NCBI GenBank assembly: GCA_031261445.1
Contig: JAISJQ010000025.1
Span: forward strand, 14,635-78,634
Origin: Oscillospiraceae bacterium
GTDB lineage: Bacteria > Bacillota > Clostridia > Oscillospirales > Acutalibacteraceae
Length of the DNA: 64,000 nt
Direction of reading: 5' to 3'
Shown here: positions 1-64,000 of the stretch, one piece after another
Layout: each line of letters opens with the position of its first letter
How positions within the stretch are numbered: the stretch's first letter is position 1
Notes under the pieces: generated by a model
The model's database searches: none
The model's input: only the letters and a program-made list of their open reading frames with translations
Told to the model about the DNA's origin: nothing
Made by a program: the position numbers and the translations under genes

Positions 1-597
1 GGTCACCGGCGGTTTGGGGGTGGTGGGTGGTGTCGGGGTTGTAGGTGCAGAGGGATCCACCGGGGTGGTGACCACGGGTGTGGTCGGCGGAGGCGGCGGC
101 GTTGTGGGAGGCGTCGTCGGCGGTGTGGTCGGTGGGGTCGTGGGTGGTGTGGTGGGCGGGAGCGTTGTCGGCGGCTCTGTGGGACGCGCCGGCGGGGCAT
201 AATCTAGGGGATCAAAGCCCGGCACAGCGTCTGTGCCCTCACGGTAGAGGCGGTTTTTGCTCTCGCCGTTGGGGTACATCTGTAGCTCACCAAAGGTTTG
301 CATCACCACGTTGCCCACGATTGTGCCAGCGGTTTTGAAGTCCGCTTTTTTGAGCGCGGCGGTCAGACCGTCCATGTTTTCTTCAATGAGCTTGGTGAGT
401 TTTTCCATGTCCAAGTCAAACAAAGATTCATAGTAGATGTTCTTGTCCGCGTCCGTGAGCTTTTTCTGCCCACCCGTCAGGCGCACGATGGGGTACGGCG
501 TGGGCAACTGCGCCGCGCTGGCGGCCAGCGGGATGCCCATGAGTAGCGTCAGTGCCGCCAGCAGCAGGCACAGGGCGCGGGTGAATTTTGTCTTCAT
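1..597 (-). CDS. secreted protein, N-terminal part (signal peptide, ~100-aa domain, Pro/Thr-rich linker); continues past window start
   Basis: Hand translation of the reverse strand from ATG (rc of 595-597) behind GGAGG (rc of 603-607): MKTKFTRALCLLLAALTLLMGIPLAASAAQLPTPYPIV..., later PPTT repeats. No stop before position 1, so it is absent from the ORF track. Confidence 0.6.
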   Translation of the reverse strand, partial: MKTKFTRALCLLLAALTLLMGIPLAASAAQLPTPYPIVRLTGGQKKLTDADKNIYYESLFDLDMEKLTKLIEENMDGLTAALKKADFKTAGTIVGNVVMQTFGELQMYPNGESKNRLYREGTDAVPGFDPLDYAPPARPTEPPTTLPPTTPPTTPPTTPPTTPPTTPPPPPTTPVVTTPVDPSAPTTPTPPTTPKPPVT

Positions 598-646
598 TTT
601 TTCCTCCTTGGGGTGTTGATTCTTGCGAAAGCTTGTACTGCTCCTA

Positions 647-688
647 AGCATAGCATACTTTTCGACAAATTTGTTGCTCATTTAGAAA
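647..688 (-). promoter_or_regulatory. 42-nt shared promoter-proximal motif, copy upstream of the secreted PT-linker protein gene
   Basis: Minus strand reads TTTCTAAATGAGCAACAAATTTGTCGAAAAGTATGCTATGCT. 27/42 identical to copy 38446-38487. Confidence 0.45.
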
Positions 689-778
689 TATGAACATTTT
701 GTAACCGAATTGTTTCACATTTCGAAATCGAATGCTTGTACGCCTATCATTATTCACCTTTTGGCGCGGCGGCGCAAG

Positions 779-842
779 TGAGGAGTGAGGGTTGAGGACG
801 GAGGCGTGAGGTTTGTAGGGGCTTTTCTGTGCTCGCCCCTAC
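779..842. repeat. TGAGGNN heptad array (x5) plus palindrome GTAGGGGC-N12-GCCCCTAC
   Basis: Read directly. The 7-nt phase runs tgaggag/tgagggt/tgaggac/ggaggcg/tgaggtt into GTAGGGG. Confidence 0.85.
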
Positions 843-866
843 ACAAATGCATCAACATCATGTGAA

Positions 867-1688
867 CTAAACCACTTGACTCACCGCAATAAACGACGGA
901 TCATACATGACCCGCGCGTTGGCTTGGTCGATGATGGCCGCATCCAGCAGGTTGCCCGTGCGCTTGTCGTTGACGCGGCGCACAACACGGTTGCGGCGAT
1001 AATATTGTCCGTCCACACAAACAAAGTGTGCGTCTTCCTCCACAATGTGCACAGAAAGATCAAGGACCGTTTGGGCGCGCAGTTCCCCACAAAGATGCGT
1101 GTCATTGGTGGAGACGAGCAGCTGAAACGTCTGTTCGCTGTTGTTTTGGACGCGATAATCCAGATAATTATACAAAATCGATGTCCCGCAGCCAAAGGGC
1201 ACTTGTCGCCCAAAATCGGGGAATAGATCCAGGTCGTTGTGGTGATGGCGTTCGATGATGTCCAACGGGCTGTGCAGCACCATCCAGTGAATCAAGTTGC
1301 TCAACTGGCACATGCCGCCGCCCACATCATGGCTTGGAGCGTGCTGCTTGATGGTCAAGCCCTCTTTGTATCCACGTTTTGCGCTGGTATTGCCCACGAG
1401 TCGCCAGAGCGAAAACGTTTCGCCGGGTTGGATGAGAATACCGTTCACAAGGGGCGCGGCGAGCGCGAGATTGTGCGCTTTGTTTTCTTGTAATTGCATA
1501 TCTACGTTGCCCAACTTGCGGCGAATGAGTGATTTGTGCGCATAGATCAGGGTCGGCAAGGGCGCATCTGTTTCGTGCGCAAATTTTGTTCTCGCCCAAA
1601 AATCCTGTGCGTGGCGCACGAGACGTTCTTTTTGTGTGCTCAAATAATAAGTAGCGGGTGAAATTTCGCAAAACAGTTTTCTGGGCAT
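867..1688 (-). CDS. VanW family protein
   Basis: ORF 867..1733. GYKEGL and HDVGGGMCQLSN motifs are typical of the VanW/YoaR domain. Start set to ATG 1688 (MPRKLF) behind AAGGGA. Confidence 0.75.
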   Translation of the reverse strand: MPRKLFCEISPATYYLSTQKERLVRHAQDFWARTKFAHETDAPLPTLIYAHKSLIRRKLGNVDMQLQENKAHNLALAAPLVNGILIQPGETFSLWRLVGNTSAKRGYKEGLTIKQHAPSHDVGGGMCQLSNLIHWMVLHSPLDIIERHHHNDLDLFPDFGRQVPFGCGTSILYNYLDYRVQNNSEQTFQLLVSTNDTHLCGELRAQTVLDLSVHIVEEDAHFVCVDGQYYRRNRVVRRVNDKRTGNLLDAAIIDQANARVMYDPSFIAVSQVV

Positions 1689-1758
1689 GTGTGTTCCCTT
1701 GTTGGCTATATCTTCGCGCAGAGTATAGCACACACCCTAGGAAAATGCAAGCGCGTTG

Positions 1759-1979
1759 CAATGAACAATGAACAAAGAACAATGAACAATTGTTTGCCTG
1801 CTGCTTCAGCCAGTATTAAGATAACAACCTGTTTTGAGGCGTGAGGGATGAGGATACAGGCGTGAGGTCTGTATCCCCGCAACGGGCGGATGATATCCGC
1901 CCCTACCAGCCTCATTTCTGTATCCTCATCCCTCCACAACAATTGTTCATTGTTCATTGTCAATTGTTCATTGTCAATG
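1759..1979. repeat. about 220-bp nested inverted repeat: AATGAAC array / GAGG array / REP-like hairpin / CCTC array / GTTCATT array
   Basis: Arrays at 1760-1794, 1836-1870, 1884-1906, 1907-1935 and 1937-1979. The arms are reverse complements family by family. Confidence 0.9.
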
Positions 1980-1984
1980 CCCGC

Positions 1985-2013
1985 TTGACAAATCTGCCAC
2001 AATGTGCTATACT
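1985..2013 (+). promoter_or_regulatory. sigma-70-type promoter of rimP operon
   Basis: TTGACA (1985-1990), 17-nt spacer, TATACT (2008-2013) with TGn extension. Confidence 0.7.
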
Positions 2014-2089
2014 GTGCGCATCAAGTGTGTAGATTGAGGGAAAGAGTGGGTGTTAGCCCGCTCTTTCTTTTCAAAAAGGAGCTGCGCCC

Positions 2090-2560
2090 ATGCCCAAACC
2101 ACCCGGCAGCATTGCCGATGCCGTACAAACGCTGGCCACGCCCGTGACCGAACAGCTCGGTCTGTCCCTCTGGGATGTGCGCTTCTTTAAGGAGGGCGCG
2201 GACTGGATACTGCTGCTGGTGATCGACAAGGCCGACGCGCCTGTGGACATCAACGACTGCGAGCTCGTCAGCCACGCAATCGATCCCCTGCTCGACGAGA
2301 AGGACTGGATTGACCAGAGCTATCGCCTACAGGTCTCCTCCCCCGGCTTGGAACGCACACTGCGCACCCCCGCGCACTTCGCCGCGTATCTCGACCAGCC
2401 CGTGTTCTTCAAGCTCATTCGCCCCTACGAGGGTACGCGGGAATTCCACGGCACGCTGGCGGACTACGACAACGGCAGCTTCACGGTCGAGCTCCCAGAC
2501 GGTCAGGGCATGACCTGCACACTCAAGGAAGTCTCATTCGTCAAAGCAGATGATTTCTAG
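2090..2560 (+). CDS. rimP: ribosome maturation factor RimP
   Basis: 156 aa with SSPGLERTLR motif. AAGGAG RBS. Lies directly upstream of nusA. Confidence 0.9.
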   Translation: MPKPPGSIADAVQTLATPVTEQLGLSLWDVRFFKEGADWILLLVIDKADAPVDINDCELVSHAIDPLLDEKDWIDQSYRLQVSSPGLERTLRTPAHFAAYLDQPVFFKLIRPYEGTREFHGTLADYDNGSFTVELPDGQGMTCTLKEVSFVKADDF

Positions 2561-2675
2561 CTTTCTAGATGCTAGATTGTAGAGACTAGATTCTGTGTCA
2601 CAGCTGTTTTTCAGTAAGACAAGAAGGTCTAGTCCCTGAAATCTAACATCTAGAATCTAACATCTAACATCTAAA
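2555..2675. repeat. inverted pair of CTAGATN heptad arrays between rimP and nusA
   Basis: TAG recurs every 7 nt over 2558-2593. Reverse-complement array (ATCTAAC) at 2640-2675. Central CTGTG-T-CACAG. Confidence 0.85.
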
Positions 2676-2698
2676 TTTCGGAAGGATGATCGAAAAAT

Positions 2699-3787
2699 AT
2701 GGACACCCAAGAACTCTTTGCCGCACTGCAAATGCTCTCAAAGGAGCGCAGCATCCCCATCGATGCCCTCTACGCCGCGCTGGAGAAGGCCATCATCACC
2801 GCTGTGAAAAAGGACTACAAAGAGCGCGAGGAGCGCGAAGACTTTGTGTTCTGCCACATCAACGGTGAGGACGAGACCATGCGCGTCTACCTGCGCAAAA
2901 ACGTCGTGAGCGAAATTCTGGACGACGCGACGGACATTCTGCCCGAACAAGCGCAGAAATACAAAGAAAACGCCAAGCTGGGCGACATCATTGAGATTGA
3001 CGTGGAGCCGCGCGGACTCTCCCGCGTGGTGGCCGACAAGGTCAAACACGTGTTGCGCTCCGGGTTGCGTGAAGCGGAAAACGGCATCATTCTGGATAAA
3101 TTCGCCCAGATTCTGGGGCAAATCCTCACCGTGCGCGTGGCACGCATTGACCACACAACGGGCGATGCCTTTGTGGAGCTGGGCAAGACGGAGGAAATCC
3201 TCCCCCGCTCCGCCCAACTGCCGGAAGAGAACTTCCGCGAGGGCGACCTCATCAAAATCTACGTGGCGGACGTAAAGAGCCAAGAGCGCGGCAAGCCCCG
3301 CCCGGTGCTCAGCCGCAAAGATCCCGGCCTTGTGCGCCGCCTGTTCGAGCTAGAAGTGCCCGAAATCGGCGACGGCACGGTGATCCTCAAGGACGTGAGC
3401 CGCGAGGCGGGCGTGCGCACGAAAGTGAGCGTCTACAGCGACGACGAGGTCGTCGATCCCGTGGGCGCGTGCATCGGCTCGCGCAGCCAGCGCATTGGCC
3501 GCATCACCGATACGCTCGCGGGCGAGCGCATCGACATCATCCGCTACAGCGAAGATCTGGCGGAATACATCAGCGCGGCGCTCAGCCCCGCCGAAGTCAT
3601 CCGCGTGGAGGTCGATGAGGCCGCCCACGCCACCCGTGTCATCGTGCCGGATAACCAGCTGTCTCTGGCCATTGGCAACAAGGGGCAGAACGTTCGCCTA
3701 GCGGCCAAGCTCACGGGTTGGAAGATCGATCTGGCCAGCGAAACGGACGAAAAAGGCCCGATCATCGACCTGTCGAAAGAACTTTAA
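2699..3787 (+). CDS. nusA: transcription termination/antitermination factor NusA
   Basis: 362 aa with S1 and two KH regions ([34 protein letters not shown]). Confidence 0.95.
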
Positions 3788-3790
3788 TTC

Positions 3791-3814
3791 AGTGAATAAG
3801 TAATAGTGAATAGG
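3791..3814. repeat. AGTGAAT/AAGTAAT heptad array
   Basis: agtgaat/aagtaat/agtgaat/agg, immediately after the nusA stop. Confidence 0.85.
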
Positions 3815-3864
3815 TGTCAGGTCTATAACAGTTACCTTTGCTGATTAAGGAAGGAGTGTGTCCC

Positions 3865-4212
3865 ATGGCGGAGAAGAAGGTTGTCGGGGTGCGCAAAGTG
3901 CCTACGCGGCAGTGCATTGGTTGCCGGGCGCACAAAGAGAAGCGTGCGCTCATCCGCGTGGTGCGCCCCCCGGACGATGCCCCCATCACCTTGGATGCCA
4001 CGGGCAAAAAGAACGGGCGCGGCGCGTACCTCTGCCCAGACGCCGAGTGCCTGAAGAAAGCACGCAAAAAAAACGCGCTCTCCCACGCCTTCAAACAGCG
4101 CGTGCCCGAAGAAGTATACAACCAACTGGAAGAAGAGCTCAGGCATCTAGCGGCGGCCGCTTCCGAAAAAACAGAGACCCGAGAGGAGCTACCGTATGCA
4201 GACAAAATATAA
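3865..4212 (+). CDS. ylxR: YlxR/RnpM family (DUF448) RNA-binding protein
   Basis: ATG 3865 behind AAGGAAGGAG. RKVPTRQCIGCR...GRGAYLC signature. Sits between nusA and infB. Confidence 0.85.
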   Translation: MAEKKVVGVRKVPTRQCIGCRAHKEKRALIRVVRPPDDAPITLDATGKKNGRGAYLCPDAECLKKARKKNALSHAFKQRVPEEVYNQLEEELRHLAAAASEKTETREELPYADKI

Positions 4213-6739
4213 GCTCAGCGACTTAGCCAAGGATTTTGGTGTGAAGAGCAAAGTGATTATGGACTTGCTGGAGAAAGTGTTTGGCGGCAAGCGCAAGGGC
4301 ACGAGCAGCTCACTGGATTCCGACGAGCTGGATGTGGTCATTGAACACCTGACGGTGGAACGCTCAATGCCTGATTTTTCGGCGTATTTTGCGACGAGAA
4401 AGCCGCCCGAGACGCCTGCCGCGCCGGAAGCCGCGCCAGCGGTCAAGCCCACCGCGCCGCCTGCCCCCGTGGCATCGGCGAAGCCCGTGGCCACGCCGCC
4501 GCCTGTCGCGCCCGAAAAACCCGCCGCGCCGGCTAAGCCCGTGGCAACGCCGGCCGCGCCGAGCAAACCCGTGGTGGCCGCTACGCCGCCACCCGTGAAG
4601 CCGACCAAACCCACTGCGCCCCCGCGTCCCGCGCCACCGCCCAAGCCGCGGCCCACAGGTCCACTGCTGGATGCCAAGGGCAACCGCGTTACCATGCCCG
4701 TGCGCAAGGAGAAGCCCGCTGGCTCTGCGCCCCAAAAGCGCACCACGGGCGAGACGCGCACCATCGACACGCGCACGGCGGACGTGACGCTGGAAAAATA
4801 CACCGAACGCTACGATTCGCTGGCCAGCAGCCACGACATGCGCCGCAGCGATACGAGCACCTCCAAGCAGAAGCTCACCAAGCGCAACACGCAAAGCCGC
4901 CGCCCGCAGGGGATGCGCTCGCGCCGCCCGAAAGAGACTGAGCGCGACCGCCTGATGCGTCTGGAGCGCGAGCGCGCCCGCGCCCCCAAACTCCACATCA
5001 AAGTGGGCGAGGAAATCACCGTCACGGAGCTGGCCGAGCGCATGAAGCGCAAGGCCGCCGAGGTCATCAAAAAGCTGTTTGTGGAGATGGGGCAAGTCGT
5101 CACCGCCAACGATACCATTGATTTCGACACCGCCGAGCTCGTTGGCGACGCCATGGGCGTTGTGGTGGAGCGCGAAATTGTGGTGACCATTGAAGAGAAA
5201 ATCATCGACGACTCCACCGACGACGAGGGCAACCTCATCGGGCGTGCGCCCGTGGTCGTCGTCATGGGGCACGTGGACCACGGCAAAACGTCCATTCTCG
5301 ATGCCATCCGCAACACTTCCGTCACCGAGACCGAAAGCGGCGGCATCACCCAGCACATTGGCGCGTATCGCGTGGAGCTGGACGGCCAGCCCATCACGTT
5401 CCTAGATACCCCTGGACACGCCGCGTTTACCTCCATGCGTGCCCGTGGCGCCATGGCGACCGACATCGCCGTACTGGTGGTGGCGGCGGACGACGGCATC
5501 ATGCCGCAGACCATTGAGGCCATCAACCACGCCAAGGCGGCGGGTGTGAAGATCATCGTGGCCATCAACAAGATGGATCGCGAGGGCGCGAACCCCGACC
5601 GCATCAAGCAACAACTCACCGAATACGAGCTGGTCAGCGAGGACTGGGGCGGCGACACCATTTGCGTGCCCGTCTCCGCCGTCACGCGGCAGGGCATCAA
5701 CGACCTGCTACAGGCCATCCTGCTGGTGGCAGAAGTGCTGGAGCTCAAGGCCAATCCCAACCGCGCCGCCAAGGGCATTGTGATTGAGGCGCGTATGGAC
5801 AAAGCGCGTGGCGCGATTGCCACGCTCCTCGTGCAAAACGGCACGCTCCACAGCGGCGACTACGTGGTCGCGGGCGCAACGAGCGGTCGCGTGCGCGTGA
5901 TGACAGACGACAAGGGCAACAAGATCAACACGGCGGGGCCCTCCGTCCCGGTGGAAATCATGGGACTGGACGAAGCGCCGACCGCGGGCGACAGCGTGGA
6001 CTCCGTGAGCGATGAGCGCCTAGCGCGAGCGCTGGTGGAGCAACGCCGTGGGCAGATTAAAGAGATTGAGCAGGGCACGCACGAGAAAGTCAGCCTAGAG
6101 AACCTGTTTGAGAACCTACAGGCCGGGCAAATGAAGACGCTCGGGCTCATCGTCAAAGCGGATGTGCAGGGCTCTGTGGAGGCACTCAAGCAGAATTTGG
6201 AGAAGCTGAGCAACGAGGAAGTGCACGTGAAGATTCTCCACGCTGGCGTGGGGGCAATCAACGACAACGACGTGATGCTGGCCAACACCTCCAACGCGAT
6301 CGTCATCGGTTTCCGCGTGCGCCCAGATGCCTCCGCCCAAGCCAACGCAGAGCGGCAGGGCGTGCAACTGCGCATGTATTCGGTCATCTACCAGTGCATG
6401 GAGGAAGTGGAGGCCGCCCTGAAGGGGATGCTCGCGCCGAAATTCCGCGAGGTGCAGCTCGGACGCATTGAGGTGCGGCAGGTGGTGCACATCTCGGCCA
6501 TCGGCAACGTGGCGGGCTGTCACGTGCTCACGGGCAAGGTGACGCGCGGCGCGAAGATTCGCCTCGTGCGCGACGGCATTGTCATCGTGGAAGACGACAT
6601 TTCCAGCCTCAAGCGCTTTAAGGACGACGTGAAAGAAGTCGCGTCGGGCTACGACTGCGGCATCGCGCTGGAAAAATACAACGACATCAAAGACGGCGAC
6701 ATCTTTGAGGCGTTCATCATCGAAGAATACAGGGACTAA
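4196..6739 (+). CDS. infB: translation initiation factor IF-2
   Basis: 847 aa with [13 protein letters not shown] and NKMD GTPase motifs. Pro/Ala-rich N-terminal region. Confidence 0.97.
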
Positions 6740-6744
6740 CGTTC

Positions 6745-6801
6745 CAATGAACAATTGACAATTGACAATGAACAATTGGTGGGGCGGCAGATTGCCGCCC
6801 C
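6745..6801. repeat. AATGAAC heptad array plus REP-like hairpin GGGGCGGCA-gat-TGCCGCCCC
   Basis: Read directly. Lies after the infB stop. Confidence 0.85.
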
Positions 6802-6817
6802 TTACAGAGGGGTTTCT

Positions 6818-7426
6818 ATGGACAACGTGGCACGCAAGCGAGCGGGCTTGCCCTATTGCTATGACGACCCGGCGTTGATGGGCGACCAGCATGTCTATCA
6901 AGACGTGATGGCACGCTACAACCGCACGTTGCCCACGCAAACCGCCGAACGCCAGCAAATCGCGCGGGAGATGTTCGCAGAGATTGGCGAGGGTTGCACG
7001 GTGGAAACACCCGTCCACGCCAATTGGGGCGGCAAACACGTGCATTTGGGGCGCGGGGTCTATATCAATTCCAACGTGACCTTCGTGGATGACGAGCATA
7101 TCCACATTGGCGACAACTGCCTCATCGCGCCGAACGTGGTGTTCTCCACCTCCGGTCACCCCATTTTGCCCATCCTCCGAGAACATCATTACGTCTATAA
7201 CCTGCCCATTCATGTGGGCGCGAACGTGTGGATTGGCTCGGGCGCACAGATCATGCCCGGTGTCACCATTGGCGAAAACAGCGTGATTGGCGCGGGCAGT
7301 GTGGTCACGCAGGATATCCCCGCGAACGTGGTCGCCTTCGGTGTCCCCTGCCGCGTCCAACGAGAAATCGGCGAACAAGACCGCCAGTTCTACTACAAAA
7401 AACGAAAATTAGACGTTTGGGAATAA
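6818..7426 (+). CDS. maa: sugar (maltose/galactoside-type) O-acetyltransferase, hexapeptide-repeat family
   Basis: LbH repeats (NVWIGSGAQIMPGVTIGENSVIGAGSVV). ATG 6818 (MDNVARK) behind GAGGGG. The ORF-track start at 6755 lies inside a repeat module. Confidence 0.8.
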   Translation: MDNVARKRAGLPYCYDDPALMGDQHVYQDVMARYNRTLPTQTAERQQIAREMFAEIGEGCTVETPVHANWGGKHVHLGRGVYINSNVTFVDDEHIHIGDNCLIAPNVVFSTSGHPILPILREHHYVYNLPIHVGANVWIGSGAQIMPGVTIGENSVIGAGSVVTQDIPANVVAFGVPCRVQREIGEQDRQFYYKKRKLDVWE

Positions 7427-7430
7427 AAAA

Positions 7431-7460
7431 CTATTCACTATTCACTATTCGTTATTCACT
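7431..7460. repeat. CTATTCA heptad array (reverse complement of the AGTGAAT family)
   Basis: ctattca/ctattca/ctattcg/ttattca. Confidence 0.85.
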
Positions 7461-7474
7461 TGAGGAGGTCAGCT

Positions 7475-7828
7475 ATGACGACCCACGCCAGCCACATGAG
7501 CGAGGACATTCGGCGCGAGCTCATCGCGCTCATTCGCGAACTGAAAGACCCGCGCGTGGCCGGGCAACTGCTCACCGTGGTGCGCGTGGAACTGACGCGC
7601 GATATGTCCGTGGCGCGAGCCTATGTGTCCGCGATGGCGGGGATGGACGCGACGCGCGAGAGCGTGCAGGCACTGGACAAAGCCAGCGGTCACCTGCGCC
7701 ACGAGCTGGGGCAACGCCTGCGCCTGCGCAAGGCGCCGGAACTGCGCTTCATTGCCGACGACTCGACCGAATACGCCGTACACATCAACGAAACGCTCGA
7801 ACAACTGCGGAACAATGAACAATTGTAG
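7475..7828 (+). CDS. rbfA: ribosome-binding factor A
   Basis: ATG 7475 behind GAGGAGG. Typical RbfA core (IRRELIALIRELKDPRV..LTVVRVELTRDMSVARAY). The last 5 codons and the stop lie in an AATGAAC heptad array. Confidence 0.9.
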   Translation: MTTHASHMSEDIRRELIALIRELKDPRVAGQLLTVVRVELTRDMSVARAYVSAMAGMDATRESVQALDKASGHLRHELGQRLRLRKAPELRFIADDSTEYAVHINETLEQLRNNEQL

Positions 7829-7845
7829 TCCGAAAGGATTGCCCC

Positions 7846-8823
7846 ATGGCGACTCTCCCGCTGAATTTGGTGCAGACCGCCGCGTTTTTGCGCGACGCTG
7901 AGGACATCCTGATCCTCACCCATGGCCACCCCGACGGGGACACGCTGGGGGCGGGCTTTGCGCTGTTGCGTGCGTTGCGGGGCATGGCCAAGCGCGTGCG
8001 GCTGTTCTGCCCGGACGAGATCCCCCCGAAGTTCAGCTTCATGGCCGACGGCATCAAGTACGCGCACTACGCGCCGCAGACCATCATCGCGGTGGATCTG
8101 GCGGACAAGTCCCTGCTGGGCGACAGCCGGGACGACTTCCCGGTGATTCACCTGTGCATCGATCACCACAGCGCCAACCGCCCCTACGCCGAAAATGCGT
8201 GGGTCGATCCCGCCGCCGCCGCCTGTTGCGAGATGATCTACCAACTCCTGCGGGAACTCAACGCGCCCATCACCCCCGCCGTGGCGGACTGCCTGTACAC
8301 GGGCGTCTCCACGGACACGGGCTGTTTTCGCTACTCCAACGTGACCAGCGGCACGCTGCGCATCGCCGCCAAGCTACTCGATTACGGCGCACGCGCGGCG
8401 AAGCTCAATCAGCAATATTTTGAGACCAAGCGCAAGGCATATTTCGTGCTGGAGCGCATGGCATTGGAGACGTTGGAAGTGCTGGAGCGGGGCAAATACG
8501 CGGTGACCGCGCTGACGCGGGCGATGTATGACGAGTCGGGCGCAGGGGAAGACGAGGCCGAGAGCATCGCGGCGATTCCACGGCAGGTGGAGGGCGTGCT
8601 CATCGGCGCGACACTCAAGGAGCGCAAGCAGGGCGGATTCAAAGCGTCCCTGCGTTCGGTCGCGCCCGCGGACGTGAGCCGCGTGGCCGCGCAGCTGGGC
8701 GGCGGCGGACACCTCCGCGCAGCCGGCTGCACGCTGGAAACACCAGATTTGTCCGAAGCCAGAGCGCAACTACTCGCCGCCGTGCGCGAAGAGCTGGCGC
8801 GGGTGAAAGAGGAAAAGGCATAA
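7846..8823 (+). CDS. nrnA: DHH-family phosphoesterase (NrnA-like oligoribonuclease/pAp phosphatase)
   Basis: HGHPDGD, CIDHH and GGGGH motifs (DHH plus DHHA1). Position after rbfA. Confidence 0.8.
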   Translation: MATLPLNLVQTAAFLRDAEDILILTHGHPDGDTLGAGFALLRALRGMAKRVRLFCPDEIPPKFSFMADGIKYAHYAPQTIIAVDLADKSLLGDSRDDFPVIHLCIDHHSANRPYAENAWVDPAAAACCEMIYQLLRELNAPITPAVADCLYTGVSTDTGCFRYSNVTSGTLRIAAKLLDYGARAAKLNQQYFETKRKAYFVLERMALETLEVLERGKYAVTALTRAMYDESGAGEDEAESIAAIPRQVEGVLIGATLKERKQGGFKASLRSVAPADVSRVAAQLGGGGHLRAAGCTLETPDLSEARAQLLAAVREELARVKEEKA

Positions 8824-8832
8824 AGGTATTGT

Positions 8833-8859
8833 GGCCGCGCTTTGCGCGGCCTGAATTTT
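8833..8859 (+). terminator. intrinsic terminator after nrnA
   Basis: GGCCGCGC-TTT-GCGCGGCC hairpin followed by TGAATTTT. Confidence 0.6.
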
Positions 8860-8878
8860 GGAAAGATGAGGGGTTCTT

Positions 8879-9688
8879 ATGAAAACGAAGTCAAAAAAAG
8901 TCAAATTCGTGTTGGCGGTTGCGCTGGCGGTTGTGGTGGTTGGGGTTGGGGCGGCTTTGTATTTTTCGGAGGATAAGGTTGTGCCGGAGGATGTAAAGAA
9001 CGTGGCGACTGTCGTGGTTATCGCGGGGGAAGAGTACTTGTCGGACGAAACAAGTCTAGTGTTGCCCTATACGGGTCTGACAGATGGAGATGTTGAAATT
9101 ATCGCCAATAGCTTTACTGATTTGGAACTGCTAGATATTTCAGACAATCCCAAGATTACGAATATTGCGCCGCTAGCTAAATTGAAAACGCTGAAAGACC
9201 TATCAGTCTACACCACGCAGGTTTCGGATGTTTCAGCAATCGGCGAACTGACGGAGCTAGAGAGTTTGGTTCTTGGAACCAGCAAAATACAGGACATAAC
9301 CCCTTTGGCGAAGCTGAAAAATCTAACGTTTTTAACTCTTTACAATAAGGAAGTTTCAGATCTTTCCCCTCTGTCCAAGCTGACACAGTTAAAAACTTTA
9401 CATGTAGGATCTGTATACACGAAGACACTTACAGATTTGCGCCCTTTGGCCGCCCTGACCAATCTTACCTATCTTGGTATAATTGAAGCTCCCGGCGTCA
9501 AAGACATTTCGCCTCTTGCTGACCTGAAAAACTTGGATGAATTGCATTTGTCAGACCTAAACATCAGCGATCTAAGTTCTATTGCTGGTCTAACAAGACT
9601 TAAGAAATTGTATTTATACAACAACAAAACCTCCGTCACCGACTGGTCGCCTGTGGCGCACGTGCCAGACGTTGACGGTCGCCCATAA
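8879..9688 (+). CDS. membrane-anchored leucine-rich-repeat (internalin-like) protein
   Basis: N-terminal TM helix, then about 8 LRR units of 22 aa (LxxLxxLxLxxTxVSDISPL). GC is visibly lower than in the neighbours. Confidence 0.75.
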   Translation: MKTKSKKVKFVLAVALAVVVVGVGAALYFSEDKVVPEDVKNVATVVVIAGEEYLSDETSLVLPYTGLTDGDVEIIANSFTDLELLDISDNPKITNIAPLAKLKTLKDLSVYTTQVSDVSAIGELTELESLVLGTSKIQDITPLAKLKNLTFLTLYNKEVSDLSPLSKLTQLKTLHVGSVYTKTLTDLRPLAALTNLTYLGIIEAPGVKDISPLADLKNLDELHLSDLNISDLSSIAGLTRLKKLYLYNNKTSVTDWSPVAHVPDVDGRP

Positions 9689-9707
9689 CCCACCCTAGGA
9701 GTCCCCC

Positions 9708-10271
9708 ATGCAATACGATCTTTACGACTTTGACGGCACGGTTTACAGCAAGGAAACCGAGAGCCAGTTTTACCTTTACTGCCTGCTGCGGCGGCCATAC
9801 ATCTTGCCGCTGCTCCCCTTTCAGCTGCTGAGCCTGGTCTGCCGCTTCACCGCCCGCGCCCGTGCGCAGTGGATGGCGCGTTGGTTCTGCTTCCTGCGCT
9901 TCGTGGACGGTCCAAAGCTGGCCGCGCGATTTTGGGCGGCGCACAAACGCTACATCCGCCTCATCGACGACCCCGCTTCGCGCCCGCGCCCTGTCGCCAT
10001 TTGTAGCACGACGCCCGTGTTTTTGCTCGCGCCCGTCTGCGCCATGTTTGGCGTGGACTGCGTCATCGGTACGGACATTGACCCGCGCACGGGACGCTCC
10101 ACGGGGGACATCCTGCGCGGACAAGCCAAAGTGCCCGCGATTCACGCCGCACTGCCGGACGCACAGTTCGTCCGCGCGTACTCTGACCGCCCAGTGCTGG
10201 ACGCGCCCATGCTCGCGCTGGCGCAGGAACAATATCAGGTACACAAAGATGGGTCACTTACACGGCTGTAG
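9708..10271 (+). CDS. HAD-IB family hydrolase/phosphatase
   Basis: N-terminal DFDGT nucleophile motif, 187 aa. AGGAG RBS. Confidence 0.6.
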   Translation: MQYDLYDFDGTVYSKETESQFYLYCLLRRPYILPLLPFQLLSLVCRFTARARAQWMARWFCFLRFVDGPKLAARFWAAHKRYIRLIDDPASRPRPVAICSTTPVFLLAPVCAMFGVDCVIGTDIDPRTGRSTGDILRGQAKVPAIHAALPDAQFVRAYSDRPVLDAPMLALAQEQYQVHKDGSLTRL

Positions 10272-10280
10272 GCGACTGTT

Positions 10281-10424
10281 GTAGGGGCGCGCGCCCCTGC
10301 GCGCCCGCTGTCAGAAACATGAAGCCTGTAGGGGCGGCAATCTGCCGCCCGCTGAGTTTGTAGGAAGCAGCGGGCAGATTTTCGGGCGCAATTCTGCCCT
10401 CTGTCTTCTGATTTCTTCCCTCTG
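10281..10424. repeat. two REP-like hairpins, conserved linker, and a CTCTG-type heptad array
   Basis: GTAGGGGCGCGC..GCGCGCCCGC (10281-10308), GTAGGGGCGGCAatcTGCCGCCCGC (10328-10352), GCGCAATTCTGCCCTCTG.. (10385-10424). Confidence 0.85.
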
Positions 10425-10448
10425 AAATGTGATGGAATTTATCGAAAC

Positions 10449-10477
10449 TTGTATTCTTGCGGGATATCTGTTATAAT
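10449..10477 (+). promoter_or_regulatory. promoter of LCP gene
   Basis: TTGTAT, 17-nt spacer, TATAAT (10472-10477) with TGT extension. Confidence 0.55.
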
Positions 10478-10510
10478 ACGCGCGAACAGCAAACGGAGGC
10501 GAGGCATCCA

Positions 10511-12001
10511 ATGTCGAAAAAAACAGACACCCAAAGCATAAAAGAGCCCAAAAGCCGGAAAACACCCAAAGATTGGGCACGCGCTGTGCGCACATTTTTC
10601 CTGTCCATCCCCGGGAGAATCACGGCGTTCATCCAACCCAACGGCAAGTTCAGCAAGAAGAACATTGCCATTCTGGCCACGAGCATCTTGCTGGTGATTG
10701 CGCTGATTGTGGGCGCGGTCTTCGGCGGCATTGCGCTCTGGGGCAGCACGGACGATGACCCGTCCAACACCACGATTGAAGAGGAAGAGAACGACGACTT
10801 CCCCAGCGACAAGTACGGTCTGAGCGATGCGGGGAGCTTGAACGAGCTGCTCCGCGCGTGGGCGCAGACGGGCACACCTGTGCAACAGAACTACGTGATC
10901 AACGTGCTGCTCATCGGCGTGGACAGCCGCAAAGAGGGTGGCGAAGGGCGCAGTGACGCGATGATTTTGGTGTCTGTCAACAAACAGACGAAGAAAATCA
11001 CGCTGGCATCCTTCCCCCGCGATAGCTACACCTATATGCAGATTAAGGGCGAGGATCGCTACGACAAAGTCAACCACTCTTATGTTTGGGGCGGCGCGGA
11101 CGCGCTTGTGCCCACCCTTGAGAACGCCTACAAAATCAAGATCGATCACTGGGCGGCGGTGGATTTCGTCACGTTCAGCCGCGTGGTGGATATCCTCGGC
11201 GGCGTGAACATCACCGTCACCGAGGCGGAATCCAAAGAAGTCAACAACCACCCCAAAACCTATGGCAAAGTCACCCTGCCCTTTGGTGAAAACATCAAGC
11301 TCAACGGGCGGCAAGCCCTCACCTTCAGCCGCATTCGGCATTTGGGCAGCGACGTGGCACGCACCGAGCGTCAACGCAAAATGATCACCCAGCTCATCGG
11401 CAAGGCCAAGGGCGCGTCGCTGGATCAACTGACCAAAATCGCGGGGGAACTGCTCAAAAATGTGAAGACGGACATTGGTTTGGTGGACTTCACGGCGCTG
11501 GGCACGCAGGCACTGAGCGGCGGCTGGGCGGGCTTTGACATCGCTTCGTTGGAAGTGCCCGACAGCAGTTTGCGCCTGCCCACCCTCTTGCCGGGCACGT
11601 ATGCCAACCCCAATCGCAACATTTCTGTGTACGTCATTGACTACCCGCGCGGCGCGTATGACCTGCAGATGCGGCTGTATGGGCAATCCAACATCGTCAT
11701 TGACGAGAACACGCCCAATGCGCTGGCACTGCTCAGTCCCCCGCCGAAACCGACCAATCCGCCCACGGTGTATGTCCCGCGCACAGTTGCGCCCACTGTG
11801 CCCAACGTCAGCGCGGTCAAACCCAGTGCACCAGCACCCGCCAGCTCTGCCGTCAAGCCGTCCGCGACCACACCCGCGCAATCCACCACGCCGAGCGTCC
11901 CCGTCACAAAGCCGAGCACCGCGCCGACGATTCCGCCCGTCACCACAACGCCCACGAAACCCGCGACAGTGCCCAGCACCGCACCCGCTCCGTTGGGCTG
12001 A
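10511..12001 (+). CDS. LytR-CpsA-Psr (LCP) family cell-envelope transferase with Pro/Thr/Ser-rich C-terminus
   Basis: ATG 10511 behind GGAGG. TM helix. VLLIGVDSR..GRSDAMILVSVN..SFPRDSY LCP core. Confidence 0.85.
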   Translation: MSKKTDTQSIKEPKSRKTPKDWARAVRTFFLSIPGRITAFIQPNGKFSKKNIAILATSILLVIALIVGAVFGGIALWGSTDDDPSNTTIEEEENDDFPSDKYGLSDAGSLNELLRAWAQTGTPVQQNYVINVLLIGVDSRKEGGEGRSDAMILVSVNKQTKKITLASFPRDSYTYMQIKGEDRYDKVNHSYVWGGADALVPTLENAYKIKIDHWAAVDFVTFSRVVDILGGVNITVTEAESKEVNNHPKTYGKVTLPFGENIKLNGRQALTFSRIRHLGSDVARTERQRKMITQLIGKAKGASLDQLTKIAGELLKNVKTDIGLVDFTALGTQALSGGWAGFDIASLEVPDSSLRLPTLLPGTYANPNRNISVYVIDYPRGAYDLQMRLYGQSNIVIDENTPNALALLSPPPKPTNPPTVYVPRTVAPTVPNVSAVKPSAPAPASSAVKPSATTPAQSTTPSVPVTKPSTAPTIPPVTTTPTKPATVPSTAPAPLG

Positions 12002-12090
12002 GCCATCGGTAGATTCTGCCAAACGGCGCATGTATTTTGTCGTGTTTCTCGTCCATGCTAAGGACAAACCAGTAGCAGGAGTGACGAGAA

Positions 12091-12273
12091 ATGGATATGC
12101 AAGACGCGGCATGGCAACAGTTTATGCAAAGCGGCCAAGTGACGGATTATCTCCAGTATTGCAACGTGCGCAACATGGTCGTGGGCACGGCGCAGCACGT
12201 CAGGAAAGGCAAGCAGAATGCATCTCGACTGCCCCGGACTCGTTCTGGCGGCCAAGGATACGGCGGAAAATGA
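12091..12273 (+). CDS. YqzL-family small protein (tentative)
   Basis: AGGAG RBS. AWQQFMQSGQVTDYLQY resembles the YqzL motif, and the position upstream of recO matches Bacillus. The 3' end overlaps recO by 55 nt, so its extent is uncertain. Confidence 0.45.
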   Translation: MDMQDAAWQQFMQSGQVTDYLQYCNVRNMVVGTAQHVRKGKQNASRLPRTRSGGQGYGGK

Positions 12274-12970
12274 CCGCTTGCTGACCATCCTCACGGCAGA
12301 CGTGGGGGTGGTCACTGCGTTTGCCAACGGTGCGCGGCGGCGCAATTCCCGCCTACAGGCCGCCGTGCAGGCTCTGTGCTATGGCGATTTTTCCCTCTAC
12401 CGCCGCCGGGATACTTACACCGTGGACGATGCACGCGCCCAAAACGTCTTCTTTGGTCTGCGTGCCGACCTGACCCGCCTCGCGCTAGCGCAATATTTCT
12501 GCGCACTGGCGACGGTTTTAGCACCCGCCGAACACGGCGGCGCGGACTTTTTGCAGCTACTCCTGCTCGCGCTGACCTGTCTGGATAAACAGCGGCACGC
12601 GCCGGTACTCATTAAACCCGCCGTGGAACTGCGCCTACTGTCCCTTGCGGGGTGGACACCCGATCTCTCCCGTTGCCGCGTCTGCGGCGCGGACACACTA
12701 GCGGGCGATTTTGTCACGCTGGATCTGCACGAAGGCAATTTCATCTGTGCGGACGAACCGCCGCAGGCGGGCGAGCGCATCGGGTTGGGCGTGCTTTCCG
12801 CCATGCGCCACATCTGCGACGCGCCCTTGCGGCGACTATTCGCCTTCACCCTGCCCGCGCCGAGCCTGGCGCGTCTGGGCGAAGTGTGCGAGGCACTGGT
12901 GCGCGTGCACATCCCAGAGCGTACCCGCGCGGTGTGGGACACGCTGGCGTTTTATCAGGAGCTGTGCTGA
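12218..12970 (+). CDS. recO: DNA repair protein RecO
   Basis: 250 aa. N-terminal OB region (GLVLAAKDTAENDRLLTILT..GARRRNSR) and Cys4 zinc motif (CRVCG..C). Confidence 0.85.
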   Translation: MHLDCPGLVLAAKDTAENDRLLTILTADVGVVTAFANGARRRNSRLQAAVQALCYGDFSLYRRRDTYTVDDARAQNVFFGLRADLTRLALAQYFCALATVLAPAEHGGADFLQLLLLALTCLDKQRHAPVLIKPAVELRLLSLAGWTPDLSRCRVCGADTLAGDFVTLDLHEGNFICADEPPQAGERIGLGVLSAMRHICDAPLRRLFAFTLPAPSLARLGEVCEALVRVHIPERTRAVWDTLAFYQELC

Positions 12971-12982
12971 GCGGCAAAACTC

Positions 12983-13011
12983 TTGCGCAAATGCGCAAAA
13001 CATGTTATAAT
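12983..13011 (+). promoter_or_regulatory. promoter of dnaA
   Basis: TTGCGC (12983-12988), 17-nt spacer, TATAAT (13006-13011). Confidence 0.6.
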
Positions 13012-13045
13012 ATTCGGCGGAACAAAGTTGCGGGAGGGGACGAGC

Positions 13046-14347
13046 ATGGACAGCTTTATGGGCGACATTTGGCCCATGGTGCAAAAGGCGCTCAAGGAGA
13101 GTGTGTCGGAGATCACCTATAGCGTGTGGCTTTCCGACTTGCATGTGCAGGAATTCGACGAAGACCATGCGGTTCTCTACACCAGCGCGTTCAAAAAACA
13201 GCTGATTGAGAAGAAATTTGCCGAGCAACTCGATGCCGCGTTCGCGCGCGTGTTGGGCTTTTCCATTCGTGTGAGCATCATCGCCGACCCCGCCGAAGCC
13301 ACACCCAGCAAACCCGCGAAAACCGCCGCGCCACCCATGGTTTTGCAGACATTCGACAGCTTCGTCGTCGGCGATTCCAATAAGTTCGCCCACGCGGCGG
13401 CCGTCGCCGTGGCGGGGCGTCCGGGAGAAGTGTACAATCCGCTGTTCATTTGGGGGCACTCTGGCCTTGGCAAAACGCACTTGATGCAGGCAATTTTACA
13501 CGAAATCCGCATCAAACGGCCGGACGTGCGCATGATTTCAACCACTGGCGAAGCCTTCGCCAACGAGCTCATCAGTCACATTTACGCGAAAAATATGGAA
13601 GCGTTTCACAATAAATTTCGCGGCGTAGATGTCTTGCTGGTCGATGACGTGCAGTTCATTGGCGGCAAGGAGAGCACGCAAGAGGAATTTTTTCACACAT
13701 TCAACGAAATCACCAACAGCGGCGGACAAATCGCGCTGGTCAGTGACCGCCCACCCAAGGAGATCGCCACGCTCGATGAGCGACTGCGCACGCGCTTTGA
13801 AATGGGGCTCATTGCCGACATCGCGCCGCCCGATCTAGAGACCCGCACGGCCATTGTGCAACGCAAGGCGCGGGAAATCGGTGTGGACTTTCCGCCCGAA
13901 ATCTGCACCTTCATTGCCGAAAAACTTCACGCCAATGTGCGGCAGTTGGAGGGCGCGGCGCGGAAACTCCACGCGCACCTTGTCCTCAGCGGGCGGGAAC
14001 TGACACGGCAGACGGCAGAGCTGGCCATCCGCGATGTGCTGGAGGAATCCGCCCCGCCGGGCGTGACGGTGGAGCGCATTATTGAAGAAATTGCACGCGC
14101 CTATGGCGGTTCGCCTGAGATGATTCGTGGAAAAAAACGCGATGCCCGCACGGTGCTCATGCGTCAGGCGGCCATTTACTGTGCGCGACAGGCCACACCG
14201 CTTTCCATGCAGGAAATCGGCAAAGAGTTTGGCGGGCGCGACCACTCAACGGTCTTGCACTCGCTGAAAACCTGCGATTACGAAATGAAAAACAACGCCC
14301 AACTGCGAGCGGTGGTCAACGATGTGCTGAAGAATATTCGGGAGTGA
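13046..14347 (+). CDS. dnaA: chromosomal replication initiator protein DnaA
   Basis: ATG 13046 behind GGGAGGGG. GHSGLGKTHL Walker A, LLVDDVQF Walker B, and domain IV GGRDHSTVLH signature. Confidence 0.93.
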   Translation: MDSFMGDIWPMVQKALKESVSEITYSVWLSDLHVQEFDEDHAVLYTSAFKKQLIEKKFAEQLDAAFARVLGFSIRVSIIADPAEATPSKPAKTAAPPMVLQTFDSFVVGDSNKFAHAAAVAVAGRPGEVYNPLFIWGHSGLGKTHLMQAILHEIRIKRPDVRMISTTGEAFANELISHIYAKNMEAFHNKFRGVDVLLVDDVQFIGGKESTQEEFFHTFNEITNSGGQIALVSDRPPKEIATLDERLRTRFEMGLIADIAPPDLETRTAIVQRKAREIGVDFPPEICTFIAEKLHANVRQLEGAARKLHAHLVLSGRELTRQTAELAIRDVLEESAPPGVTVERIIEEIARAYGGSPEMIRGKKRDARTVLMRQAAIYCARQATPLSMQEIGKEFGGRDHSTVLHSLKTCDYEMKNNAQLRAVVNDVLKNIRE

Positions 14348-14353
14348 CGCGCC

Positions 14354-17029
14354 TCAACGCAAGGGCGCGAGCAACTCTTGCGCCATGTCGGGATTTTCCA
14401 CGCGCATGAACATGCCGTCCTGTCCGCCGCCGTACCACACGATGATGCCATCCACGATGCAAAAGCGGCCACGGGCACTTTCTTTTTGTAGCACCTGCAC
14501 CCCAGCGCCGCGCAACGTCTGTAGACAGGCCGTCTGCGCCTCGCCGCGCACGGGGCGCGTCACCACCACGGGGCGTGCGCCCTGCACTTTTGCCGTGGTC
14601 AGCCACGGCAAAAGCTGTGTGATTTGCGCCTCGCTGAGCGTTGGCGCGACGACGACAATGCCCTTTTTGGCGCCCTGTATGTCCCGCGCAAAAACGGGGG
14701 CGTAGGTGTCGGCGTCAAAAAACGTGCCGATTTTTTCCACGTTTTGCGCTTCCCGCGTGTGATATTGCATGGCGGCATAACCCGCCGCACGCTTGGCGTA
14801 CATGCGCTCGAGCATCACAACCTGGGTGTCCACATAGTCGTAAATCATCACATCGCTTTTGCTCGGATGTGTGCGGTGCAGGCGACCGGCGTACTGCTGG
14901 AGCGTGCCTTTCCATGCAATAGGCGTGGCCAAAAACAGCGTATCCAGGCGCGGCTCATCGAAGCCCTCGCCCACAAATTGCCCAGTGGCCACCAAACAAA
15001 ACGGCTCGCCGTCTGGAATCGCTTGTAGTCGCTCCACGGCCTCGCGCTTTTCTTTGGCACTCGCCTTGCCCGTCAGTTCAATCACATTGTCACAAAAAGC
15101 GGAAATCATCGTGGAAAGCGCGTGCACGTGCGCCACAGATTTGCTCAAGACAAGCGGCGTGCGCCCCTCCGCTAGCGCGGCGCAGACATCCGACACAATC
15201 AACTTATTGCGCACCGGGTCATCGGCCAGCGCGTTATACAGCTGCGCAATTTTCAGGTCGTTCGGGTTCATGTGCAGCGGCACTTGAAACGCCGTAAAGC
15301 GCGGCACAAGAAAACGCGCAAGCCCCGTGATTTCCGCCTGCTTGGCCGCATTGACACGGTGACGAATGGGACCACATTGCATGAAGATGATGGGCGTCAG
15401 ACCGTCCGAACGCGCGGGTGTGGCCGATAGGCCATAGACGTGGCGTGCCGTCACAGCACCCAGAATACGCTCGAAACTCACAGCGGAAACATGGTGGCAT
15501 TCGTCCACAATCACCATGCCATAATCGCGCACAAGCCCCTTCACCTCGTCGCCCTCGGCCAGCGACTGCATCACCGCAATATCCACCTTGCCGTAGAGCG
15601 CATTTTTGCCGCCGCCCAGCTGTCCAATGTGGCTCGGGCGTTTGCGCGGCACGATGGGCAAGGGCTCGTCGAAAACCAAAAAGCTCTCCAACGCCTTTTT
15701 CCACTGGTTCAGCAATGCCGTGGTGTGCACCAAAATCAGCGTGTTGACCTGCCGTTGGGCGATGAGATACGCGCCCACCACCGTTTTGCCAAAGGCCGTG
15801 GTGGCACTGAGCACGCCATTTTCGTGCCGGAGCATGGCCGCCGCCGCCGGCGTTTGTTCCGGGCGCAGCTCGCCACTGAACGTCACATTTACATGCCGCC
15901 CATCCGTGCGTTTATCCAACAGACTGTAGGGCGCGTGCGCCTCGTCCAGCAGGGCGCACAAATCCTGTGCACAGCCCCGCGGGAGGAGCAGGTAGTCCGC
16001 TGTCTCGTCTGCGCAGCAGACGATGCGTGGCAGTGTGCCCACCGTGGGCAAGCGCATGGCCACCGCCTTCGCCCACGCCGGATTGCGGAACGCCGCCAAC
16101 CGCTTGATGCGCCCCAGCGCTCGCTCGCTCACGCCCCCTTTGGGGATGTAGAGCCGATTGGCGTGCACGATCTCCAGCGCGGCGGGGAAGTCGGCGGGCG
16201 TCAGGGGGGGCGGCGGGGGGGCGGCTTCCCACGGGGTTTTGTCCTCTGGGTCGGGACTGAGAACGCCCAGTTCTGATCCGCCGATTTTGCGAATCACCTC
16301 CTGCACATCGTCTGGGCTGAGTCGCTCAACGCGTGACAAATAGTCCCACTGATCGGGGTATGCTTCGAGATTGTCATCCACAAACAAGCTATTGCCCGCT
16401 TTGCGCATTTTGCCTTGGAGTGGCAACGCGATCAGGTTGCCCAAACCGCCGCGGGGCACGCTGTCCTGGTTGGGGAAGAGGCGGTCGTAGCTCTCGAACG
16501 GGATCTCGTGCCGCTTGCCCATGGCAAACGTGAGCAGGGCTGAGCCAAAACGCCGCGCTTGCACCGCCGGGATTTTCTCGTCAAAAAAGAACCACACATG
16601 CGCCCCGTTGCCCGAACGCGAACGCTCCACCGCTGGGTGCAGTTCCAGCTCCTCGCAGGCCAAACGAAAGGCGGCCACGTCTTTTTTCCACGCGGATTTG
16701 TCGAAATCCAGCGCAAGAAAGTGGCAACAGTCGTCCAGCGTTAAGGGGTAGATGCCGACAACGTCTGCGCCGATGGGGCTTTTACCCGCTAGGTGGTCGT
16801 AGAGCACTTTTTCGCTCAGACGCATGAAGCTGCGGTGGGGGCACTCGGCACAACGGTGTGCTTTTTTGTCGCACAGCCCCCGCACCCATTCGTTGCGGCA
16901 GACCGGCGCGTAGCCGCTTTTGCCCGTGCGTTGGTTCTCCCAGCGTTTGGCGTACACGTCTTCGCGCCCACGAAACAAGCCCATAAAGAGGGCGACTTTC
17001 TCGTCCGTACTGCTTTTGTTGGTGACCAT
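14354..17029 (-). CDS. fusion protein: N-terminal archaeo-eukaryotic primase (PrimPol)-like domain, SF2 DExH helicase, C-terminal degenerate PLD-like domain
   Basis: AGGAGG RBS. AEP-type motifs LALDFD (DxD), SGNGAHVWFFF (sGxGxH) and YDRLFPNQD. Helicase motifs TAFGKT, VDECHH, LSATP and QYAGRLHR. The C-terminal ~130 aa resemble a PLD-fold repeat without HKD. Confidence 0.8.
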   Translation of the reverse strand: MVTNKSSTDEKVALFMGLFRGREDVYAKRWENQRTGKSGYAPVCRNEWVRGLCDKKAHRCAECPHRSFMRLSEKVLYDHLAGKSPIGADVVGIYPLTLDDCCHFLALDFDKSAWKKDVAAFRLACEELELHPAVERSRSGNGAHVWFFFDEKIPAVQARRFGSALLTFAMGKRHEIPFESYDRLFPNQDSVPRGGLGNLIALPLQGKMRKAGNSLFVDDNLEAYPDQWDYLSRVERLSPDDVQEVIRKIGGSELGVLSPDPEDKTPWEAAPPPPPLTPADFPAALEIVHANRLYIPKGGVSERALGRIKRLAAFRNPAWAKAVAMRLPTVGTLPRIVCCADETADYLLLPRGCAQDLCALLDEAHAPYSLLDKRTDGRHVNVTFSGELRPEQTPAAAAMLRHENGVLSATTAFGKTVVGAYLIAQRQVNTLILVHTTALLNQWKKALESFLVFDEPLPIVPRKRPSHIGQLGGGKNALYGKVDIAVMQSLAEGDEVKGLVRDYGMVIVDECHHVSAVSFERILGAVTARHVYGLSATPARSDGLTPIIFMQCGPIRHRVNAAKQAEITGLARFLVPRFTAFQVPLHMNPNDLKIAQLYNALADDPVRNKLIVSDVCAALAEGRTPLVLSKSVAHVHALSTMISAFCDNVIELTGKASAKEKREAVERLQAIPDGEPFCLVATGQFVGEGFDEPRLDTLFLATPIAWKGTLQQYAGRLHRTHPSKSDVMIYDYVDTQVVMLERMYAKRAAGYAAMQYHTREAQNVEKIGTFFDADTYAPVFARDIQGAKKGIVVVAPTLSEAQITQLLPWLTTAKVQGARPVVVTRPVRGEAQTACLQTLRGAGVQVLQKESARGRFCIVDGIIVWYGGGQDGMFMRVENPDMAQELLAPLR

Positions 17030-17069
17030 GCGCCCTCCTTTCGGTGTTCTCGACAGAATCTCTGTAAAG

Positions 17070-17561
17070 CTATTGAGCTTTACACGTGGTCAGCACGTAC
17101 CCGTCGCGCGTCTGCGTCTCAAAGCGCAGATTCGGCAACACAAGCACCGAAAACGATGCCAGCGGGCGGCTGAGCCCGTCCCCCGTGTACTTCAGATACG
17201 CCTCTTTCTGCGTCCAGATCTGAAAAAAACGCTGGGCATCCTCCCCCACGAACGCGGCCTCGTCCGGAGCGAAATTGCGCCGCGCAATGCGAAAATCTGG
17301 CGCACGCAGTCGCTCCACGTCCACACCAATGGGGGTGTCGCTCACCGCCAACGCCAACGCCGCGCCGCTGTGGGACAGGTTGAAGTGAAAGCCCGGCGCG
17401 TCGACAAAATAGGGCTTGCCGTGGGGTTCGCGCCGACAGTCCAGCGCATCGGCGGGGTGACCCGTGTGCTGGGCACACAGTGCCCGCGCGAGGGCGTACC
17501 CACGCGCGGAAAGCGTTTTGGTGTCTGCACCGGGGTACAGCTCGAAGAGCAGACGCTGCAT
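17070..17561 (-). CDS. Sfp-type 4'-phosphopantetheinyl transferase
   Basis: FHFNLSHSG, GVDVE and WTQKEAYLK motifs. ATG 17561 overlaps the upstream stop (ATGA). Confidence 0.85.
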   Translation of the reverse strand: MQRLLFELYPGADTKTLSARGYALARALCAQHTGHPADALDCRREPHGKPYFVDAPGFHFNLSHSGAALALAVSDTPIGVDVERLRAPDFRIARRNFAPDEAAFVGEDAQRFFQIWTQKEAYLKYTGDGLSRPLASFSVLVLPNLRFETQTRDGYVLTTCKAQ

Positions 17562-18835
17562 CAGTGCCTGATGAGCCGGAGGAGCTCCCGCAACTTGGGT
17601 GGCTTGCCATAAAGTAGCACACCCACGCGGTAGATGGCTGTGGCCAATAGTCCCACGCCCACGATGGACGCCACGAGAATTGCCAGCGAGAGCGCGACTT
17701 CCCACGGCGCGGCCAAATTGGTGCTCATGCGGATGAACATGGCCAAGGGTGAAGTGAACGGCAGGTAGGAGAGCACCTTCATGAAGGCGGAATCCGTGTA
17801 GTTGAAGACGGTGGAGAAATAGCAGGCGTAAAACGCGGCGAGCACCGACATAGTGACGGGCATCATGGTGCTTTGCAGATCCTCCGTGCGACTCACGAGA
17901 CTCCCCAGCGCCCCGAAGAGGAAGCTATAGAGCAGGTAGCCCAGGACGAAGAAAATCACGACAAAGAGTAGTAGAGTGCCATTTCCGCTCACAAACAAGG
18001 AGGAGACGGACGGCGTGTTGTCCCAATACGCGCCAGAGAGCTTGTAGCCCGCCAGCGCGGTCAGAATCCACAGGAGCAGTTGCGCGAGGCCGGCACAGCC
18101 CACGCCGAGCACCTTGCCGAAAATCAGTGCGCTCGGCCGGGCGGCGGTGACGAGCAATTCCATGGCACGGCTGGATTTTTCCGTGGCCACAGAGCCCGCG
18201 ACGATGCCGCCGTAGATCATGATGGTGATCATCATCAGCACGTTCAGGAGCATGGTGTAGCCCGACGTGTTGCTGCCATCGTTTTTGGTGGCAACGAGGG
18301 TTTGTTCGGTCTGCGCCGTCAGGATGGCCTGCGCCTGCTGGGCGGTCGCGCCAATTTCGGCGAGCTGTGCGCTCTGGTAAACGCCCAAAATCACAGCATC
18401 AATCTGATAGGGCGTCAGATCCGTCATGCCCGCCTGCTGCGTATAGAAGGTATAGTGCAGCGCATCGGCGAAGTAGAGGGCGTAGTCCACCTCGCCGCGC
18501 GTAACCGCGTCCAAAAGATCCGCTTCGCTCGCCTGCGCCTCCAAGAGCACCGTCCCAAAGGACAATTGCGCCTGCAACGCCGCCTGCAGCGTTTCGGGCT
18601 GTTCCAGATGGGCGATGCGCAGCGTTTTGTCGCTGTAATCCGTGGCGATGAGGTTGTTCATCAGTTCGTCCAGACCGCCGCCCGGCTGCATGGGTTCGGC
18701 GGTTTTGCCCAGCAGCGCGGGGAAGCCCAGCCCCACGAGGAACGCCAGCGCGAAGAGAATGGTGGTGAAGATATACGCTCCGGACTTGGCCGTGGTCTTG
18801 AATTCGTGCCGAAACACAGGGAAAAACTGCCTCAT
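17561..18835 (-). CDS. ABC-2 family exporter permease (NatB-like)
   Basis: Start MRQFFPVF at 18835 overlaps the ATPase stop (ATGA). One N-terminal TM helix, a large extracytoplasmic loop, and a C-terminal bundle of 5-6 TM helices. Confidence 0.7.
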   Translation of the reverse strand: MRQFFPVFRHEFKTTAKSGAYIFTTILFALAFLVGLGFPALLGKTAEPMQPGGGLDELMNNLIATDYSDKTLRIAHLEQPETLQAALQAQLSFGTVLLEAQASEADLLDAVTRGEVDYALYFADALHYTFYTQQAGMTDLTPYQIDAVILGVYQSAQLAEIGATAQQAQAILTAQTEQTLVATKNDGSNTSGYTMLLNVLMMITIMIYGGIVAGSVATEKSSRAMELLVTAARPSALIFGKVLGVGCAGLAQLLLWILTALAGYKLSGAYWDNTPSVSSLFVSGNGTLLLFVVIFFVLGYLLYSFLFGALGSLVSRTEDLQSTMMPVTMSVLAAFYACYFSTVFNYTDSAFMKVLSYLPFTSPLAMFIRMSTNLAAPWEVALSLAILVASIVGVGLLATAIYRVGVLLYGKPPKLRELLRLIRH

Positions 18836-19746
18836 GCCGCGCCTCCTTTGTCGGTAGTGGTGTCCACGAAAATGTCTTGCAACGTGGGTTCCCACACAGC
18901 GAACGAATCGATGTCAAAGCCCTGCTCGCTGAGCACCGAGAGCAGAATGGCCTTGTCTTCGGGCGCACGAAGCTGTGCGTGGACGCTCTCGCCCTCGGCC
19001 TGTAGCGACTGCGTGGCGGCCTGCACGGCCGCACTCTGGGCGATGGCCGCCGCCTGCGGGGAGCGTAGCACGATGCGGGCGCGGTCATACCCGCGCTTGA
19101 TCTGCTGGATCTGCCCGGTACGCGCAATCGCGCCGTGATTGAGAATGGCAATCTCTTGGCAAAACTCCTCAATGTAGTTCATCTGGTGCGACGAGAAGAA
19201 GACCAGCGCCCCTTTGCCGACCAGTTCCCGCACCAGATCTTCCAGTAGCATGGCGTTGACGGGGTCAAGCCCGCTGAAGGGCTCATCGAGCACCACCAGC
19301 TCCGGCTCGGCGATGAGCGTGGCGACAAACTGGATTTTCTGCTGATTGCCCTTGCTGAGCGTCTGGAGCTTTTTCTTGGCCGTGTCGCCCATCTCTAGGC
19401 GCTCGAGCAAGCGCAGGGCATTTTTTCGCGCCGCCGGGGTCTTCAGCCCCGCCAGCTGACCGAAATAGATCAGCTGTTCCAGCACCGTTTTTTTCGGGTA
19501 CATCCCCCGCTCTTCGGGCAGGTAGCCCGTGCGCAGCATCCCCCGCCGCAGGGGCACGCCGTCCAGGAGCACCTGCCCCTCATCTGGGCGAAACACCTCC
19601 ATGACGATGCGGATCATGGTGGTTTTGCCCGCGCCGTTGCGTCCGAGCACCCCGAATGCGTGCCCGCTTTCCGCCCGTAGGTTGATGCCGCGCAGGACGT
19701 GGTTTGTCCCAAAGGACTTGTGAATGTTTTGCAGTTCCAAAATCAC
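18832..19746 (-). CDS. ABC transporter ATP-binding protein (NatA-like)
   Basis: GRNGAGKTT Walker A, LSKGNQQK signature, VLDEPFSGLD Walker B. Confidence 0.9.
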   Translation of the reverse strand: MILELQNIHKSFGTNHVLRGINLRAESGHAFGVLGRNGAGKTTMIRIVMEVFRPDEGQVLLDGVPLRRGMLRTGYLPEERGMYPKKTVLEQLIYFGQLAGLKTPAARKNALRLLERLEMGDTAKKKLQTLSKGNQQKIQFVATLIAEPELVVLDEPFSGLDPVNAMLLEDLVRELVGKGALVFFSSHQMNYIEEFCQEIAILNHGAIARTGQIQQIKRGYDRARIVLRSPQAAAIAQSAAVQAATQSLQAEGESVHAQLRAPEDKAILLSVLSEQGFDIDSFAVWEPTLQDIFVDTTTDKGGAA

Positions 19747-19758
19747 AGGTTTTTCCTC

Positions 19759-20928
19759 CTAAATAAAACTGTTTTCCACAGTAATCACGCAGTTGTAGCG
19801 CGGATCGAGTGCCGAAATCCCCGTGCAGAGGGTCTGCTCCAGATCGCGTGCCTTTTCTGGTTTCGTGTCGTGGGGGACGACCAAATCGAAGATGAGGTTG
19901 ATGCGCTTTTCGCCATCGACCACGCGAAAGTCGTGGAGCGACAGCGTGGGATCGGTCGCTTTCACGAGTGCTTTCACGGCATCGTAGATCGCGGAGATAC
20001 GCGCGTCGTGCAGGGCGATGGGGTCCATATGGAGCACAAAGGGAATGGCGAGCACATCGAAAATGCGCTTTTCGGCGGCGTCCACGTGCTCGTGGCTGAT
20101 CATCACGTCCACGTCGGCGGGCACTTCCGCGTGGGCAGAGCCGAAAATCCGCCCCGGGCCATAGTTGTGCAGCATCATGTCGTGCACGCCCACGATGCCC
20201 TCGCTCTGAATCAGAATGTCGTGGATACGCTGGGGCAAATCGCCGCTGGGACGCTCGCCCACCAGCGTGCCCAGTGTCTCCAAGAGCATTTTGCCGCCGC
20301 TCCAAAAGATAAACAAGGCCACCACCGCGCCAAAATAGCCATCGAGCGGCACGCCCGTAAAGCGTGCGAGCACGAGCGAGAGCAAGGTCACGCCAGAGCA
20401 GAGCGTATCGGAAAAGCTGTCCTGCGCGGCGGCCAAAAGCGCGGGGGCATCCGTGCGTTTGCCCAGCCTGCGGTAGAAAAATCCCAGCCCAACCTTGCAG
20501 AAAATTGACCCGGCCACGATGCCCACGGGCACCCAGCCAAAGCTGACGGGCGTGGGGGCGAAGATGCGCTCAAGCGAGTTGCGCCCCATTTGCCAGCCCA
20601 TAAAGAGCACCAGCACGCTGAAAAACACCGTCACCAGATATTCCATGCGCCCGTGACCAAAGGGGTGTTCGGCATCGGCACTCTTGCCGGCCATTTTTGT
20701 GCCCACGGCGGAAATCAGGGCACTGCCCGCGTCGGTGAGGTTGTTCATCGCGTCCGCTGTCACGGCAACGGAGTGGCTCAGATTGCCCGCAATGAACTTG
20801 CCGACCGCCAGCGCAAGGTTCACCACTGCACCCAAAGCACTGCCCATCACGCCAATGCGCGTGCGAGCGGCAGGGGTGATTTCCTCCGCCGATGATCCGG
20901 CGATTAAACAACGAAACAACGATAGCAT
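19759..20928 (-). CDS. cation diffusion facilitator (CDF) family metal exporter
   Basis: 389 aa with SVAVTADAMNNLTD and HPFGHGRMEY motifs. The ATG lies only 6 nt after a TATACT box, so the mRNA may be leaderless. Confidence 0.88.
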   Translation of the reverse strand: MLSLFRCLIAGSSAEEITPAARTRIGVMGSALGAVVNLALAVGKFIAGNLSHSVAVTADAMNNLTDAGSALISAVGTKMAGKSADAEHPFGHGRMEYLVTVFFSVLVLFMGWQMGRNSLERIFAPTPVSFGWVPVGIVAGSIFCKVGLGFFYRRLGKRTDAPALLAAAQDSFSDTLCSGVTLLSLVLARFTGVPLDGYFGAVVALFIFWSGGKMLLETLGTLVGERPSGDLPQRIHDILIQSEGIVGVHDMMLHNYGPGRIFGSAHAEVPADVDVMISHEHVDAAEKRIFDVLAIPFVLHMDPIALHDARISAIYDAVKALVKATDPTLSLHDFRVVDGEKRINLIFDLVVPHDTKPEKARDLEQTLCTGISALDPRYNCVITVENSFI

Positions 20929-20934
20929 AGAGAT

Positions 20935-20976
20935 AGTATAACACAGCTGCGCTGTATTTTATTTCCAAATTAGAAA
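20935..20976 (-). promoter_or_regulatory. 42-nt shared promoter-proximal motif, copy upstream of the CDF exporter gene
   Basis: Minus strand reads TTTCTAATTTGGAAATAAAATACAGCGCAGCTGTGTTATACT. Confidence 0.6.
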
Positions 20977-21022
20977 GTTCGAACAATTGTTTTTCTGCTG
21001 GGAACGGCGCAGTTAACACAAC

Positions 21023-21071
21023 GGGCGACCGAGGACGGTCGCCCCTACGGGCAATTGTTCATTGTTCATTG
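21023..21071. repeat. REP-like hairpin (..CTAC) plus GTTCATT heptads overlapping the exporter gene stop
   Basis: GGGCGACCgaggacGGTCGCCCCTAC, then caattgttcattgttcattg. Confidence 0.85.
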
Positions 21072-21622
21072 GTTTCCCCCCGCACTGGCCGTATAACGTG
21101 GTTGACCGCGACGCTCACGGCGATGCCCAGAGCCGTGTCTAGGATGCGATTGAGGGCGTAGAGGTACGGCAGTTCGCGCTCGTTCGCGCCCACCAGCAGG
21201 ATGATGAACGTCACCGCGCAGATGGCGCAAGCGTCGCGGCGGTCGAGCAGGAGCATCAGCCAGATGACCAGCATACAGCCCACCAGCAGGAACAAAATGT
21301 TCAGCCGCCCGCCCCAGACGTGCGCACTGATCCACATGAAGCCCAGCCCCACCGCGCCGCCCACCGCCGTGCCCAGCAGTCGCCCGCCGCCGCTGTGCAG
21401 GGAGTGCGCGACGGTCTGTTGCATACAGATCACCGCCGCCACGCAGGCGAACAGGGGCTCTTGCATGGTGAGGAATGCCCCCACGGACGCGACAAAGCCC
21501 GTGCCGTGCGTCACCAGCGCTTGCCCCAGCGCCGCCAGCCCGAGGAACAGCAAGAGACACACCGTCACAGCCAAGGCGGTTTTGACCGTGCGCATACCGA
21601 GTTTGGGGATTTTTGTTTTCAT
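21059..21622 (-). CDS. aromatic acid exporter (ArAE/FUSC-like) family membrane protein
   Basis: MRTVKTALAVTVCLLLF N-terminus and 5-6 TM helices. The stop lies in a heptad array. Confidence 0.6.
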   Translation of the reverse strand: MKTKIPKLGMRTVKTALAVTVCLLLFLGLAALGQALVTHGTGFVASVGAFLTMQEPLFACVAAVICMQQTVAHSLHSGGGRLLGTAVGGAVGLGFMWISAHVWGGRLNILFLLVGCMLVIWLMLLLDRRDACAICAVTFIILLVGANERELPYLYALNRILDTALGIAVSVAVNHVIRPVRGETNEQ

Positions 21623-21672
21623 GTCCTATAGTATACTAAAAAATGTGCGAAAGTGCAAACGGGCGCGAAGCG

Positions 21673-21783
21673 CAATTAACAAAGAACAATTGTCTGTAGG
21701 GGCGACCGTCCCTACATATAAACAACGCAGATTGTCCATGCCTCACCCGCCTCACGCCTGTATCCTCAGTCCTCATGCCTCAC
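21673..21783. repeat. AAC-type heptads, GTAG hairpin, and a CCTCA-type heptad array overlapping the rarA stop
   Basis: 21673-21692, 21696-21715 and 21737-21783, read directly. Confidence 0.85.
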
Positions 21784-23037
21784 ACGTTGCCAATAGGCGG
21801 CCGCGGCTTGCTCGATTTTGTTTTCGCCGGGGTGATAATATTGCGTGCCCAACAGCTCGTCCGGCAGATATTGCTGCGCTGTCCAGTGGTCGGGGAAGTC
21901 GTGGGGATAGACGTAGTGCTGGCCGTGCTGCTCGCGCTCCGCGCCGTCGGCATGGACGTTCTGCAAGTTGCGCGGCACAACGCCGCCTTTGCCCGCCCGC
22001 ACGTCCGCCAGCGCGGCATCGATGGCCAGATACGCGCTGTTACTCTTGGGGGCTGTGGCCACCAGCACCACGGCGTCCGCCAGCGGAATACGCGCCTCTG
22101 GCAAGCCGACCGCCTGCGCGATTTCGCACGCGGCACGCACGATGGGGATGATCTGCGGATATGCCAGGCCCACGTCCTCACAGGCGCAGACCATCAGTCG
22201 GCGGATTGCGGAGGGCAGATCGCCCGCCTCCAGCAAGCGTGCCAGATAGTGCAGAGCCGCGTCCGGGTCAGAGCCGCGCAAGCTCTTTTGGTACGCCGAA
22301 ACGGCGTCGTAGTGCCCGTCGCCATCCTTATCGTAGCGCAGGGCGGATTTTTGCGTCAGCGACTGCGCGAGCTCCAGCGTGATGGGGCGCGGCGCGTCCC
22401 CGCGCATTTGCCCAGTCGCCAAAAAGCACAGCTCCGTAGCGTTGAGCGCCTTGCGCACATCGCCGCCACAGGCAGTGGCAATATGCGCCACAACCCCCGG
22501 CGCAATGTCCGCTTTCGTGGCGGATTCCTCCGCCAGGCACGCAAAGCCGCGCTCCACCACGGGCGCGATGTCCTCGGGCGTCAGCGGGCGGAACTCAAAC
22601 ACCGTGGCACGGCTGAGCAGGGCGTGGTAGATATAGAAAAACGGGTTCTCGGTGGTGGAGGCAATGAGCGTGATGCTGCCTTTTTCCAGATGCTCCAGCA
22701 GGGTCTGCTGCTGCTTTTTGTTCAGGTACTGGATTTCGTCCAGATAGAGCAAAATGCCGCCGGGCGCGAGCAAGGTATCGAGCTTGGCGACCGCCGCCTT
22801 GATGTCCGCCGTGCCCGCCGTTGTGCCGTTGAGTTTGATGAGCAGGCGGTCAGTGCGCTTGGCGATGATGTTGGCCAGCGTCGTTTTGCCGATGCCGGGC
22901 GGCCCATAGAAAATCAGGTTGGGGATTTGCCCGGAAAGGATGATGTTGCGCAACGGTCGCCCTTCGCCCAACAGCAACGGCTGTCCGGCGACTTCGTCGA
23001 GGGACTGGGGGCGCAGGCGTTCGGCTAAAGGCGGCAT
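21766..23037 (-). CDS. rarA: replication-associated recombination protein A (MgsA/RarA AAA+ ATPase)
   Basis: Start MPPLAERLRPQSLDEV at 23037. GPPGIGKTTLA motif and the MgsA C-terminal domain. Confidence 0.9.
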   Translation of the reverse strand: MPPLAERLRPQSLDEVAGQPLLLGEGRPLRNIILSGQIPNLIFYGPPGIGKTTLANIIAKRTDRLLIKLNGTTAGTADIKAAVAKLDTLLAPGGILLYLDEIQYLNKKQQQTLLEHLEKGSITLIASTTENPFFYIYHALLSRATVFEFRPLTPEDIAPVVERGFACLAEESATKADIAPGVVAHIATACGGDVRKALNATELCFLATGQMRGDAPRPITLELAQSLTQKSALRYDKDGDGHYDAVSAYQKSLRGSDPDAALHYLARLLEAGDLPSAIRRLMVCACEDVGLAYPQIIPIVRAACEIAQAVGLPEARIPLADAVVLVATAPKSNSAYLAIDAALADVRAGKGGVVPRNLQNVHADGAEREQHGQHYVYPHDFPDHWTAQQYLPDELLGTQYYHPGENKIEQAAAAYWQRVRHED

Positions 23038-23066
23038 GGCAAACTCCGTGAGCTTTCGTTGCCCAT

Positions 23067-23095
23067 AGTATAGCACATTTGTGCGCTGTGTGCAA
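23067..23095 (-). promoter_or_regulatory. promoter of rarA
   Basis: On the minus strand: TTGCAC, 17-nt spacer, TATACT with an AATGTGC extension identical to the rimP promoter. Confidence 0.55.
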
Positions 23096-23097
23096 AT

Positions 23098-23244
23098 GGA
23101 GGGATGAGGATTCAGGATACAGGCGTGAGGCCTGTAGGGGCGGCAACCTGCCGCTGTTAAGACGGCAGATGTCAGAGGACAGATCTTTAGGCGCAATTCT
23201 GTCCTCTTCAAGGTCAGCGGGCGCGCAGGGGCGCGCGCCCCTAC
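23098..23244. repeat. GAGG heptad array plus composite element bounded by inverted REP-like hairpins
   Basis: 23098-23133 heptads, GTAG hairpin 23134-23154, CAGAGGACAGA..TCTGTCCTCT 23167-23208, hairpin ending CCCCTAC 23217-23244. Confidence 0.85.
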
Positions 23245-23398
23245 ATCGGACGGCATCCGTAGTTTTGGGCGTACGGATCACGCTACCCTATTTTCTATGT
23301 CGGGCGGAAGTTCTCGCACGTGATATAAACAAACAAAAAGACGATAAACAAAACCCAAAATGCTACAAGATTGTTACCCAGAAAATCCCATCTAGCCC

Positions 23399-23427
23399 TT
23401 GTAAACGCAGCGTTTTTATGCTATACT
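23399..23427 (+). promoter_or_regulatory. promoter of secreted-protein pair
   Basis: TTGTAA, 17-nt spacer, TATACT (23422-23427). Confidence 0.55.
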
Positions 23428-23460
23428 GTGGGCAAAGACCATCTCACGAGGAGGCTCTCC

Positions 23461-24021
23461 ATGAAAAAGACATGCTCCACCCTGCTCGCGCTGGCACTTG
23501 TGCTGACGCTCACGCTCTCGGCTTTTGCCGCCGCGCCCGTCGATTACCCAGACGGCAGCGACAGCGCATCCATTGTTGAAACTTTTGTGGGCACGCTTTC
23601 GGCACTGAGCACGGCGCGGAAAAATCCCCCCGCCGACCCTCAAGCCGCCGCCGCCGCGTTGGCCGCGCAGGCGCAGTACACACTCTACACACTGGCGGAC
23701 GGCAAAAAGAGCGTGACCATTGCCTTCCGCGCGGACACGCCAGAGGCCGCGGCGCTACTGGATTCCGCCACATTGCAGGCCTTTGCGCACGCGCTGGCGG
23801 AGGCGCAGAAAAACTACGGCGACGCCGACACCGTCTACATGACGCAGACCCATATCGCAGGCGAAGCGCGTCTGCACATTGCCGGCTACTGGTTTACGCG
23901 CCTGCTGGGCGGTGCGCGTGGACTGCTCAAGGCGAACTACGAGGACTTCCGCGTGGCCGACCTGAATGTGGATGAGGATCGCCTGCCGTGGTGGATGTTC
24001 ATCGCCGCCGGACTCTTTTGA
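23461..24021 (+). CDS. secreted hypothetical protein
   Basis: GAGGAGG RBS. Signal peptide MKKTCSTLLALALVLTLTLSAFAA. No recognisable domain. Confidence 0.6.
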   Translation: MKKTCSTLLALALVLTLTLSAFAAAPVDYPDGSDSASIVETFVGTLSALSTARKNPPADPQAAAAALAAQAQYTLYTLADGKKSVTIAFRADTPEAAALLDSATLQAFAHALAEAQKNYGDADTVYMTQTHIAGEARLHIAGYWFTRLLGGARGLLKANYEDFRVADLNVDEDRLPWWMFIAAGLF

Positions 24022-24038
24022 TCAAGAGGTGATTGCCC

Positions 24039-24701
24039 ATGAAAACGCGCATGAAATGGATGCAAAAGCTCATTCTCGTGCTGGGTCTGGCGCTCACTGT
24101 GGCGACATTGTGGCCAGCTGTTGCTGGCTCTGCGTCCAAATCGATTAAGATTGTCACAGACGAGCTGTCCGCGCATGGGGTGTCCACGGATGCCTGCGTC
24201 TGCGTGACACTACGTGGCAACGCCGTGAAAAAGCCGCTGGCCGATGCGCCCGACGACACGGACGCACCCTATTGGACGGCGCTGTACTACCCGCCGGACT
24301 TCCTGACCAGCGACGCGGGGGTGGCGCAGGTGTACTTTGCGCACCTCAATCGCGGGCGGACAAAGTTGCTCCGCGCCGGGGAGGGACAAATTGCGGTCGC
24401 CGCGCTGAGCGATGCCCTGCAAAATGGCGGCACGGATCTCGTGCGCCTCACGTCCCTCTTCTTGCCCGACGGCCAAGTGCGCGAAATCTACGCCAGCCAA
24501 GTGATGACGACCCTCGCCACGCTCGACCCCGCCACCGGCCAGCGCAGCGACAGCGCACGCATCCTGACGGTGCGCGGCAACACCAGCCTCTCGTTCACCG
24601 TAGAGGGCAAGCGTGCGCAATACACCCTGACGGGCGGCGCGTGGACGGACAAAGACGGTGCAGTCCTGCGCGTAGATCCGTGGACGTTTTTGCCGCTCTG
24701 A
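24039..24701 (+). CDS. secreted/membrane-anchored hypothetical protein
   Basis: AAGAGGTG RBS 7 nt upstream of ATG 24039. N-terminal hydrophobic segment. No recognisable domain. Confidence 0.6.
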   Translation: MKTRMKWMQKLILVLGLALTVATLWPAVAGSASKSIKIVTDELSAHGVSTDACVCVTLRGNAVKKPLADAPDDTDAPYWTALYYPPDFLTSDAGVAQVYFAHLNRGRTKLLRAGEGQIAVAALSDALQNGGTDLVRLTSLFLPDGQVREIYASQVMTTLATLDPATGQRSDSARILTVRGNTSLSFTVEGKRAQYTLTGGAWTDKDGAVLRVDPWTFLPL

Positions 24702-24764
24702 ATACGCAAAATGTACGCCCCCGCCGCAGAATAGTGATTATTCTTACACAAAGAAGGTGATTCT

Positions 24765-25658
24765 ATGTGGTCAAGCCTCATAATCTCAACAGCCTTAAAA
24801 ACACTTGCTGAAATATTTGCTGCGTATGGAATTGGTAAAGGACTTGACGCTCTCGCAGAAAAAATGAAAAGAAATACGTGGGAATGGCAATTAATTAAAG
24901 CTATGGAAGAAACATGTAAAAGCTACACTTGGGACTATGACTCTAAACGGATAAGTATAGTTGCGCAAAATCAACAAGCTCCGCAGAGCTCAACGAACTT
25001 CCTGCGAGCTTTACTCTCTGATATGATAGGACATGACGTTACCGAAAATGAATTATCGCAATGGCTTCGCACTTTTAGTGGCGTGGTTGCAAACATGCGT
25101 TTTGTTGCGCTCCGAGATTACCTTCAGTTGAATTTCACAACCACTTATCCACTGATTTCTGCATTTTCTGCTGAAAAACCGATTGATTCAGCTGTTTTCC
25201 CATCGAATGCTCCACAAAATAATCTGAACCTTTTCTTTTCTGTGCAAACGTTCTTAGCATATCATATTAACGAAAATTACTATGGCGGCGTACATTTCGT
25301 TTGGTGCGCAGATAGTTTTGATGATAAAGAACTCCCACCTTTTGCAAATCCCAAAAGCATTTACCACTCTTTGATTAATACCAAGGACAAATACAGCCGG
25401 AGTATTAATGAAAAAATGAAAGGCATTCTGGCGGGTGCCGCCCAGATGTATGCCAAAGGAAAAATTAATAAAAAAGAGCTGAAAGAGATAATAGATATTG
25501 TAAATCGTGCACCCGTGCACCATTTTCGTCCCGTTTTATATCTGATTCACAAGTTACTCATTCAACCCGAGAGAATTGACACCGTTGTCTCTTATCGTAA
25601 CAACATTCATATTATCGCTGACCTAAGTTCCAATGAGTGCGAGATGTTAGAACTATGA
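24765..25658 (+). CDS. hypothetical protein in a low-GC island
   Basis: 297-aa ORF with GAAGGTGA RBS. The AT-rich composition is sharply different from the flanks. I cannot assign a domain. Confidence 0.6.
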   Translation: MWSSLIISTALKTLAEIFAAYGIGKGLDALAEKMKRNTWEWQLIKAMEETCKSYTWDYDSKRISIVAQNQQAPQSSTNFLRALLSDMIGHDVTENELSQWLRTFSGVVANMRFVALRDYLQLNFTTTYPLISAFSAEKPIDSAVFPSNAPQNNLNLFFSVQTFLAYHINENYYGGVHFVWCADSFDDKELPPFANPKSIYHSLINTKDKYSRSINEKMKGILAGAAQMYAKGKINKKELKEIIDIVNRAPVHHFRPVLYLIHKLLIQPERIDTVVSYRNNIHIIADLSSNECEMLEL

Positions 25659-25721
25659 CATGTTATTCGAAGAACTAATCAAGATATACACTACTGAGAA
25701 TTGATATGCTTTGCGCCACAT

Positions 25722-25751
25722 AAAAAACAGGCGCAAGGTTTCCCCTGCGCC
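25722..25751 (-). terminator. intrinsic terminator after argG
   Basis: Minus strand: GGCGCAGG-GGAAA-CCTTGCGCC followed by TGTTTTTTA. Confidence 0.7.
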
Positions 25752-25762
25752 CGCCAACGTGT

Positions 25763-26986
25763 TTACTGCCCGCGCTCCTGCTCTAGGATTGCCTTGACTT
25801 TAATGGGCAGGCCGAACAGGTTGATGAAGCCGGCGCTGTCGTTCTGGTCGTAGACTTCGTCCTCGTCAAAGGTGGCGAAGGCCTCGCTGTAGAGCGAGTA
25901 GGGACTGGTCACGCCAGCGTTGAAAATCCCGCCTTTATAGAGTTTTAGGCGCACATCGCCCGTGACGGTCTCTTGCGTTTTGTCCACAAACGCATCCATG
26001 GCACTGCGCAGGGGCGTGAACCACTGGCCAAAGTACACAAGCTCCGCATAGCGCAGGGCGAGCTGCTCTTTGTAGTGCTGGGTATCGCGGTCGAGTGTGA
26101 TGGTTTCGAGCACGTCGTGGGCGCGGTACAGAATCGCCCCGGCGGGGTTTTCGTACACGCCACGCGATTTCATGCCCACAAGGCGGTTTTCCACCAGATC
26201 GTCGATCCCCACGCCGTGGCGACCGCCAATCTCGTTGAGCTTCGCGATGAGCGCCACGCCGCCCAGCGTCTCGCCGTCCAGCGCGGTGGGAATGCCCTTC
26301 TCAAAGTGGACGGTGACGTACTCCGCCGCGTCGGGCGCAAGCTCTGGCGCAACGCCCAGTTCCAGAAAGCCGGGCTTGGTGTACTGCGGCTCGTTGGCAG
26401 GGTCTTCCAAATCCAGCCCCTCGTGGCTCAGATGCCAGAGGTTTTTGTCTTTGGAGTAGTTGGTCTCCCGGTTGATCTTCAGCGGGATGTCGTGCGCCTC
26501 GGCGTAAGCAATCTCGTCCTCACGGCTCTTGAGATCCCACACGCGCCACGGGGCGATGATCTTCATGCCCGGCGCAAACGCCTTGATGGTCAGTTCAAAG
26601 CGCACTTGGTCGTTGCCCTTGCCTGTGCAGCCGTGACAAATGGCGTCCGCGCCCTCCGCCAGCGCGATTTCCACGATGCGCTTGGCGATGATGGGGCGCG
26701 CGAAGCTCGTGCCCAGCAGGTAGTCGCGCTCATAGCGCGCGCCCGCCTTGAGCGTCGGGAAGATGTAATCCTCCACAAAAGTCTGCTTGAGGTCTTCAAT
26801 GTAGAGCTTGCTTGCGCCGGTTTTGATGGCCTTTTCTTCCAGACCGTCCAGCTCCGTGCCCTGCCCCACGTCACCGCTCACAGCGATGACCTCGCAACCG
26901 GGGTAGTTCTCCTTGAGCCACGGGATGATGATGGACGTATCCAGCCCACCGGAATACGCCAGCACGATTTTCTTGATGTCCGCCAT
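25763..26986 (-). CDS. argG: argininosuccinate synthase
   Basis: Start [18 protein letters not shown] at 26986. [13 protein letters not shown] motif. Confidence 0.95.
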
Positions 26987-27060
26987 AATGCAAAACTCCT
27001 TGTTCACAGATGGTGGTTAGTATACCAGATTTTCGCGAAAAATGCAATTGCCGGCTAGCG

Positions 27061-27153
27061 CAATGAACAATTAACAAAGAACAATGAACAATTATTCGCA
27101 ACGGGCGGCAACTTGCCGCCCCACAACAATTGTTCATTGTTCATTGTTCATTA
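27061..27153. repeat. nested inverted repeat: AATGAAC array / hairpin GGGCGGCAactTGCCGCCCC / GTTCATT array
   Basis: 27061-27094, 27103-27122 and 27124-27153. Confidence 0.9.
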
Positions 27154-27164
27154 CATTCACGCCG

Positions 27165-27425
27165 TCATTCCGCCGCCGGCTCTTCTTCCTCAAACATTTC
27201 TAGCATGGTGCAGCCCAACACTTCGGCCAGCGCCCGTAGCTCATAATCGGCCACAGAACGTATCTGTCCCTCGATTTTTGAGAGACCGCTGGAATTGAGA
27301 TCAATTCCCATAATCTGCAGTTGGCTGAGTAGGTCTTTCTGCTTAATATTCAGCTCTTTGCGACGCCTAGCAACAAAAGCGCCCACAATATTGCGGTCTC
27401 CAGTGGAGAGTTTTCGCACGCGCAC
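27165..27425 (-). CDS. XRE-family helix-turn-helix transcriptional regulator
   Basis: 86 aa. GTG start behind GGAGG. HTH_3-like segment (RRRKELNIKQKDLLSQLQIMGIDLNSSGLSKIEG). Confidence 0.75.
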   Translation of the reverse strand: MRVRKLSTGDRNIVGAFVARRRKELNIKQKDLLSQLQIMGIDLNSSGLSKIEGQIRSVADYELRALAEVLGCTMLEMFEEEEPAAE

Positions 27426-27511
27426 TTTTACCTCCTGACAGGGTGAGTATGATAACTCCTAAAATGAGAAATGGTGAGCAGAGGATGCAGGAATGAGAGG
27501 GGTCATCTATT

Positions 27512-27539
27512 AGTATACCACATTTTTTTTTCTTGTCAA
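27512..27539 (-). promoter_or_regulatory. promoter of XRE regulator gene
   Basis: On the minus strand: TTGACA, 16-nt spacer, TATACT with TGn extension. Confidence 0.65.
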
Positions 27540-27660
27540 GCATTATGAACAAAATAGACCGTTTGTTCTGAAAAAGTTAACAAAAAAACGTTGAAATGTT
27601 ATCACTCTTGGGGCATAATCGGTTGTCGGGTACACATTTGGGGATACGCACAACGCTTCG

Positions 27661-27700
27661 CGCCTGCATCCTCACGCCTCATCCCTCAATGCCCTCATTC
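27661..27700. repeat. CCTCA-type heptad array overlapping the oxidoreductase stop
   Basis: cgcctgcatcctcacgcctcatccctcaatgccctcattc. Confidence 0.8.
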
Positions 27701-28651
27701 TTCGAACGGGTATTTTAGCCCCATTTGGCGGCGGCATTCGTCTAGTATGCCCATGATTTCCACTGTGTTTTCCAGCGGCACATAGCGGCTCTCCGTCTGC
27801 CCCTGCCGGATTTCGTCGGCCACCACGCTGAATTCGTTGCCGTAGCCGCCATCGCCCTTGAAGCGCGTCTTGCGCCGACCTTGCACGAGCGTGGCTTTGT
27901 TGGTGCAGTGGAAAAACGGACAGCGGATTTCCCCCTGCGTCCCCGTGATGATCAGCTTTTCCGAGATGTCTCGCGTGAGCGAAATGGTCACGGGCACGCG
28001 CAGTCCATTCGCGTAGTCCAGCGTGACGACTTCGTCCACGTCCGCGCCGTCCCGCAACGTGCCTTTGCAGGTGACGTGCTCCGGCTTGCCCAGCAGGTTG
28101 TAGAGGTAGGTCAGCGGGTAGACGCCGATATCCAGCAGTGCGCCGCCGGCGGTGTTGGGGTTATAGACGCGGTCGGCAGAGCGCGGAATGCGCGTGCAAA
28201 AGCTGATTTGGATGTTTTTGATCTCGCCGATCTCCCCGCACCAAGCCTTCACCTGCCGCGCCACGGGGGAATACCACGTCCACATGGCCTCGGCCAGATA
28301 GACGCCCTTTTCCCGTGCCAGCGCCACCAGCTCCTGCGCCTGTGCACGGGTGACGGTGAAGGCCTTCTCCACCAACACGGGCTTGCCCAGCAGGAGGCAC
28401 TCCCGCGCGGCGGCGTAGTGGTGGTTGTGCGTGGTGGCGATGTAGACACCCTGCACGTCGGGTCTGTCGACCGCCTGTGCAATCGTTGCGCAGGGCACAG
28501 CGCCGAACTTTTTGCCAAACTCCGCCGCCCTTTGTGGATTACGATTCCAGACGGACACAATGCGGTGTTGTCCGGTTTTCAGGATCTGTTTTGCGGTGCT
28601 GCGGGCAATCCCGCCCGCGCCGATGTAAGCCCAATTGAATTTCTCGCGCAT
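27695..28651 (-). CDS. Gfo/Idh/MocA family oxidoreductase
   Basis: N-terminal Rossmann motif (WAYIGAGGIARS) and an EKAF-type motif (VLVEKAF). Confidence 0.8.
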   Translation of the reverse strand: MREKFNWAYIGAGGIARSTAKQILKTGQHRIVSVWNRNPQRAAEFGKKFGAVPCATIAQAVDRPDVQGVYIATTHNHHYAAARECLLLGKPVLVEKAFTVTRAQAQELVALAREKGVYLAEAMWTWYSPVARQVKAWCGEIGEIKNIQISFCTRIPRSADRVYNPNTAGGALLDIGVYPLTYLYNLLGKPEHVTCKGTLRDGADVDEVVTLDYANGLRVPVTISLTRDISEKLIITGTQGEIRCPFFHCTNKATLVQGRRKTRFKGDGGYGNEFSVVADEIRQGQTESRYVPLENTVEIMGILDECRRQMGLKYPFEE

Positions 28652-28665
28652 ATTCGCACTCCTTA

Positions 28666-28717
28666 CTAGATGCTAAGCAAATAATTGTACATTGTAAATT
28701 GTTCATTGTTCATTGAA
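28666..28717. repeat. short CTAGATG unit plus GTTCATT-type heptad array abutting the mgtA stop
   Basis: ctagatgcta ... ttgtacattgtaaattgttcattgttcattgaa. Confidence 0.8.
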
Positions 28718-31360
28718 TTACAGCCATTCGCCGAATAGCTTCACGTAGATTTTCTTCACCACTTGGGTGGAGACGCAGTAGCCCGCCAAAAGCGCCAGCA
28801 GCCACGGCAGGAACAGCAGCGGCAGGCGTGCCATGTCGAGCCCCACGGCCAAGCCGCTGAAGCCCACCAGCAGGGTCACCGCCGCCACAATCAGCGTGGG
28901 CAACCACAGCGCAAGACTGGGCTTGCTCTGCAAAAACGGCACTTTCGCGGTGCGGATCATGTGGATAATGAGCACCTGCGAGACCGTCCCGAACACAAAC
29001 CAACCGCATTGGAAGAGCGGCGCGTTTTCCAGCCCGTTGGCCTGAATGACCCACCACATAATCGCGAAGCACAGAATGTCGAACACGGAGCTGAGCGGGC
29101 CCATGAACGCCATGAAGGACTTGATGGATTTCGTCTCCCACTTGCGCGGTTTTTTCAGGTATTCCGCATCCACGCGGTCAAAGGGCATCCCCATCTGCGA
29201 AAAGTCGCACAGCAGGTTTTGCGTGAGGATCTGCACGGAGAGCATGGGCAAAAACGGCAGGAAAATGCTGGCCACCATCACGGAAATCATGTTGCCAAAG
29301 TTGCCGCTGGCCGCCATTTTGATGTACTTGACGATGTTGCCAAAGGTGCGCCGCCCCTCCAGCACGCCCGCTTCCAGCACCATCAGGTCTTTTTGCAGCA
29401 GGATGATGTCGGCGGTCTCTTTGGCGATATCCACCGCACTGTCGACCGAAATGCCCACGTCCGCTTGGTGTAGCGGCGGCGCGTCGTTGATGCCGTCGCC
29501 CATGTACCCCACCGTGTGCCCGTTGGTCTGTAGCGCCTTGACCACGCGCTCTTTTTGCGCAGGCGAGAGCTTGGCGTAAAGGTCGCAGGTCTCTACAGCC
29601 GCCTGAAGCTGTTCATCGTCCAGGAGCGCCACGTCCTTGCCCGTGAGCACCTGCTCGGTGCGCACGCCCACCTTGCCGCAGACTTTGATGGCCACGCCCT
29701 CGCTGTCCCCCGTGAGGACGACCGTGCGCACGCCGTGCTCCCGCAGGGCGGCAATGGCCGTTTTCGCGCTCTCTTTGGGGGGATCGAGGAAGCCGACAAA
29801 GCCGATGAGCACCATCTCGCTCTCGTCCGCCACGCTAAACGCGCCCGAGCCGGGCACGGCGTTTTTCTGCGCCACGGCAATCATCCGCAGACCGTCGGCG
29901 TTGTGTTTTTCGTAGGTCTCCAGCGCGATGCGGCGGTTTTCGTCATCCAACGGCAGAATCTGGCCGCGCATCTCGGCCAGCGTGCAGGTGGCCAGCACTT
30001 CCTCCACCGCGCCCTTGGTGATGAGCTGACGCTTGCCCGTTTCGTCCTCGAGCACCACGCTCATGCGGCGGCGGGCAAAGTCAAAGGGGATTTCGTCCAC
30101 GCGGGTGAAACGCTCCAGCTCCGGCGCAAAGCCGTTTTCCTGCGCACGGTTGATGATGGCCAAATCGATCAGATTTTTCAGCCCCGTTTGGAAGGTGCTG
30201 TTGCGGTAGGCGTGGCTGAGCACGCGCGTGTCGTCCTCGCCGTAAGGGTTCAGGTAGCGCTCCAGCACAATCTTGTCTTCGGTGAGCGTGCCCGTTTTGT
30301 CGGTGCACAGCACGTCCATTTCGCCAAAGGTCTGAATCGCGCCCAGCGTCTTGACGATCACCTTGTGTTTGGACATAGAGACCGCGCCCTTGGCCAGCGT
30401 GGAGGTCATGATGACCGGGAGCATCTCCGGCGTGAGCCCCACCGCGATGGAGATGGCAAAGAGCAGCGCCTCCATCCAGTCGCCCTTGGTGAAGCCGTTG
30501 ATGAGCAGCACCACGGGCACCATCACCAGCATCAAGCGAATGAGTAGGCCACTCACGGAATCCACGCCGCGCTCAAAGCTGTTCTTCGCGCGGTCGCCAG
30601 AGAGCGACTTGGCCATAGAGCCAAAATAGGTGTCGTTGCCCGTGGCCAGCGCAATGGCCGTGGCCGAGCCGCTGACGATGTTCGAGCCCATGAAGCCGAT
30701 GTTGGGCAGATCCGTCAGGGCATCGTCTGGCTGTTCACTGATGCTGGAAAATTTCTCAACGGGGTTGGATTCGCCCGTCAGCGCGGCCTGCGCCACGAAG
30801 GTGTCTTTCGTGGTCAAAAAGCGCACGTCGGCGGGGATCATGTCGCCCGCAGAGAGCTTGACGATGTCGCCGGGGACGACTTCGTCCATGGCGATTTCGG
30901 TGCGCTTGCCGTCCCGCCAAACGTCCGCCTTGTTGGAGATCATCTTCGAGAGGCTCTCGGCGGCGGAATTGGAGCGCTGGCTCTGGATGAACGCCACTGT
31001 GCTCGAGAGCAGCACCAGTGCCAAAATGATGCCCACCGTCAGCCAGTCCGGCCGGGAGGAGGACATAACGTCCGTGAACACCGTGATGCCCGCGATGATG
31101 AGCAGCACGATGTTGAACGGGTTGATGACGGCCTCGCGCAGGCGGTGGAGCACGCCGTGCTGTTGCCCGGCAGTGATAACGTTTTTGCCGTACTCGTCCT
31201 GAAATTCCTCCGCCTGCTCGCTGGTCAGCCCCCCCGGCATGGTGGAGAGCGCCGCGTACAGCGCGGACATGTCTTCAAACGCGAACGAGCGCAAACGGCT
31301 TTCGCTCTCGTTTTTGTTTTGGCGGATTTTGTTTTCTTTGTTGAAGAATTTCAACTTCAT
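28718..31360 (-). CDS. mgtA: magnesium-translocating P-type ATPase
   Basis: 880 aa with DKTGTLT, TGD and MGDGINDAPPL motifs. The N-terminal region is typical of MgtA/MgtB. Confidence 0.88.
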   Translation of the reverse strand: MKLKFFNKENKIRQNKNESESRLRSFAFEDMSALYAALSTMPGGLTSEQAEEFQDEYGKNVITAGQQHGVLHRLREAVINPFNIVLLIIAGITVFTDVMSSSRPDWLTVGIILALVLLSSTVAFIQSQRSNSAAESLSKMISNKADVWRDGKRTEIAMDEVVPGDIVKLSAGDMIPADVRFLTTKDTFVAQAALTGESNPVEKFSSISEQPDDALTDLPNIGFMGSNIVSGSATAIALATGNDTYFGSMAKSLSGDRAKNSFERGVDSVSGLLIRLMLVMVPVVLLINGFTKGDWMEALLFAISIAVGLTPEMLPVIMTSTLAKGAVSMSKHKVIVKTLGAIQTFGEMDVLCTDKTGTLTEDKIVLERYLNPYGEDDTRVLSHAYRNSTFQTGLKNLIDLAIINRAQENGFAPELERFTRVDEIPFDFARRRMSVVLEDETGKRQLITKGAVEEVLATCTLAEMRGQILPLDDENRRIALETYEKHNADGLRMIAVAQKNAVPGSGAFSVADESEMVLIGFVGFLDPPKESAKTAIAALREHGVRTVVLTGDSEGVAIKVCGKVGVRTEQVLTGKDVALLDDEQLQAAVETCDLYAKLSPAQKERVVKALQTNGHTVGYMGDGINDAPPLHQADVGISVDSAVDIAKETADIILLQKDLMVLEAGVLEGRRTFGNIVKYIKMAASGNFGNMISVMVASIFLPFLPMLSVQILTQNLLCDFSQMGMPFDRVDAEYLKKPRKWETKSIKSFMAFMGPLSSVFDILCFAIMWWVIQANGLENAPLFQCGWFVFGTVSQVLIIHMIRTAKVPFLQSKPSLALWLPTLIVAAVTLLVGFSGLAVGLDMARLPLLFLPWLLALLAGYCVSTQVVKKIYVKLFGEWL

Positions 31361-31399
31361 GGCATACCTCCTCTAGCGGCCGAGCGATGAACTGGGACT

Positions 31400-31428
31400 A
31401 TTATACCACAAAAAAGCAATCTGCACAA
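31400..31428 (-). promoter_or_regulatory. promoter of mgtA (short leader)
   Basis: On the minus strand: TTGTGC, 17-nt spacer, TATAAT with TGTGG extension, about 35 nt before the ATG. Confidence 0.55.
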
Positions 31429-31462
31429 TGCGGCCAGGACGATTGCCGCTATATTTTGCATT

Positions 31463-31588
31463 GTAGGGGCGCACGCTGATTATCACAAACGCAAGCGGGC
31501 GGCAGATTGCCGCCTCTACAGGCCTCATGCCTGTATCCTCAATCCTCATGCCTCTATAGCAGCGGGCGCACGGGGCGTGTGCCCCTAC
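31463..31588. repeat. half GTAG hairpin, REP-like hairpin plus CCTCA heptads (60-nt unit), second hairpin ending CCCCTAC
   Basis: 31463-31476, 31495-31554 and 31562-31588. Confidence 0.85.
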
Positions 31589-31594
31589 AAAACC

Positions 31595-31632
31595 AAAACG
31601 CCGCTTGAACTTTTCCCGTCAAGCGGCGTTTT
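31595..31632 (-). terminator. intrinsic (potentially bidirectional) terminator after the Big-repeat gene
   Basis: 12-bp stem AACGCCGCTTGA/TCAAGCGGCGTT flanked by an A-run and a T-run. Confidence 0.75.
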
Positions 31633-31647
31633 GGTGCACAAGTTGCG

Positions 31648-33348
31648 TTAGGTGACCGTCACCTTGCAGGTCGCCTTTTTGCCGTTATAGAGCTTGACGG
31701 TGATGATGGCCGTGCCCTTTTTCTTGGCGGTGACAACGCCTTTCGCGCTCACGGTGGCCACCTTTTCGTTATTGCTCTCCCAAGTGACCGCGCTGGCGGT
31801 GTTCGCTGGCAGGGTACTCTTTAAGGTCAGCGTTTTCTTCACGGCCAGTTTCGCCGTGGTCTTGCTGATGGTCACTTTGCTGGGGGCGGCTTTCACCGTC
31901 ACGGTGAACGTGGCGGGCTTTTTGTTGTATGTCGTCACCGTGATGGTGGTTTTGCCCACGCCTTTGGCGGTGATGCGCCCCGCAGAATCCACGGTGGCGA
32001 TTTTGGAATTCGCGCTTTTGTACGTGCGCGTGGTTTGCGCGGCGGCGGGTGTGAGCGTGACGGCGGTGGCGTATTTCTCCCCCACGCCCAGCGTGACGGA
32101 TTTCACCTTATAGGCAATCTTTGTGGGCGCGGCCTTGACGGTGACGGTGAATTTCGCGCTCAGCTCGTTATAGGTCGTGACGGTGATGGTGGCCTTGCCC
32201 ACGCCTTTGGCGGTGATTCTGCCCGCAGAATCCACGGTCGCGATTTTTTCGTTGTCGCTTTTATACGTGCGCTTGTCCTTCGCCGCCGCAGGGGTGAGGG
32301 TCACGGCAGAGCTGTATTTCTCCCCCACGCCCAGCGTGATAGACGCTGGCTTGAAAGCGATTTTTGTGGGCACGGCTTTCACCGTCACGGTGAGATTGGC
32401 GACCAATTTGTTGTAGCTTTGCACTTTGATGGTCACCGTGCCCACGCCCACGGCGGTGACAACGCCGTCCGCGTCCACGGTGGCGATCTTCTTGTTGGCG
32501 CTCGTATATGTGCGCTTGTCCCGGGCGTTCGTGGGCGTAATCGTCACGGCTGAGCGATACTTTTCGCCCACACCCAGCGTCACGGCAGTGCTCTTATAGG
32601 CAAGCGCGGTCGGCGCAGGCAGGACGGTGACGGTCAGCTCGTCGGTTAAGCTGTTATAGCTTTGCACTTTGATGGTGGTCGTGCCCACGCCAACGGCGGT
32701 GACAACGCCGCTGGCATCCACGGTGGCGACTTTTTTGTTTAAGCTGGTATACGTGCGGCTGTCCTTGGCCGCCTTCGGCGCGAGCGTGACGACGGTGGTA
32801 GCTTCTTCGCCCACGCCCAGCGTGAGGGGCGCGGTTTTGTAGGCCAGATCCGTCAAGGCCTCCAGCACCGTGACGGTCTGCGTGGCGGTCTTGTTGTTGT
32901 AGCTGGTGACGGTGATGGTGGCGGTGCCCGCGGCCACGGCGGTCACTTTGCCGCTGGCGTCCACGGTGGCGATGCTCTCATCGGAAGAGATGTACGTGCG
33001 CACCGCCTTGGCATCCGCAGGCGTTAGGGTGAGCGCGGGGGTGTTGATTTCGCCCACGCCCAGCGTGCTCTCGGCGGCTTTGAAGGCGATATCCTTGAGC
33101 GCAGGCTTCACGGTGATGACCAGCTTCGCGCTCTGATTGTTATAGGTGGTGGTGACGGTGATGGTGGCCGTGCCGGCGGCCTTCGCGCTGATTTTCCCGG
33201 CCGCGTCCACGGTCGCCACGGCCGTGTTGGAGGACGCATAACTGCGCCCACTGGCCGCACCGCCCGGCGTGATGACCGTGCTTGTCGCCAACGTTTGCCC
33301 CACGGCCAGCAGGGTCTCGCTTGCGCTGAGGGTGATGCCCGTGGGCTT
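31648..33348 (-). repeat. in-frame tandem repeats of ~240 nt encoding 7 Big_2 domains
   Basis: Adjacent units are highly similar at protein level (e.g. ..KIATVDSAGRITAKGVGKATITVTTYN.. twice). Confidence 0.8.
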
Positions 33349-34404
33349 GGGCGTGACGGCAATGGGGATGCTCGCCGTGGCGGTCGCGCCATTCAGGGCG
33401 TAACTGACGGTGACGGCAGTGTCCGTGGTCTTGAGCGCGGCGGTGGGGACGGTGTACGCCGTGACGGCGGCGGATTTGCCGTTGTTATAAGTCGCGGTGA
33501 CGACCAGTCCCGTTTTGTCGAACTTCTCGTCTTCAACGTACTGCACTTTGGCGGGCTTGGCGGTGATGGACAAGGCCGTGGGCTTTTTGCCGGACACCGT
33601 GATGGCCTGCGTGGTGGTTTTGGTCACAGACGCGTGGGTGTAGCTGATGGTCACGCTCTTGGTGGCGGTCGTCAAGGCCGCCGTGGGAACGGTGTAGGCC
33701 GTGACCGCGCCAGACGTGCCGTTGTCATAGGTCGCGGTGACAACCATGCCGCTTTTGTTGAAGACTTCGTCTTCTATGTAGCCCGTCTTGCTGGGCGGGG
33801 CAGTGACGGCGATTTGGGTCAGTGCCTTGGCACGCACACTGATGGGCGTGGTGGTGGTGACGGTCTGGCCGTTTTCGGTGTAGCTGATGGTCGCGCTGGT
33901 GCTCCCGGTGGTGAGCTTTGCGCTGGGGACGGCGAAATTGGTGACGGCGGCAGACGTGCCATTGTCATAATCCACGCGGACGGTCAAGCCCGCCTTGTCG
34001 AAGAGCTGCTCTTCAATGTACGCCGTCTTGTTGGGCGCGTGGGTGACGGTGATTTTGGTGGGCGTTTTGGCGCGAATGGTGATGGGCACTTCCGCTTGGA
34101 TCGTCCGCACCGCCGAGAGCTGCCAGATGACGTAGATTTTCTCGCCGGCTTTGGTGATATCGTCAGAAATGGCGTAATTCTGCACCGTTTCGGGCTCGCC
34201 TTCGGCGTATTGCAGCTGGACAACCATGCCCTTGGGCTCAAAGCGGTCGCCCTCAAGATAGTCATTTTTGGTGGGCGGGGTGAGGACGACGATGGCCGTG
34301 GGCTGATCCGCCGCCAATGCGGAAAAAGTGCCGACAAACGCGCCCATGAGCACGCAGACAGCCGCGACCAGCGCGAGCATTTTTCTGGGAAATGTGTGTT
34401 TCAT
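31648..34404 (-). CDS. cell-surface protein with 4 Big_3-like and 7 Big_2 Ig-like repeats
   Basis: Start MKHTFPRKMLALVAAV (signal peptide). Repeated YxEGxxFDxxGLxVxxxYxNG units, then repeated ATVDxxGxVTAxxxGTATITV units. Confidence 0.85.
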   Translation of the reverse strand: MKHTFPRKMLALVAAVCVLMGAFVGTFSALAADQPTAIVVLTPPTKNDYLEGDRFEPKGMVVQLQYAEGEPETVQNYAISDDITKAGEKIYVIWQLSAVRTIQAEVPITIRAKTPTKITVTHAPNKTAYIEEQLFDKAGLTVRVDYDNGTSAAVTNFAVPSAKLTTGSTSATISYTENGQTVTTTTPISVRAKALTQIAVTAPPSKTGYIEDEVFNKSGMVVTATYDNGTSGAVTAYTVPTAALTTATKSVTISYTHASVTKTTTQAITVSGKKPTALSITAKPAKVQYVEDEKFDKTGLVVTATYNNGKSAAVTAYTVPTAALKTTDTAVTVSYALNGATATASIPIAVTPKPTGITLSASETLLAVGQTLATSTVITPGGAASGRSYASSNTAVATVDAAGKISAKAAGTATITVTTTYNNQSAKLVITVKPALKDIAFKAAESTLGVGEINTPALTLTPADAKAVRTYISSDESIATVDASGKVTAVAAGTATITVTSYNNKTATQTVTVLEALTDLAYKTAPLTLGVGEEATTVVTLAPKAAKDSRTYTSLNKKVATVDASGVVTAVGVGTTTIKVQSYNSLTDELTVTVLPAPTALAYKSTAVTLGVGEKYRSAVTITPTNARDKRTYTSANKKIATVDADGVVTAVGVGTVTIKVQSYNKLVANLTVTVKAVPTKIAFKPASITLGVGEKYSSAVTLTPAAAKDKRTYKSDNEKIATVDSAGRITAKGVGKATITVTTYNELSAKFTVTVKAAPTKIAYKVKSVTLGVGEKYATAVTLTPAAAQTTRTYKSANSKIATVDSAGRITAKGVGKTTITVTTYNKKPATFTVTVKAAPSKVTISKTTAKLAVKKTLTLKSTLPANTASAVTWESNNEKVATVSAKGVVTAKKKGTAIITVKLYNGKKATCKVTVT

Positions 34405-34539
34405 CAAAATACCTCCTAAGTTGGAGCGCAAGAAGCCCCACTATACAGCTAATAGTATAGCGTAAGCGGTCGAAAAAGTCAAACGGCTGAGAGGAGAGAG
34501 GCGTGACGAATCAGCCCACAAGAATGCATTTCTAGAAAC

Positions 34540-34581
34540 TTTCGAATATAGAAACAAAACATATCACGCGTGTGCTATACT
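34540..34581 (+). promoter_or_regulatory. 42-nt shared promoter-proximal motif, copy upstream of hypothetical gene 34615
   Basis: TTTCGAATATAGAAACAAAACATATCACGCGTGTGCTATACT. Confidence 0.6.
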
Positions 34582-34614
34582 GTGTGTCGGTAGAGGAACT
34601 ATTTGGAGGGATGC

Positions 34615-35352
34615 ATGAAAAAACTATGGAAAGCGCTAAAAATCGCGGGGATCTCGCTACTCGCGTTGCTCGTTGCGGCAACGGGGTACTACTTCATCCG
34701 TGGGCAACTGTTTCCGCCAACGAAAGTGCTTAAAAACTCCATCATCGTTGACAGCTTGTTTGACATACGAGAACCCGTGAATAGTGCCGCCACACTCGGG
34801 TATATTTTCGTTGCAAAAGTTGAAAAAATCACCGATTATCACGCCAATAAGCTTCTGAGAAAATTCCCAGCGTTCATAAAAAACGAAAGTGATTTCAATT
34901 TCCCGCACGGTCGATATCCCTATTCCGAGCTCAACGTAACCGTTGTACGGAACATCAAAGGCAATTTACCCGAAGGCAAGGAAATTCCCATCTATGCGGG
35001 CTTTGGCTACAATGCCCTGCTGACACACGTTGATAGACAAGCCTATTCCGAGCTACCCGAAACAGGAAAAACGTATCTGTTTCTGTGCAACACAACATCG
35101 GATAACGATCTAGTGGTCATTTCAGACAGTCAAACGCACTTGGATGGAGAAGTAAGTGCCGAAAATGTTGCGCAGTTCGACGTTGTGCGTAGCTATCAAA
35201 AGGCGGTGGTGGCGGCGCAAGACGCAAAAAACGTGCCGAAAATCGTGCTAAAATTCAATGCGCAAAGAGAGATTTTCTTGTCCAAATACGACAGCGACTA
35301 CACACATAAAGGACAAAAAATTCCCGACGATGAAATCGTTGGGAAAGAGTAG
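34615..35352 (+). CDS. membrane-anchored hypothetical protein (lower-GC gene)
   Basis: Start MKKLWKALKIAGISLLALLVAA behind GGAGGG. No recognisable domain. Confidence 0.55.
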   Translation: MKKLWKALKIAGISLLALLVAATGYYFIRGQLFPPTKVLKNSIIVDSLFDIREPVNSAATLGYIFVAKVEKITDYHANKLLRKFPAFIKNESDFNFPHGRYPYSELNVTVVRNIKGNLPEGKEIPIYAGFGYNALLTHVDRQAYSELPETGKTYLFLCNTTSDNDLVVISDSQTHLDGEVSAENVAQFDVVRSYQKAVVAAQDAKNVPKIVLKFNAQREIFLSKYDSDYTHKGQKIPDDEIVGKE

Positions 35353-35355
35353 CTT

Positions 35356-35430
35356 TGAGGCAACCCAGGCGTGAGGGGGTACGCTGGGCGATTTGTGCAT
35401 ACCCTCATTCCTGTATCCTCATCCCTCATT
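35356..35430. repeat. inverted GAGG / CCTCA heptad arrays between convergent genes
   Basis: tgaggcaacccaggcgtgaggggg ... accctcattcctgtatcctcatccctcatt. The right arm contains the response-regulator stop. Confidence 0.8.
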
Positions 35431-36112
35431 ACTCAAACCGATACCCCACGCCGCGCAGGGTGACGATGTGCTCTTTGTGCCGCCCAAGGCGCGCACGGAG
35501 GGTTTTGATGTGCGTGTCCACCGTGCGGTCGTCGCCGAAAAAGTCGTAGCCCCAGACCTTAGAGAGCAGCGTTTCACGGCTGAGCGCGATGTTTTTGTTG
35601 CGCACCAAAAAGAACAGCAGGTCGTATTCTTTGGGCGTGAGCTCCGCTTTTTCGCCGTCACAGGTGACGGTACGCGCGGTCATGTCAATCGCCAGCGCGT
35701 CGTCTTCGTAGACCTCGTGCCCGTCCGCGTCTGTGGCGGGATCTTTATTCTCCGCCGCGCGGGTGATGATGGCGGCAATGCGCGCGATGACCTCCCGCAC
35801 GGAAAACGGCTTGGTGACGTAGTCGTCCACGCCCAGCTCAAAGCCGAAGAGCTTGTCGTATTCCTCCCCCCGCGCCGAGAGCATCAGGATGGGCACGCCC
35901 GACGTTTTGCGGATCTCCTTGCAGGCGGTGAAACCATCCATGCGCGGCATCATGATGTCCAGCACAATCAGGTCAAACGCGGTCTCCCGCGCCATCTGCA
36001 CGGCCGCAAAGCCGTCCGCCGCTTCGCTCACTTCGTAGCCCACAAAGCGGGCATATTCCGCAAAGCCCTCGCGGATGGCCGCCTCATCGTCGGCGATTAA
36101 AATGTGGCTCAT
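35429..36112 (-). CDS. OmpR/PhoB-family response regulator
   Basis: Receiver domain (ILIADDE..LDIMMPRMDG) plus winged-helix domain (LTPKEYDLLFFL..TLRGVGYRF). No histidine kinase is adjacent. Confidence 0.9.
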   Translation of the reverse strand: MSHILIADDEAAIREGFAEYARFVGYEVSEAADGFAAVQMARETAFDLIVLDIMMPRMDGFTACKEIRKTSGVPILMLSARGEEYDKLFGFELGVDDYVTKPFSVREVIARIAAIITRAAENKDPATDADGHEVYEDDALAIDMTARTVTCDGEKAELTPKEYDLLFFLVRNKNIALSRETLLSKVWGYDFFGDDRTVDTHIKTLRARLGRHKEHIVTLRGVGYRFE

Positions 36113-36125
36113 GGGGTGCTCCTTA

Positions 36126-36162
36126 CTAGAAATTAGATATTAGAGACTAGATGCTAGATTTT
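36126..36162. repeat. CTAGATN heptad array (5 units in perfect 7-nt phase) in the response-regulator 5' UTR
   Basis: TAG at 36127, 36134, 36141, 36148 and 36155. Confidence 0.9.
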
Positions 36163-36178
36163 CCGCATCCCTGCATGT

Positions 36179-36207
36179 ATTATAACGGATTCGAGCGTTT
36201 TGCGCAA
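36179..36207 (-). promoter_or_regulatory. promoter of response-regulator gene
   Basis: On the minus strand: TTGCGC, 17-nt spacer, TATAAT. Confidence 0.6.
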
Positions 36208-36349
36208 GTGCCCGTGAGCGGATGTAGTTCCGGTGCACTGCATCCGCCCACGGGGTTGCCCTGCGCGTATATTATCGCCCCCGCGCATGTGTTGGGCATG
36301 GCAGAATTGTGAAGATGTGCTGAAAACTATCGCGATAAATTCCGCAAAA

Positions 36350-36380
36350 GAAACAAAACGCACCGCGCGTGTGCTATAAT
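36350..36380 (+). promoter_or_regulatory. shared promoter motif (3' 31 nt only), copy upstream of aroQ
   Basis: GAAACAAAACGCACCGCGCGTGTGCTATAAT. 25/31 identical to 34551-34581; four of the six differences are transitions in the middle block, and the -10 box differs at two positions. Confidence 0.55.
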
Positions 36381-36440
36381 ACAGGCGCAGAAATCTCGCC
36401 GTGCGCGGCGGACGTATCCCCCCACAAGTAAGGAAAATCT

Positions 36441-36893
36441 ATGCACCTGCTCATCCTCAACGGCCCCAACCTCAACCTTCTGGGTCTGCGCGAACCCGCA
36501 TTGTACGGTGCCCAGACCTACGCCGCGCTGTGCCAGACTTGCGAGGACGCTTGCCGCGCCCGGGACGTGACCTGCACCCTCTTCCAGTCCAACCACGAGG
36601 GCGCGTTGGTGGACGCCATCCAAGACGCCTACGGCAAGGCCGACGGCATTGTCCTCAACCCGGCGGCGTACACGCACACGAGCGTGGCGATTCTGGACGC
36701 GCTCAAGGCCGTCCATCTCCCCGCAGTGGAAGTGCACCTGACCGCTGTGGCGGAACGCGAGCCCTTCCGCCATGTCTCCTTTGCCGGCCTGGCCTGCGAG
36801 AAAACCATTACGGGGCAAGGCTTTGCGGGCTACGTGCAAGCGATCGATTATCTCGCTGAGCGTTATGGTGCATCCAATGGGCAGGGGGCGTGA
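36441..36893 (+). CDS. aroQ: type II 3-dehydroquinate dehydratase
   Basis: 150 aa with ILNGPNLNLLGLREP and ..HTSVAI.. motifs. Confidence 0.92.
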   Translation: MHLLILNGPNLNLLGLREPALYGAQTYAALCQTCEDACRARDVTCTLFQSNHEGALVDAIQDAYGKADGIVLNPAAYTHTSVAILDALKAVHLPAVEVHLTAVAEREPFRHVSFAGLACEKTITGQGFAGYVQAIDYLAERYGASNGQGA

Positions 36894-36894
36894 C

Positions 36895-37569
36895 GTGAAC
36901 ATCCTGGCGGCAATTTTGGCGGCAGGCTCTGGCTCGCGGGTGGGGGCGGACGTGCCCAAGCAGTATCTGCCCATCGGCGGCGTGCCCATGCTGCGCCGTG
37001 CGGCGGATGCCTTTTTGTTGCACCCAGCTGTCGACCAAGTGGCGGTGTTTTGCCCAGCGGATTGGCTCGCGCAGACCCGCGCAATCTTTGCGGACACGGG
37101 CGCGGTCATTCTCCCCGGCGGCGCAACGCGCACGCAAACCCTAGAGCGCGTGGTGGGTTTTTGGCGCACGGATTCCGGCAATCCCGACGACATTTTGCTC
37201 ACGCACGACGGCGCACGCCCACTCGTCAGTGCGCGGATTATCCACGCGAACATCGCCGCCGCGCGGACATACGATGCCGTGGGCACGTATCTGGCCTGCG
37301 CAGATTCGCTCGTGCGCGGGGAGGGCGACACGGTGACCACACCCGTCAGCCGCGCGGGTGTGTACCGCGCACAGACGCCCCAGACCTTCCGCGCAGGCGC
37401 ACTGGCGGCGCGGTTGGCGCAGCTCACGGACGCACAAAAAAATGCCCTCACAGACGCATGCGGCATCTTCACGCTGTTGGGCGAAACGGTGCATATCGTG
37501 CCGGGCGAGGCAATCAACTTCAAGATTACCACGGCGGATGATTTGCGATTGGCAGAAGACAGAAAATAG
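36895..37569 (+). CDS. ispD: 2-C-methyl-D-erythritol 4-phosphate cytidylyltransferase
   Basis: AAGSGSRVG..PKQYL motif. GTG 36895 is 1 nt after the aroQ stop. An alternative ATG lies at 36877. Confidence 0.85.
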   Translation: MNILAAILAAGSGSRVGADVPKQYLPIGGVPMLRRAADAFLLHPAVDQVAVFCPADWLAQTRAIFADTGAVILPGGATRTQTLERVVGFWRTDSGNPDDILLTHDGARPLVSARIIHANIAAARTYDAVGTYLACADSLVRGEGDTVTTPVSRAGVYRAQTPQTFRAGALAARLAQLTDAQKNALTDACGIFTLLGETVHIVPGEAINFKITTADDLRLAEDRK

Positions 37570-37614
37570 AGGGCAGAATCTTGTACTAGACAGGTGCGAC
37601 CACTCCGCACGGAT

Positions 37615-37694
37615 GTAGGGGACGCCGCCCTCGGCGTCCCGCTGATCTCTATGGTTTTTCTGCGCCACGGGGCGATGTGGACATCGCCCCCTAC
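37615..37694. repeat. pair of REP-like hairpins in opposite orientation
   Basis: GTAGGGGACGCCgccctcGGCGTCCCGC (37615-37642) and GGGGCGATGTggACATCGCCCCCTAC (37669-37694). Confidence 0.85.
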
Positions 37695-37720
37695 GGAAGG
37701 ATTTCTAAAACGGAATCGTA

Positions 37721-38119
37721 TCACATCTCGCCCAGCAGCGCCAGCGCGTCCTGAATCTGGAACGCGCATTCTTTGTATGCCTCTAGGTTGTGGCCGTAGG
37801 GGTCGTCAATGCCGTTCCCCAGAAGCACCACGCGCTTGTGGGGGTATGCGCCTTGCAGCACTTGCTGATGATATGCGCCGATGGCCACAATCAGGTCGGC
37901 GGTCTGGGCGATGTCCGGGGTCAAAAAACGGGAGCGGTGGTCGCTGATGTCAACGCCAAAAGTCTGTAGCGCGGCGACGGCGTGCGCAGAAGCCGACAGG
38001 CCGTCGGTGGCCAAAATGCCCGCGCTCGCGCACGATATTTCTGGATGCAACACGCCAAAAAGCCCCGCCGCCATGGGACTGCGGCAGGTGTTGCCGGTGC
38101 AGACAAACAGTACGTTCAT
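37721..38119 (-). CDS. low-molecular-weight protein-tyrosine/arginine phosphatase
   Basis: Start MNVLFVCTGNTCRSPMA at 38119, carrying the CX5R(S) P-loop. Confidence 0.85.
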   Translation of the reverse strand: MNVLFVCTGNTCRSPMAAGLFGVLHPEISCASAGILATDGLSASAHAVAALQTFGVDISDHRSRFLTPDIAQTADLIVAIGAYHQQVLQGAYPHKRVVLLGNGIDDPYGHNLEAYKECAFQIQDALALLGEM

Positions 38120-38163
38120 AGCTGAGTAAAGAACAGACGCTTTACGCTCGTCACACTTTTTGG

Positions 38164-38209
38164 TCAAAACAAAGCCGCCCTATGCCAGCGGGTAGCCGGT
38201 ACGGGCGGC
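38164..38209 (-). terminator. possible terminator after the 49-aa ORF
   Basis: GCCGCCC..GGGCGGC stem with a long loop, followed on the minus strand by TTTGTTTTG. Confidence 0.4.
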
Positions 38210-38220
38210 AATATGTTCGC

Positions 38221-38370
38221 TTACGCCGTGGCGAAGATGTCGGAAATCCCTTTGAGCAGAGACCCCCAAAGCTCGTTTAGGGCGATGGCGTCCCACGGTT
38301 TGCCCTCAGAACCGAAGCCCTGGAACCAGACGTTGAACGCGTTGAACAGATCTTGAATCAGTTTGTCCAT
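38221..38370 (-). CDS. small acidic hypothetical protein (49 aa)
   Basis: MDKLIQDLFNAFNVWFQGFGSEGKPWDAIALNELWGSLLKGISDIFATA. AAAGGAGG RBS, its own promoter motif (38446-38487), and a downstream hairpin. Confidence 0.5.
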   Translation of the reverse strand: MDKLIQDLFNAFNVWFQGFGSEGKPWDAIALNELWGSLLKGISDIFATA

Positions 38371-38445
38371 GTGTGTAGCCTCCTTTCCATGCTGGTAGGG
38401 GGCTTTGCCCCCGGAAGCGCTTGTGTCAAGAAGCGTTGCAGTAGT

Positions 38446-38487
38446 ATTGTAACACACTGTTCACAAGTTTTGTTTCCAAATTAGAAA
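38446..38487 (-). promoter_or_regulatory. 42-nt shared promoter-proximal motif, copy upstream of the 49-aa ORF
   Basis: Minus strand reads TTTCTAATTTGGAAACAAAACTTGTGAACAGTGTGTTACAAT. Confidence 0.6.
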
Positions 38488-38539
38488 ATCACACAAGATT
38501 TTTTTGCACCATATACTAATGTAGAGGAGTGATGACGAT

Positions 38540-40375
38540 ATGTGTGGAATTGCTGGCGTGATTAGTTTCGACCGAACGCCCGATGTGGGGGTGCTGCTGG
38601 GGATGCGCAACGCCTTAGTCCACCGCGGGCCGGATCAGCAGGGGCTGTATTTAGGCGAGCATGTGGGGCTGGCGCACACGCGGCTGAGTGTGGTGGATCT
38701 GGCGCACGGGCAGCAGCCCATGCGCTTGCGGCGGGGCGAGGCCGAATACTGGCTGGTCTACAACGGCGAGCTGTATAACACGGATGAATTGCGCCACGAG
38801 CTGCAGGCGGCGGGTTATCGCTTTGCGGGGCACAGCGACACCGAGGTGCTGCTGGCCGCGTGGGCACACTGGCAGGAGGGTTGCCTAGCGCGACTCAACG
38901 GCATTTTTGCGTTTGCCGTGTGGGAAAAACACCGCGAACGCTTGATTCTGGCGCGGGATCGCATGGGTGTAAAGCCTTTAGCCTTTACAGTCCAAGACGG
39001 CGCATTGATCTTTGCGTCTGAGTTAAAAGCGATCCTGACCGTGCCCGGCGTGGCGGCAAAACTCGATTCGGCGGGTGTGGCAGAGCTGGCGTTGCTCAGC
39101 CCCGGACGCACGCCGGGGCGGCTATTATTGAAAGATATGCAGGAACTCAAGCCCGGTCAGTGGGCGATTTTTTCGCGCGACACTGGCTTACAAACGCACA
39201 CCTATTGGAAACTCAAGGCGGCGAAACACACGGACAGCGCCGACGAAAGCGTCGAGCATGTGCGCTATTTGGTCAAGGACGCCATTGAACGGCAGCTGGT
39301 CAGCGATGTGCCCGTGGGGACGCTACTCTCTGGCGGGCTGGATTCGTCGGTGATTTCCAGCGTGGCGGACATCTATTTTACCGCGCGTGGGCAACGGCTC
39401 AAGACCTTTTCGGTGACCTATAAAGACCAGAAAAAGCACTTCCGCGCCGGAAAATTCCAGCCGAACGCGGACGACGAATATATTGCGCGGATGAACCGCT
39501 ACCTGAGCGCGGAGCACTTTGACGTGGTGCTCGACACCCAAGAGCTGGCCTGCGCCCTGCGCACCGCGCTGGAGGCGCGGGATCTGCCGGGCATGGCGGA
39601 CGTGGACAGCTCGCTACTCCTGTTTTGCCGCGAGATTCGCAATGAAGTGACCGTGGCGCTCAGCGGTGAGTGCGCGGATGAACTTTTTGGGGGGTATCCG
39701 TGGTATCGCGACGAGACGATTCGCGCACGGGCGGGGCTACCGTGGGCGCAGAGCACGGACTATCGCTACGGCTTTCTGCGCCCGGAGTGGCGTGCGCAAA
39801 TCGACCCTGCGGCGGTGGTACGCGCACAATACGAGGCGGTGCGTGCGGACACAGATGTGCAGGACGATGCGCCGGAAAGTCACAAGAATCTGCAACGCAT
39901 GGTGCGCCAGAACACGGACTTGTTCATGCAGACGCTGCTCACGCGCAAGGATGCCATGAGCATGGCCAGTGCGCTGGAAGTGCGCGTGCCGTTTTGTGAC
40001 TATCGCCTGGCCGAGTACCTCTACAACGTGCCGTGGGAGATCAAGGAACTGGGCGGGCAGGAGAAGGGTTTGCTCCGCACGGCGATGGCGGACTTCCTGC
40101 CCCACGAGGTATTGCACCGCAAGAAAAGCCCCTATCCCAAGACCCACAACCCCGCCTATTTACAGGTGGTGCGCGACATGCTGCGCGAAATATTGGACGA
40201 CCCCAACGCGCCTCTCTTTGCCCTGTTTGACCCGGCCGCGCTGGCGGGGCTACTGACCGAAGACGGCCGCTCCCTGCCGTGGTACGGGCAACTGATGACC
40301 ACGCCCCAAACCATCGCGTGGTTCGTGCAGGTCAATCACTGGCTCAAAAAATTTCATGTAGATGTTAGAAACTAG
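38540..40375 (+). CDS. asnB: asparagine synthase (glutamine-hydrolysing)
   Basis: MCGIAG nucleophile Cys2 and SGGLDSS PP-loop. 611 aa. Confidence 0.92.
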   Translation: MCGIAGVISFDRTPDVGVLLGMRNALVHRGPDQQGLYLGEHVGLAHTRLSVVDLAHGQQPMRLRRGEAEYWLVYNGELYNTDELRHELQAAGYRFAGHSDTEVLLAAWAHWQEGCLARLNGIFAFAVWEKHRERLILARDRMGVKPLAFTVQDGALIFASELKAILTVPGVAAKLDSAGVAELALLSPGRTPGRLLLKDMQELKPGQWAIFSRDTGLQTHTYWKLKAAKHTDSADESVEHVRYLVKDAIERQLVSDVPVGTLLSGGLDSSVISSVADIYFTARGQRLKTFSVTYKDQKKHFRAGKFQPNADDEYIARMNRYLSAEHFDVVLDTQELACALRTALEARDLPGMADVDSSLLLFCREIRNEVTVALSGECADELFGGYPWYRDETIRARAGLPWAQSTDYRYGFLRPEWRAQIDPAAVVRAQYEAVRADTDVQDDAPESHKNLQRMVRQNTDLFMQTLLTRKDAMSMASALEVRVPFCDYRLAEYLYNVPWEIKELGGQEKGLLRTAMADFLPHEVLHRKKSPYPKTHNPAYLQVVRDMLREILDDPNAPLFALFDPAALAGLLTEDGRSLPWYGQLMTTPQTIAWFVQVNHWLKKFHVDVRN

Positions 40376-40540
40376 GAACTAGGTGTTACGTGTGAGGTAG
40401 ACGCTGATGCCTCTACCTGTAGGGGCGAGCTATGCTCGCCCGCTGTGAAGACGCCAGCTTTTCGGGTGCGCAATTCTGTCCTCTGCCTTCTGATTCCTGT
40501 CTTCTGCTAGCTCAGCGGGCGAGCGCAGAAACGCCCCTAC
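40358..40540. repeat. TAGA-type heptads (contain the asnB stop) plus composite element bounded by inverted REP-like hairpins
   Basis: 40358-40388 heptads, GTAG hairpin 40419-40443, linker plus CTCTG heptads 40439-40507, degenerate hairpin ending CCCCTAC 40515-40540. Confidence 0.85.
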
Positions 40541-40561
40541 ACAAAATTGATTTCCCTGCAA

Positions 40562-42535
40562 TTAGCCACCCAAGGCATTGATTTCGTCCCGCAACTTGGC
40601 GGCGTGTTCAAATTCTAGGAGTTTCGCCGCCGCACGCATTTCTTGCGTGAGCTGCTCGATGAGCGCCGCGCGTTCCGCTGGGGAGAGGGTCTGCTGCGTC
40701 TTGCGGCCACGTTTGGTCTTGCCCGTGGGCTTGTCCGTCTGCGAGATATACAGCAGGTCGCGCACGTCCTTGACGATGGTTTTGGGGACGATGCCGTGCG
40801 CTTCGTTGTACGCCATCTGCTTTTCGCGGCGGCGGGCGGTCTCGCGCAGGGCACGTTCCATGCTGGGGGTAACCTGGTCGGCGTAGAGAATCACCATGCC
40901 CCCCGCGTTGCGTGCCGCGCGTCCCATGGTCTGGATGAGGCTGGTCTCCGAGCGCAAAAAGCCCTCTTTGTCCGCGTCGAGAATCACCACAAGGCTCACT
41001 TCTGGGATGTCCAACCCCTCGCGCAGGAGGTTGATGCCCACCAGCACGTCAAACTCCCCGTTGCGCAGGTCGCGGATGATCTCCATGCGCTCAATGGTCT
41101 CCACCCCAAAGTGCAAATAGCGCACTTTGATGCCCACGTCTTCCAGATAATCCGTCAGGTCTTCCGCCATCTTTTTCGTCAGCGTGGTGACCAACACCCG
41201 CTCGCCGCGCTCGATGCGCAGGTTGATTTCGCCGATCATGTCGTCGATCTGCCCCTCTGTGGGGCGCACGGACGTTTCGGGGTCGAGCAGCCCCGTGGGA
41301 CGAATGACCTGTTCGGCGACGACGGCGGATGTTTCGCGCTCAAACGCGCCGGGCGTGGCGGAGACGAACACCTTTTGCGGGCAGCGTGCGTAGAATTCCT
41401 CGTATTGTAGCGGGCGGTTGTCGTAGGCCGACGGGAGGCGAAAGCCGTAGGAAATCAGGTTCTCTTTGCGGGCGCGGTCGCCGGCATACATGGCGCGGAC
41501 TTGCGGCAGCGTGGCGTGCGATTCGTCCACAAACAGGAGGAAATCTTTGGGGAAATAATCCAGCAGCGTGAAGGGCGCAGAGCCGGGCGCACGTCCGCTC
41601 ATGACGCGGCTGTAGTTCTCGATGCCCTTGCAAAAGCCCGTTTCACGCAGCATTTCAATGTCGTAGAGCGTGCGCTCGCGGATGCGCTGCGCCTCAATGA
41701 GTTTGCCCGCCGCCGTGAATTCGGCCTCGCGGTCAATGCTCTCCGCGCCGATTTCGATGAGCGCCTTCTCCAGCTTTTCGCTCTCCACCACGTAGTGGCT
41801 GGCGGGATAAATCGCCACGTGGCTGACGACGTTCAGCACCTTGCCCGTCAGCGCGTTGATCTCGCTGATGCGCTCCACTTCGTCGCCAAAAAACTCCACG
41901 CGAATCGCCGTTTCGCTGGAATACACGGGGAAGACCTCCACCACGTCGCCCCGCACGCGGAAGGTGTTGCGCACAAAGCTGATGTCGTTGCGGTCGTACT
42001 GAATCTCCACCAGCTTGGCGATGAGGGCGTCGCGGTTTTTCGTCTGCCCCTGCCGCAGGCTGATGACCATGGAACGGTAGTCAATGGGGTCGCCCAGCGA
42101 ATAGATGCAGCTGACCGATGCCACCAAAATCACATCCCGCCGCTCGCTGAGTGCCGCCGTGGCCGAGTGGCGCAGCTTCTCAATCTCGTCGTTGATGGCC
42201 GAATCTTTCTCGATGTAGGTGTCGGTCGTGGGCAGGTACGCCTCCGGCTGGTAGTAGTCGTAATAGCTGACGAAATACTCGACGGCGTTGTGCGGAAAAT
42301 ATTCACGAAACTCACTGCACAGTTGGGCGGCAAGGGTCTTGTTGTGCGCCAAAATCAGCGTCGGGCGGTTCAGGTCCGCGATGATGCTGGCCATGGTGAA
42401 GGTCTTGCCCGACCCCGTCACGCCCAACAGCGTCTGCTCCGCGTGCCCCGCGTTGAGAGAGGCCTCCAGCGCGGCGATGGCCTCGGGCTGGTCGCCCGTG
42501 GGCACGTAGGGTGCAACCAATTCAAAATGATCCAC
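40562..42535 (-). CDS. uvrB: excinuclease ABC subunit B
   Basis: [12 protein letters not shown] motif, helicase motifs, and C-terminal UVR domain ([13 protein letters not shown]). Confidence 0.97.
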
Positions 42536-42569
42536 GATGTTACTCTTTTCTTACTAACAGATGGCAGCG

Positions 42570-42800
42570 GTAGGGGCGGATATCATCCGCCCGCCGTTTG
42601 ATTTGTAGGGGCATTGAGGTATGAGGCGTGAGGGTTCAGGAATGAGGGTTGTAGGGGCGCACGCCCCGTGCGCCCGCTGTGAAGACGACAGATTTTCGGG
42701 TGCGCAATTCTGCCCTCTGCGTGAATCAGTGGGCGCACAGGGGCGTGCGCCCCTACGGGGATACCTGCCCGCCACACGGGCGGCGGATTGCCACCCCTAC
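42570..42800. repeat. dense cluster: GTAG hairpin, GAGG heptads, composite element with inverted hairpins, degenerate hairpin
   Basis: 42570-42594, 42613-42650, 42651-42756 and 42776-42800. Confidence 0.85.
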
Positions 42801-42816
42801 AAAAACCTAATCCCCA

Positions 42817-43716
42817 TTATAGTCTTTCAAGCAACGGTGCGCCGCATTCGGCACAGCGACCCACTGTGCCCGATTTTAGTTCCTTTTCTGTGCCGCAATC
42901 CACGCAACGCAGGCGCACCAGAATGGGCTTGTCCGCCAGCAGTTCGGCGTTCTTTTTGCGCTGGGCATCCAGCTTCAGGTTGCCGATGTGGTGCTGGTGC
43001 AGGTTCATGTATGCGCCGGGGAAGAACTGCTTTTTTAGGAACATCAACAGATTCTTCTGCACTTTCTGCATCTGCCGCTTTAAGGCGCGGCCTTGCAGGG
43101 GTTTGGGCGTGCGGTTGCGCGGGTGCAGGATGCTCTCGGGTTGCACAGAAAAATAGGACGGCGCACCCAGATGTTTGATGCTCCACTGCGCGTGCAGGCG
43201 TTGCGTGAACTCCGCGGTTGAGCACTCCGGTTCCCACCACAGCGCGGCCGCATAGCGCGGGTAGAGCTTGTACATCTTGCGACTCCGCAGTCCCGCACGC
43301 AAGACGTAATAGCCCACAAACGGCGCGACAAACATCATCAGCACGCCAAAAACTGCCCAGCCGCTCAAGCCGGAATCGTCATCCGAATCTTTCGGCTCTG
43401 CGGGCGTTGCCGGGTCGCGCGGAAAGAGCACGTAGTTATACAGCGCCGAGAGCGCCAGCATCACCCCCGGCAGGAGCAGGAGGCTACCCAGCACAATAAA
43501 CGGCACGGCGCGGGGGCGCAAGCGTTGCCAGCGCATCTGCGGCGTGACGCGCTTTCGCTTGTCGCGGCGGCGCTGGGCGCGTTTGTCTTTCACGCTTTTG
43601 GGAATGAAAAGCAGAATCAGCTTGCCGATGGGGCGCAAGAGGAACTGAATGCCTTTGACCAGAAACTTGATGAGTTGTCCCACAAAATCCTCATTAATGC
43701 AAAAATCACAGCCCAA
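42817..43716 (-). CDS. hypothetical membrane protein with C-terminal CxxC..CxxC zinc ribbon
   Basis: Two TM segments, a basic stretch, and C-terminal RCVDCG..GRCAECG. The start is uncertain (TTG 43716, GTG 43683 or a later ATG). Confidence 0.5.
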   Translation of the reverse strand: MGCDFCINEDFVGQLIKFLVKGIQFLLRPIGKLILLFIPKSVKDKRAQRRRDKRKRVTPQMRWQRLRPRAVPFIVLGSLLLLPGVMLALSALYNYVLFPRDPATPAEPKDSDDDSGLSGWAVFGVLMMFVAPFVGYYVLRAGLRSRKMYKLYPRYAAALWWEPECSTAEFTQRLHAQWSIKHLGAPSYFSVQPESILHPRNRTPKPLQGRALKRQMQKVQKNLLMFLKKQFFPGAYMNLHQHHIGNLKLDAQRKKNAELLADKPILVRLRCVDCGTEKELKSGTVGRCAECGAPLLERL

Positions 43717-43728
43717 CGAATTAGGCTC

Positions 43729-43765
43729 TTGAAAAAGTATACAAAAAATGTTATACTCTTGTCAA
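43729..43765. promoter_or_regulatory. overlapping face-to-face divergent promoters (glpA-like operon / zinc-ribbon membrane protein)
   Basis: Plus strand: TTGAAA(43729)-17-TATACT(43752). Minus strand: TTGACA(rc 43760-65)-18-TATACT(rc 43736-41). The 37-nt segment is near-palindromic. Confidence 0.6.
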
Positions 43766-43774
43766 GGACAAAAC

Positions 43775-45498
43775 ATGGTAATGGGGGGATTTTTACGAAA
43801 GAACTTCGATTTTTGCAGGCAAAACTCGAAAAAAAGTTTCCGGGCGTGGTTTGTTCGGCTTTTGGTGACTCTGTTCGACTGGAAGGCGAGCTGACCGATT
43901 GGGACGAAATCGTGCGCTGTGGCAAACGTGCCGCCAAGGCGGGCTTTCGCGCGGTGATCAACGACATCACGCTTAAAGGCTTTGTGCCGCCGCCCATGCG
44001 CACGCCCGCCCTGCAAGATAACGCGCTGGCCGAACAGACACCGGACGTGCTGATCATCGGCGGGGGCGTGATTGGTTGCGCCATCGCGCGGGAACTGCGC
44101 CGCTGGGCGCTGGACGTGCTGCTCATCGACAAAGAAGACGATGTGGCCATGCACGCCTCCTCCCGCAACGACGGCATGATTCACCCCGGCATCGCCTCCC
44201 ACGTGGGCACGTTGCGCGGGCTGTATAACGTGCGCGGCAACGCCATGTACACCCAATTGTGCCAAGAATTGCATGTGCCCTTTGAGCGCTGGAGTAACCT
44301 GATTTTGTATTCTGACCCAATTTTTGGGGTCGGCGCACGCTTCTATCTGGGCTACCGCCAAAAAGCTTTCGGCATCCCCGGCTGGCACGTCAGCCGCCGC
44401 CGACTGCAAGAGCTAGAGCCCAACATTGCCCAGGGCATCCGTGGCGGCTTTGAGTACCCCACGTCGGGGATGCTCAGCCCCTACAAGCTCACCGTGGCTT
44501 TGGCGGACTGCGCCGTGGAGAACGGTGCGCGGGTCTCGCTGAACACCGTCGTCACCGCCATGGACGTTAAGGGAACGGCCATCACCGCCGTGCACACCAA
44601 CCGCGGCACACTGCGCCCGCGCGTGGTCATCAACGCCGCTGGCTGCTTTAGCGACACCGTGGCCGGCATGGCCGGCGACCGCTTCTTCTCCATCCACCCG
44701 CGCAAGGGCGAGTGCTGCATTCTGGATAAAGAGGCCGGGCCACTGAGCCAACGCTCGATGGGTCTGGTGGGTCTGGCGGCTATGAGCGCCACCAGCAAGG
44801 GCGGCGGCATCATGCGCACCATTGACGGCAACGTGCTCGTGGGGCCTGACGCCTATGAACAGCCTCTGCGTGAGGACTTCAGCACCCACAAGGAACACAT
44901 CGATGCTGTGCTCGACAAGCACCTCAAGCTCATCCGTGGCTTCCACCGTGGGCAGGTCATCACCTACTTTGCGGGTGTCCGCGCGGCAACCTATGAGGAA
45001 GAGTTCATCGTGGAGGGCAGCGCACGCGTGCAAAATTTGGTGCACGCGGCGGGGATTCAGTCCCCGGGACTGGCCAGCGCACCGGCCATTGCGGAGGAGA
45101 TCGCGAAGATCACCTTGGGGCGTTTGGGCGGGCAGATCCTGCCCAACGAGCGCTTCAACCCTGTGCGCACGGCCGCGCCCGTTTTAGCGAAGCTCAGCCT
45201 AGAAGAAAAGCAAAAAGTGATTGCGGACAATCCCGAATACGGCGTGGTGGTCTGCCGCTGTGAGGGCATCAGCCGGGGCGAAATCCGCGCGGCAGTGCAA
45301 GCCCCTGTCCCCGCCACGAGCATTGACGCGGTCAAGCGGCGCGTGCGGCCGGGCATGGGACGCTGTCAGGGCGGCTTCTGCAGCCCACTGGTGGCGGAGA
45401 TTCTGGCGGAAGAGGGCGTAGAAACCATCACCAAAAAGGGCGCGGGCAGCGAACTGTTCGTGGGCACGGACGGGAAAGAGGGTGCAGACCATGCCTAA
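43775..45498 (+). CDS. FAD-dependent oxidoreductase (GlpA / glycerol-3-phosphate dehydrogenase-like) with BFD-like [2Fe-2S] region and N-terminal BON-like segment; start disrupted by a G6 tract
   Basis: VLIIGGGVIGCAIAREL dinucleotide motif and CRCEGISRGEI BFD-like motif. The long frame has no ATG/GTG near the promoter. ATG 43775 with an AAGGA RBS is in the +1 frame and would join the long frame if the G-run at 43783-43788 had one more G. Confidence 0.65.
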
Positions 45499-46756
45499 CA
45501 GCGCAGCGGAAAAATATGACGTGTTGGTGCTGGGCGCAGGGCCGGGCGGCTTGGCCGCGGCGGTCAGTGCGCACGAAAACGGTGCGCGGGTGCTGCTGGT
45601 GGAGCGCGAGCGCAAGCTGGGCGGCATCCTCAAGCAGTGCGTGCACGACGGCTTTGGGCTCATGCGCTTCAAGGAGCGGCTGACGGGCACGGAGTATGCC
45701 CAGCGCGAAATCGACCGCTTTCACGCGCTAAACATCGACGTGGTCACCGAGAGCTTTGTGGTGGATATTCAGCCCACGGATGGCACATATCTCGTCACGA
45801 CGCAGAGCGCGGCGGGCATGTGTCGCTACGAGTGCAAGGCCATCATTCTAGCCTGCGGTTGCCGCGAGCGCACGAGCCGCCAAGTGTTCATCCATGGCGA
45901 CCGCCCAGCGGGGATTTTCTCGGCGGGCACGGCGCAATACTTCGTAAACATACAGGGCAAAATGCCCACGAAAAAGTGCGTGATTCTGGGTTCGGGCGAC
46001 ATCGGCCTCATCATGGCGCGTCGCCTAACGCTGGAAGGCGCAGAAGTGGTGGGTGTCTATGAAATCAAGGACGCGCCCGCAGGTCTCAGCCGCAACATCA
46101 GCCAGTGCCTGAACGACTTTGACATCCCCCTGCACCTCTCCACCACGGTGACGGAGGTCTTCGGGCAAGAGCGCGTGGAGGCCGTGGCGGTGGAACAGGT
46201 GGACAAAAACTTCCAGCCCATCCCCGGCACGCGGCAGGTGATCGATTGCGACGCGCTGATCCTCTCGGTGGGTCTGCTGCCAGAGATTGAGCTGCCCAAC
46301 ATGCTCGCGCTCCCCATTGACCCGGCCACGAAAGGCCCTGTGGTGGATCAGACGATGATGACCAAAGCGGCGGGTGTGTTCGCCTGCGGCAACGTGCTGC
46401 ACGTGAACGATTTGGCCGACTGGGTGAGCGTCAGCGGCGAGGCGGCCGGGCGCAGTGCCGCCGCCTACTGCACCGCCCCACGGACGTGGAACGACAACGC
46501 CACCGCACTGCAATATGAGCGCGGCGACTTCCTCTACGCTCTGCCGCAATACTTCGACCCCACCGCGTCCGAGCCCCTCACGCTCTATTTCCGCAGCCGC
46601 GAGGACGTAGCGGGCAAGCGCGTCACGCTGGATTTGGGCGGCGAAAAGGCAGCGTTCAGCAAGAAATACCGCCGCCTCATTCCCTCCGAGATGGAGGCCG
46701 TGACGGTCAAAGAGGCGGCCAGTGGTACGGTGTATCAATTGACCATGCACAACTAA
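45491..46756 (+). CDS. NAD(P)/FAD-dependent oxidoreductase (second subunit of the glpA-like trio)
   Basis: YDVLVLGAGPGGLAAA motif plus a second Rossmann motif (VILGSGDIGL). Confidence 0.8.
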   Translation: MPNSAAEKYDVLVLGAGPGGLAAAVSAHENGARVLLVERERKLGGILKQCVHDGFGLMRFKERLTGTEYAQREIDRFHALNIDVVTESFVVDIQPTDGTYLVTTQSAAGMCRYECKAIILACGCRERTSRQVFIHGDRPAGIFSAGTAQYFVNIQGKMPTKKCVILGSGDIGLIMARRLTLEGAEVVGVYEIKDAPAGLSRNISQCLNDFDIPLHLSTTVTEVFGQERVEAVAVEQVDKNFQPIPGTRQVIDCDALILSVGLLPEIELPNMLALPIDPATKGPVVDQTMMTKAAGVFACGNVLHVNDLADWVSVSGEAAGRSAAAYCTAPRTWNDNATALQYERGDFLYALPQYFDPTASEPLTLYFRSREDVAGKRVTLDLGGEKAAFSKKYRRLIPSEMEAVTVKEAASGTVYQLTMHN

Positions 46757-46815
46757 ACGCGCCGCTTTGTGCGCACACTATCGATACAAAAATGACCTTG
46801 CACGGGAGGAACACA

Positions 46816-47169
46816 ATGGAAATGATCTGTATCGTCTGCCCCAACGGTTGCCGACTGGAAGTCACAGGCACGGGGGACGACATCACCGTTACGGGTGCGC
46901 TCTGCCCGAAGGGCGTGGACTTTGCGCACACGGAGCTGACCGCCCCCCTGCGCAGCCTAACGAGCACCGTGGCCACGGCGTTCCCGCTCGTGCCGCGCCT
47001 GCCCGTGAAGACGCGCGGGGAGATTCCCAAGGGCAAGATGCACGAGGCGATGGCGCAGATTCGCGCCGTGCGCGTGACGAAACCCGTCAAGGTGGGCGAC
47101 GTGATTTTGGCGGACGTGTTCGGCACGGACATCATCGCCACGGGCAACGCCGGGGAGGTGGCCGCATGA
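46816..47169 (+). CDS. DUF1667 domain protein
   Basis: MEMICIVCPNGCRLEV N-terminus behind GGGAGG. Usual third gene of this trio. Confidence 0.75.
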   Translation: MEMICIVCPNGCRLEVTGTGDDITVTGALCPKGVDFAHTELTAPLRSLTSTVATAFPLVPRLPVKTRGEIPKGKMHEAMAQIRAVRVTKPVKVGDVILADVFGTDIIATGNAGEVAA

Positions 47170-47579
47170 GACGAGTGCTGACCTATGGCACATTTGACCT
47201 GCTGCACTACGGGCACATTGAGTTACTGCGCCGTGCGCGTGCGCTGGGCGACTACCTCATCGTGGCGCTCAGCACAGACGAATTCAACGCGGGCAAGGGA
47301 AAAAGCGCATACCACAACTTCGAAGTACGTCGAAAAATGCTCGAAGCGATCCGCTACGTGGATCTGGTGATTCCCGAACTGAACTGGGAACAGAAGGCCG
47401 ACGATGTGCGCCGCTACGAGGTGGACGTGGTGGTGATGGGCAGCGACTGGCAGGCGGACGAGCGATTCACCGCCGCGCTGCAAGGCCTGTGCGAACTGAC
47501 GTTTTTGCCGCGCACGCCGGGGGTCTCCACCAGCGAAATCAAGTCACGGCTGAAACTCCCAGAACCCGACGAAGTCTAG
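47166..47579 (+). CDS. tagD: glycerol-3-phosphate cytidylyltransferase
   Basis: MRRVLTYGTFDLLHYGHIELL (HxGH motif). The ATG overlaps the upstream stop (ATGA). Confidence 0.88.
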   Translation: MRRVLTYGTFDLLHYGHIELLRRARALGDYLIVALSTDEFNAGKGKSAYHNFEVRRKMLEAIRYVDLVIPELNWEQKADDVRRYEVDVVVMGSDWQADERFTAALQGLCELTFLPRTPGVSTSEIKSRLKLPEPDEV

Positions 47580-47580
47580 G

Positions 47581-47785
47581 TAATAGTGAATAGGTTTTGG
47601 GATGAGGTTCGTAGGGGCGGATATCATCCGCCCGCCGTACAGAGGGCAGAGCGTTTCGCGCCTTGTATCCTCACGCCTCTGTAGGGGCAACCCTTGTGGT
47701 TGCCCTGCGGGTATGGTTGCCCCGATAATGTATTTTCCGTAAAGGGCGACCATACCCGCAGGGCACAGGCAAGGGTTGCCCCTAC
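47581..47785. repeat. AGTGAAT heptads, GTAG hairpin, and a 105-bp element with 28-bp inverted termini enclosing an 11-bp-stem hairpin
   Basis: 47581-47596, 47611-47635 and 47681-47785. Confidence 0.85.
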
Positions 47786-47804
47786 ATCCCCTGCGTTTCG
47801 GCAG

Positions 47805-47846
47805 GTGAACCAAAACACAACAGGGCACAGCTTGCGCTGTGCCCTA
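47805..47846 (-). terminator. intrinsic terminator after the GxGYxYP gene
   Basis: Stem AGGGCACAGC/GCTGTGCCCT (47822-47846), followed on the minus strand by GTTGTGTTTTGG. Confidence 0.65.
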
Positions 47847-47859
47847 CCCCCACCATCCA

Positions 47860-49995
47860 TCACCCAAAAATCCCCGTGACCAGACGTTTGAGCCAATCGT
47901 AAATCAGGAAGAAGAAGTTGACGAACTGTTGCCATGCGTCTTGCAGCCACACGCCCACACGTTTTTCGGGCGTGGCATCGCTGGCTTTGATGCCGAAGAG
48001 CTCCAGCTCCTGCACCCGCGCAATGCCGTCCGCGCCCGGGTCGGTGATAAGGACACGCACATAGCGTGCGCTCTGGTTAGACAGATCGCGATACGCGATG
48101 GCCGCACTGTTGCCCTGCACGCGGTCAATCGTCCGCCAGTCGCCGCCGTCTGTGCGCACTTGCAATTGCCAAGCCTTGCTGTTGAACGTGGCATCCAGAT
48201 AGTTCGTTTCGGCGTTCTTGAGCACGTAGCGATCGAGCTTGTAGTCCTCGCCCAGATCGACTTCCAGCCACGCTTCGCCGCTGGTCGCCGCCGTCCAGCC
48301 AGTGGAAATTGTGCCGTCGACTGCGTTGGCCGTGTCCGCGCCCGAAGAGGCCGTGGCCGCCTGCTGCAAGCTGGCGGCATAGGGCTTACCGCTCGCTTCG
48401 TTCAGGAGCATGAAGAAGTGGTCCGGGCGCACGAACTCGAAACGCCCAGGGTAGGCTTGATCCAGATTGTCCTTTAGCTGGACAAAATCGCTGTAGCTGG
48501 TGTGCCAAACATCGCCTTGGGCGGCGTAGAACTGCGCTTTGCTTTGCGACTTGTTGGCCACGTCCGTGAGCACGCGCTCGAAGTTGCCCATGCCCGATTC
48601 GTAGGACAGCCCGGCCAGATTGGGCAAGCTATCCGAACCCAACCACAGCACCGGCACGTCCGAGGCCGTGTGGCGAATGCGCAAGCCCGAAAGCCCCTGC
48701 GTTGTCAAGCCCAGCACAGAGGGCATGGCCGCCGTGTAGCTGTCCGCACGCGGACCTGTCAGCTCGTGCCATACGGTGATGATGTTGATGCCCGTCTTCT
48801 CGAAGTAGTCGTTGGTCATCGCGCCATAGTTCTGGATGAATTTTTCGTTCGGCCACTGGAACGAGGTGGAATACCCCGCGCCCGATGGACCGCAGACCAG
48901 CACGTCGTTGGGCGTGGCGGTTTGGTAATACCAGTTTAGAACCTGCGGTCCAGCGTCGAGCATCAGCGGGCTGAACGTCCAGCCCACGGGCACAGAGCCA
49001 CGCGCGGCATCGCCCCACAAGCGTTCCACGCGCATCGCGCCTTGGTCATACTGAATGTTGTCGCCGTCGCTGATATACACAGCCACGTAGATTTTGCTGT
49101 TGTCCAGCGCGGGCTTTGCGGGCACGGCGGGAATGGTCAGCTGGCGGCTTTGGCCAGCGTAGACCGTGTAGTTGCGGTAAAAATCGCTGGCCACGGTCAT
49201 CACGCCGTAGGCACTGGCGAAGTCGATGCCCTTTGGCTCATCCGGCCACCAGCCCGTGTAGAAGGTCTCCAGCGGGGTGCTGTCCTTGAAGAAGAGTTTC
49301 AGTATGTCTCTCTCGGCGGGGACGCCCGCGTCCAACCAAAGCACGGCAGAATTCACCGCCACGGCCAAGTCGCGCATGGGGCTGTGCCCGTCGGGCGCAA
49401 GACCGCTGATGGTGCGGCGGGTGCAGTCCCCCCAGTAGTGGTCATAAAGATAGCGGTAAGCGCTGAGCTTGTCGCTGATGCCCACGGTGCGCAGATCCAC
49501 GGTCACGGGCAGGTTATAGGGTGCGCTCGTCAGCAGTGCCGCCAGTGTGGGCGAGGCGATGAGCGAGCTCGTCACGCCCGCGATGGTGGTGGCCACGTTG
49601 TTGCTGTCCACCACGTCTGGGTTGGTGATGACGATGCCGGAAAGTTCGCCCAGATACTTCGCCACGGCGTCCTGCCACGGCAGATAGGCGAGGTTCAGCG
49701 CAAGATCTGTGCCCCACGCGTCGCGGCTGTCAAAGTCGCCGTCAGAATTGAAAATGCGCGGCTGTGTGCGGTTGACGATGCCCTGCAAGCTGCCAATGAG
49801 TAGCTCCGTGGGAAAGTCAAGCCCGCGCACGTCGATGGCATCGAGCGTGGCAGCGGGGGCGGGGAAGGTCGGCAGTGCCTGCTTTTTGCCCCAAGTGTAG
49901 CCCGCGCTCGGCGCGGCGGCGGCCGGCAACGCCAATGCCGAAAGCATCAGCAGCAGTGCCAAAAGCCAAGCGAGGGATTTGCGAAACGTTTTCAT
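47860..49995 (-). CDS. secreted GxGYxYP-type putative glycoside hydrolase with C-terminal F5/8 type C (discoidin-like) domain
   Basis: Signal peptide, GPSGAGYSTS region, discoidin-like C-terminal module (WLEVDLGEDYKLDRYVL..ARYVRVLI), and a hydrophobic tail. Confidence 0.6.
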   Translation of the reverse strand: MKTFRKSLAWLLALLLMLSALALPAAAAPSAGYTWGKKQALPTFPAPAATLDAIDVRGLDFPTELLIGSLQGIVNRTQPRIFNSDGDFDSRDAWGTDLALNLAYLPWQDAVAKYLGELSGIVITNPDVVDSNNVATTIAGVTSSLIASPTLAALLTSAPYNLPVTVDLRTVGISDKLSAYRYLYDHYWGDCTRRTISGLAPDGHSPMRDLAVAVNSAVLWLDAGVPAERDILKLFFKDSTPLETFYTGWWPDEPKGIDFASAYGVMTVASDFYRNYTVYAGQSRQLTIPAVPAKPALDNSKIYVAVYISDGDNIQYDQGAMRVERLWGDAARGSVPVGWTFSPLMLDAGPQVLNWYYQTATPNDVLVCGPSGAGYSTSFQWPNEKFIQNYGAMTNDYFEKTGINIITVWHELTGPRADSYTAAMPSVLGLTTQGLSGLRIRHTASDVPVLWLGSDSLPNLAGLSYESGMGNFERVLTDVANKSQSKAQFYAAQGDVWHTSYSDFVQLKDNLDQAYPGRFEFVRPDHFFMLLNEASGKPYAASLQQAATASSGADTANAVDGTISTGWTAATSGEAWLEVDLGEDYKLDRYVLKNAETNYLDATFNSKAWQLQVRTDGGDWRTIDRVQGNSAAIAYRDLSNQSARYVRVLITDPGADGIARVQELELFGIKASDATPEKRVGVWLQDAWQQFVNFFFLIYDWLKRLVTGIFG

Positions 49996-50007
49996 GTCTG
50001 TTCCTTT

Positions 50008-50068
50008 CTAGATGCTAGATTTTAGATGTTAGGTGCTAGATATCGAAGCTCTAGTGTCTAACATCTAA
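50008..50068. repeat. CTAGATN heptad array plus short inverted copy containing the aminotransferase stop
   Basis: tctagat/gctagat/tttagat/gttaggt/gctagat ... tctaacatctaa. Confidence 0.85.
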
Positions 50069-51327
50069 TTCTCAAGAGCAGCGATCTTCACGGCCAAGCA
50101 CAGCAGTTCTGCCGCCGTTTCCAGTTCTGTGATGGGCGGCAGGGTGGGCGCGATGCGGATGTTGCGGTCGAGCGGATCGATCCCCAGCGGCCAGGTTGCG
50201 CCTGACGGCGTGAGCACCACGCCTGCCTCGGCGCACAGCTCCCCCACGCGTTTGGCGCAGCCCTGCGGCACGTCCAGACTGATGAAGTATCCACCGCGCG
50301 GGCGCGTCCACTGGGCAATACCCAAAGCGCCCAAATTGCGCTCCAACGCGGCGAGCACGGCATCGAACTTGGGCTCAAGCAGGGCGCGGTGCTTTTCCAT
50401 GTGGGCATACACACCCGCCGCAGAGCCAAAATAGCGCACATGACGCAGTTGGTTGAGTTTGTCGTGGCCGATGGTCTGCACCGAAAGCCGCGTTTTGATG
50501 GCCGCAAGGTTGCTCTCGCTGGCCACGAGCACGCTCACACCCGCACCGGGGAAGGTGATTTTGCTGGTGCTGGTGACCTCCAAGAAGTGATCCTCGTGCC
50601 CATATTTCCGCGCTTCGGCGAAAATCTCCAGCAGCTCTTCGCCGCCCGCGCGGACATCGTGCACGCAGTAGGCATTGTCCCAAATGACGCGGAAATCCGT
50701 GGCGGCGGGAGAGAGCGCGGCCAGCGCACGCACGGTGTCGTCGCTGAAGGTGATGCCCGTGGGGTTGGCGTATTTGGGCACGCAGAACATGCCCTTCACG
50801 GTGGGGTCGGCGGCCAGCTCACCCAGCACGCGCATGTCCGGGCCCTCTTCCGTCATAGGCACGGGCAACATCTGGATGCCAAAGTGCTCCAGAATGGCAA
50901 AGTGGCGGTCATAGCCCGGCACGGGGCACAGGAACTTGACGGCGCGTTGCTGACTCCACGGCTTGGCGCTGCCGCCCACGCCGTGCGTCCAGTACTGGGC
51001 GATGAGGTCATACATGATGTTCAGCGAAGAATTGCCAAAGACGAGGACGTTTTTGGCATCTACGCCCAAAAGTTCGGCAAACAGTGTCCGCGCTTCAGGC
51101 AGACCGTCAGGACCGCCGTAGTTGCGGGTATCCAGCCCGCCGCTGGTCACGTCCCGCGCGATGAGGGAGGCATCCAGCAACCCCATCGAGAGTTCCAGCT
51201 GTTCGCGGCAGGGCTTGCCCCGGCTCATGTCCAGCTTCAGCCCCCGCGCCTGAAAATTGGCGTAGTCGCCCTGCAACTGCGTCAGCAGTGCGCCACGCAT
51301 GTCTGCGCTCATGTCTTTATACTGCAT
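50065..51327 (-). CDS. PLP-dependent aminotransferase (class I/II fold)
   Basis: 420 aa with LDMSRGKP N-terminal motif and STSKITFPGAGV (Lys-PLP region). Confidence 0.75.
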   Translation of the reverse strand: MQYKDMSADMRGALLTQLQGDYANFQARGLKLDMSRGKPCREQLELSMGLLDASLIARDVTSGGLDTRNYGGPDGLPEARTLFAELLGVDAKNVLVFGNSSLNIMYDLIAQYWTHGVGGSAKPWSQQRAVKFLCPVPGYDRHFAILEHFGIQMLPVPMTEEGPDMRVLGELAADPTVKGMFCVPKYANPTGITFSDDTVRALAALSPAATDFRVIWDNAYCVHDVRAGGEELLEIFAEARKYGHEDHFLEVTSTSKITFPGAGVSVLVASESNLAAIKTRLSVQTIGHDKLNQLRHVRYFGSAAGVYAHMEKHRALLEPKFDAVLAALERNLGALGIAQWTRPRGGYFISLDVPQGCAKRVGELCAEAGVVLTPSGATWPLGIDPLDRNIRIAPTLPPITELETAAELLCLAVKIAALEN

Positions 51328-51348
51328 AGGGTATTGCTCCTTGTTTTT

Positions 51349-51422
51349 CAGAGGAGAGAAGGCAGATGTTTGGATCTGCGAGTCTGTCTTCTGTCTTCTG
51401 CCCTCTGACTTCTGAATTCTGA
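51349..51422. repeat. inverted CAGARRN / NYYTCTG heptad arrays
   Basis: cagaggagagaaggcagatg ... tctgcga/gtctgtc/ttctgtc/ttctgcc/ctctgac/ttctgaa/ttctga. Confidence 0.85.
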
Positions 51423-51426
51423 TGAA

Positions 51427-53256
51427 TTACATGTACTTGCTACCAAAGAAACGATACTTGACATTATGGTCATACCAGAAGACGATTTTGTCGGCGGCAG
51501 TTTGGAAGAAGCCGCTGACTTTTTTTGTCCAGCCGCGATCGGCCTGTGTGCCCAGCTGGTGTGCGCCAATGTCGGGTGCGCCGTCTTTCAGCGATGTGCC
51601 GAAGAAGTCGGTGTCTGGCAGGGTGTAGATGTCCGCCCCCGCCCCGATGGCCGCTGAGCCCTCGGTAATCTGGAAGTAGGCCGCGCGTGTGCGCAGGGCG
51701 GCGACAAAGGCATCGATGTTGTCCCCCGTCGGCGGGGCGATTTCGTAGCCGCTTTGGTAGAGTGCCTCAAAGCCGGCCACGTCTTTCAGCTTTGGATCGG
51801 CCACGATGTTCTTCTTGCGGCCTTGCTCCGAAAAGCCCTCCGCCACGCTGGCGGGGTAGAAAATGTTGCCCTCAATGTGCCCCTCTTTGGCATTCGACCA
51901 CGCCCAATCGATGGATGCGCCCTCCACGGCGGCGATGATGTTGTTCTTGAAGTAGCCGACCTTGCCCCCGTCAAACAGTGCCGTGTGTTGCCCCGCGCCC
52001 AGCACGATGGTGTTGTTGTAGACGCGCACGTTGTCGGGGTTGACGTGGAAGGTCTGCTGGTATTTGCCAATGCCGTCGTTGTAGCTGATGTTGTAGCGGA
52101 AGGTGTTGGTGCGGTTGCCGTGCCCGTCCATGGTCAGGAGCGTCCCGCCGTCGTTGTGGTGGCTGAAGTTGTACTCAAAGGTGATGCCCACGCTGCCGAT
52201 GTCAAAGTCGAAGGCCTCGCCGTCGCCGTAACCGCCCGCGTTGTCTTTATCGTAGCCGAATTCGCCGTCGAAGACCTCGTTATAGCGGAAGACGGCGTCG
52301 GTGCTCTGCCACGTCCAGCAGCCAGCGTAGTTAAAGTCGCCCACATCCGTGTTGGCAAAGTGGCGGATGACGTTGTATTCCACCACGCCGCCGCCGCCCA
52401 CTTCCGAGAGCACGATACCGTCGCCGAAAATCTCCTCAATGTAGTTGGCGCGAATCACAACATTGCGGTGCGGACGCTTGTTGCGGAACGGGCCGCCGTC
52501 CCCGTGCCCCGTGGTGCGGATGCCCTCTTTGGCCACATTCTTCACATGGTTGCCCTCAATGAGCACACCGTCAAAGCCGACCTTCTTTTCAAACGACTCG
52601 TTTTCGTTGCCGTCCACCCAACAGGTTGAGCCCGCGGCAATGATGCCGCCCGTGATTTTGACGTTCTTTTCCTGCGAGGCCGCGATGTCGTGCACGTAAC
52701 AGCCGCGCACGGTCAGGCCGCGCGTCTGGCCGGTTTTGCCCGTGGTGAGCAGGAAAATGCCGATGTTGTTGGTGTCGTCCGTGGCCGTACTGCTCACTTC
52801 TAGGTTCTCGATGACCCAGTAGTCCTGGTCGCCCAGGAACACCACGGGGTTGTACTTCTGCCCGGCCAGCGGGTCAGTGCCCAAGGGCACGACCGTGTCC
52901 GTCCCGTTGCCGATGATGTGCGGCAGTGCGTCCCCGCCGTACTTGCCCAGCAGGATGGGCGAGCCGAGAACACCGCTCCCCTTTGGCCAGAGCGAGCCGT
53001 TCCACGTGCCGCCAGACTTCAGCAGGATTTTGTCCCCGGGCTGGAAGGTGGTGGCGTTGATTTTCGCCAAACTCTTCCACGCTGCGCTTTGGGACGTCCC
53101 CGCGTTGTCGTCCGAGCCGCCGACACTGTCCACGTAGTAGGTCGTGCCCTTGATCGTTGGTAAGAGCATCGCTGTCCCCATAATCGGCATCCCAAGCGTG
53201 AAGACCGTGCCCGTCAGCAGCAGCGCAAGTAGCGCACGCAAAGTCGTTTTTTTCAT
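51427..53256 (-). CDS. secreted right-handed parallel beta-helix repeat protein (polysaccharide lyase/hydrolase-like)
   Basis: Start MKKTTLRALLALLL (signal peptide). YYVDSVGGSDDNAGTS opening and repeated G-x-N beta-helix coils. Confidence 0.6.
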   Translation of the reverse strand: MKKTTLRALLALLLTGTVFTLGMPIMGTAMLLPTIKGTTYYVDSVGGSDDNAGTSQSAAWKSLAKINATTFQPGDKILLKSGGTWNGSLWPKGSGVLGSPILLGKYGGDALPHIIGNGTDTVVPLGTDPLAGQKYNPVVFLGDQDYWVIENLEVSSTATDDTNNIGIFLLTTGKTGQTRGLTVRGCYVHDIAASQEKNVKITGGIIAAGSTCWVDGNENESFEKKVGFDGVLIEGNHVKNVAKEGIRTTGHGDGGPFRNKRPHRNVVIRANYIEEIFGDGIVLSEVGGGGVVEYNVIRHFANTDVGDFNYAGCWTWQSTDAVFRYNEVFDGEFGYDKDNAGGYGDGEAFDFDIGSVGITFEYNFSHHNDGGTLLTMDGHGNRTNTFRYNISYNDGIGKYQQTFHVNPDNVRVYNNTIVLGAGQHTALFDGGKVGYFKNNIIAAVEGASIDWAWSNAKEGHIEGNIFYPASVAEGFSEQGRKKNIVADPKLKDVAGFEALYQSGYEIAPPTGDNIDAFVAALRTRAAYFQITEGSAAIGAGADIYTLPDTDFFGTSLKDGAPDIGAHQLGTQADRGWTKKVSGFFQTAADKIVFWYDHNVKYRFFGSKYM

Positions 53257-53322
53257 AAAGCTCTCCATTCAATGACGTTCCTTTTTTGCGGGTTTTATTG
53301 TAGCACAAATGTGGGGGAATTG

Positions 53323-53344
53323 CAAACAATTGTTCATTGTTCAA
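53323..53344. repeat. GTTCATT heptads containing the GH gene stop
   Basis: caaacaattgttcattgttcaa. Encodes ..VEQ plus stop on the minus strand. Confidence 0.8.
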
Positions 53345-55823
53345 CATAAACTCTGCCGTCAAACGGCTGTAGCGTCACGATGCTACTCTGGCTGACGTCG
53401 AGCACTTCGCCGCTCCAGAGCTCGCGGACGCTTTGGGTGTGCGTGGGCAGGGGCAGGGTAAACTGCTCTGGGTTGCCCGAAAAGTTGATGACCGCCCAGT
53501 AGCGTTTGCCGTCAATTTCGGCGGTGTAGATGTTCGCCGCGTCGCTGTGCACGTGGGGTGTCCAGGCGGGGGCGAAAACGGTGCGACTACGTGCCAGACG
53601 CAGGATTTCTTCGTTGCCCAAGAGATCCGCAAAGCGTCGGAAGGCGGTTTCGGCATCGCCTGCTGGGCCAGAGAAGTCGTCCCCCGTCAAGAAGCTGGCC
53701 GCCAGCAGGCCAGAGGTCGCCCGGGCACGCGCTTCGTTTTCGCTGGCGTTCCCATCGCGCCCCCAGAGCACAATGTGGTCGGGATCTGGGCAAGCGTAGA
53801 GTTCCTGCGTCCAAAAGCCGTAGCTCAGGGAGTTGAGCATGTAGCGCGTGTCGGTGCTGGAAGAATACGTGTCGCAGGCTAGTCGCCGCCCGTGGGCGTA
53901 TTGATAGGGGAAAATCGGCGCGATGGACAGGTTGATGAACATTTTGTCCGCCACTTTGTCGGCGATCTTTTTCATGCCGTAGTTGTACGCCTGCGTGCCC
54001 GTCTGGATTTCGGGCAGGTAGTGCTTGCCCTCCATTGCGCCGTGGCTCATAAAGTCCAGCTTGATGTAGGCAATGCCCACGTCCAAAAAGCTTTGCAGCT
54101 GCTTTTCTATGCGCTCCCAGACCAAGGGGTGAGTGGGGTCATACGCCAGAGCACCGTCCCACGCGGGGAGGATGTTGCCATCTGCATCGCGTAGTAGCGC
54201 GTCATACAGCGGCTTGCCGACCATGTCTTGTTCTTTCGTCCAGCACGCCCACGGCGTGGCATACACGCCCACTTTTTGCCCGTTTTTGGCGCAGTATTCC
54301 ACAAAATCGCGCCAATCACTCTCCACGCCTAGTTCATCCAAACCGCCGGCATCCAGATTGACATACACCACGTCGTCTTCGCTCTGTTGCCAGACCTCCG
54401 CAAACGTATCGTGCAGATAATCCGACACCGCCTGAACCTTGTTTTTCGTGATGTCAAACTGCATCGCGCCCCAGCTGTTCCAGCCCACGGGGGCGTTGCC
54501 TGCCCACGCGAGGGGCTTAGCCTCGGCGGCATTGGCCTTGCCGTAGGCCGCCAGCGCGTCCTGCCAATAGTCGAACGCGCCAATAAAGATGGTGGGAGAC
54601 GTGACCGTTTTGCCGCTGACCGTGCCATGGGGGGCGCTGTCGCGGGTCTCTTCCCCTGCCGTGCCGCCAAAGACAGTGAAGCGCTCAATTGCGCCGTCTT
54701 TTTGACTCCACGAAATGCCCGTTTTCCACGTGTCGTGCGTCACGCTGCCGATGACCACGCCGCTTTGGTCGTCCTTGTTGATGAGCGCCGTCACTTCACT
54801 GCTGTAGCCCAAAGACGAGCCAGAAGGCAAGGTTTTGTAGTAGCTGTAGTCGTCGTTGTCGTAGGGCACGGACACCCAGCTTGTGCCGCCGGTGAGGCTG
54901 TTCGCGCTCTGGGTGTGGAGCGGCGAAATCCAGTTTGTCGCTGTGCCATCGGGGACTTCAAGCATGACGTTGGTCAGCAGCGCGTCCCCCTCCAGCCAGA
55001 ACTTCTGGACGACTGTTGTGATGTTCTCGTCAAAGTCCTCTTTGCCGTAGTGATTCCACGCCACGGTGTCGTCTGTATACAGCGCGGTGATGCCCTCTTT
55101 CGTCTCCGTCGTGGCCAGTTGGGACAGATTGGGGCACATCGTGCCGTTACCATACGCCACACGCGCGTCTTCAATCAGCACGCGCTCGCCCTTTTGGATG
55201 GAATAGAAGCCCGACTTGAAAGTGATTTTGTAGTCGCCCAGCGTGCAGGTTTTCTGGACATCGCCGCGTGCGCCGCCGTCCATGGTGGGCGCGTATGCGG
55301 AGTATGCGGCAATGGTGATTTTGTCCAAATCTGGCGCGTACCAGTCCGCGCAGCCAAAGGCCAAGGTGTTCTTGCCCGGTTTCAGGTCTATCTGCACGCG
55401 CGTTTGCATGGGTCTGTCGCCATACATCCCCGGGCACGCCACGGTCTGCGCCGTGCCGCCGTTGACGCTGAGGGTCAACGTGCGGTCGGGCGCGGCGGAA
55501 GTGTAATGAATCGTCAGCCAGTACAGTCCCCCCCACTTGACGCGCGGCGTGAAGACCACCTGCCCGTCTTTGCGATTGCCGCCGTTCGTGCCCAGATTGG
55601 TCGCCTTCAGGAGCAGGGACGCGCCATACTCCGCCTTCAGCCGCGCCCCGCCCTTCAGACGCGCGTATTCCGCCTCGCGGGTATAGACCGCGTCCGCAGG
55701 CGCGAACTGCGGCGTGACGATCCACACCATGACCGCCCAAAAAATCACAGGCAGGGCGCAGATGGGCAAGAGAATCTTTAGGGCAAGGTGGCGTTTTTTT
55801 GTCTTGTCTTTGCGTTTGGACAT
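53334..55823 (-). CDS. membrane-anchored clan GH-D (GH27/GH36-like) alpha-galactosidase family protein with N-terminal carbohydrate-binding module
   Basis: TM anchor, CBM6/35-like segment (AEYARLKGG..LTIHY..), and a catalytic region with PVGWNSWG and YIKLDF motifs. Confidence 0.65.
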   Translation of the reverse strand: MSKRKDKTKKRHLALKILLPICALPVIFWAVMVWIVTPQFAPADAVYTREAEYARLKGGARLKAEYGASLLLKATNLGTNGGNRKDGQVVFTPRVKWGGLYWLTIHYTSAAPDRTLTLSVNGGTAQTVACPGMYGDRPMQTRVQIDLKPGKNTLAFGCADWYAPDLDKITIAAYSAYAPTMDGGARGDVQKTCTLGDYKITFKSGFYSIQKGERVLIEDARVAYGNGTMCPNLSQLATTETKEGITALYTDDTVAWNHYGKEDFDENITTVVQKFWLEGDALLTNVMLEVPDGTATNWISPLHTQSANSLTGGTSWVSVPYDNDDYSYYKTLPSGSSLGYSSEVTALINKDDQSGVVIGSVTHDTWKTGISWSQKDGAIERFTVFGGTAGEETRDSAPHGTVSGKTVTSPTIFIGAFDYWQDALAAYGKANAAEAKPLAWAGNAPVGWNSWGAMQFDITKNKVQAVSDYLHDTFAEVWQQSEDDVVYVNLDAGGLDELGVESDWRDFVEYCAKNGQKVGVYATPWACWTKEQDMVGKPLYDALLRDADGNILPAWDGALAYDPTHPLVWERIEKQLQSFLDVGIAYIKLDFMSHGAMEGKHYLPEIQTGTQAYNYGMKKIADKVADKMFINLSIAPIFPYQYAHGRRLACDTYSSSTDTRYMLNSLSYGFWTQELYACPDPDHIVLWGRDGNASENEARARATSGLLAASFLTGDDFSGPAGDAETAFRRFADLLGNEEILRLARSRTVFAPAWTPHVHSDAANIYTAEIDGKRYWAVINFSGNPEQFTLPLPTHTQSVRELWSGEVLDVSQSSIVTLQPFDGRVYVEQ

Positions 55824-55899
55824 GAAGGAACTCCTCGTGCTTTTTGTTCTGCCGATATTATAGCAGATGAAGGGGAGAAAAACAAGCTAGAGGCGCATT

Positions 55900-55956
55900 G
55901 CAATGAACAATTTACAATGAACAAAGAACAATTGTCCATTGTTCTTTGTTCATTGC
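55900..55956. repeat. near-perfect palindrome made of AATGAAC heptads and their complement
   Basis: gcaatgaacaatttacaatgaacaaagaacaattg t ccattgttctttgttcattgc. Confidence 0.9.
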
Positions 55957-55968
55957 GCGAAGCGCACA

Positions 55969-55997
55969 TTGCGTTTTGCGCACAAAAATGTTATAAT
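55969..55997 (+). promoter_or_regulatory. promoter of gltX
   Basis: TTGCGT, 17-nt spacer, TATAAT (55992-55997). Confidence 0.6.
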
Positions 55998-56110
55998 TTA
56001 GATGCTAGACGTTAGAGACTAGGTTTTGCATCTATACGTCTCTTCATCAAAGAAACAACAGCGTTTTGCGACAGAATCTAGCCTCTAGTCTCTAATATCT
56101 AACATCTAGA
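55998..56110. repeat. inverted TAGA-type heptad arrays forming the gltX leader
   Basis: TTAGAGACTAGG (56012-56023) pairs with CCTCTAGTCTCTAA (56081-56094). Both arms are 7-nt periodic. Confidence 0.8.
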
Positions 56111-56122
56111 ACAGGAGTTTTT

Positions 56123-57760
56123 ATGCCTACCCTCGCCGAAGTGCTCTTCCCGCAGTCCCTGCCCAACCCCGCCGCGCTGGAGGCGCAGTATCCGCCCCGC
56201 AGCCTGCCCGAGGGCGCACGCGTCACGCGCTTTGCCCCCAGTCCCACGGGCTTTTTGCATTTGGGCAGCCTCTACACGGCCTACGTCAATTTTCTCACGG
56301 CGCACAGCACGGGCGGCGTGTTTTTCCTGCGCATTGAGGACACGGACAAAAAGCGTGAGGTGGCCGGCGGCGTGGCATCGCTGTTGGAGAGCCTAGCGGC
56401 GTTTGGCATTGTGCCCGACGAGGGCGGCGTGGCGGGCGGCGCTTATGCCCCCTATACCCAGAGTGCGCGGCGGGAAATTTATCAAGCCTTTGCCAAGGAT
56501 TTAGTCGAGCGCGGCTTGGCGTACCCCTGCTTTTGCACGGAGGACGAACTGACCGCCTTGCGGGATGCCCAAGAGACAGCCGATGTGCCCCAGAAGGGCT
56601 ACTGGGGGCAGTGGGCGCGTTGCCGGGATTTATCTGCACAGGACGCCATCGCCCGTGTACAGGCGGGCGATGCGTGGGTATTGCGCTTGCGTGCGGATGG
56701 CGACGCCGAAAAGCGCATCGTCTTCACGGACGAAGTGCGCGGCAAGATTGAGATGCCTGAGAACATTCTGGACACTGTCTTACTCAAGCGCGACGGCGTG
56801 CCGACCTATCACTTTGCCCACGCGGTGGACGACCACCTCATGCGCACCACCCACGTCATCCGTTCCGAGGAATGGCTCGCCTCCGTGCCGCTCCATCTGG
56901 CGCTCATGCGCGTCTGCGGCTTCCGTGCACCCAAATACGCCCACATTTCCGCGCTCATGAAGAGTGAGGACGGCGCGAAGCGCAAGCTGAGCAAACGCAA
57001 AGACCCTGAAGCGGCGGTCAGCTGGTTCAGTGCGCAGGGCTACCCCGCCGATGCGGTGCTGGAATACCTCATGACCCTCATCAGCTCCGCCTTTGAAGAC
57101 TGGCGGCGCGTCCACCCCACTGAGCCGCGCTCTGCGTTCCCCTTCACGCTCAAAAAAATGAGTGCCTCTGGCGCACTGTTCGATGCCGTTAAACTGGCCG
57201 ACGTGAGCAAGGGTGTCATCGCGCTCGTCAGCGGTGCGGATTTGGCACAGCAGGTGCGGCACTGGGCGGGGGCGCACGACACCGCTTTGGCTGCGCTATT
57301 GGACAAGCACCCCGATCGTCTTGCGCAAATTCTGGCGATCGATCGCGACGGCGCAAAGAAGCCACGCAAAGACATCGCCCGTTACGGCGAAGTGCTCGGC
57401 TATGTGTCCTACTTTTTTGACGAACTGTTCGTCCCCGCGCTGCCGCTGCCTGAGGGCATCAGCCCCGCCGATGCATCGGAGATTTTGGGTGCATACGACT
57501 ACGATGCCGACGAAGACAAGGACGCGTGGTTTGCGCGTATCCGCGCGTTGGCGCTCTCGTTGGGCTACGCCGCCAGCCCCAAGGAATACAAAGACAACCC
57601 CGCCCAGTGGCGCGGTCACGTGGGCGCGGTCTCTTCTGTGATTCGCGCCGCCATCACGGGGCGCAGTAACACGCCGGATCTATGGGCGATTTGCCGCGTC
57701 TTGGGCGCAACTACGGTGCTCTCGCGCCTCCAGAAGGCGCTGGTGTCGCTGAACACTTAG
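56123..57760 (+). CDS. gltX: glutamate--tRNA ligase
   Basis: RFAPSPTGFLHLG (HIGH-type) and KLSKRK (KMSKS-type) motifs. 545 aa. Confidence 0.85.
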   Translation: MPTLAEVLFPQSLPNPAALEAQYPPRSLPEGARVTRFAPSPTGFLHLGSLYTAYVNFLTAHSTGGVFFLRIEDTDKKREVAGGVASLLESLAAFGIVPDEGGVAGGAYAPYTQSARREIYQAFAKDLVERGLAYPCFCTEDELTALRDAQETADVPQKGYWGQWARCRDLSAQDAIARVQAGDAWVLRLRADGDAEKRIVFTDEVRGKIEMPENILDTVLLKRDGVPTYHFAHAVDDHLMRTTHVIRSEEWLASVPLHLALMRVCGFRAPKYAHISALMKSEDGAKRKLSKRKDPEAAVSWFSAQGYPADAVLEYLMTLISSAFEDWRRVHPTEPRSAFPFTLKKMSASGALFDAVKLADVSKGVIALVSGADLAQQVRHWAGAHDTALAALLDKHPDRLAQILAIDRDGAKKPRKDIARYGEVLGYVSYFFDELFVPALPLPEGISPADASEILGAYDYDADEDKDAWFARIRALALSLGYAASPKEYKDNPAQWRGHVGAVSSVIRAAITGRSNTPDLWAICRVLGATTVLSRLQKALVSLNT

Positions 57761-60384
57761 TCCGCACAGCTACGGGCACTTTGCGCCGCATCAAACAGCG
57801 TTTGCATCGCTTCAAAGGGCGTTAGGGTGTTCACGTCCAGCCGCGCCAGTTGCCGCAGCAGGGCGCTCTGTGCCTCACGCGCGAAGGATATCTGGGTGTC
57901 GTCCGTGGGTAGGGGCACGTCATGACGTGCCCCTACGTTGGCGTCGCGTTCCAGCTGCGCCAGCACCACCCGCGCCCGCTTGACCACGCTCTCGGGCACG
58001 CCGGCCAGCTTTGCCGCCTCAATGCCGTAAGAGTCGTCCGCACCGCCGGGGACAATCTTGCGCAGAAAGGTCAGCTCGTCGCCGCGTTTTTTCACGGCAA
58101 TGTTGTAGTTCTTGACACCCGCAATGCTGTCCTCTAAATCTGTCAGCTCGTGATAGTGCGTGGCGAAGAGGGTCTTTGCGCCCAGTTTTTTCTTGTCCGC
58201 GCAGTGTTCAAGGACGGCCCTAGCGATGGACATGCCGTCGTAAGTGGACGTGCCGCGCCCGATTTCGTCTAGGATAAGTAAGCTACCCGGTGTCGCCGCA
58301 GAAAGAATCGCAGCCACCTCGCTCATCTCCACCAAAAAGGTGGATTGCCCCGCACTCAAATCGTCGCTCGCACCAATGCGGGTGTAAATGCCGTCGAGCA
58401 CCGTGAGCCGCGCACTGCTGGCCGGAACAAAACTGCCCGCCTGCGCTAAAAGACAAATGAGCGCGACTTGGCGCATGTAGGTGCTCTTGCCGGCCATGTT
58501 GGGACCGGTGAGTATCATGCAGCGGCACTCGTCCGTGTTGAGGTCCGTGTCGTTGGGGACGAAGGGAGCCGCGCCCTGCATCCGCTCCACAACGGGGTGT
58601 CGCCCGCCCACGATGTGTAGCACGCCGTCCGTGCACATGTCCGGGCGGACGTAGTTGGCCTGCGCCGCCGTCTGCGCAAGGGCGCATAGGGCGTCCAGCT
58701 CCGCCAGCGCACGCGCCGTTTTTTGTACGCGTGCCACCTGCGCCGCCGTCTTTGTCCGCACGCGCTCAAAGAGCTCAAACTCAATGCGCGTGATGCGCTC
58801 CTGTGCGCCGAGCACCTTGCTCTCGAGCTCTTTGAGCTCCTGCGTGATGTAGCGTTCCTTGTCCGTGAGGGTCTGCTTGCGGATGTAGTGCTCCGGCACG
58901 AGCGTTTTTTGGCTGTTGGGGACTTCCAGATAGTAGCCGTAGACACGATTGTAGCCGATCTTCAGCTTGCGGATGCCCGTCTTCTCCGCCTCTTTTTGGG
59001 CGATGCCCGCTAAGTAGCCCTTGCTGTCAGCAATCAGTGCGCGTAGCTCATCGAGCTCCTTGTGGAAGCCGTCGCGGATCATGCCGCCCTCGCGCGTGCT
59101 GGCGGGGGGCTCGTCGCTGATGGCACGCTCGACCAGTGCGCTCACGTCCTCTAAGGGGTCAAGGGACTCAAACAATTCCGCCAGCAGCGTGCTCTTGCAG
59201 ACGATGAGCGTGTCCAAAATCTTGGGCACAACCGCCGCCGTCACCGCCAGAGCACGCAGCGTCTGCGCGTTGGCCGAAGCGTACACAATGCGCGTGATGA
59301 GCCGCTCCATGTCCTGCATACTCGCCAGCAACAGTAGCAAGTCCTCCCGCACAGCCGCGGCGTTCACCAGCTCCTCCACCGCGCTGTGGCGGCGCGTGAT
59401 TGTGCCGATGTTCAGTAGCGGTTTTTCCAGCCAGCTGCGCAGTGTGCGCTTGCCCATGGCCGTGCGGCAACAGTCCATCACCCAGAGCAGCGAGCCACGC
59501 TTTTCCCGCGAGCGCAAGGTCTCTGTGAGCTCCAGATTGCGCAGTGTCGCGGCGTCTAGCCGCATGAAGGCCGACTCGCCATAGAACTCCAGCGTGCGCA
59601 TGTGCCCCAGCTCGCCCCGCTGTGTCTCCGCCAAATAGCGCAGACATGCCCCCGCCGCGCGGATGCTCTCCTGCGCCGCCAATAGGGGTTCGAGTGCCTC
59701 CTGGCCAAAGTGCCCTTCCAGTGCGCTTTGGGTGATGATGGGGTCAAAATAGCTCTCGGGCAACGCCTGTAGCATGGTCTGCAGGCGCGTGTTGGCAAAA
59801 CTGCGCAGTGCCGTGTCGGCGGCGGCCGCCTCGTTGAGCAGTAGCTCGGAGGGGTTGATGCGTGCCAGCTCCGCGCGAATGCTCTCGCCCAGATGTGCGC
59901 CCTGCAGCAGGCAGCAGGAAAACGCCCCCGTGGAGACATCCGCAAAGCAGAGCCCCGCGCGGTCGTCAAAGCGTGCGAGCACGGCCAAAAAGTTGTTGCG
60001 CCCATCGTCGAGCATCGAGCCCTCAATCACCGTGCCGGGCGTGAGGATGCGCGTCACCTCGCGCCTGACTAAGCCCTTGGCTTGCGCGGGGTCTTCCATC
60101 TGTTCACAGACGGCGACCTTGAAGCCCTGCTTGATGAGCCGCGCAAGGTAGGTCTCGATGGCGTGGTGGGGGACGCCGCACATGGCGGCGCGTTCGGGCA
60201 GGCCGCAGTCCCGCGCCGTGAGGGTCAGCCCCAGCGCACGAGAGACGGTCACCGCATCGTCAAAGAACATCTCATAAAAATCGCCCAGACGCCAGAACAA
60301 AACGGCGTCCGGGTTTTGCGCTTTGGCCTCCAAATACTGGCGCATCATAGGCGTGATGCTGGCGGGGATATTCTCGTAGATCAT
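57757..60384 (-). CDS. mutS: DNA mismatch repair protein MutS
   Basis: TPMMRQYLE N-terminus, TGPNMAGKSTYMRQ and LDEIGRGTSTYDG motifs. Confidence 0.97.
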   Translation of the reverse strand: MIYENIPASITPMMRQYLEAKAQNPDAVLFWRLGDFYEMFFDDAVTVSRALGLTLTARDCGLPERAAMCGVPHHAIETYLARLIKQGFKVAVCEQMEDPAQAKGLVRREVTRILTPGTVIEGSMLDDGRNNFLAVLARFDDRAGLCFADVSTGAFSCCLLQGAHLGESIRAELARINPSELLLNEAAAADTALRSFANTRLQTMLQALPESYFDPIITQSALEGHFGQEALEPLLAAQESIRAAGACLRYLAETQRGELGHMRTLEFYGESAFMRLDAATLRNLELTETLRSREKRGSLLWVMDCCRTAMGKRTLRSWLEKPLLNIGTITRRHSAVEELVNAAAVREDLLLLLASMQDMERLITRIVYASANAQTLRALAVTAAVVPKILDTLIVCKSTLLAELFESLDPLEDVSALVERAISDEPPASTREGGMIRDGFHKELDELRALIADSKGYLAGIAQKEAEKTGIRKLKIGYNRVYGYYLEVPNSQKTLVPEHYIRKQTLTDKERYITQELKELESKVLGAQERITRIEFELFERVRTKTAAQVARVQKTARALAELDALCALAQTAAQANYVRPDMCTDGVLHIVGGRHPVVERMQGAAPFVPNDTDLNTDECRCMILTGPNMAGKSTYMRQVALICLLAQAGSFVPASSARLTVLDGIYTRIGASDDLSAGQSTFLVEMSEVAAILSAATPGSLLILDEIGRGTSTYDGMSIARAVLEHCADKKKLGAKTLFATHYHELTDLEDSIAGVKNYNIAVKKRGDELTFLRKIVPGGADDSYGIEAAKLAGVPESVVKRARVVLAQLERDANVGARHDVPLPTDDTQISFAREAQSALLRQLARLDVNTLTPFEAMQTLFDAAQSARSCAD

Positions 60385-60585
60385 TGCTAGATCCTAATTT
60401 AGGTAATAAGTAATAGTGAATAGTGAATAGGTCATTTCAATGAACAATTTACAATGAAAAATTGTTGCAGGAATCAGCGGGCGGCAGGTTGCCGCCCCTA
60501 CAGGCCTCATGCCTGTATCCTGAATCCTCATTCCTCAATAGCCCATACAAACAATTGTTCATTGTTCATTGTTCATTGTTAATTG
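60385..60585. repeat. five-module spacer: TAGA, AGTGAAT, AATGAAC arrays / REP-like hairpin / CCTCA and GTTCATT arrays
   Basis: 60385-60400, 60401-60433, 60436-60468, 60477-60501, 60502-60539 and 60548-60585. Confidence 0.9.
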
Positions 60586-60995
60586 CACTGCCCGCAGTCG
60601 CTGCCGCATTCTGGGCCGCAACTGTGTTCTTCTTGGGGTTCGGCGGTGGCGGGGTCTTCGCCGTCGGCAGAGAGGGACAGAATGCCAAAGATGCGGTGCA
60701 TCAGCTTGGCCAAGCCCTTTTGTTGCTCCTGAAACGCCACCATGGTCGGGCGTGCCATCGCTAGGCTGTACAGGCGCTCAAACTCGTCTTGGTAAGCCTT
60801 GAGCTTGCTCTCGTTGGGCTTGTCCTCGTGTTGCTCTTGGTGAAAGCCGTATTCGCTCATCTGCATCCGTTGCATCAAGCCAACGAGCTCTTCATCGGCG
60901 GCGTTTTTCTCCATGGCGGCCTGCACGGCGGCGAATTCGTCTGTCTGCTGAATCAGTGCACCCAGCTCGCGGGTTTTTGCGATCAAATCTGACAT
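60579..60995 (-). CDS. ylbF: YlbF/YmcA-family regulator with Cys-rich C-terminus
   Basis: 138 aa. ELGALIQQTDEFAAVQAAMEKNAADEEL.. helical YlbF-like core. C-terminal CGPECGSDCGQC. Confidence 0.65.
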   Translation of the reverse strand: MSDLIAKTRELGALIQQTDEFAAVQAAMEKNAADEELVGLMQRMQMSEYGFHQEQHEDKPNESKLKAYQDEFERLYSLAMARPTMVAFQEQQKGLAKLMHRIFGILSLSADGEDPATAEPQEEHSCGPECGSDCGQCN

Positions 60996-61025
60996 GCTTC
61001 TACTCCTGTGTTGTGAATTGTGTAT

Positions 61026-61054
61026 AGTATACCTGATTTTGCACGGAAACGCAA
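61026..61054 (-). promoter_or_regulatory. promoter of ylbF
   Basis: On the minus strand: TTGCGT, 17-nt spacer, TATACT. Confidence 0.55.
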
Positions 61055-61098
61055 GACTAGATGCAAGATTTTTTGCACCGTTGCCTGTAGGGACAGGG

Positions 61099-61129
61099 CA
61101 AAAGGAAAACCGCCCGTTGGTCAGGCGGC
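61099..61129 (-). terminator. intrinsic terminator of the TA/DUF2442 operon (the hairpin includes the stop codon)
   Basis: Minus strand: CCGCC-TGACCAACG-GGCGG followed by TTTTCCTTTTG. Confidence 0.6.
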
Positions 61130-61378
61130 TTCTTGGACGGGCTGGCTGTATTCATATAGCGTATTTGGACAAAAGTCCTGCCCTGTTGGCCAGTAGATAT
61201 CGCCGTTCTCGACATACACCAGTTCAAACAGCTTTGCTTCTGACAGAGCCGCATAGAAAGGGTGTGATAGATGCTGTGAAAAGTCGTACTCGCGCACATT
61301 GCCGTCGCTGTAGACGAGCTGCAAACGATAGTCACAAATCGGCGTTGCGCTGAGCAGTTTGGGGTATTCCTTTATCAC
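61121..61378 (-). CDS. DUF2442 domain protein
   Basis: 85 aa, ..YRLQLVYSDGNVREYDF.. pattern. The ATG overlaps the upstream stop (ATGA). Confidence 0.65.
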   Translation of the reverse strand: MIKEYPKLLSATPICDYRLQLVYSDGNVREYDFSQHLSHPFYAALSEAKLFELVYVENGDIYWPTGQDFCPNTLYEYSQPVQEAA

Positions 61379-61584
61379 GCAAGACCCAGTTCTTTCATTG
61401 CCTCGTCAAACGACAGACATTCGCCGTTGCGGTAGTCTTCCATCGCTTGCTCGTGCGCTCGGTCGTCCTCTGGAGAGGCGACATCATCGGGCAACAGATT
61501 TTCCACAAGCGCAAGGACAAGCTCTTGTTGACCAACGGGTAACAAGTCAAAATACTCGTTGAGCATCTGTGTTCTAGGTGCCAT
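61375..61584 (-). CDS. putative antitoxin (RelB/DinJ-like C-terminus)
   Basis: Start MAPRTQ at 61584 behind GGAGG. 69 aa, acidic, with a ..SFDEAMKELGLA tail. Starts 1 nt after the toxin stop. Confidence 0.5.
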   Translation of the reverse strand: MAPRTQMLNEYFDLLPVGQQELVLALVENLLPDDVASPEDDRAHEQAMEDYRNGECLSFDEAMKELGLA

Positions 61585-61585
61585 A

Positions 61586-61831
61586 TCAAAAACCTCCTTG
61601 GTAAATTCCACCACGTGCACCAAATCGTTCAATGACTATCGTATGCTCGTCTAGTTGATAATATACTACACGCCAATCACCTACGCGCAAGCGGAATTTT
61701 TCATTGTACCCTTTGATTGGTCTAACGTCACCGTCTGGCAGCTTGGCAATTGCGTCCATGACACGTTTTCGTGTCGAAATGCTTTGGCGCGACAATTCTT
61801 TGATCACTCGCTTGGATAACTCGAACTCCAA
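61586..61831 (-). CDS. RelE/ParE-family toxin
   Basis: 81 aa, ..IKGYNEKFRLRVGDWRVVYYQLDEHTIVIERFGARGGIY. TTG start downstream of a TTGACA-17-TAGAAT promoter. Confidence 0.75.
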   Translation of the reverse strand: MEFELSKRVIKELSRQSISTRKRVMDAIAKLPDGDVRPIKGYNEKFRLRVGDWRVVYYQLDEHTIVIERFGARGGIYQGGF

Positions 61832-61870
61832 AAACTCACCCCGCCCACAGATACTTCTAACATAGATCTA

Positions 61871-61899
61871 ATTCTAACACTTTTCGTGTACCATGTCAA
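61871..61899 (-). promoter_or_regulatory. promoter of relE-antitoxin-DUF2442 operon
   Basis: On the minus strand: TTGACA, 17-nt spacer, TAGAAT. Confidence 0.6.
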
Positions 61900-61920
61900 G
61901 TCTCGGCAAGAAATCAGCAC

Positions 61921-61943
61921 AACAATTGTACATTGTCAATTGA
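61921..61943. repeat. GTTCATT-type heptads abutting the obg stop
   Basis: aacaattgtacattgtcaattga. Confidence 0.7.
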
Positions 61944-61944
61944 A

Positions 61945-63207
61945 TTACGGTATGTACTCAAACACCAGCCCGGCCACGCAGACTGTGTCGCCTTCTTGCA
62001 GGCCTGCGGCGAAGAGCTCGTCCATCACGCCGCTGGTCTGTAGCACGCGCTGAAAGTATTGCAGGGACTCAAAGTCGTCCATGTCCACCCGCGCGAGCAC
62101 CCGCGCCAGCCATTCGGCCTCCACGTAGTATTCGCCGTCCTCCACCGTCACGGTGAACTGTCCGGCTCTTTCTTCTTTGAGCGGCAACGGTTCGGGCGCG
62201 TAGATCTTCACGGGCGGGAGCGTGGCCAACAGCGCGGCCGTGGCCTGCATGAGCTCTTTTGTGCCCATGCCGATGGGGGCGCAGATTTCGTAGAACGGCA
62301 GCGTTTGCGCCGTGCAATAGTCCTGCACGCGCTGTAGCTGCTCCTGCGTGGCGCAGTCGATTTTGTTCAGCGCGACAATCTGCGGCAACCGCGCCAGTTC
62401 CGGCTGAAAGGCCGCCAGCTCCGCATTGATTTTCTCAAAGTCCTCCAGCGGGTCGCGTCCCTCTGTCCCCGCCGCATCGAGCACGTGGATGAGCATACGA
62501 CAACGCTCCACGTGGCGCAGGAACGCGTGCCCCAGCCCCGTGCCGTCGCTCGCGCCCTCAATCAAGCCGGGAATATCCGCCATCACAAAGCTTGTGCCCT
62601 CGGCAATGCGCACCACACCCAACACGGGCGAGAGCGTGGTGAAGTGGTAATCGGCCACCACGGGCTTGGCCTGACTGACCGTGGCCAGCAGCGAGCTCTT
62701 GCCCACGTTGGGGAAGCCCAGCAGCCCCACATCGGCCAGCAACTTCAGCTCCAGCGTGATTTCCCAGCTCTCGCCTTGTGCGCCGGATTTGGCAAAGCGC
62801 GGCGCTTGCCGCACGGCAGAGGCAAAGTGGGTGTTGCCCCAACCGCCCCGTCCGCCGCGGGCGATGACCACCGGCTCGCCGTCGGACATGTCCGCCATCA
62901 CCGCGCCGCTCTCGGCCTCGCGCACCAGCGTCCCCACGGGCACGCGGATGATGAGATCGTCCGCCGATCGACCCGATCGCCGCCCCGCTTCGCCCGGCTT
63001 GCCGCTGTCGGCCTTGTAGGCGCGTCTGTAACGGAAATCCGCCAGCGTGGACAGGTTGGAATCGGTTTGGAGCACTATGTTGCCGCCTTTGCCGCCGTCG
63101 CCGCCGTCTGGACCGCCAGAGGCCACGTATTTCTCGCGGTGAAAGCTAACTTTGCCGTCGCCGCCCGCGCCAGCCGTCACGCGAATTTTCGCTGTATCCA
63201 CAAACAT
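61945..63207 (-). CDS. obgE: GTPase ObgE/CgtA
   Basis: MFVDTAKIRVTAGAGGDGKVSFHREKY N-terminus, GFPNVGKSSLL motif, and a C-terminal OCT domain. Confidence 0.96.
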   Translation of the reverse strand: MFVDTAKIRVTAGAGGDGKVSFHREKYVASGGPDGGDGGKGGNIVLQTDSNLSTLADFRYRRAYKADSGKPGEAGRRSGRSADDLIIRVPVGTLVREAESGAVMADMSDGEPVVIARGGRGGWGNTHFASAVRQAPRFAKSGAQGESWEITLELKLLADVGLLGFPNVGKSSLLATVSQAKPVVADYHFTTLSPVLGVVRIAEGTSFVMADIPGLIEGASDGTGLGHAFLRHVERCRMLIHVLDAAGTEGRDPLEDFEKINAELAAFQPELARLPQIVALNKIDCATQEQLQRVQDYCTAQTLPFYEICAPIGMGTKELMQATAALLATLPPVKIYAPEPLPLKEERAGQFTVTVEDGEYYVEAEWLARVLARVDMDDFESLQYFQRVLQTSGVMDELFAAGLQEGDTVCVAGLVFEYIP

Positions 63208-63273
63208 AAAAAGCCCTCATGCCTTCGTCAATCTACTAGAAGCCGCTTGTCTGGGACAAACGGCCTGTATACT

Positions 63274-63302
63274 ATTGTAACCGATTTACAGATATTTTGC
63301 AA
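63274..63302 (-). promoter_or_regulatory. promoter of obg
   Basis: On the minus strand: TTGCAA, 17-nt spacer, TACAAT. Confidence 0.55.
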
Positions 63303-63338
63303 TACTAGATGCCAGATTTTGAAATTAGACGTTTGTGG

Positions 63339-63434
63339 GTAGGGGCGGATAGCATCCGCCCGTGGTCTAGCAGAGGACAGAAATCAGAAGACAGAGGGCA
63401 GATTTGCGCCTTCTGCCCTCTGACATCTGATCTC
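63339..63434. repeat. GTAG hairpin plus inverted CAGARRN / CTCTG heptad arrays reaching the htrA stop
   Basis: GTAGGGGCGGATagcATCCGCCCG (63339-63362), cagagga/cagaaat/cagaaga/cagaggg/caga (63371-63402), ttctgccctctgacatctgatctc (63411-63434). Confidence 0.85.
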
Positions 63435-64000
63435 TAATTCGTTTCTTCCACCAAAGTGTGCGTGAGCTTCGTCTCTTCACCGTCACGTTGCACGGTGATC
63501 TGTATTTTTTCGCCGGGCTTTTTGCCGCTGAGGGCGCTGCTGAAGTCGGCCTGCGTGTCGATGCTCTTGCCGTCCACGTCCACAATGCGGTCACCGCGCT
63601 GGAACTGCGCGTCCGTGCTCTGCGCGATATACAGCCCCGCTTCGCTCACGCGGTACTGCATGGCCGAGAACATGTCGCTCACCTCCACCAGCTGGAAGGG
63701 ATTGGCCACCCGCCCGGTGACGTAGCCGTGGGCGATGATGTCCTCAATGACCAGTTTGGCCGTGTCGATGGGGATGGCAAAGCCCAGTCCCTCAATGCCC
63801 GTGCCCGAAGACTTGGCGTTGACGATACCGATGAGCTCGCCGTGGGCATTGAACAGACCGCCGCCGCTGTTGCCGGGATTAATGGCCGCGCTGGTTTGCA
63901 ACAGGTTCATAGTGGCGTTGTCGATGGTGACCGCGCGATCCAGCGCACTGATGATGCCCTCGGTGACCGTACCGCCCAGCTCGCCCAGCGGGTTGCCGAT
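63434..64000 (-). CDS. htrA: HtrA/DegP-family serine protease, C-terminal part (protease core end plus PDZ); 5' end outside window
   Basis: The frame stays open to 64000 (..GNPLGELGGTVTEGIISAL..). GNSGGGLFN catalytic Ser motif and a PDZ domain. Confidence 0.85.
   Translation of the reverse strand: MGNPLGELGGTVTEGIISALDRAVTIDNATMNLLQTSAAINPGNSGGGLFNAHGELIGIVNAKSSGTGIEGLGFAIPIDTAKLVIEDIIAHGYVTGRVANPFQLVEVSDMFSAMQYRVSEAGLYIAQSTDAQFQRGDRIVDVDGKSIDTQADFSSALSGKKPGEKIQITVQRDGEETKLTHTLVEETN

Follow-up and report, generated by a model that had tools for sequence, protein, structure and literature searches.

The window, a 64,000-nt stretch from an Oscillospiraceae MAG (about 60% G+C), carries genes that include rimP, nusA, infB, rbfA, mgsA, ispD and obg, and degenerate heptamer arrays of 2–7 units occur in the spacers around them. 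In non-coding DNA, strict period-7 signal covered 674 of 6253 nucleotides (10.8%); in coding DNA it covered 31 of some 57,700 (0.05%; curated gene set). Overlap with genes was confined to the last codons, summing to 93 nt over the window. The sequence-only reading, which had described the arrays as strictly 7-periodic, intergenic, touching genes only at their last codons and unlike CRISPR, was correct on these points, and every coordinate it listed held an array of the named unit (TRF, spacer reading, pattern scans). In a self-match scan of periods 1–15 (21-nt scanning window, 80% self-match), period 7 returned 15 arrays, period 14 four and period 9 one, and no array was found at the remaining periods, including 5, 8, 10 and 11. 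Period 7 was unique among the periods scanned. Pattern scans detected 20 A, 22 B, 12 C and 19 E arrays, against 0.00, 0.07, 0.00 and 0.04, respectively, in dinucleotide shuffles. About 53 heptamer modules were spread over 28 of the 37 spacers that measure 30 nt or more. They occupied 26% of non-coding bases, or 39% when the associated REP-like hairpins were included, so that the earlier claim that arrays build most spacers holds for the number of spacers bearing a module but not for the bases. Likewise, the roughly 28 loci first listed were correct, but they fell short of the full module count and their inverted pairing had been missed.

Misassembly does not explain the arrays. A second assembler (Logan) matched 13.8 kb with nine arrays and a single mismatch in all: contig L126 equalled window positions 47758–57936 at 100% identity and L127 equalled 1947–5536 with the one mismatch, arrays included in both. 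Logan contigs do end at repeats, L127 beginning inside an A′ arm at position 1947, but the same families also occurred in related MAGs from other samples, and an origin in assembly or binning is effectively refuted.

About five families accounted for nearly all arrays, and each was a defined module of about 20–45 nt with a 7-periodic interior. They had been taken for independent arrays of five unrelated families. Instead, the arrays formed the two arms of inverted pairs predicted to fold as long hairpins, and the families A (AATGAAC), D (AGTGAAT) and B (NNTGAGG) shared the motif RRTGARN, a D arm even pairing with an A′ arm in a predicted fold (the prime marks a reverse arm). The purine-rich arm was nearly always on the 5′ side of the pair. 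The nesting order was fixed, running inwards from D through A, B, a GC-rich, GTAG-headed hairpin (REP-like) and E to a conserved loop, and the composites had predicted folding z-scores of −3 to −14 on both strands. GTAG-headed hairpins numbered about 30 in the window, inverted doublets among them. Arrays were joined directly to these hairpins and, as had been noticed earlier, continued into their GTAGGGG heads, the register being displaced by at most 1 nt (alignment A1); REP behaviour had been ruled out at first, but REP-like hairpins are part of the composites.

Variant units followed an identical order from copy to copy, and the module ends were fixed too. The B end was constant (...TGAGGATACAGGCRTGAGGCnTGTAGGGGCGG, fused to the REP head; alignment A1), all A arms had an invariant ACAATTG terminus (alignment A2), and the loop TTTTCGGGYGCGCAAT was common to three E elements (spacer reading). 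Since unit order and ends are kept among copies, the copies behave as dispersed repeat modules. Filled A palindromes showed a doubled CAATTGTT, a possible target duplication and the sole hint of one. Neutral microsatellites grown in place by slippage, with inverted arms made by local template switching, would imply neither mobility nor function. According to the account of Mrazek 2007 given in PMC4679880, heptanucleotide units predominate among the long simple repeats of prokaryotes and are put down to polymerase slippage. Control heptamers matched in base composition were roughly as common in viral contigs as the A unit (12 and 45 loci against 18), and the A unit forms long, variable arrays in other phyla. 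However, independent growth would not repeat unit order, ends, loop and nesting at a dozen loci, nor does it fit the small number of families or arrays that are short, degenerate and without active expansion. We regard this origin as improbable.

The largest composite palindrome (1754–1979; inverted pairing, fold) comprised A 1754–1794, B 1831–1870, a REP-like hairpin at 1872–1908, B′ 1910–1934 and A′ 1937–1979, with an MFE of −118 kcal/mol and a z-score of −13.7. It sits between two promoters read as divergent; that of rimP has its −35 at 1985. The composite at 60400–60590 (inverted pairing, reading, fold, alignments A1 and A2) was made up of D 60400–60433, A 60435–60466, REP′ 60476–60503, B′ 60505–60540 and A′ 60549–60590, the last overlapping the stop of a ylbF-like gene. 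At 47577–47786 (inverted pairing, reading; fold z −11.2), D 47577–47594 included the TAG stop of the upstream gene and was followed by B 47595–47610, REP 47609–47637, B′ 47661–47680 and a long GTAG hairpin with 43-nt arms (47680–47786). REP 42568–42596, B 42603–42650, REP 42649–42678, an E remnant, the conserved loop, E′ 42707–42730, REP′ 42731–42757 and REP′ 42770–42801 formed a composite at 42568–42801 (inverted pairing, alignment A1, pattern scan; predicted fold z −8.2). The element at 23099–23246 (fold, alignment A1), which by reading lies between divergent promoter-like sites, consisted of B 23099–23134, REP 23135–23156, E 23160–23187, a loop, E′ 23197–23212 and REP′ 23216–23246.

A/A′ palindromes were either filled, as at 27056–27157 (A 27056–27097, REP-like hairpin 27101–27123, A′ 27124–27157; inverted pairing, fold, alignment A2, pattern scan), or unfilled, as at 55898–55960, with the centre CAATTG (same four lines of evidence). 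The element at 20983–21077 (reading, alignment A2, pattern scan) had a short A arm, a REP-like hairpin at 21021–21049 and A′ 21050–21077, which provides the TGA stop of the gene 21059–21622(−). Nearby, at 21668–21787 (reading, alignment A1, pattern scan), A 21668–21694 and a GTAG hairpin (21695–21717) preceded B′ 21738–21787, which overlaps the mgsA stop. Among elements with B arms, the one at 776–845 (TRF, reading, pattern scan, alignment A1), downstream of a vanW-like gene, had five TGAGGNN units (776–815) leading into a palindromic GTAG-headed hairpin (815–845). A B-like arm (27475–27505) and a B′ arm (27658–27692; reaching to within 2 nt of the stop codon of the gene at 27695) lay about 150 nt apart at 27475–27692 (reading, pattern scan). 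At 31461–31590 (inverted pairing, reading, fold, alignment A1) a REP doublet (31461–31476 and 31566–31590) surrounded a REP′ hairpin (31497–31521) and B′ 31522–31557; a separate hairpin adjoining it at 31592–31635 was read as a putative intrinsic terminator. A B/B′ hairpin at 35353–35428 (reading, fold, pattern scan) was the whole spacer of two convergent genes, both arms flush with a stop codon.

E arms were found at 10279–10424 (GTAG-headed hairpins 10279–10310 and 10326–10355, an E remnant, the conserved loop TTTTCGGGCGCAAT and E′ 10389–10424; reading, fold, pattern scan) and in a REPIN-like doublet at 40417–40543 (REP 40417–40445, E remnant, loop TTTTCGGGTGCGCAAT, E′ 40471–40508, REP′ 40516–40543; reading, fold, pattern scan). 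At 37549–37695 (pattern scan), the E array 37549–37579 included the ispD TAG stop and was followed by GTAG hairpins at 37613–37642 and 37668–37695. A plain E/E′ hairpin lay at 51348–51422 (TRF, fold, pattern scan; present in L126), and at 63303–63433 (inverted pairing, fold, pattern scan) two C units (63303–63330) preceded REP 63337–63365, E 63369–63405, a loop and E′ 63408–63433, flush with a stop codon.

C/C′ hairpins filled the rimP–nusA spacer (2558–2677; reading, inverted pairing, fold, pattern scan), where the first C unit is the rimP TAG stop and the C′ arm stops 21 nt short of the nusA start, and a 69-nt spacer (49999–50067; TRF, fold, pattern scan; present in L126), where the first C unit is the TAG stop of an aminotransferase gene and the other arm lies 3 nt from the next start. 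By reading, a third (55996–56112; also inverted pairing, fold, pattern scan) belongs to the 5′ leader of a tRNA-synthetase gene (at 56123), with the end of its C′ arm 10 nt from the start. A plus-strand C array at 36124–36163 (TRF, pattern scan; the minus strand reads C′) was 11 nt upstream of a response-regulator start, and two plus-strand C units (CTAGATGCAAGATTTT; 61057–61075, by reading) lay upstream of a promoter-like site. Lone arms on the plus strand were a D arm (AGTGAAT/AAGTAAT; 3789–3815; TRF, reading) beginning 1 nt past the nusA stop and, at 6742–6802 (TRF, alignment A2), an A arm (6742–6779) 2 nt past the infB stop followed by the GC hairpin GGGGCGGCAGATTGCCGCCCC. On the minus strand, a D′ arm at 7427–7459 (TRF, reading), the one reverse arm seen at a stop codon, was the entire spacer between an acetyltransferase gene and rbfA; a short A′ arm at 53327–53343 (TRF, alignment A2) provided the TGA stop of the gene 53334–55823(−); and an A′ arm at 61918–61944 (reading, alignment A2) was flush with the obg stop. 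The minus-strand element at 28664–28720 (TRF, reading, pattern scan) joined a short pair of C units, beside the Shine-Dalgarno of the gene 27695–28651(−), to A′ 28681–28720 at the stop of a P-type ATPase gene.

Modules were found in every spacer type. By reading, A′ arms, with 71% A+T against a genomic G+C content of 60%, ended 6–15 nt upstream of five −35 boxes, and the fixed polarity means that divergent promoters both face the same arm orientation. This would suit action at the DNA level, as AT-rich upstream promoter elements, insulators or supercoil-dependent cruciforms. However, a promoter scan confirmed only the rimP promoter (1985–2013; 11 of 12 matches and an upstream TG), the other calls coming from reading; most modules lay at gene 3′ ends or between cistrons, and some relatives lack the elements. 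We consider such a role highly improbable.

At module-bearing gene ends, the purine-rich forward arm abutted the stop codon in 18 of 19 cases, the reverse arm in the other, and upstream of start codons the reverse arm was found in 8 of 8 cases, 0–21 nt away. C/C′ cassettes ran exactly from stop codon to Shine-Dalgarno in rimP–nusA, in 50067–49999 and in nusA–ylxR of the relative L003. The heptamer-armed hairpins, predicted to be stable, could be post-transcriptional cis-elements at mRNA boundaries or between cistrons, where they would stabilise 3′ ends, serve as processing sites or tune the translation of downstream genes. An RNA-binding protein, for example one of the cold-shock-domain, S1 or HutP-like kind, might read them in a 7-nt register. 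HutP binds UAG triplets at 4-nt spacing, and the cold-shock protein CspB binds heptanucleotides. Translational regulation has been proposed for TAACTGA repeats before start codons (MacGregor 2015, PMC4679880). The purine-first polarity also held in 17 of 19 pairs from unrelated genomes, and together with the precise integration of C arms with stops and Shine-Dalgarno sequences it is more easily explained by function than by tolerance alone. Against this, several composites were read as lying outside transcripts (1748–1983, between divergent −35 boxes, and the one downstream of the putative terminator hairpin 31592–31635), an Rfam search gave zero matches, and clear compensatory changes between arms were not seen by eye in alignment A2. 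Moreover, the orthologous operon had no such elements in L001, L444, L442 and L443 and carried different families in the same spacer in L003 and L005/L006. We rate a primary cis-acting function as possible but unlikely.

This patchy presence suggests a lineage-specific, probably selfish, expansion. Two assemblies of one species had a 43-nt block in 2 and 3 copies, respectively. Family consensus sequences were kept between species whose NusA proteins are only 73–77% identical, which requires either continuing transposition or a conserved factor reading the arrays. Heptamer arrays, (AATGAAC)n included, were found in many phyla. No site was seen in both a filled and an empty allele, and mobility is for this reason something we infer. 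Neither a RAYT nor any other transposase was detected in the window or the fetched loci, except for a RAYT-like gene on the contig L005 of a relative (76.7 bits to NF047646, just below the curated cut-off of 80).

Short tandemly repeated repetitive (STRR) sequences with heptanucleotide units are reported from heterocystous cyanobacteria (Mazel 1990), and Nostoc is reported to possess small dispersed repeats (SDR; Elhai 2008, via PMC3116915). BIMEs and a GTAG head are features of REP-type elements, and MITEs such as Correia/NEMIS, ERIC and RUP are short palindromic intergenic hairpins that can supply stops or affect neighbouring genes. The arrays had been thought to belong to no described class, yet intergenic heptamer arrays are known as STRR, LSSR and TAACTGA repeats (PMC4679880). 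Like STRR/LSSR, ours are tandem 7-nt units of several families per genome, intergenic and degenerate by point substitution, but they are short, occur in a different host, share their variant-unit order among copies and form inverted arm pairs with REP-like hairpins attached. TAACTGA repeats, known in Beggiatoaceae, Cyanobacteria and Bacteroidetes (PMC4679880), likewise comprise 2–6 intergenic copies of a stop-containing heptamer, frequently within a few nucleotides of a start, mixed with other heptamers and patchy in relatives, related strains having shorter repeat-free spacers. However, 169 of 170 sets in a Beggiatoaceae genome were direct and one inverted (MacGregor 2015, PMC4679880), whereas inverted pairs are the rule here, with five families rather than one, forward arms at stop codons and reverse arms at starts. 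Our elements resemble REP, BIME and REPIN (for REPIN, PMC3116915) in being imperfect, GC-rich palindromes headed by a 5′ GTAG, in lying outside genes in many copies, in their inverted doublets and in their fixed-order mosaic of hairpins and other conserved motifs; they differ in that the accessory motifs are 7-periodic inside and form outer stems, and in the lack of a RAYT in the window. Like the Nostoc SDR, our elements are very small hairpin repeats nested in other repeats in a genome rich in heptamer arrays; sequences and host differ. The MITE-like features are matched too, except that an autonomous partner was not found and the arms are tandem heptamers.

We give an even chance to the arrays being building blocks of a lineage-specific mosaic family of nested palindromic intergenic repeats. 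This reading is favoured by the intergenic restriction and the excess of period 7, pairing and nesting, predicted folding, shared unit order and fixed ends, GTAG doublets, patchiness, the copy-number difference of the 43-nt block and orientation. Occupancy of all spacer types, including spacers read as untranscribed, also counts for it, as does the RAYT-like gene of L005; the lack of a transposase in the window counts against. With the anatomy, hairpin potential, dispersed-repeat behaviour, orientation rules and patchiness observed, the process could have run as follows. The 7-nt periodicity would stem from replication slippage, the usual proposed source of prokaryotic heptanucleotide repeats, and degenerate arrays would then have been copied genome-wide as whole modules together with REP hairpins. 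Single-stranded hairpin DNA would be the probable vehicle, mobilised by a RAYT-type tyrosine transposase, by template switching or by both. Copies would persist only where tolerated, in the interval from a stop codon to the promoter or Shine-Dalgarno that follows, and deletion bias would trim the rest of the spacer, leaving modules flush against genes. Any effect on genes would be secondary: transcribed pairs would fold into stable hairpins, which might shield the 3′ ends of mRNAs or keep cistrons apart, and the stop-rich arm would close any reading frame entering it. The choice of period 7 itself is not accounted for by the repeat-module reading.

What is new is the host, an Oscillospiraceae MAG with a module in 28 of the 37 spacers counted in the window, as well as the fusion of arrays to REP-like hairpins, the purine arm placed first and the forward arm at stop codons. 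The arrays are a Firmicute version of the heptamer repeats known in cyanobacteria and other bacteria.

Period 7 was detected with Tandem Repeats Finder at every locus listed in the sequence-only reading, and at further loci too. In a self-match scan of the window (21 nt windows, identity of at least 80%), 15 arrays had period 7, four had period 14 and one had period 9; the remaining periods between 1 and 15 yielded no arrays. Pattern matches were compared with dinucleotide shuffles of the window and numbered 20 for family A (0.00 expected), 22 for family B (0.07 expected), 12 for family C (0.00 expected) and 19 for family E (0.04 expected). Coding and non-coding DNA were separated using a gene set curated with Pfam, by which 6253 nt (9.8% of the window) were non-coding. 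The strict period-7 signal occupied 10.8% of the non-coding DNA and 0.05% of the coding DNA, in agreement with the intergenic restriction claimed earlier. Signal at periods 6, 9 and 12 was confined to coding DNA, and periods 5, 8, 10 and 11 gave no signal in either fraction. Heptamer modules (single array arms) were present in 28 of the 37 spacers of at least 30 nt. The arrays were also said to build most spacers; while they do occur in most, they make up only 26% of the non-coding bases, or 39% when the companion GC hairpins are counted. Module and gene sequences overlapped by 93 nt in total, with gene contact limited to the last codons, as had been noticed. During curation, two minus-strand ORFs at 10439-12112 (557 aa) and 36327-37769 (480 aa) were discarded as false, the true genes being on the plus strand (LytR_cpsA_psr at 10457-12001, and aroQ and ispD at 36441-37569). 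Such long shadow ORFs occur in the window because of its high G+C.

The prospect of an assembly artefact had been raised at the outset. The arrays were reproduced in two Logan contigs, which come from another assembler. The first (L126, 10,179 bp, run SRR14710919) was identical to window positions 47758-57936, and the second (L127) matched 1947-5536 with one mismatch and began within an array. With arrays carried by both contigs, the probability of an assembly or binning artefact is practically nil.

Taking the purine-rich arm as the forward orientation, the units are CAATGAA (A), NNTGAGG (B), CTAGATN (C), AGTGAAT or AAGTAAT (D) and CAGARRN (E). The families are not unrelated, as they had been thought to be: A, B and D all match RRTGARN, and fold prediction pairs the D arm at 60400 with an A' arm (primes denote reverse complements). 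A point overlooked in the sequence-only reading is that the arrays are inverted pairs, the reverse complement standing downstream of every forward arm. The pairs nest around GC-rich, REP-like hairpins with a 5' GTAG head, such as GTAGGGGCGGATATCATCCGCCCGC (REP, or REP' in reverse). The fullest composite, A-B-hairpin-B'-A', was located at 1754-1979. Other forms were A-hairpin-A' (27056-27157), a bare A-A' palindrome (55898-55960), B-REP-E-loop-E'-REP' (23099-23246) and D-A-REP'-B'-A' (60400-60590). The order D > A > B > REP > E > loop recurred at about 10 loci and was not violated in the window. The purine-rich arm nearly always came first, also in composites between divergent promoters. Long hairpins were predicted for the composites on both strands (z = -3 to -14 against mononucleotide shuffles), and the largest composite reached -118 kcal/mol over 236 nt. 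A lone D arm showed no folding (z = 0).

In their sequences, the copies behave as dispersed repeats rather than as independent microsatellites. Eleven aligned B copies yielded the consensus ATTGAGGnATGAGGnnTGAGGATACAGGCATGAGGCnTGTAGGGGCGG, all having the odd unit ATACAGG in the same position, and continued directly into the REP head. The phase of the array was indeed continued by the GTAGGGG of the hairpin in this alignment, except for a 1-nt register shift. The inner end of the A arms, ACAATTG, was invariant in 14 out of 14, the variant unit CAAAGAA was common to several A arms, and three E elements had the loop TTTTCGGGYGCGCAAT in common. Filled A palindromes kept CAATTGTT in both arms and the unfilled one at 55898-55960 had a single CAATTG centre; the doubled sequence resembles a duplication of the palindrome centre at insertion, although this can be taken only as a hint. 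Growth of each array in place by slippage alone is contradicted by the shared unit order and the shared ends, and we consider it quite unlikely.

The modules held regular positions relative to genes. In 19 of 51 genes a module overlapped the stop codon or lay no more than 12 nt from it, 18 of them in forward and one in reverse orientation on the sense strand (binomial p = 8e-5). Half of the 18 overlapped the ORF end, where forward orientation has a built-in advantage because forward units contain stop codons; the other nine were wholly downstream of the stop and were all forward (9/9). Since every A-D unit contains TGA, TAG or TAA, three units place stops in all three frames, and ORFs end at forward arms. 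Array units serve as the TAG stops of rimP, ispD and an aminotransferase gene (50065-50067), and three genes, with their ends at 21059, 21766 and 53334, have array units as TGA stops. A stop-codon code as a general design rule was rejected, however: counting a stop on at least one strand, stop-bearing units made up 77% in 82 non-A arrays from other genomes and 76% in composition-shuffled units. In eight genes a module preceded the start codon by 0-21 nt, in reverse orientation in all eight. At rimP-nusA and at 50067-49999, C/C' cassettes coincided exactly with the interval between stop codon and Shine-Dalgarno sequence.

The element at 1754-1979 ended 6 nt before the -35 box of the rimP promoter (TTGACA-17-TATACT with an upstream TG). 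This promoter was confirmed by a promoter scan; the further promoters and the one terminator that we called in the window, by reading alone, were not recovered by the promoter and terminator scans. The element at 31461-31590 lies beyond a perfect 17-bp hairpin (31592-31635) that we read as a putative intrinsic terminator, though it is absent from the terminator-scan list. Both composites would thereby, on our reading, lie in untranscribed DNA. Extended -10 boxes (TGnTATACT) at 20929-20945, 21623-21640 and 27008-27035 were situated 5-12 nt upstream of starts, which suggests, by reading only, leaderless or very short-leader mRNAs.

The rules of position and polarity favour the elements being functional RNA boundaries or intercistronic elements, or protein-binding arrays. 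Against this stand the copies in apparently untranscribed DNA and the relatives that have no elements at all, and such functions seem somewhat unlikely, if a real possibility. Promoter or insulator roles at the level of DNA we regard as very improbable. HutP- or TRAP-type sites consist of NAG triplets at fixed spacing in leader RNA, to which a protein encoded close by binds. The C unit here reads UAGNNNN, but its copies are scattered over the window and paired into stems.

The window begins with the operon rimP-nusA-ylxR-infB-(acetyltransferase)-rbfA-nrnA (G+C about 60%), which we compared in relatives at 73-79% NusA identity and in two more distant ones. In L003 (77%) the nusA TAG was the first unit of a C/C' cassette in the spacer between nusA and ylxR; elsewhere a stop codon had an A' arm, and a start codon was preceded by a C'-like arm. 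In L005 and L006 (73%) the same spacer held CCTGAAW arrays, and a C/C' hairpin was found elsewhere. One REP hairpin only was present in L444 (77%), its GTAG being the rimP stop. No elements were found in 21 kb of L001 (79%), nor in the more distant gut relatives L442 (61%) and L443 (58%). The family sequences therefore persist across species while their locations do not, and their presence is patchy. Such a pattern is the signature of expanding repeat families and not of indispensable signals.

A maltose-type hexapeptide acetyltransferase gene (6817-7426, plus strand) lies between infB and rbfA in the window. These two genes are directly adjacent in L001 and L003, and a GNAT acetyltransferase occupies the site in L444. 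The insert in the window lies between an A arm plus hairpin and a D' arm, and the repeats thus mark a gene-insertion hot spot.

The best-supported reading, held with middling confidence, is that of a lineage-specific family of mosaic palindromic repeats. Replication slippage would have created the 7-periodic arms. Degenerate arms would then have dispersed in modular form alongside REP-type hairpins, for which a RAYT-type enzyme or template switching is a plausible means. Through selection and deletion bias, the modules would now sit tightly between a stop codon and the expression signals that follow it. A RAYT-like gene was found in L005 (76.7 bits to NF047646, cut-off 80), but tblastn detected none in the window, which is 64 kb of the genome, or in the other fetched loci. 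The protein (L005 1194-1880) carries four tandem copies of the peptide GDAHxGVPxTxI between conserved blocks, an insert resembling a GC-rich repeat in translated form. L006, otherwise collinear, lacks the gene.

Several features agree with known kinds of repeat. As in STRR/LSSR, the 7-nt units run head to tail for longer than expected by chance, and they are intergenic with several (five) unit families in one genome. As to changes of copy number in 7-nt steps between strains, which slippage would produce, the window and the Logan contigs were identical. L005 and L006, the only same-species pair (treated as one species because their NusA protein, P0008, is identical), differed by a 43-nt block (copies 2 vs 3) and not by 7 nt. 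STRR in the strict sense belong to heterocystous cyanobacteria and have the units CCCCAGT, TTGGTCA or CAACAGT; this assignment was rejected, as the host is an Oscillospiraceae MAG and the units differ. The arrays had been set apart from both CRISPR and REP. The former distinction holds, since CRISPR have repeats of 24-48 nt with unique spacers of similar length and the units here are 7 nt and contiguous. The latter does not: the hairpins are extragenic GC-rich imperfect palindromes of 20-40 nt with a 5' GTAG in many copies, as in REP/REPIN, and the window has 39 GTAGGG/CCCTAC sites, about 30 with hairpins in spacers. Inverted doublets forming a longer hairpin were found at 42651/42751, 40419/40535, 23134/23239 and 31463/31583, and REP units joined other conserved motifs in a fixed order, as in BIME-type mosaics. 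With regard to MITEs, which have terminal inverted repeats, a target-site duplication and a related autonomous IS, the arms are candidates for such inverted repeats and CAATTGTT stands on both sides of filled A palindromes; no IS partner was found. An Rfam search gave no match at the gathering threshold, and the A heptamer, used as a search word, turned up nothing relevant in the literature. Intergenic heptamer repeats have been on record since 1990; the STRR heptamers of heterocystous cyanobacteria were reportedly described by Mazel in that year, and the small dispersed repeats of Nostoc, it is said, by Elhai in 2008. GTAG-headed hairpins, inverted doublets and mosaics have their model in REP, BIME and REPIN elements (for REPIN, PMC3116915). 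The suggestion of an undescribed element class was thus only partly right: both kinds, heptanucleotide arrays of the STRR/LSSR type and a mosaic like that of REP/BIME, are known, and their combination, the host and the explicit architectural rules are new.

An exact 18-mer of an A' array occurred at at least 119 genome loci in a dozen phyla. The listed matches included Cyanobacteria, Bacteroidota, Chloroflexota, Planctomycetota, Gemmatimonadota, Gammaproteobacteria, Lachnospiraceae, Ruminococcus and other Oscillospiraceae MAGs, and many were true multi-unit arrays in which period 7 was again dominant. Among them, palindromes of the form (CAATGAA)n-loop-(TTCATTG)n, with the same polarity, were present in Chloroflexota, Planctomycetota, Gemmatimonas and Bacteroidota. 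The purine-rich arm came first in 17 of the 19 heptamer-armed palindromes among the listed matches (4/4 in non-A families). Counting ORFs of 150 aa or more, fifteen A arrays that started 0-10 nt past the stop were forward and four reverse in these matches; for those overlapping an ORF end, a class biased by construction, the counts were 43 and one. In the Chloroflexi locus L048, A-like units led into GTGAGGC units, the A-then-B order of the window, and GTAGGGGCG hairpins were found in several cross-phylum A-array loci. In a metagenome scan with the B-REP junction 16-mer, all inspected matches were chance ones lacking B or REP context.

The cross-phylum (AATGAAC)n could not be accepted as proof of horizontal transfer or function, composition-matched heptamers being about as frequent in viral contigs. 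In this control the A unit had 18 loci, two composition-matched heptamers had 12 and 45, and TAACTGA had at least 120; the A unit is therefore not demonstrably special. TAACTGA repeats also occur in Cyanobacteria and Bacteroidetes, among other heptamers, with close relatives lacking them (PMC4679880). According to Mrazek 2007, as relayed in PMC4679880, the long simple repeats of most prokaryotic genomes are most often built of heptanucleotide units, perhaps due to polymerase slippage. The cross-phylum occurrence of the A unit mostly reflects the commonness of heptamer arrays. That heptamer-armed palindromes are instead a distinct cross-phylum class of cis-elements and not debris, owing their polarity and placement to protein reading or to REP/RAYT footprints, seems unlikely to us. 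In the first case a conserved nucleic-acid-binding protein may read the arrays in a 7-nt register; in the second, REP/RAYT machinery may have made them.

Other genes of the window were also of note. The sole intragenic hairpin copy noticed was a perfect GTAG-headed palindrome, GGGTAGGGGCACGTCATGACGTGCCCCTAC, at 57906-57937 in mutS (57757-60384, minus strand), after MutS domain V; L126 ends there. At 12218-14347 (plus strand), a gene for a 454-aa DnaA homologue (DnaA_N, Bac_DnaA, Bac_DnaA_C) comes immediately after recO, in a context different from the usual dnaA-dnaN origin and with no obvious DnaA-box cluster seen. The adjoining gene (14354-17029, minus strand) encodes an 891-aa protein with an AEP-TOTE primase (PF22548, E = 4.5e-98) and then a ResIII/DEAD helicase, and looks like a TOTE conflict-system gene. 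A leucine-rich-repeat gene (8879-9688, plus strand) and an ORF without a Pfam match (34603-35352, plus strand) had third-position G+C of 0.49 and 0.53, against about 0.8 in their neighbours, and were probably acquired recently. The Big_2 gene (31648-34431, minus strand) contains about 4.5 copies of a 243-nt tandem repeat (31875-32972, 73-74% matches) encoding repeated bacterial Ig-like domains. Positions 1-200 are G/T-rich with 12- and 24-nt tandem repeats (GGTGTGGTCGGC), apparently coding, in a minus-strand gene leaving the window. Two overlapping 85-aa ORFs (61121-61632, minus strand), one with DUF2442, form a toxin-antitoxin-like arrangement in the 950-nt ylbF-obg region.

At this locus, intergenic heptamer repeats are unusually dense for a Firmicute and follow explicit rules: they pair as inverted arms of fixed polarity, nest in a fixed order, join directly onto GTAG-headed REP hairpins and touch stop and start signals. 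In practice, the repeats break assemblies, supply stop codons, mislead ORF callers and mark sites of gene insertion. The rules give testable hypotheses, of transposase footprints, hairpin RNA boundaries or plain slippage; REP/RAYT footprints, if true, would account for the origin of STRR-type repeats.

Follow-up and report, generated by a model that had tools for sequence, protein, structure and literature searches.

Within the window analysed here, which is a stretch of 64 kb of DNA taken as a whole, a vanW-like gene (867-1688, minus strand; VanW, E 1.8e-52) and rimP are read divergently from a common spacer. The predicted rimP promoter (1985-2013, plus strand) consists of TTGACA at 1985-1990, a 17-nt spacer and TGTGC-TATACT (TGTGCTATACT), with 11/12 matches plus the TG extension. 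For the divergent vanW-like gene, a pattern scan returned a promoter-like site at 1722-1750 on the minus strand (TTGCAT, 17 nt, TGTGC-TATACT), the -35 box of which was missed by a stock promoter scan because it matches at only 3/6 positions. The 17-nt -10 regions of the two genes mirror each other, forming an inverted repeat (1716-1732 / 2003-2019, 94%). Between these promoters, upstream of both -35 boxes, lies a palindrome of about 220 bp, and the original prediction had correctly placed it directly in front of the rimP -35 box at 1985. Since both predicted promoters point outward, the palindrome would be transcribed by neither. It contains no intrinsic terminator, and a terminator reading was ruled out, as no T tract stands behind any tier, the tails of the central hairpin family being GCTG or GTTG. 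The sole terminator-like match within 1600-2150 (2048-2063) belongs to the rimP leader, where a hairpin followed by a T run (2040-2072, plus strand) lies outside the palindrome. A search against Rfam 15 gave 0 matches over both strands of the whole window at the family gathering scores. The idea of a replication origin, prompted by a dnaA-like gene, was dropped, the GC skew being uninformative.

The palindrome (1757-1979) is built of three tiers, whose arms are 92%, 88% and 100% complementary from the outermost to the innermost: 1759-1794 with 1938-1973 (36 nt), 1843-1867 with 1910-1934 (25 nt), and the central stem 1884-1891 with 1895-1902 (8 nt). The outer left arm, hereafter the A module (1757-1794, plus strand), reads over 1759-1794 as the units CAATGAA, CAATGAA, CAAAGAA, CAATGAA and CAATTG(TT). 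It is followed by a unique asymmetric segment of 41 nt (1795-1835), which all predicted folds show as a side branch or bulge and which has no second copy in the window (blastn-short, E <= 1). The middle left arm, or C module (1836-1876, plus strand), is made of GAGGnnn heptads, namely GAGGCGT, GAGGGAT, GAGGATA, CAGGCGT and GAGGTCT over 1836-1870. The central hairpin (1884-1902) reads GGGCGGAT-GAT-ATCCGCCC on the plus strand and then CTAC (1903-1906), so that the unit as a whole (1880-1906, minus strand) is GTAG-GGGCGGAT-ATC-ATCCGCCC-GTTG. CCTCA-type heptads make up the middle right arm (1907-1935, plus strand), a C tail adjoining the GTAG tag, and the outer right arm (1938-1979, plus strand) is an inverted A module that opens with CAATTG and continues with about 5.5 TTCATTG-type units, two of them variants. 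The sequence AACAATTGTT is present at both inner junctions (1785-1794 and 1938-1947), and the spacers flanking the central hairpin are unequal (16 vs 7 nt). Because the 41-nt unique segment lies inside the dyad, the palindrome is no clean cruciform. The list of parts in the original prediction (arms, GAGG and CCTCA heptads, hairpin plus CTAC) was recovered at every position, and the three inverted repeats bear out its claim of three module families with arms that are reverse complements family by family. The 41-nt stretch and the identity of the centre had been overlooked in it.

At the centre stands a repetitive extragenic palindrome (REP) tagged with GTAG, of which the window contains about 25-29 copies, almost all of them intergenic. 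With its 8-bp stem and 3-nt loop, the copy upstream of rimP fits the description of short G+C-rich palindromes (20-40 bp, with a stem of 6-13 bp). The unpaired GTAG tag is found on nearly all members, a GTGG variant occurring at 6777 and 27125. The hexamer GTAGGG is enriched about 28-fold in non-coding DNA, which makes up about 9% of the window and holds 27-29 of its 39 occurrences; at 15 of 27 intergenic sites, chosen by GTAGGG alone, a perfect stem of 8-9 bp and of differing sequence follows directly. In the REP alignment (A1), 93.4% of the cells were paired vs 70.4% in shuffles, and double changes were counted in 31 cells vs 10 in shuffles, none of 500 shuffles scoring as high. Changes on both sides were seen in 5/8 stem pairs, as in the sub-families of GTAG REPs. 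The REP upstream of rimP shares all 25 aligned nt with 42569-42593 (100% identity) and reaches 94-96% identity with 47602-47634 and 63338-63363, and the commonest stem in the window is GGGCGG. Inverted pairs of REPs occur elsewhere in the window (37615/37665 and 42651/42727), as do alternating clusters (42570-42800 and 47611-47847). Nearly all units (26 of about 29) lie between unidirectional or convergent genes; the other three, the rimP copy included, occupy divergent spacers, and GTAG comes first in the sense of the upstream gene in 18 of 24 oriented units. This placement and orientation agree with the published pattern, in which REPs lie mostly downstream of ORFs, between genes of the same direction or convergent ones (PMC3733652).

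Heptad modules similar to those in the palindrome are frequent in the window. Arrays of period 7 are over-represented (17 vs 0-6 for periods 5, 6 and 8-11), and, like heptanucleotide simple-sequence repeats, the heptad modules are mainly non-coding (33 of 39). The arrays have an A+T content of 71%, against a genomic G+C content of 59%. The A module is a dispersed unit of about 35 nt made of CAATGAA-type heptads and always ending in CAATTG. It takes the form of an unbroken palindrome (55901-55955), of palindromes divided by a REP, or of arms standing alone. Its copy at 27060-27093 shares 97% identity with the outer left arm across 34 nt, the irregular unit CAAAGAA included, and further copies lie at 55893-55935 and, in reverse complement, at 60548-60587. 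Copies of the C module 1836-1876 were found at 779-817 and 23099-23136, where the array runs straight into a GTAG REP, and in reverse complement at 21750-21782 and 31517-31554. At 31494-31555 and 60475-60540, CCTCA-type C tails adjoin the GTAG end of a REP, and another copy lies at 35403-35427. The C tier is a conserved companion of REPs on their GTAG side, present upstream of rimP on both sides in inverted orientation. A further family, B, consists of CATCTAA units that end just before a Shine-Dalgarno sequence. Single A arms beside stop codons always have the CAATGAA sense.

The paralogous loci repeat this plan in part. A two-tier element at 27058-27154 comprises an A arm, a REP (27099-27125, minus strand) and a second A arm; at 60436-60588 an A arm, a REP (60475-60501, minus strand), a C tail and an A arm follow one another; and at 20975-21074 AACAATTGTT is followed by unique DNA, a REP (21019-21048, minus strand) and an A arm that overlaps the stop codon of the upstream gene. 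The REP-filled palindromes 27061-27153, 60438-60586 and 20975-21074 each retain junctions like AACAATTGTT. The uninterrupted A palindrome at 55893-55963 has GAACAATTGTCC at its centre, lies between another pair of divergent promoters, and forms a stem of 18 bp with a 5-nt loop (55901-55955). Judged from these copies, the modules are dispersed rather than invented locally. As the GTAG tag is missing from the A and B modules, nothing identified here explains their spread.

REP hairpins are of the kind recognised by REP-associated tyrosine transposases (RAYTs) on single-stranded DNA. Pfam scans and tblastn returned no RAYT or other transposase gene in the 64-kb window. A protein of a relative with 58% RimP identity (L221) matches the RAYT family NF047646 of NCBIfam (E 2.8e-21, 76 bits vs a cut-off of 80). 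Its gene carries GTAGGGGACGC...GCGTCCC units, which the window REP at 37615-37644 resembles, and in L226-L229 every homologue of the RAYT contains this REP as an inverted pair, invariant at the nucleotide level. The stem of the RAYT-internal REPs, GGGACGC, is not identical to the commonest stem of the window. Mobilisation of the REPs by a RAYT is a proposed scenario that draws on the gene of a relative. A hairpin upstream of the L221 RAYT gene resembled the centre of the window D family by eye, a likeness that BLAST did not support.

It was also claimed in the original prediction that the spacer can fold as a long tiered structure, and this capacity is real. The RNA fold of 1755-1982 reached -112.5 kcal/mol on the plus strand (dinucleotide shuffles -54.6 +/- 4.8; z -12.0) and -113.3 kcal/mol on the minus strand (z -11.4), whereas the single-strand DNA fold reached -65.8 kcal/mol (z -11.7), and no shuffle matched the native fold in any of the three runs. 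The same plan had been proposed for five other loci, and folding supported it at 27055-27158 (z -7.9), 55893-55963 (z -5.3), 60401-60590 (z -8.7) and 63366-63436 (z -3.9), 51345-51425 being weak (z -1.8, with 12/200 shuffles equally good). Pairing is not specific to the locus, since for the left arm at 1759 the pairing energy is -43.8 kcal/mol with the cognate arm vs -47.4 with the arm at 60548-60588, and the left arms at 27061 and 55901 pair better with foreign arms than with their own partners. Arm lengths are unequal within loci, and single arms also occur. The arms are interchangeable between loci, with no cognate co-adaptation. According to the original prediction, arms changing independently of each other in relatives would tell against a paired structure, and unequal arms, single arms and a cognate pairing that is no better than a foreign one amount to this in spirit.

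The comparison with relatives sets one strain or population behind the window against five relatives at rimP (L220, L221/L222, L223 and L224). All five retain the rimP gene and lack the palindrome, and four of them retain the rimP promoter and leader hairpin (the exception being L221/L222); the promoter arrangement and the leader hairpin at 2040-2072 are conserved in L002, L003 and L223. As the palindrome is absent where the promoter and leader are kept, it stands outside the conserved control of rimP, for which the outcome is negative: the conserved elements are the promoter and the leader hairpin. The palindrome is specific to this lineage, and a gain in this lineage is the best reading. The module sequences themselves, irregular units too, recur in different spacers of relatives whose RimP is 57-58% identical: AACAATGAACAATTTACA is identical at 18/18 positions between L223 and the window, a 26-nt A stretch at 92%, and CCTGTATCCTGAATCCT at 17/17 positions between L221 and the window. 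Orthologous operon spacers carry other modules or none, depending on the lineage. Close relatives were sought by RimP, and a scan of species-representative genomes gave only 58-63% identity, a protein search returning nothing between 63% and 100%. An exact-protein look-up with RimP and the VanW-like protein returned only two short contigs, L001 and L125, both from run SRR14710919 and both ending inside A arms.

Taken together, these observations suggest, with a probability of about 0.6, that the 220-bp palindrome is a BIME-like mosaic of three dispersed mobile intergenic modules, and no purpose-built regulator of rimP. Mobile or structural filler is more likely than a dedicated rimP switch. 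In such a mosaic, the A module, which exists elsewhere as an intact palindrome, would be the starting form. REP-bearing DNA would most likely have come to lie at the CAATTG dyad of this palindrome, giving the nested form, and small slippage changes would later have altered each arm. The rimP copy would then have no role as RNA, and its effects would be at most side effects at the DNA level, such as an AT-rich promoter flank or local hairpin extrusion under the negative supercoiling of the divergent promoters. Some observations weigh against the mosaic, among them the absence of any transposase gene from the 64-kb window and of a GTAG tag from the A and B modules. The conservation of irregular heptads across genera is also expected from purifying selection for binding; at six promoters a (TTCATTG)n array ends 5-15 nt before the -35 box, in the position of an UP element, which could mean function; and the rule that stop-codon arms have the CAATGAA sense would be needless for pure junk.

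A rival view is that the heptad arrays are protein-binding sites, read by the alpha CTD of RNA polymerase in an UP-like manner, by a nucleoid protein or by a regulator reading 7 bp, the palindrome having arisen from two facing promoter-upstream arrays with the REP as a passenger. The arrays read towards the -35 box at the vanW-like gene, rimP, the 21622 gene, argG, the 55823 gene and gltX, they are A+T-rich, the two A palindromes in divergent spacers have promoters on both sides, and the conservation of module sequences between genera would fit. However, the distance to the -35 box varies (5, 8, 13, 13, 14 and 15 nt), the arrays are not A-tract-like, and the same arrays are found directly after stop codons and within operons, at sites that lack a predicted promoter (6745, 7808 and 28682). 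Moreover, relatives keep the rimP promoter with no upstream array, and no candidate binding protein was identified, so that this explanation is considered unlikely. A more far-reaching reading, in which the modules act as a conserved punctuation code that marks out transcription units and is recognised by dedicated nucleic-acid-binding proteins of an uncultured termite-gut clade of Oscillospiraceae-like bacteria, is improbable. Its proposed order runs from the stop codon through CAATGAA units, REP, TTCATTG units, -35 box and CTAGATG/CATCTAA hairpins to the Shine-Dalgarno sequence; the rimP palindrome would be a double boundary element insulating two divergent promoters, and irregular heptads would be conserved across genera through recognition instead of transposition. 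Between these two in likelihood, and rather unlikely, stands a DNA cruciform acting as a supercoil sink, in which negative supercoils between the diverging units would extrude the palindrome and couple or buffer both promoters. The location, the strong single-strand DNA fold, the A+T-rich CAATTG dyad and short-loop REP as good nucleation points, and the uninterrupted A palindrome 55901-55955 between divergent promoters all speak for it. Against it, most module copies lie outside divergent spacers, cognate arms are not the best-matched pairs, and the 41-nt segment, the unequal REP spacers and the arm mismatches of 8-12% would penalise branch migration past the inner hairpin; the unique segment and unequal internal loops interrupt the dyad and thus argue against extrusion of the whole structure.

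The original prediction had offered, beside the full cruciform, a long tiered RNA stem-loop in front of rimP, which could serve as a stabiliser, an RNase III target or an attenuator. For both forms the thermodynamic capacity stands, but action as such is not supported, in view of the position upstream of both predicted promoters, the absence in relatives, the lack of preferential pairing between cognate arms and the interrupted dyad. For the RNA, the fold energies, weak -35/-10-like matches inside the right arm on the minus strand, and copies between same-direction genes directly after stop codons (27061, 60438, 20975 and 6745), which are probably transcribed, are favourable, and most REPs have been argued to act as RNA (PMC3733652). 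The rimP copy, however, lies upstream of two predicted promoters that point away from it, no tier is followed by a T tract, no Rfam family matches, and relatives with the conserved rimP leader lack it, which leaves the RNA very improbable. Least probable is a hypermutable contingency locus, where the flanking genes would be switched or tuned as the number of units changes. Among the long simple-sequence repeats of prokaryotes, those with 7-nt units are the most frequent and are thought to derive from slippage (Mrazek 2007, as summarised in PMC4679880), and a strain-level change was seen in a relative, where L221 has 2 copies of a 43-nt heptad block vs 3 in L222. The arrays of the window, in contrast, are short (3-6 units) and imperfect and stand outside coding DNA and outside the -35/-10 spacer, and irregular units are conserved between copies and genera, contrary to what rapid turnover by slippage would give. 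A second, independent assembly from this population (L001) also differs from the window by 1 mismatch in 3590 nt, with no difference in the B arrays or in the stretch of the right A arm that it covers.

Among known systems, the GTAG REPs (Di Nocera et al. 2013, PMC3733652) share with the mosaic the short G+C-rich stem-loop flanked on one side by an unpaired GTAG, the many extragenic copies, the sub-families with complementary stem changes, the location mostly downstream of genes with same-direction or convergent ORFs, and the occurrence of some copies in repair genes, here mutS (57909-57936). Some of those families also lie inside longer palindromes, as in A. variabilis GTAG-15, T. roseum GTAG-23 and H. 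neapolitanus CGTC-1 (PMC3733652). The enclosing palindromes of the window differ in being heptad arrays and in forming two nested tiers, and the outer palindrome also exists free of REPs, whereas no REP-free target palindromes were found in A. variabilis. The element likewise shares with REPIN-RAYT systems (Bertels and Rainey; Nunvar et al. 2010, PMC2817692) hairpin-forming, non-autonomous intergenic repeats that persist in a lineage, and a RAYT-family gene with cognate REPs in a relative. A REPIN has two inverted REPs, whereas 1757-1979 contains a single REP, with hairpin arms taken from other modules; moreover, the window has no RAYT gene, and in relatives the REP pair lies inside the RAYT coding sequence. 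Set against the BIME pattern of an alternating REP cluster with conserved motifs, the rimP element comprises a single REP plus conserved flanking motifs. If the mosaic reading is true, GTAG-type REPs and the RAYT family extend into Oscillospiraceae-like Firmicutes such as the present host. The GTAG repeats surveyed in PMC3733652 came from Proteobacteria, Cyanobacteria, Chloroflexi and the PVC superphylum, and Firmicutes are not mentioned in either REP survey (PMC3733652 and PMC2817692). REPs inside one or two palindrome tiers of heptad-patterned modules would be a new arrangement.

Cyanobacterial STRR arrays are tandem 7-nt units in non-coding DNA, with several sequence families per genome and a patchy distribution. 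The heptanucleotide long simple-sequence repeats (Mrazek 2007, as summarised in PMC4679880) are alike in their tandem 7-nt units, non-coding location, several families per genome and patchy phylogeny. Unlike both, the arrays of the window are short and imperfect and are organised as inverted pairs around REPs. Because irregular units are conserved between copies, these arrays behave as fixed modules of about 35 nt and not as freely slipping satellites. The TAACTGA heptamers of marine Beggiatoaceae (MacGregor 2015, PMC4679880) form arrays a few nucleotides upstream of start codons, as the B family does, but the B heptamer differs, is paired with its complement into hairpins, and is accompanied by a Shine-Dalgarno sequence. 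The B family is not part of the rimP palindrome itself. A cross-phylum CAATGAA motif was considered and dropped, as it was no commoner than control heptamers and its host contigs rarely carried GTAG hairpins. The form (ATTGTTC)3 was found in at least 120 metagenome contigs of 26-66% G+C, sometimes as inverted pairs, with 9 GTAG hairpins in 679 kb, and in a viral collection it gave 5 matches vs 20, 63 and 6 for composition-matched control heptamers. Since control heptamers occur at least as often in a large collection, the sequence of the heptad unit itself is not special. A literature search with 12 of the 14 rotations of the heptamer, both strands considered, returned only eukaryotic SOX-site and primer matches.

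The modules, which keep their sequence yet change place between hosts with RimP 57-58% identical, constitute a compact natural case for weighing transposition against selection in the upkeep of bacterial intergenic repeats. Their recognition would also aid the assembly and annotation of metagenome-assembled genomes, as heptad arrays break short-read assemblies, both Logan contigs ending in arms, and create spurious ORFs. The small ORFs over the palindrome (1689-1844; 1706-2002, minus strand; and 1841-2032) are such by-products of stop-free heptads.

The nested palindrome at 1757-1979 was found to contain the parts listed in the original prediction, which had placed a stem-loop or cruciform immediately before the rimP -35 box, and an inverted-repeat search recovered its three tiers family by family. 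These comprised an outer repeat (1759-1794/1938-1973; 36 nt, 92% complementary), a middle repeat (1843-1867/1910-1934; 25 nt, 88%) and an inner repeat (1884-1891/1895-1902; 8 nt, 100%). One correction concerned the 41-nt segment 1795-1835, a unique asymmetric insert with no second copy within the window, which therefore interrupts the dyad. The folding energy of 1755-1982 (228 nt) surpassed that of every dinucleotide shuffle for RNA of either strand and for DNA, reaching -112.5 kcal/mol on the + strand (shuffles, -54.6 +/- 4.8; z -12.0), -113.3 kcal/mol on the - strand (z -11.4) and -65.8 kcal/mol as DNA (z -11.7). The same plan had been claimed for five sister loci, of which four folded as expected (27055-27158, z -7.9; 55893-55963, z -5.3; 60401-60590, z -8.7; 63366-63436, z -3.9), but the array at 51345-51425 was weak (z -1.8). 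Window-wide, 17 arrays of period 7 were counted, versus 0-6 for periods 5, 6 and 8-11.

The centre of this structure is a GTAG-tagged repetitive extragenic palindrome (REP), read on the - strand of 1880-1906 as GTAG-GGGCGGAT-ATC-ATCCGCCC-GTTG. Scanning for perfect hairpins rich in G+C yielded ~20 intergenic relatives, all in the frame GTAG-GGGCGnnn-loop-nnnCGCCC-G(C/T)TG. A second search was anchored on the hexamer GTAGGG alone, so that sites were not picked by pairing; 27-29 of its 39 occurrences were in non-coding DNA, which makes up ~9% of the window, and a perfect 8-9 bp stem directly followed the hexamer at 15 of 27 intergenic sites, with a stem sequence that varied between copies. In the alignment of 21 copies, 93.4% of cells were paired (70.4% in shuffles) and 31 were double changes (10 in shuffles, with none of 500 shuffles as high), and pairing dropped to 35-55% in slid registers. 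Most units (26 of ~29) lay between same-direction or convergent genes, and in 18 of the 24 that could be oriented GTAG led the unit when read in the direction of the gene upstream. Such properties define the GTAG REP superfamily, for which Di Nocera et al. (2013; PMC3733652) listed Proteobacteria, Cyanobacteria, Chloroflexi and the PVC superphylum, with no Firmicutes among them. REPs embedded in larger palindromes are described in the same survey for A. variabilis, T. roseum and H. neapolitanus, and these are the nearest parallel in print to such nesting. The present case varies that plan, with GTAG REPs nested in the palindromes of a Firmicute and heptad-patterned modules forming two of the tiers. 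A perfect 28-nt REP-like palindrome (GTAGGGGCACGTCATGACGTGCCCCTAC; 57909-57936) was also observed within the mutS ORF, directly past the MutS_V domain; intragenic REPs in repair genes have been recorded by published surveys (PMC3733652).

The middle and outer tiers are built from heptad modules dispersed elsewhere in the window, and 33 of 39 modules, from five families, were in non-coding DNA. Sequences homologous to the CCTCA tail adjoining the GTAG tag (1907-1935) accompanied the REPs of 31494-31555 and 60475-60540 and recurred at 35403-35427, and the inverse of this tail, the GAGG array, led into REPs at 779-817 and 23099-23136. In each outer arm, CAATGAA-type heptads make up a copy of a ~35-nt module, here called the A module, whose inner end is always CAATTG; segments 1758-1791 and 27060-27093 were 97% identical, including the irregular unit CAAAGAA, and more copies were found at 55893-55956 and 60436-60588. 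This module occurred as an uninterrupted palindrome (55901-55955, centre GAACAATTGTCC), as a dyad split by REP-bearing DNA (1757-1979, 27058-27154, 60436-60588 and 20975-21074, all retaining AACAATTGTT-like junctions) and as single arms (6745, 7808, 21673, 28682, 53327 and 61918). At 21059-21061, 53334-53336 and 60579-60581 an A-arm heptad ended the gene upstream by providing its stop codon, either the TGA of CAATGAA or a TAA in a variant unit, a parallel to other bacteria, in which REP termini also supply stop codons. A fourth module, of TCTGnCn heptads and their complement, formed small hairpins with a TTTTCGGGYGCGCAAT-like centre, usually directly past a REP tail (10360-10420, 40450-40500, 42680-42722, 51345-51425 and 63366-63436).

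The window comes from an uncultured Oscillospiraceae-like Firmicute (59% G+C) whose closest RimP relatives are just 57-63% identical, several of them termite-gut MAGs. In the five rimP-bearing relatives compared (L220, L221/L222, L223 and L224/L225; flanks of up to 10 kb), the palindrome was absent upstream of rimP and the gene at that position differed in each lineage, and the module families themselves were common to the window and the relatives. L223 carried an A palindrome in which AACAATGAACAATTTACA equalled three copies in the window (18/18), and 92% identity to 1941-1966 held over 26 nt; CCTGTATCCTGAATCCT in L221/L222 matched window positions 60512 and 23107 at 17/17, and an array of CTAGATG-type heptads in L222 was 85% identical to 50004-50037 over 34 nt. 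Across the orthologous spacers of the rimP-nusA-ylxR-infB-rbfA operon, modules differed or were absent, lineage by lineage. This retention of sequence and not of location is the pattern of a mobile element. L221 and L222, whose RimP is identical, differed by one 43-nt heptad block, present in two and three copies, respectively, which is a strain-level expansion in this relative; the block consists of CCTGAAA/CCTGTAT heptads in the nusA-ylxR spacer (L221 11608-11728; L222 11608-11771). The organism of the window is on record as one population, whose short contigs end within arrays.

No gene for a REP-associated tyrosine transposase (RAYT) was found within the 64-kb window. An L221 protein matched NCBIfam NF047646, the RAYT family, with an E-value of 2.8e-21 and 76 bits, below the cut-off of 80, and also matched Pfam Y1_Tnp, with an HIH motif and a tyrosine in RGYWEH. 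Its ORF contained GTAGGGGACGC-ACACCYGG-GCGTCCC units, four in tandem and one inverted, and homologues in L226-L229 (57-59% identity; host G+C 41-63%) each held one forward and one inverted REP copy at equal positions in the ORF. This internal REP showed no nucleotide change over these hosts, versus a mean column identity of 68% in the gene alignment (L221, L226, L227 and L229), and its closest window relative was 37615-37644 (GTAGGGGACGCCG-CCCT-CGGCGTCCC-GCTG). The inverted REP pair (GTAGGGGACGCACACCYGGGCGTCC) lies inside the coding sequence of these genes (L221 1793-2392; L226 2651-3226; L227 4001-4495; L228 2023-2517; L229 2361-2855), and the three additional tandem units of L221 encode GDAHxGVP repeats.

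The palindrome is flanked by divergent genes, a VanW-like gene (867-1688, - strand) and rimP (2090-2560, + strand; operon order rimP, nusA, rnpM/ylxR, infB). The rimP promoter (TTGACA at 1985-1990, a 17-nt spacer and TGTGCTATACT; 11/12 matches plus TG) is mirrored by a promoter-like site of the VanW-like gene (1722-1750, - strand; TTGCAT, 17 nt, TGTGCTATACT), whose -10 region forms a 17-nt inverted repeat (1716-1732/2003-2019). Both are directed away from the palindrome, therefore neither transcribes it, and its effect at this locus, if any, must be on the DNA level, possibly through A+T-rich DNA that flanks both -35 boxes 5-8 nt upstream or through extrusion of a local hairpin. Transcription is probable for copies that lie between same-direction genes, and these may, by analogy with what has been proposed for REPs generally, act as 3' hairpins. 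The rimP leader has a hairpin and then a T run (2040-2072; AGAGTGGGT..ACCCGCTCTTTCTTTTC), kept together with the promoter in L002/L220, L003/L224 and L223, and is likely a conserved attenuator of the rimP-nusA-infB operon.

The best-supported explanation is a mosaic resembling a bacterial interspersed mosaic element, in which a palindromic A element carries, at its dyad, a RAYT-type REP together with the heptad-patterned tail of that REP; the mosaic would have been gained within this lineage, in a spacer tolerant of insertions. The original prediction was borne out as to the sequence and in part as to its interpretation. The left arm at 1759 paired with its own partner at -43.8 kcal/mol (33/38 matches) and with the right arm of locus 60438 at -47.4 kcal/mol (36/38), and those at 27061 and 55901 reached -27.3 and -26.0 kcal/mol with their own partners versus -39.8 and -39.2 kcal/mol with the right arm 1938-1979. 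Cognate arms thus showed no co-adaptation, arm lengths differed at every locus and single arms were common. Since, in addition, no T tract followed any tier and no Rfam family matched anywhere in the window, this copy is neither a terminator, nor a known RNA, nor a palindrome maintained by matching between its own arms. The main rival holds that the heptads are protein-binding arrays: (TTCATTG)n stops 5-15 nt short of the -35 box at six promoters, single arms adjoining stop codons are invariably in the CAATGAA orientation relative to the gene upstream, and irregular units are kept between genera. Such arrays and a mobile origin are mutually compatible.

The unit sequence itself is not a special cross-phylum motif, since (ATTGTTC)3, found in at least 120 metagenome contigs of widely differing G+C in which GTAG hairpins were rare, had 5 hits in a viral collection versus 20, 63 and 6 for composition-matched control heptamers. 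No bacterial literature on the heptamer was found for the 12 of 14 rotations covered. In L034 (5990-6475), an unrelated metagenome contig of 54% G+C, a small ORF sat between (CAATGAA)n on its upstream side and (TTCATTG)-type units on its downstream side, and the gene before it had its stop codon inside the first heptad.

Heptads of a second family, CTAGATG and its complement CATCTAA, formed hairpins in 5' UTRs and operon spacers (2561-2682 and 55995-56112; 49998-50072, 36125-36162 and 28665-28680 on the - strand; L223 11719-11793). The CATCTAA arm stops a few nucleotides short of the Shine-Dalgarno sequence, a placement like that of the TAACTGA repeats of Beggiatoaceae, and the final units with the Shine-Dalgarno sequence (CTAACATCTAACATCTAA..GAAGGATGA) were near-identical in front of nusA (window) and ylxR (L223).

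Elsewhere in the window, at 12218-17029, a full-length dnaA-like ORF (12983-14347; DnaA_N, Bac_DnaA and Bac_DnaA_C) directly followed recO, with an AEP-TOTE primase-helicase protein (14354-17029) after it on the opposite strand, a neighbourhood unusual for dnaA. A stretch of lower G+C with an ORF was found at 24765-25640 (50% in the 24-26 kb bin versus ~60% elsewhere). The 243-bp tandem repeats at 31875-32972 (2.3-2.7 copies, 73-74% matches), in the gene of a surface protein with Big_2 (bacterial Ig-like) domains, are coding domain repeats with no relation to the heptads.

Follow-up and report, generated by a model that had tools for sequence, protein, structure and literature searches.

Dispersed tandem heptanucleotides in non-coding DNA were reportedly described by Mazel et al. 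in 1990 as the STRR heptamers of heterocystous cyanobacteria, and long simple-sequence repeats are said to have been treated by Mrazek et al. in 2007; as far as we have checked, neither a gene-end orientation rule nor nesting around REP elements has been described for either of them. REP/BIME elements, for their part, are reportedly mobilized by RAYT transposases, as described by Nunvar in 2010 and Ton-Hoang in 2012. Two other systems are closely related in form. The stop-free, G-rich heptamers GGGAATC of Xanthomonas and GGGGA(C/T)T of Nostoc/Anabaena follow the same boundary rule as the arrays described here: they lie nearer to the 5´ neighboring ORF whatever its orientation, 0-50 bp downstream of stop codons on the coding strand, overlaps with the stop included, and upstream of start codons on the non-coding strand (Rehm et al., 2015; PMC4692102). 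TAACTGA direct repeats are found in marine Beggiatoaceae, cyanobacteria and Bacteroidetes; their forward strand carries stops in all three frames, so that overlap with an ORF end is limited to at most ~18 nt, 13 sets overlap the upstream stop, and insertions were argued to be tolerated at protein termini only (MacGregor, 2015; PMC4679880). Polarity is thus already known for the G-rich heptamers of Xanthomonas and Nostoc, and overlap with stops for the TAACTGA repeats of Beggiatoaceae (PMC4692102, PMC4679880).

We analyzed 64,000 nucleotides of an Oscillospiraceae genome (the window) and found five heptad-periodic modules, A (GAACAAT), B (GAATAGT), C (CTAGATN), D (CAGARGN) and E (TGAGGNN), whose tandem 7-nt units, in at least two copies, recur at many loci. 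Together they form 58 arrays with a total length of 1337 nt, and 89% of these bases fall within the intergenic 10.8% of the window, a strong restriction to non-coding DNA; only three arrays sit deep inside genes, each a 2-unit degenerate match. Classical REPs with flanking heptad-periodic arms are not known to us, unlike the cores in the window, which otherwise resemble REP/BIME elements in beginning with GTAG followed by an imperfect palindrome, and in being GC-rich, multi-copy, intergenic, and present in both orientations, often as inverted pairs. With the STRR heptamers the arrays share dispersal as tandem heptanucleotides in non-coding DNA. With the heptamers of Rehm et al. they share tandem 7-nt units, a strongly intergenic location, and the occurrence of some inverted tandem pairs; the units in Xanthomonas and Nostoc, however, are G-tracts that form quadruplexes and lack stop codons, whereas the window has five A/T-richer families in a Firmicute, often nested around REP hairpins and supplying stops and C-terminal codons (PMC4692102). 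The TAACTGA repeats are likewise heptamer arrays in spacers, with 2-6 units, but their forward strand points to the downstream start, often ending 1 nt before it, and only one inverted repeat occurs among 170 sets, whereas in the window it is the pyrimidine strand that is in sense beside starts, the reverse of the TAACTGA arrangement, and inverted pairs are usual (PMC4679880). Logan contigs from the organism (2.8-3.6 kb) are identical and break at arrays. No tRNA or tmRNA genes were found in a scan of the window.

The arrays have a single polarity: entering the spacer from the gene on either side, and on either strand, one meets the purine-rich version. At gene 3´ ends with an array within 25 nt, the purine-rich strand is in sense 20 times and in antisense once, at maa (binomial p=2.1e-5). 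Start codons mirror stops, with the pyrimidine strand in sense in 9 cases versus about 1, such that the purine strand is coding after stops (20:1) and non-coding before starts (9:1), and paired arrays consist of a purine arm followed by a pyrimidine arm without exception (13:0). From this fixed polarity, an element that abuts a gene 3´ end has its purine strand in sense, and one that abuts a 5´ end has its pyrimidine strand in sense. Families C and D comply at 6/6 gene ends, although the numbers are small (3 each). The first-pass annotation of this DNA had noted that the stop-bearing strand is the sense strand at gene ends, and our direct reading of all 16 ends that it named bears this out, the purine-rich, stop-bearing strand being in sense at or just after the stop in each; to these we add the ends of ispD, of ORF 34603-35352, of gene 51427-53268, and of an HtrA-like gene. 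A replication-strand cause of the orientation was considered and rejected: GC skew was uninformative, and the arrays of asnB, the tagD-like gene, ispD, and ORF 34603-35352, which are plus-strand genes in a mostly minus-strand region, follow the gene, not the region.

At the end of rbfA, a plus-strand family A array (7810-7828) consists of two GAACAAT units, GAACAATGAACAAT at 7810-7823, followed by TGTAG. It provides the last residues of RbfA, RNNEQL, together with the in-frame stop (TAG, 7826-7828), and only two frames are closed by it, frame 0 by TAG and frame 2 by TGA. The 14-mer formed by the GAACAAT dimer has 17 occurrences at one mismatch or less, where 0 are expected. Our best explanation is that the 18 bases ending rbfA represent two units copied from one of the five heptad modules, and that the arrays are arms of dispersed, selfish, palindromic repeats in spacers, with a fixed purine-first polarity from which stops arise incidentally; taken as a whole, we give this explanation a probability of roughly 0.6. 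The spacer that precedes rbfA holds the sole anti-oriented array beside a stop, a minus-strand family B array of pyrimidine type (7430-7460; three to four ACTATTC units) that lies between maa and rbfA, 24 nt upstream of the rbfA ATG. It had been singled out (7431-7460) as a counter-example. Its opposite orientation with respect to the maa stop stands, but it fits the deeper rule as a pyrimidine-type array abutting the rbfA ribosome binding site, and the start-side rule predicts its orientation.

The suggestion that an array itself supplies the last codons and the stop in several genes is true of about half of the arrays, which contribute the last 1-6 codons. Overlap with ORF ends is confined to a few codons of the forward strand and is largest for rbfA (19 nt), ispD (17 nt), and rarA (16 nt). 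On the plus strand, a purine-type family C arm (NNNCTAG / CTAGATN; 2555-2593) includes the rimP stop TAG (2558-2560), the first triplet of the family B module TAATTCAGTGAATAAGTAATAGTGAATAGG at the nusA end (3785-3814), which shares 90% identity with a second copy at 60395-60423, is the nusA stop TAA, a family D array (37553-37580) contains the ispD stop TAG (37567-37569), and a family C array (40358-40388) encodes the AsnB tail VDVRN and the stop (40373-40375). Minus-strand counterparts are family A arrays that encode the end of the exporter gene 21059-21622, TNEQ with its stop (21054-21073), and that of ORF 53334-55823, VEQ with its stop (53329-53343), a family E array encoding RVRHED and the rarA stop (21747-21783), a family C array that includes the stop of the aspartate aminotransferase gene (50041-50068), and a family A array at the ylbF stop (60554-60588). 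The remaining arrays lie just past the stop. On the plus strand, these are a family A array at a distance of 8 nt from the infB stop (6745-6779), followed by a REP-like hairpin (6783-6803), a Shine-Dalgarno (SD) sequence, and the true maa start, the ATG at 6819; a family E purine arm 5-13 nt past the stop of ORF 34603-35352 (35357-35379); and a family B array right after the stop of the cytidylyltransferase (tagD-like) gene (47580-47596). On the minus strand, family A arrays are located 12-15 nt past the stop of ORF 27165-27425 (27129-27153) and 2-6 nt past that of the P-type ATPase gene mgtA (28684-28716, in a 66-nt spacer without a complementary partner), and a family A variant (GTACAAT/GACAATT) comes right after the obg stop (61917-61944). 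Family E arrays are found 7 nt past the stop of a GFO/IDH/MocA oxidoreductase gene (27653-27687) and, with the purine strand in sense, directly after the response-regulator stop at 35429-35431 (35400-35434). Two family D arrays lie 4-5 nt past the stop of gene 51427-53268 (51387-51423), with the purine strand in sense despite carrying no stops, and 4 nt past the stop of the HtrA-like gene (63409-63431). On the start side, a minus-strand family C arm of pyrimidine type (AATCTAACATCTAG..; 2640-2675) ends shortly before the nusA SD, 24 nt ahead of the ATG, and a family C array that is purine-type on the top (plus) strand (36122-36160) lies 13 nt from the start of a minus-strand response-regulator gene, in whose sense it is a pyrimidine-type array that ends on the SD (terminating in TCTAGTAAGGAG).

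Tandem or backup stop codons, and the "hidden stop" (ambush) hypotheses, hold that extra stops limit the cost of read-through and frameshifting. Their subject is individual, weakly selected codons inside or downstream of genes, whereas the window has repeat arrays. A selected three-frame stop buffer, in which arrays are kept in sense because their rotating TGA, TAG and TAA codons catch read-through or frameshifted ribosomes, was one of two readings offered initially. It agrees with the presence of the stop-bearing strand in sense at 17/18 array-bearing stops of families A, B, C, and E, with the rarity of chance stops in a GC-rich genome (coding sequence is 60.5% GC), and with somewhat earlier closure of all frames where an end bears an array, at a median of 126 nt versus at least 150 nt (p=0.015). 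The stops themselves do not behave as this reading requires. Three units were expected to close all three frames, yet all frames are closed within 50 nt after the stop at only 7/20 ends, and the array at rbfA closes two. The proposal of about one stop per unit on one strand in four families proved loose: stops per unit on the purine and pyrimidine strands number 1.83 and 0 for family B, but only 0.53 and 0.11 for A and 0.57 and 0.07 for E, C has stops on both strands (1.0 and 0.96), and the purine strand of D is almost devoid of them (0.05, with 0.18 on the other strand). The least conserved core positions, G1/A2 in family A and T1/G2 in family E, are the very bases needed for TGA. The polarity is also kept at start codons, where stops serve nothing, in families C and D, and in stop-free heptads of other phyla, and orthologous stops lack conserved arrays. 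We conclude that stops are not the organizing principle of the arrays; the evidence does not support a selected buffer as what orients them, and this reading seems to us decidedly improbable, and these tests speak against selection on stops of the backup or ambush kind. Selection for stops at the entry of an element could in principle favor a purine-first polarity in families A, B, and E. Simple arithmetic accounts for the stops, given that T-purine-purine is a stop in 3/4 cases and 7 = 1 mod 3, so that purine-rich heptads with a T give rise to stops whose frame shifts from unit to unit.

The hairpins formed by paired arrays, often around GTAG-type REP cores, have z scores of about -5 to -13. 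A complete nested palindrome at 1751-1980, with no strand assigned, is made up of an A arm, an E arm, a GTAG-REP hairpin, an E´ arm, and an A´ arm (MFE -119 kcal/mol, z=-12.9), and a nested element at 60385-60588, composed of C, B, A, E, REP, E´, and A´ (z=-4.7), has the ylbF array as its outer arm on the 3´ side of the top strand. Smaller pairs join 2555-2593 with 2640-2675 (z=-6.9), 27129-27153 with 27058-27092 around a REP hairpin (z=-6.0), 35357-35379 with 35400-35434, 50041-50068 with 50004-50042, an arm adjoining the SD of the following gene (z=-5.0), 51387-51423 with 51349-51369, and 63409-63431 with 63371-63398 (z=-7.3). The REP core GTAGGGGCG has 19 occurrences versus 0.37 expected, and REP copies of the form GTAGGGGCGG-loop-CCGCCC combine a GTAG-type head with an imperfect GC-rich palindrome of ~20-40 nt. 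No Y1 transposase was detected among ~20 ORFs of the window scanned against Pfam. As regards MITEs, which have terminal inverted repeats together with target-site duplications, inverted arms are present here, and comparison of the rimP-nusA and nusA-ylxR spacers with a related contig (L005) shows replacement of the whole spacer without a recognizable duplication. Gut metagenomes without heptad arrays widely contain the exact REP 23-mer, which is far commoner than the arrays; the 734 kb from other organisms retrieved with it contained only 9 arrays.

These hairpins might instead be functional intercistronic RNA structures, in which a purine arm on the stop and a pyrimidine arm on the next ribosome binding site control processing or stability, or couple termination with reinitiation. 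A single hairpin does span exactly from stop to SD between rimP and nusA, between the aminotransferase gene and the next gene, between the 51427 gene and the aminotransferase gene, and between ylbF and the next gene; the same filling is seen for nusA-ylxR and GtrA-glnA in L005, and family C pyrimidine arms end right on the SD. We nonetheless consider an RNA-level function unlikely. About half of the stop-adjacent arrays, including those of nusA, rbfA, the P-type ATPase, the 53334 gene, obg, and tagD, have no complementary partner and fold no better than shuffled sequence, the positions of the elements are not conserved between related genomes, and an Rfam scan of the window returned 0 matches at the gathering threshold. 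Comparison of sense and antisense folding energies gave no consistent direction, and selection at the RNA level was set aside on this ground. Terminator-like sites in the window (36 versus 24.5+-5.3, and 23 versus 20.9+-3.9, in shuffles) rarely coincide with elements. An identity as intrinsic (bidirectional) terminators was also rejected, as a consensus scan showed no enrichment and a significant hairpin follows only 11/42 stop arrays in the cross-phylum set described below.

Loci from more than 10 phyla besides the Oscillospiraceae genome show the same polarity. With genes called simply as longest ORFs, ORF ends have the purine strand in sense at ratios of 38:1 for GAAYART arrays and 35:0 for arrays of other heptads, stop-free heptads included, and an inverted partner lies downstream of the GAAYART arm in 37:1 cases. 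Units resembling GAACAGT or CAACAGT are found in the cyanobacterial loci. An ORF-calling artifact was dismissed as the cause of the bias, since recounting with read-through arrays included still gives 76:9. Of the 125 arrays in this set, 87 have no clear partner, and these are still oriented at stops (27:1); for that reason hairpin symmetry alone cannot be the whole cause of the polarity. Such unpaired arrays would also fit a compatibility filter, whereby elements persist only if the edge entering the spacer stops the incoming ORF and the exiting edge is free of SD-like or ATG decoys, with hairpins being secondary. In its purine version, family E contains mini-ORFs made up of an SD-like GAGG, ATG/GTG, and TGA, and family A contains ATG..TGA; directly ahead of a genuine start codon, such sequences would do harm. 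This filter has little probability in our estimation: the stop-free G-rich heptamers and family D share the rule, and arrays wholly downstream of a stop, predicted to be free in orientation, are not. A broader alternative is that purine-in, pyrimidine-out polarity is a general, mechanistically enforced rule of bacterial spacers, possibly because an initiating ribosome has to protect pyrimidine-rich RNA from Rho for it to be tolerated, while purine-rich RNA is tolerated after a stop. We regard this, too, as improbable.

The other initial reading, that insertion of elements at gene ends remodels C-termini, is supported by comparison with the nearest relatives available (contigs L002, L003, L005, and L248-L252). 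Their orthologous C-termini are not identical to those in the window, and array-coded tails replace variable ones. In alignments, the RbfA tail is RNNEQL here versus GVVPEEEPP and similar sequences in relatives; RimP ends in KADDF here versus KADDFDG in L005, and RarA ends in RVRHED after a conserved YWxx(I/V)K. Relatives whose RbfA or Obg is 69-78% identical have few or no arrays, and those present are at different junctions. Scarcity or absence in the nearest available relatives points to a recent expansion, probably a selfish one, of arrays in spacers.

Ordinary microsatellite growth by replication slippage at gene ends, as in contingency loci and without any mobile element, would also produce tandem heptads. 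As cited in PMC4679880, heptanucleotides are the commonest long simple-sequence repeats in prokaryotes, with slippage proposed as their source. The order of variant heptads, however, is conserved between dispersed copies over 28-67 nt, and these copies are fused to REP cores (copy families D4, D6, D9, D14, D17, and D19), which identifies the modules as copies of elements. Arrays moreover occur as inverted pairs, and the genes that carry them are housekeeping genes. Slippage alone is therefore very hard to credit. According to the explanation by dispersed selfish repeats, the five modules and the GTAG-type REP hairpins would build dispersed, often nested palindromic repeats that have expanded in the spacers of this genome, with a purine-rich 5´ arm and a pyrimidine-rich 3´ arm whichever strand is read. 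Elements would enter short spacers by insertion or spreading, and would be retained only if their edge lies within a C-terminal tail that the protein can spare, or farther out. An incoming ORF would then terminate at the first in-frame stop, with the module providing its last 0-6 codons, and C-terminal remodeling would be a near-neutral side effect. Half-elements may be decayed palindromes that keep their orientation because the gene-adjacent arm stays while the rest decays.

These observations indicate that selection for stops is not needed for a striking stop-codon pattern to appear at gene ends, because purine-rich 7-mers spell stops arithmetically and repeats of fixed polarity press against gene ends. 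The placement of the purine strand toward the nearest gene in many phyla is now backed by a cross-phylum count. For annotation, it matters that ~38% of the gene ends in the window take their stop from, or adjoin, a repeat, that start codons are easily over-extended through an open pyrimidine arm, and that short-read assemblies break at heptad arrays. If shielding from Rho were indeed the cause of the polarity, the modules would be portable cassettes, with a stop at the 5´ edge and a 3´ edge friendly to ribosome binding sites, that let repeats colonize operon junctions.

At all 16 gene ends where the first-pass annotation had placed the stop-rich heptad strand in sense, read individually, the purine-rich strand lies in sense at or just past the stop codon. 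Four further gene ends (ispD, the ORF at 34603-35352, the gene at 51427-53268 and the HtrA-like gene at 63434) follow the same pattern, and all five heptad families contribute (A 8, B 2, C 3, D 3, E 4). The array at 7430-7460, adjoining the stop of maa, the maltose-acetyltransferase-like gene between infB and rbfA, is the exception already recognized, giving 20 in sense versus one in the window (p = 2.1e-5). At roughly half of the 20 gene ends, the stop lies inside the array, together with as many as six codons. At rbfA (identified by PF02033; its product matches an Oscillospiraceae MAG protein at 100% identity), positions 7810-7823 read GAACAATGAACAAT, followed by TGTAG, giving R-N-N-E-Q-L-stop in the rbfA frame with TAG at 7826-7828. 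This 14-mer recurs beyond chance, with 17 occurrences in the window at ≤1 mismatch and none in 100 shuffles. Pfam confirms asparagine synthase, cytidylyltransferase, P-type ATPase, GFO/IDH/MocA oxidoreductase, response regulator, aspartate aminotransferase, exporter, ispD and aroQ among the genes concerned, and the identities of YlbF and Obg were also confirmed; the gene at 53334, previously called a GH, has no match in Pfam.

Tandem Repeats Finder and our own period-7 scan detected dozens of AT-richer heptad arrays in the window, in a genome of 59% GC (coding DNA 60.5%, spacers 47%). We sorted them, in purine-rich orientation, into families A (GAACAAT), B (GAATAGT), C (CTAGATN), D (CAGARGN) and E (TGAGGNN). 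Together the arrays comprise 1337 bases, 89% of which fall in the intergenic 10.8% of the window, and they occupy about 17% of the total spacer DNA. They differ from simple local microsatellites in that separate loci keep the same order of variant heptads across 28-67 nt, as in the GCGCAATGAACAATTAACAAAGAACAATGAACAATTGT-type copies at 1751, 27053 and 55893 and the GAGGCGTGAGGGATGAGGATACAGGCGTGAGGYCTGTA copies at 780, 1836, 23099 and 42616. Family E is joined to a GC-rich hairpin beginning GTAG, whose core, GTAGGGGCG, occurs 19 times in the window versus 0.37 expected; this GTAG-headed core is built like a REP element. When complete, the elements form nested palindromes, such as 1751-1980 (A, E, REP, E', A'; MFE -119 kcal/mol, z = -12.9) and 60385-60588 (C, B, A, E, REP, E', A'; z = -4.7). 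The family E purine arrays (780-814, 1836-1870, 23099-23133 and 42616-42650) also contain repeated Shine-Dalgarno-like GAGG with ATG or GTG 5-9 nt on and then TGA, and such runs are potential start-stop mini-ORFs.

One suggested reading was that the arrays are three-frame stop buffers against readthrough or frameshifted ribosomes. This reading is not supported, because the polarity also appears at starts and in families C and D, and because the stop bases are not the conserved ones. Nine pyrimidine-sense arrays lie within about 26 nt 5´ of a start in the window (nusA, rbfA, rarA, oxidoreductase, response regulator, aminotransferase, and the genes at 47860-49995, 56123 and 57757-60384), and purine-sense arrays occur near starts only at very tight junctions, where they sit on the preceding gene's stop. 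Since the start side mirrors the stop side, the top strand of any spacer carries purine-type arrays on the left and pyrimidine-type arrays on the right, regardless of gene orientation; where arrays in the window are paired, the purine arm is the 5´ one and the pyrimidine arm the 3´ one in 13 cases to 0. Families C and D are natural controls against stop-based orientation: C carries about one stop per unit on either strand and D has 0.05 on the purine strand versus 0.18 on the other, and the purine strand is in sense at 6/6 of their gene ends. The conserved bases of families A and E are not those that form stops. The ACAAT core of A is invariant (0.89-1.0), with the lowest conservation at the TGA-making G1 (0.74) and A2 (0.69), and E keeps an invariant AGG core, with T1 at 0.74 and G2 at 0.72. 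Nor do three consecutive units routinely close all frames, as had been proposed, since this would need a stop in each unit; all three are closed within 50 nt past the stop at 7 of the 20 ends, and the array at the rbfA end closes frames 0 and 2 only. The simple cause of the stop-richness is composition. Of the four triplets in which two purines follow a T, three are stops; a purine-rich heptad with a T in it is therefore almost bound to contain a stop, and its complement almost never contains one.

The same polarity is seen far outside this lineage. A scan for (GAAYART)x3 with one genome per species gave at least 120 loci, with hosts among the matches listed including cyanobacteria, Bacteroidota, Acidobacteriota, Clostridia, Planctomycetota, methanotrophs, Mesorhizobium and others, from more than 10 phyla. 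With simple longest-ORF gene calls, and counting only arrays that have a single boundary within 25 nt, arrays after stops among the matches listed are purine-sense in 38 cases and pyrimidine-sense in one (p = 1.5e-10), the stop usually falling within the first unit. Before starts, eight are pyrimidine-sense and six purine-sense, with about eight further pyrimidine-sense arrays masked by over-extended ORFs. The inverted partner of the purine arm is downstream in 37 of these matches and upstream in one. Many of the listed arrays are followed by a different pyrimidine-type heptad, for example TTTTCAC or CCATTCAC. A wider count of all period-7 arrays in every collected locus, including those read through by ORFs, found 76 purine-rich and nine pyrimidine-rich sense strands at ORF ends. 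For the 44 arrays of other heptad families among these loci, purine sense prevails 35:0 with nine intermediate, while the sense strand closes more frames in 26, fewer in eight and equal numbers in 10; frame closure thus predicts the sense strand less well than purine content. Heptads that are stop-free on both strands (GGGAATT, AATTGGGC and AGCAGAR) still place the purine strand in sense.

About half of the stop-adjacent arrays in the window lack a complementary partner and show no better folding than shuffled sequence does, and unpaired arrays in other phyla are 27:1 at stops among the matches listed; we infer that these are half-elements retaining the gene-side arm. A terminator role and selection on the sense RNA were both tested and found unsupported, and replication direction is rejected as the cause, since plus-strand genes within a minus-strand region bear arrays that follow the gene. 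Candidate explanations for purine-first order include Rho, with initiating ribosomes shielding pyrimidine-rich RNA; avoidance of purine arrays bearing Shine-Dalgarno sequences and ATG ahead of real starts; and some feature of the enzyme by which the elements spread. Family C pyrimidine arms at 28652-28680, 36113-36160, 49996-50042 and 56075-56122 abut the next gene's Shine-Dalgarno, with ends reading ..TCTAGTAAGGAG, ..TCTAGAAAGGAA and ..TCTAGAACAGGAG, as if the module carries, or was trimmed to, a ribosome-binding site.

The alternative proposal, that elements at gene ends remodel C-termini, is supported, as a side effect of polarized palindromic spacer repeats, by the RbfA, RimP and RarA tails, which differ in orthologues lacking the array. 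Among RbfA relatives at 52-78% identity, conservation extends to TLxxL and the tails beyond it, 3-18 residues long, are unrelated; the tail in the window is the array-coded RNNEQL. RimP ends ..KADDF-stop, with its TAG within a C array, and ..KADDFDG-stop in a related genome (L005). RarA is conserved through YWxx(I/V)K with variable tails beyond, and the final six codons in the window, RVRHED, are family E heptads. In L005 itself, GtrA has an array-coded end (..KKQLTI-stop), and nusA terminates at the first TAG in a C-type hairpin.

The arrays are labile. The 64 kb of the window contain about 55 arrays and 19 REP cores; contigs L002, L003 and L249-L252 of related genomes have essentially no heptad arrays, and the L005/L248 genome (Obg 77% identical) has about five per 33 kb, at other junctions, and no REP core in that 33 kb. 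The REP 23-mer GTAGGGGCGGATATCATCCGCCC (42570-42597 and 47611-47638) has exact matches in at least 120 metagenome contigs, human gut included, and those listed are almost entirely without heptad arrays, indicating that the REP family is far more widely spread than the heptad modules. The scarcity of arrays in relatives, the different junctions and the mostly array-free REPs fit a recent expansion, specific to this lineage, of selfish or neutral repeats better than a conserved function at given stops. In the maa region (6740-7474), where the true start is ATG 6819, the flanks are an A array with a REP hairpin and a B array; infB adjoins rbfA directly in L003 and L005, and L002 has a different GNAT acetyltransferase at that spot. 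Short-read Logan contigs of the same organism (L001, L246 and L247, against 7431, 60.6-63.4 kb and 1.9-5.5 kb) are 100% identical and just 2.8-3.6 kb long; given this, and that L001 begins exactly at the B array at 7431, the arrays apparently fragment assemblies.

Several other features were observed. The minus-strand ORF at 31648-34431 (928 aa) contains 5-6 tandem 243-nt units at 31875-33250 (81 aa each, 62-76% identical) and is probably a repeat-domain surface protein. The stretch at 24702-25762 has lower GC (~0.53-0.56), contains a 297-aa ORF without a Pfam match and is possibly acquired DNA; 3´ of this ORF, at 25726-25755, is the only textbook intrinsic terminator seen. Between ylbF and obg (61121-61632, minus strand), two overlapping 85-aa ORFs, one DUF2442, resemble a small toxin-antitoxin pair. 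In L248, the 2.3 kb 5´ of obg (7730-10000) has ORF calls of 48-56 aa only and is apparently non-coding.

The boundary rule has precedents. GGGAATC in Xanthomonas and GGGGA(C/T)T in Nostoc obey it: these G-rich heptamers lie nearer their 5´ neighboring ORF, whichever its orientation; they follow stops on the coding strand within 0-50 bp, some overlapping the stop, and precede starts on the non-coding strand (Rehm et al., 2015; PMC4692102). The forward strand of TAACTGA has stops in all three frames; its repeats overlap 13 upstream stops, by at most 18 nt of the ORF end, and insertions are tolerated at protein termini only (MacGregor, 2015; PMC4679880). In light of both studies, the arrays described here are a new instance of documented heptameric-repeat behavior, differing in that the host is a Firmicute and the heptads are different, and the polarity rule of heptad arrays proves to be general.
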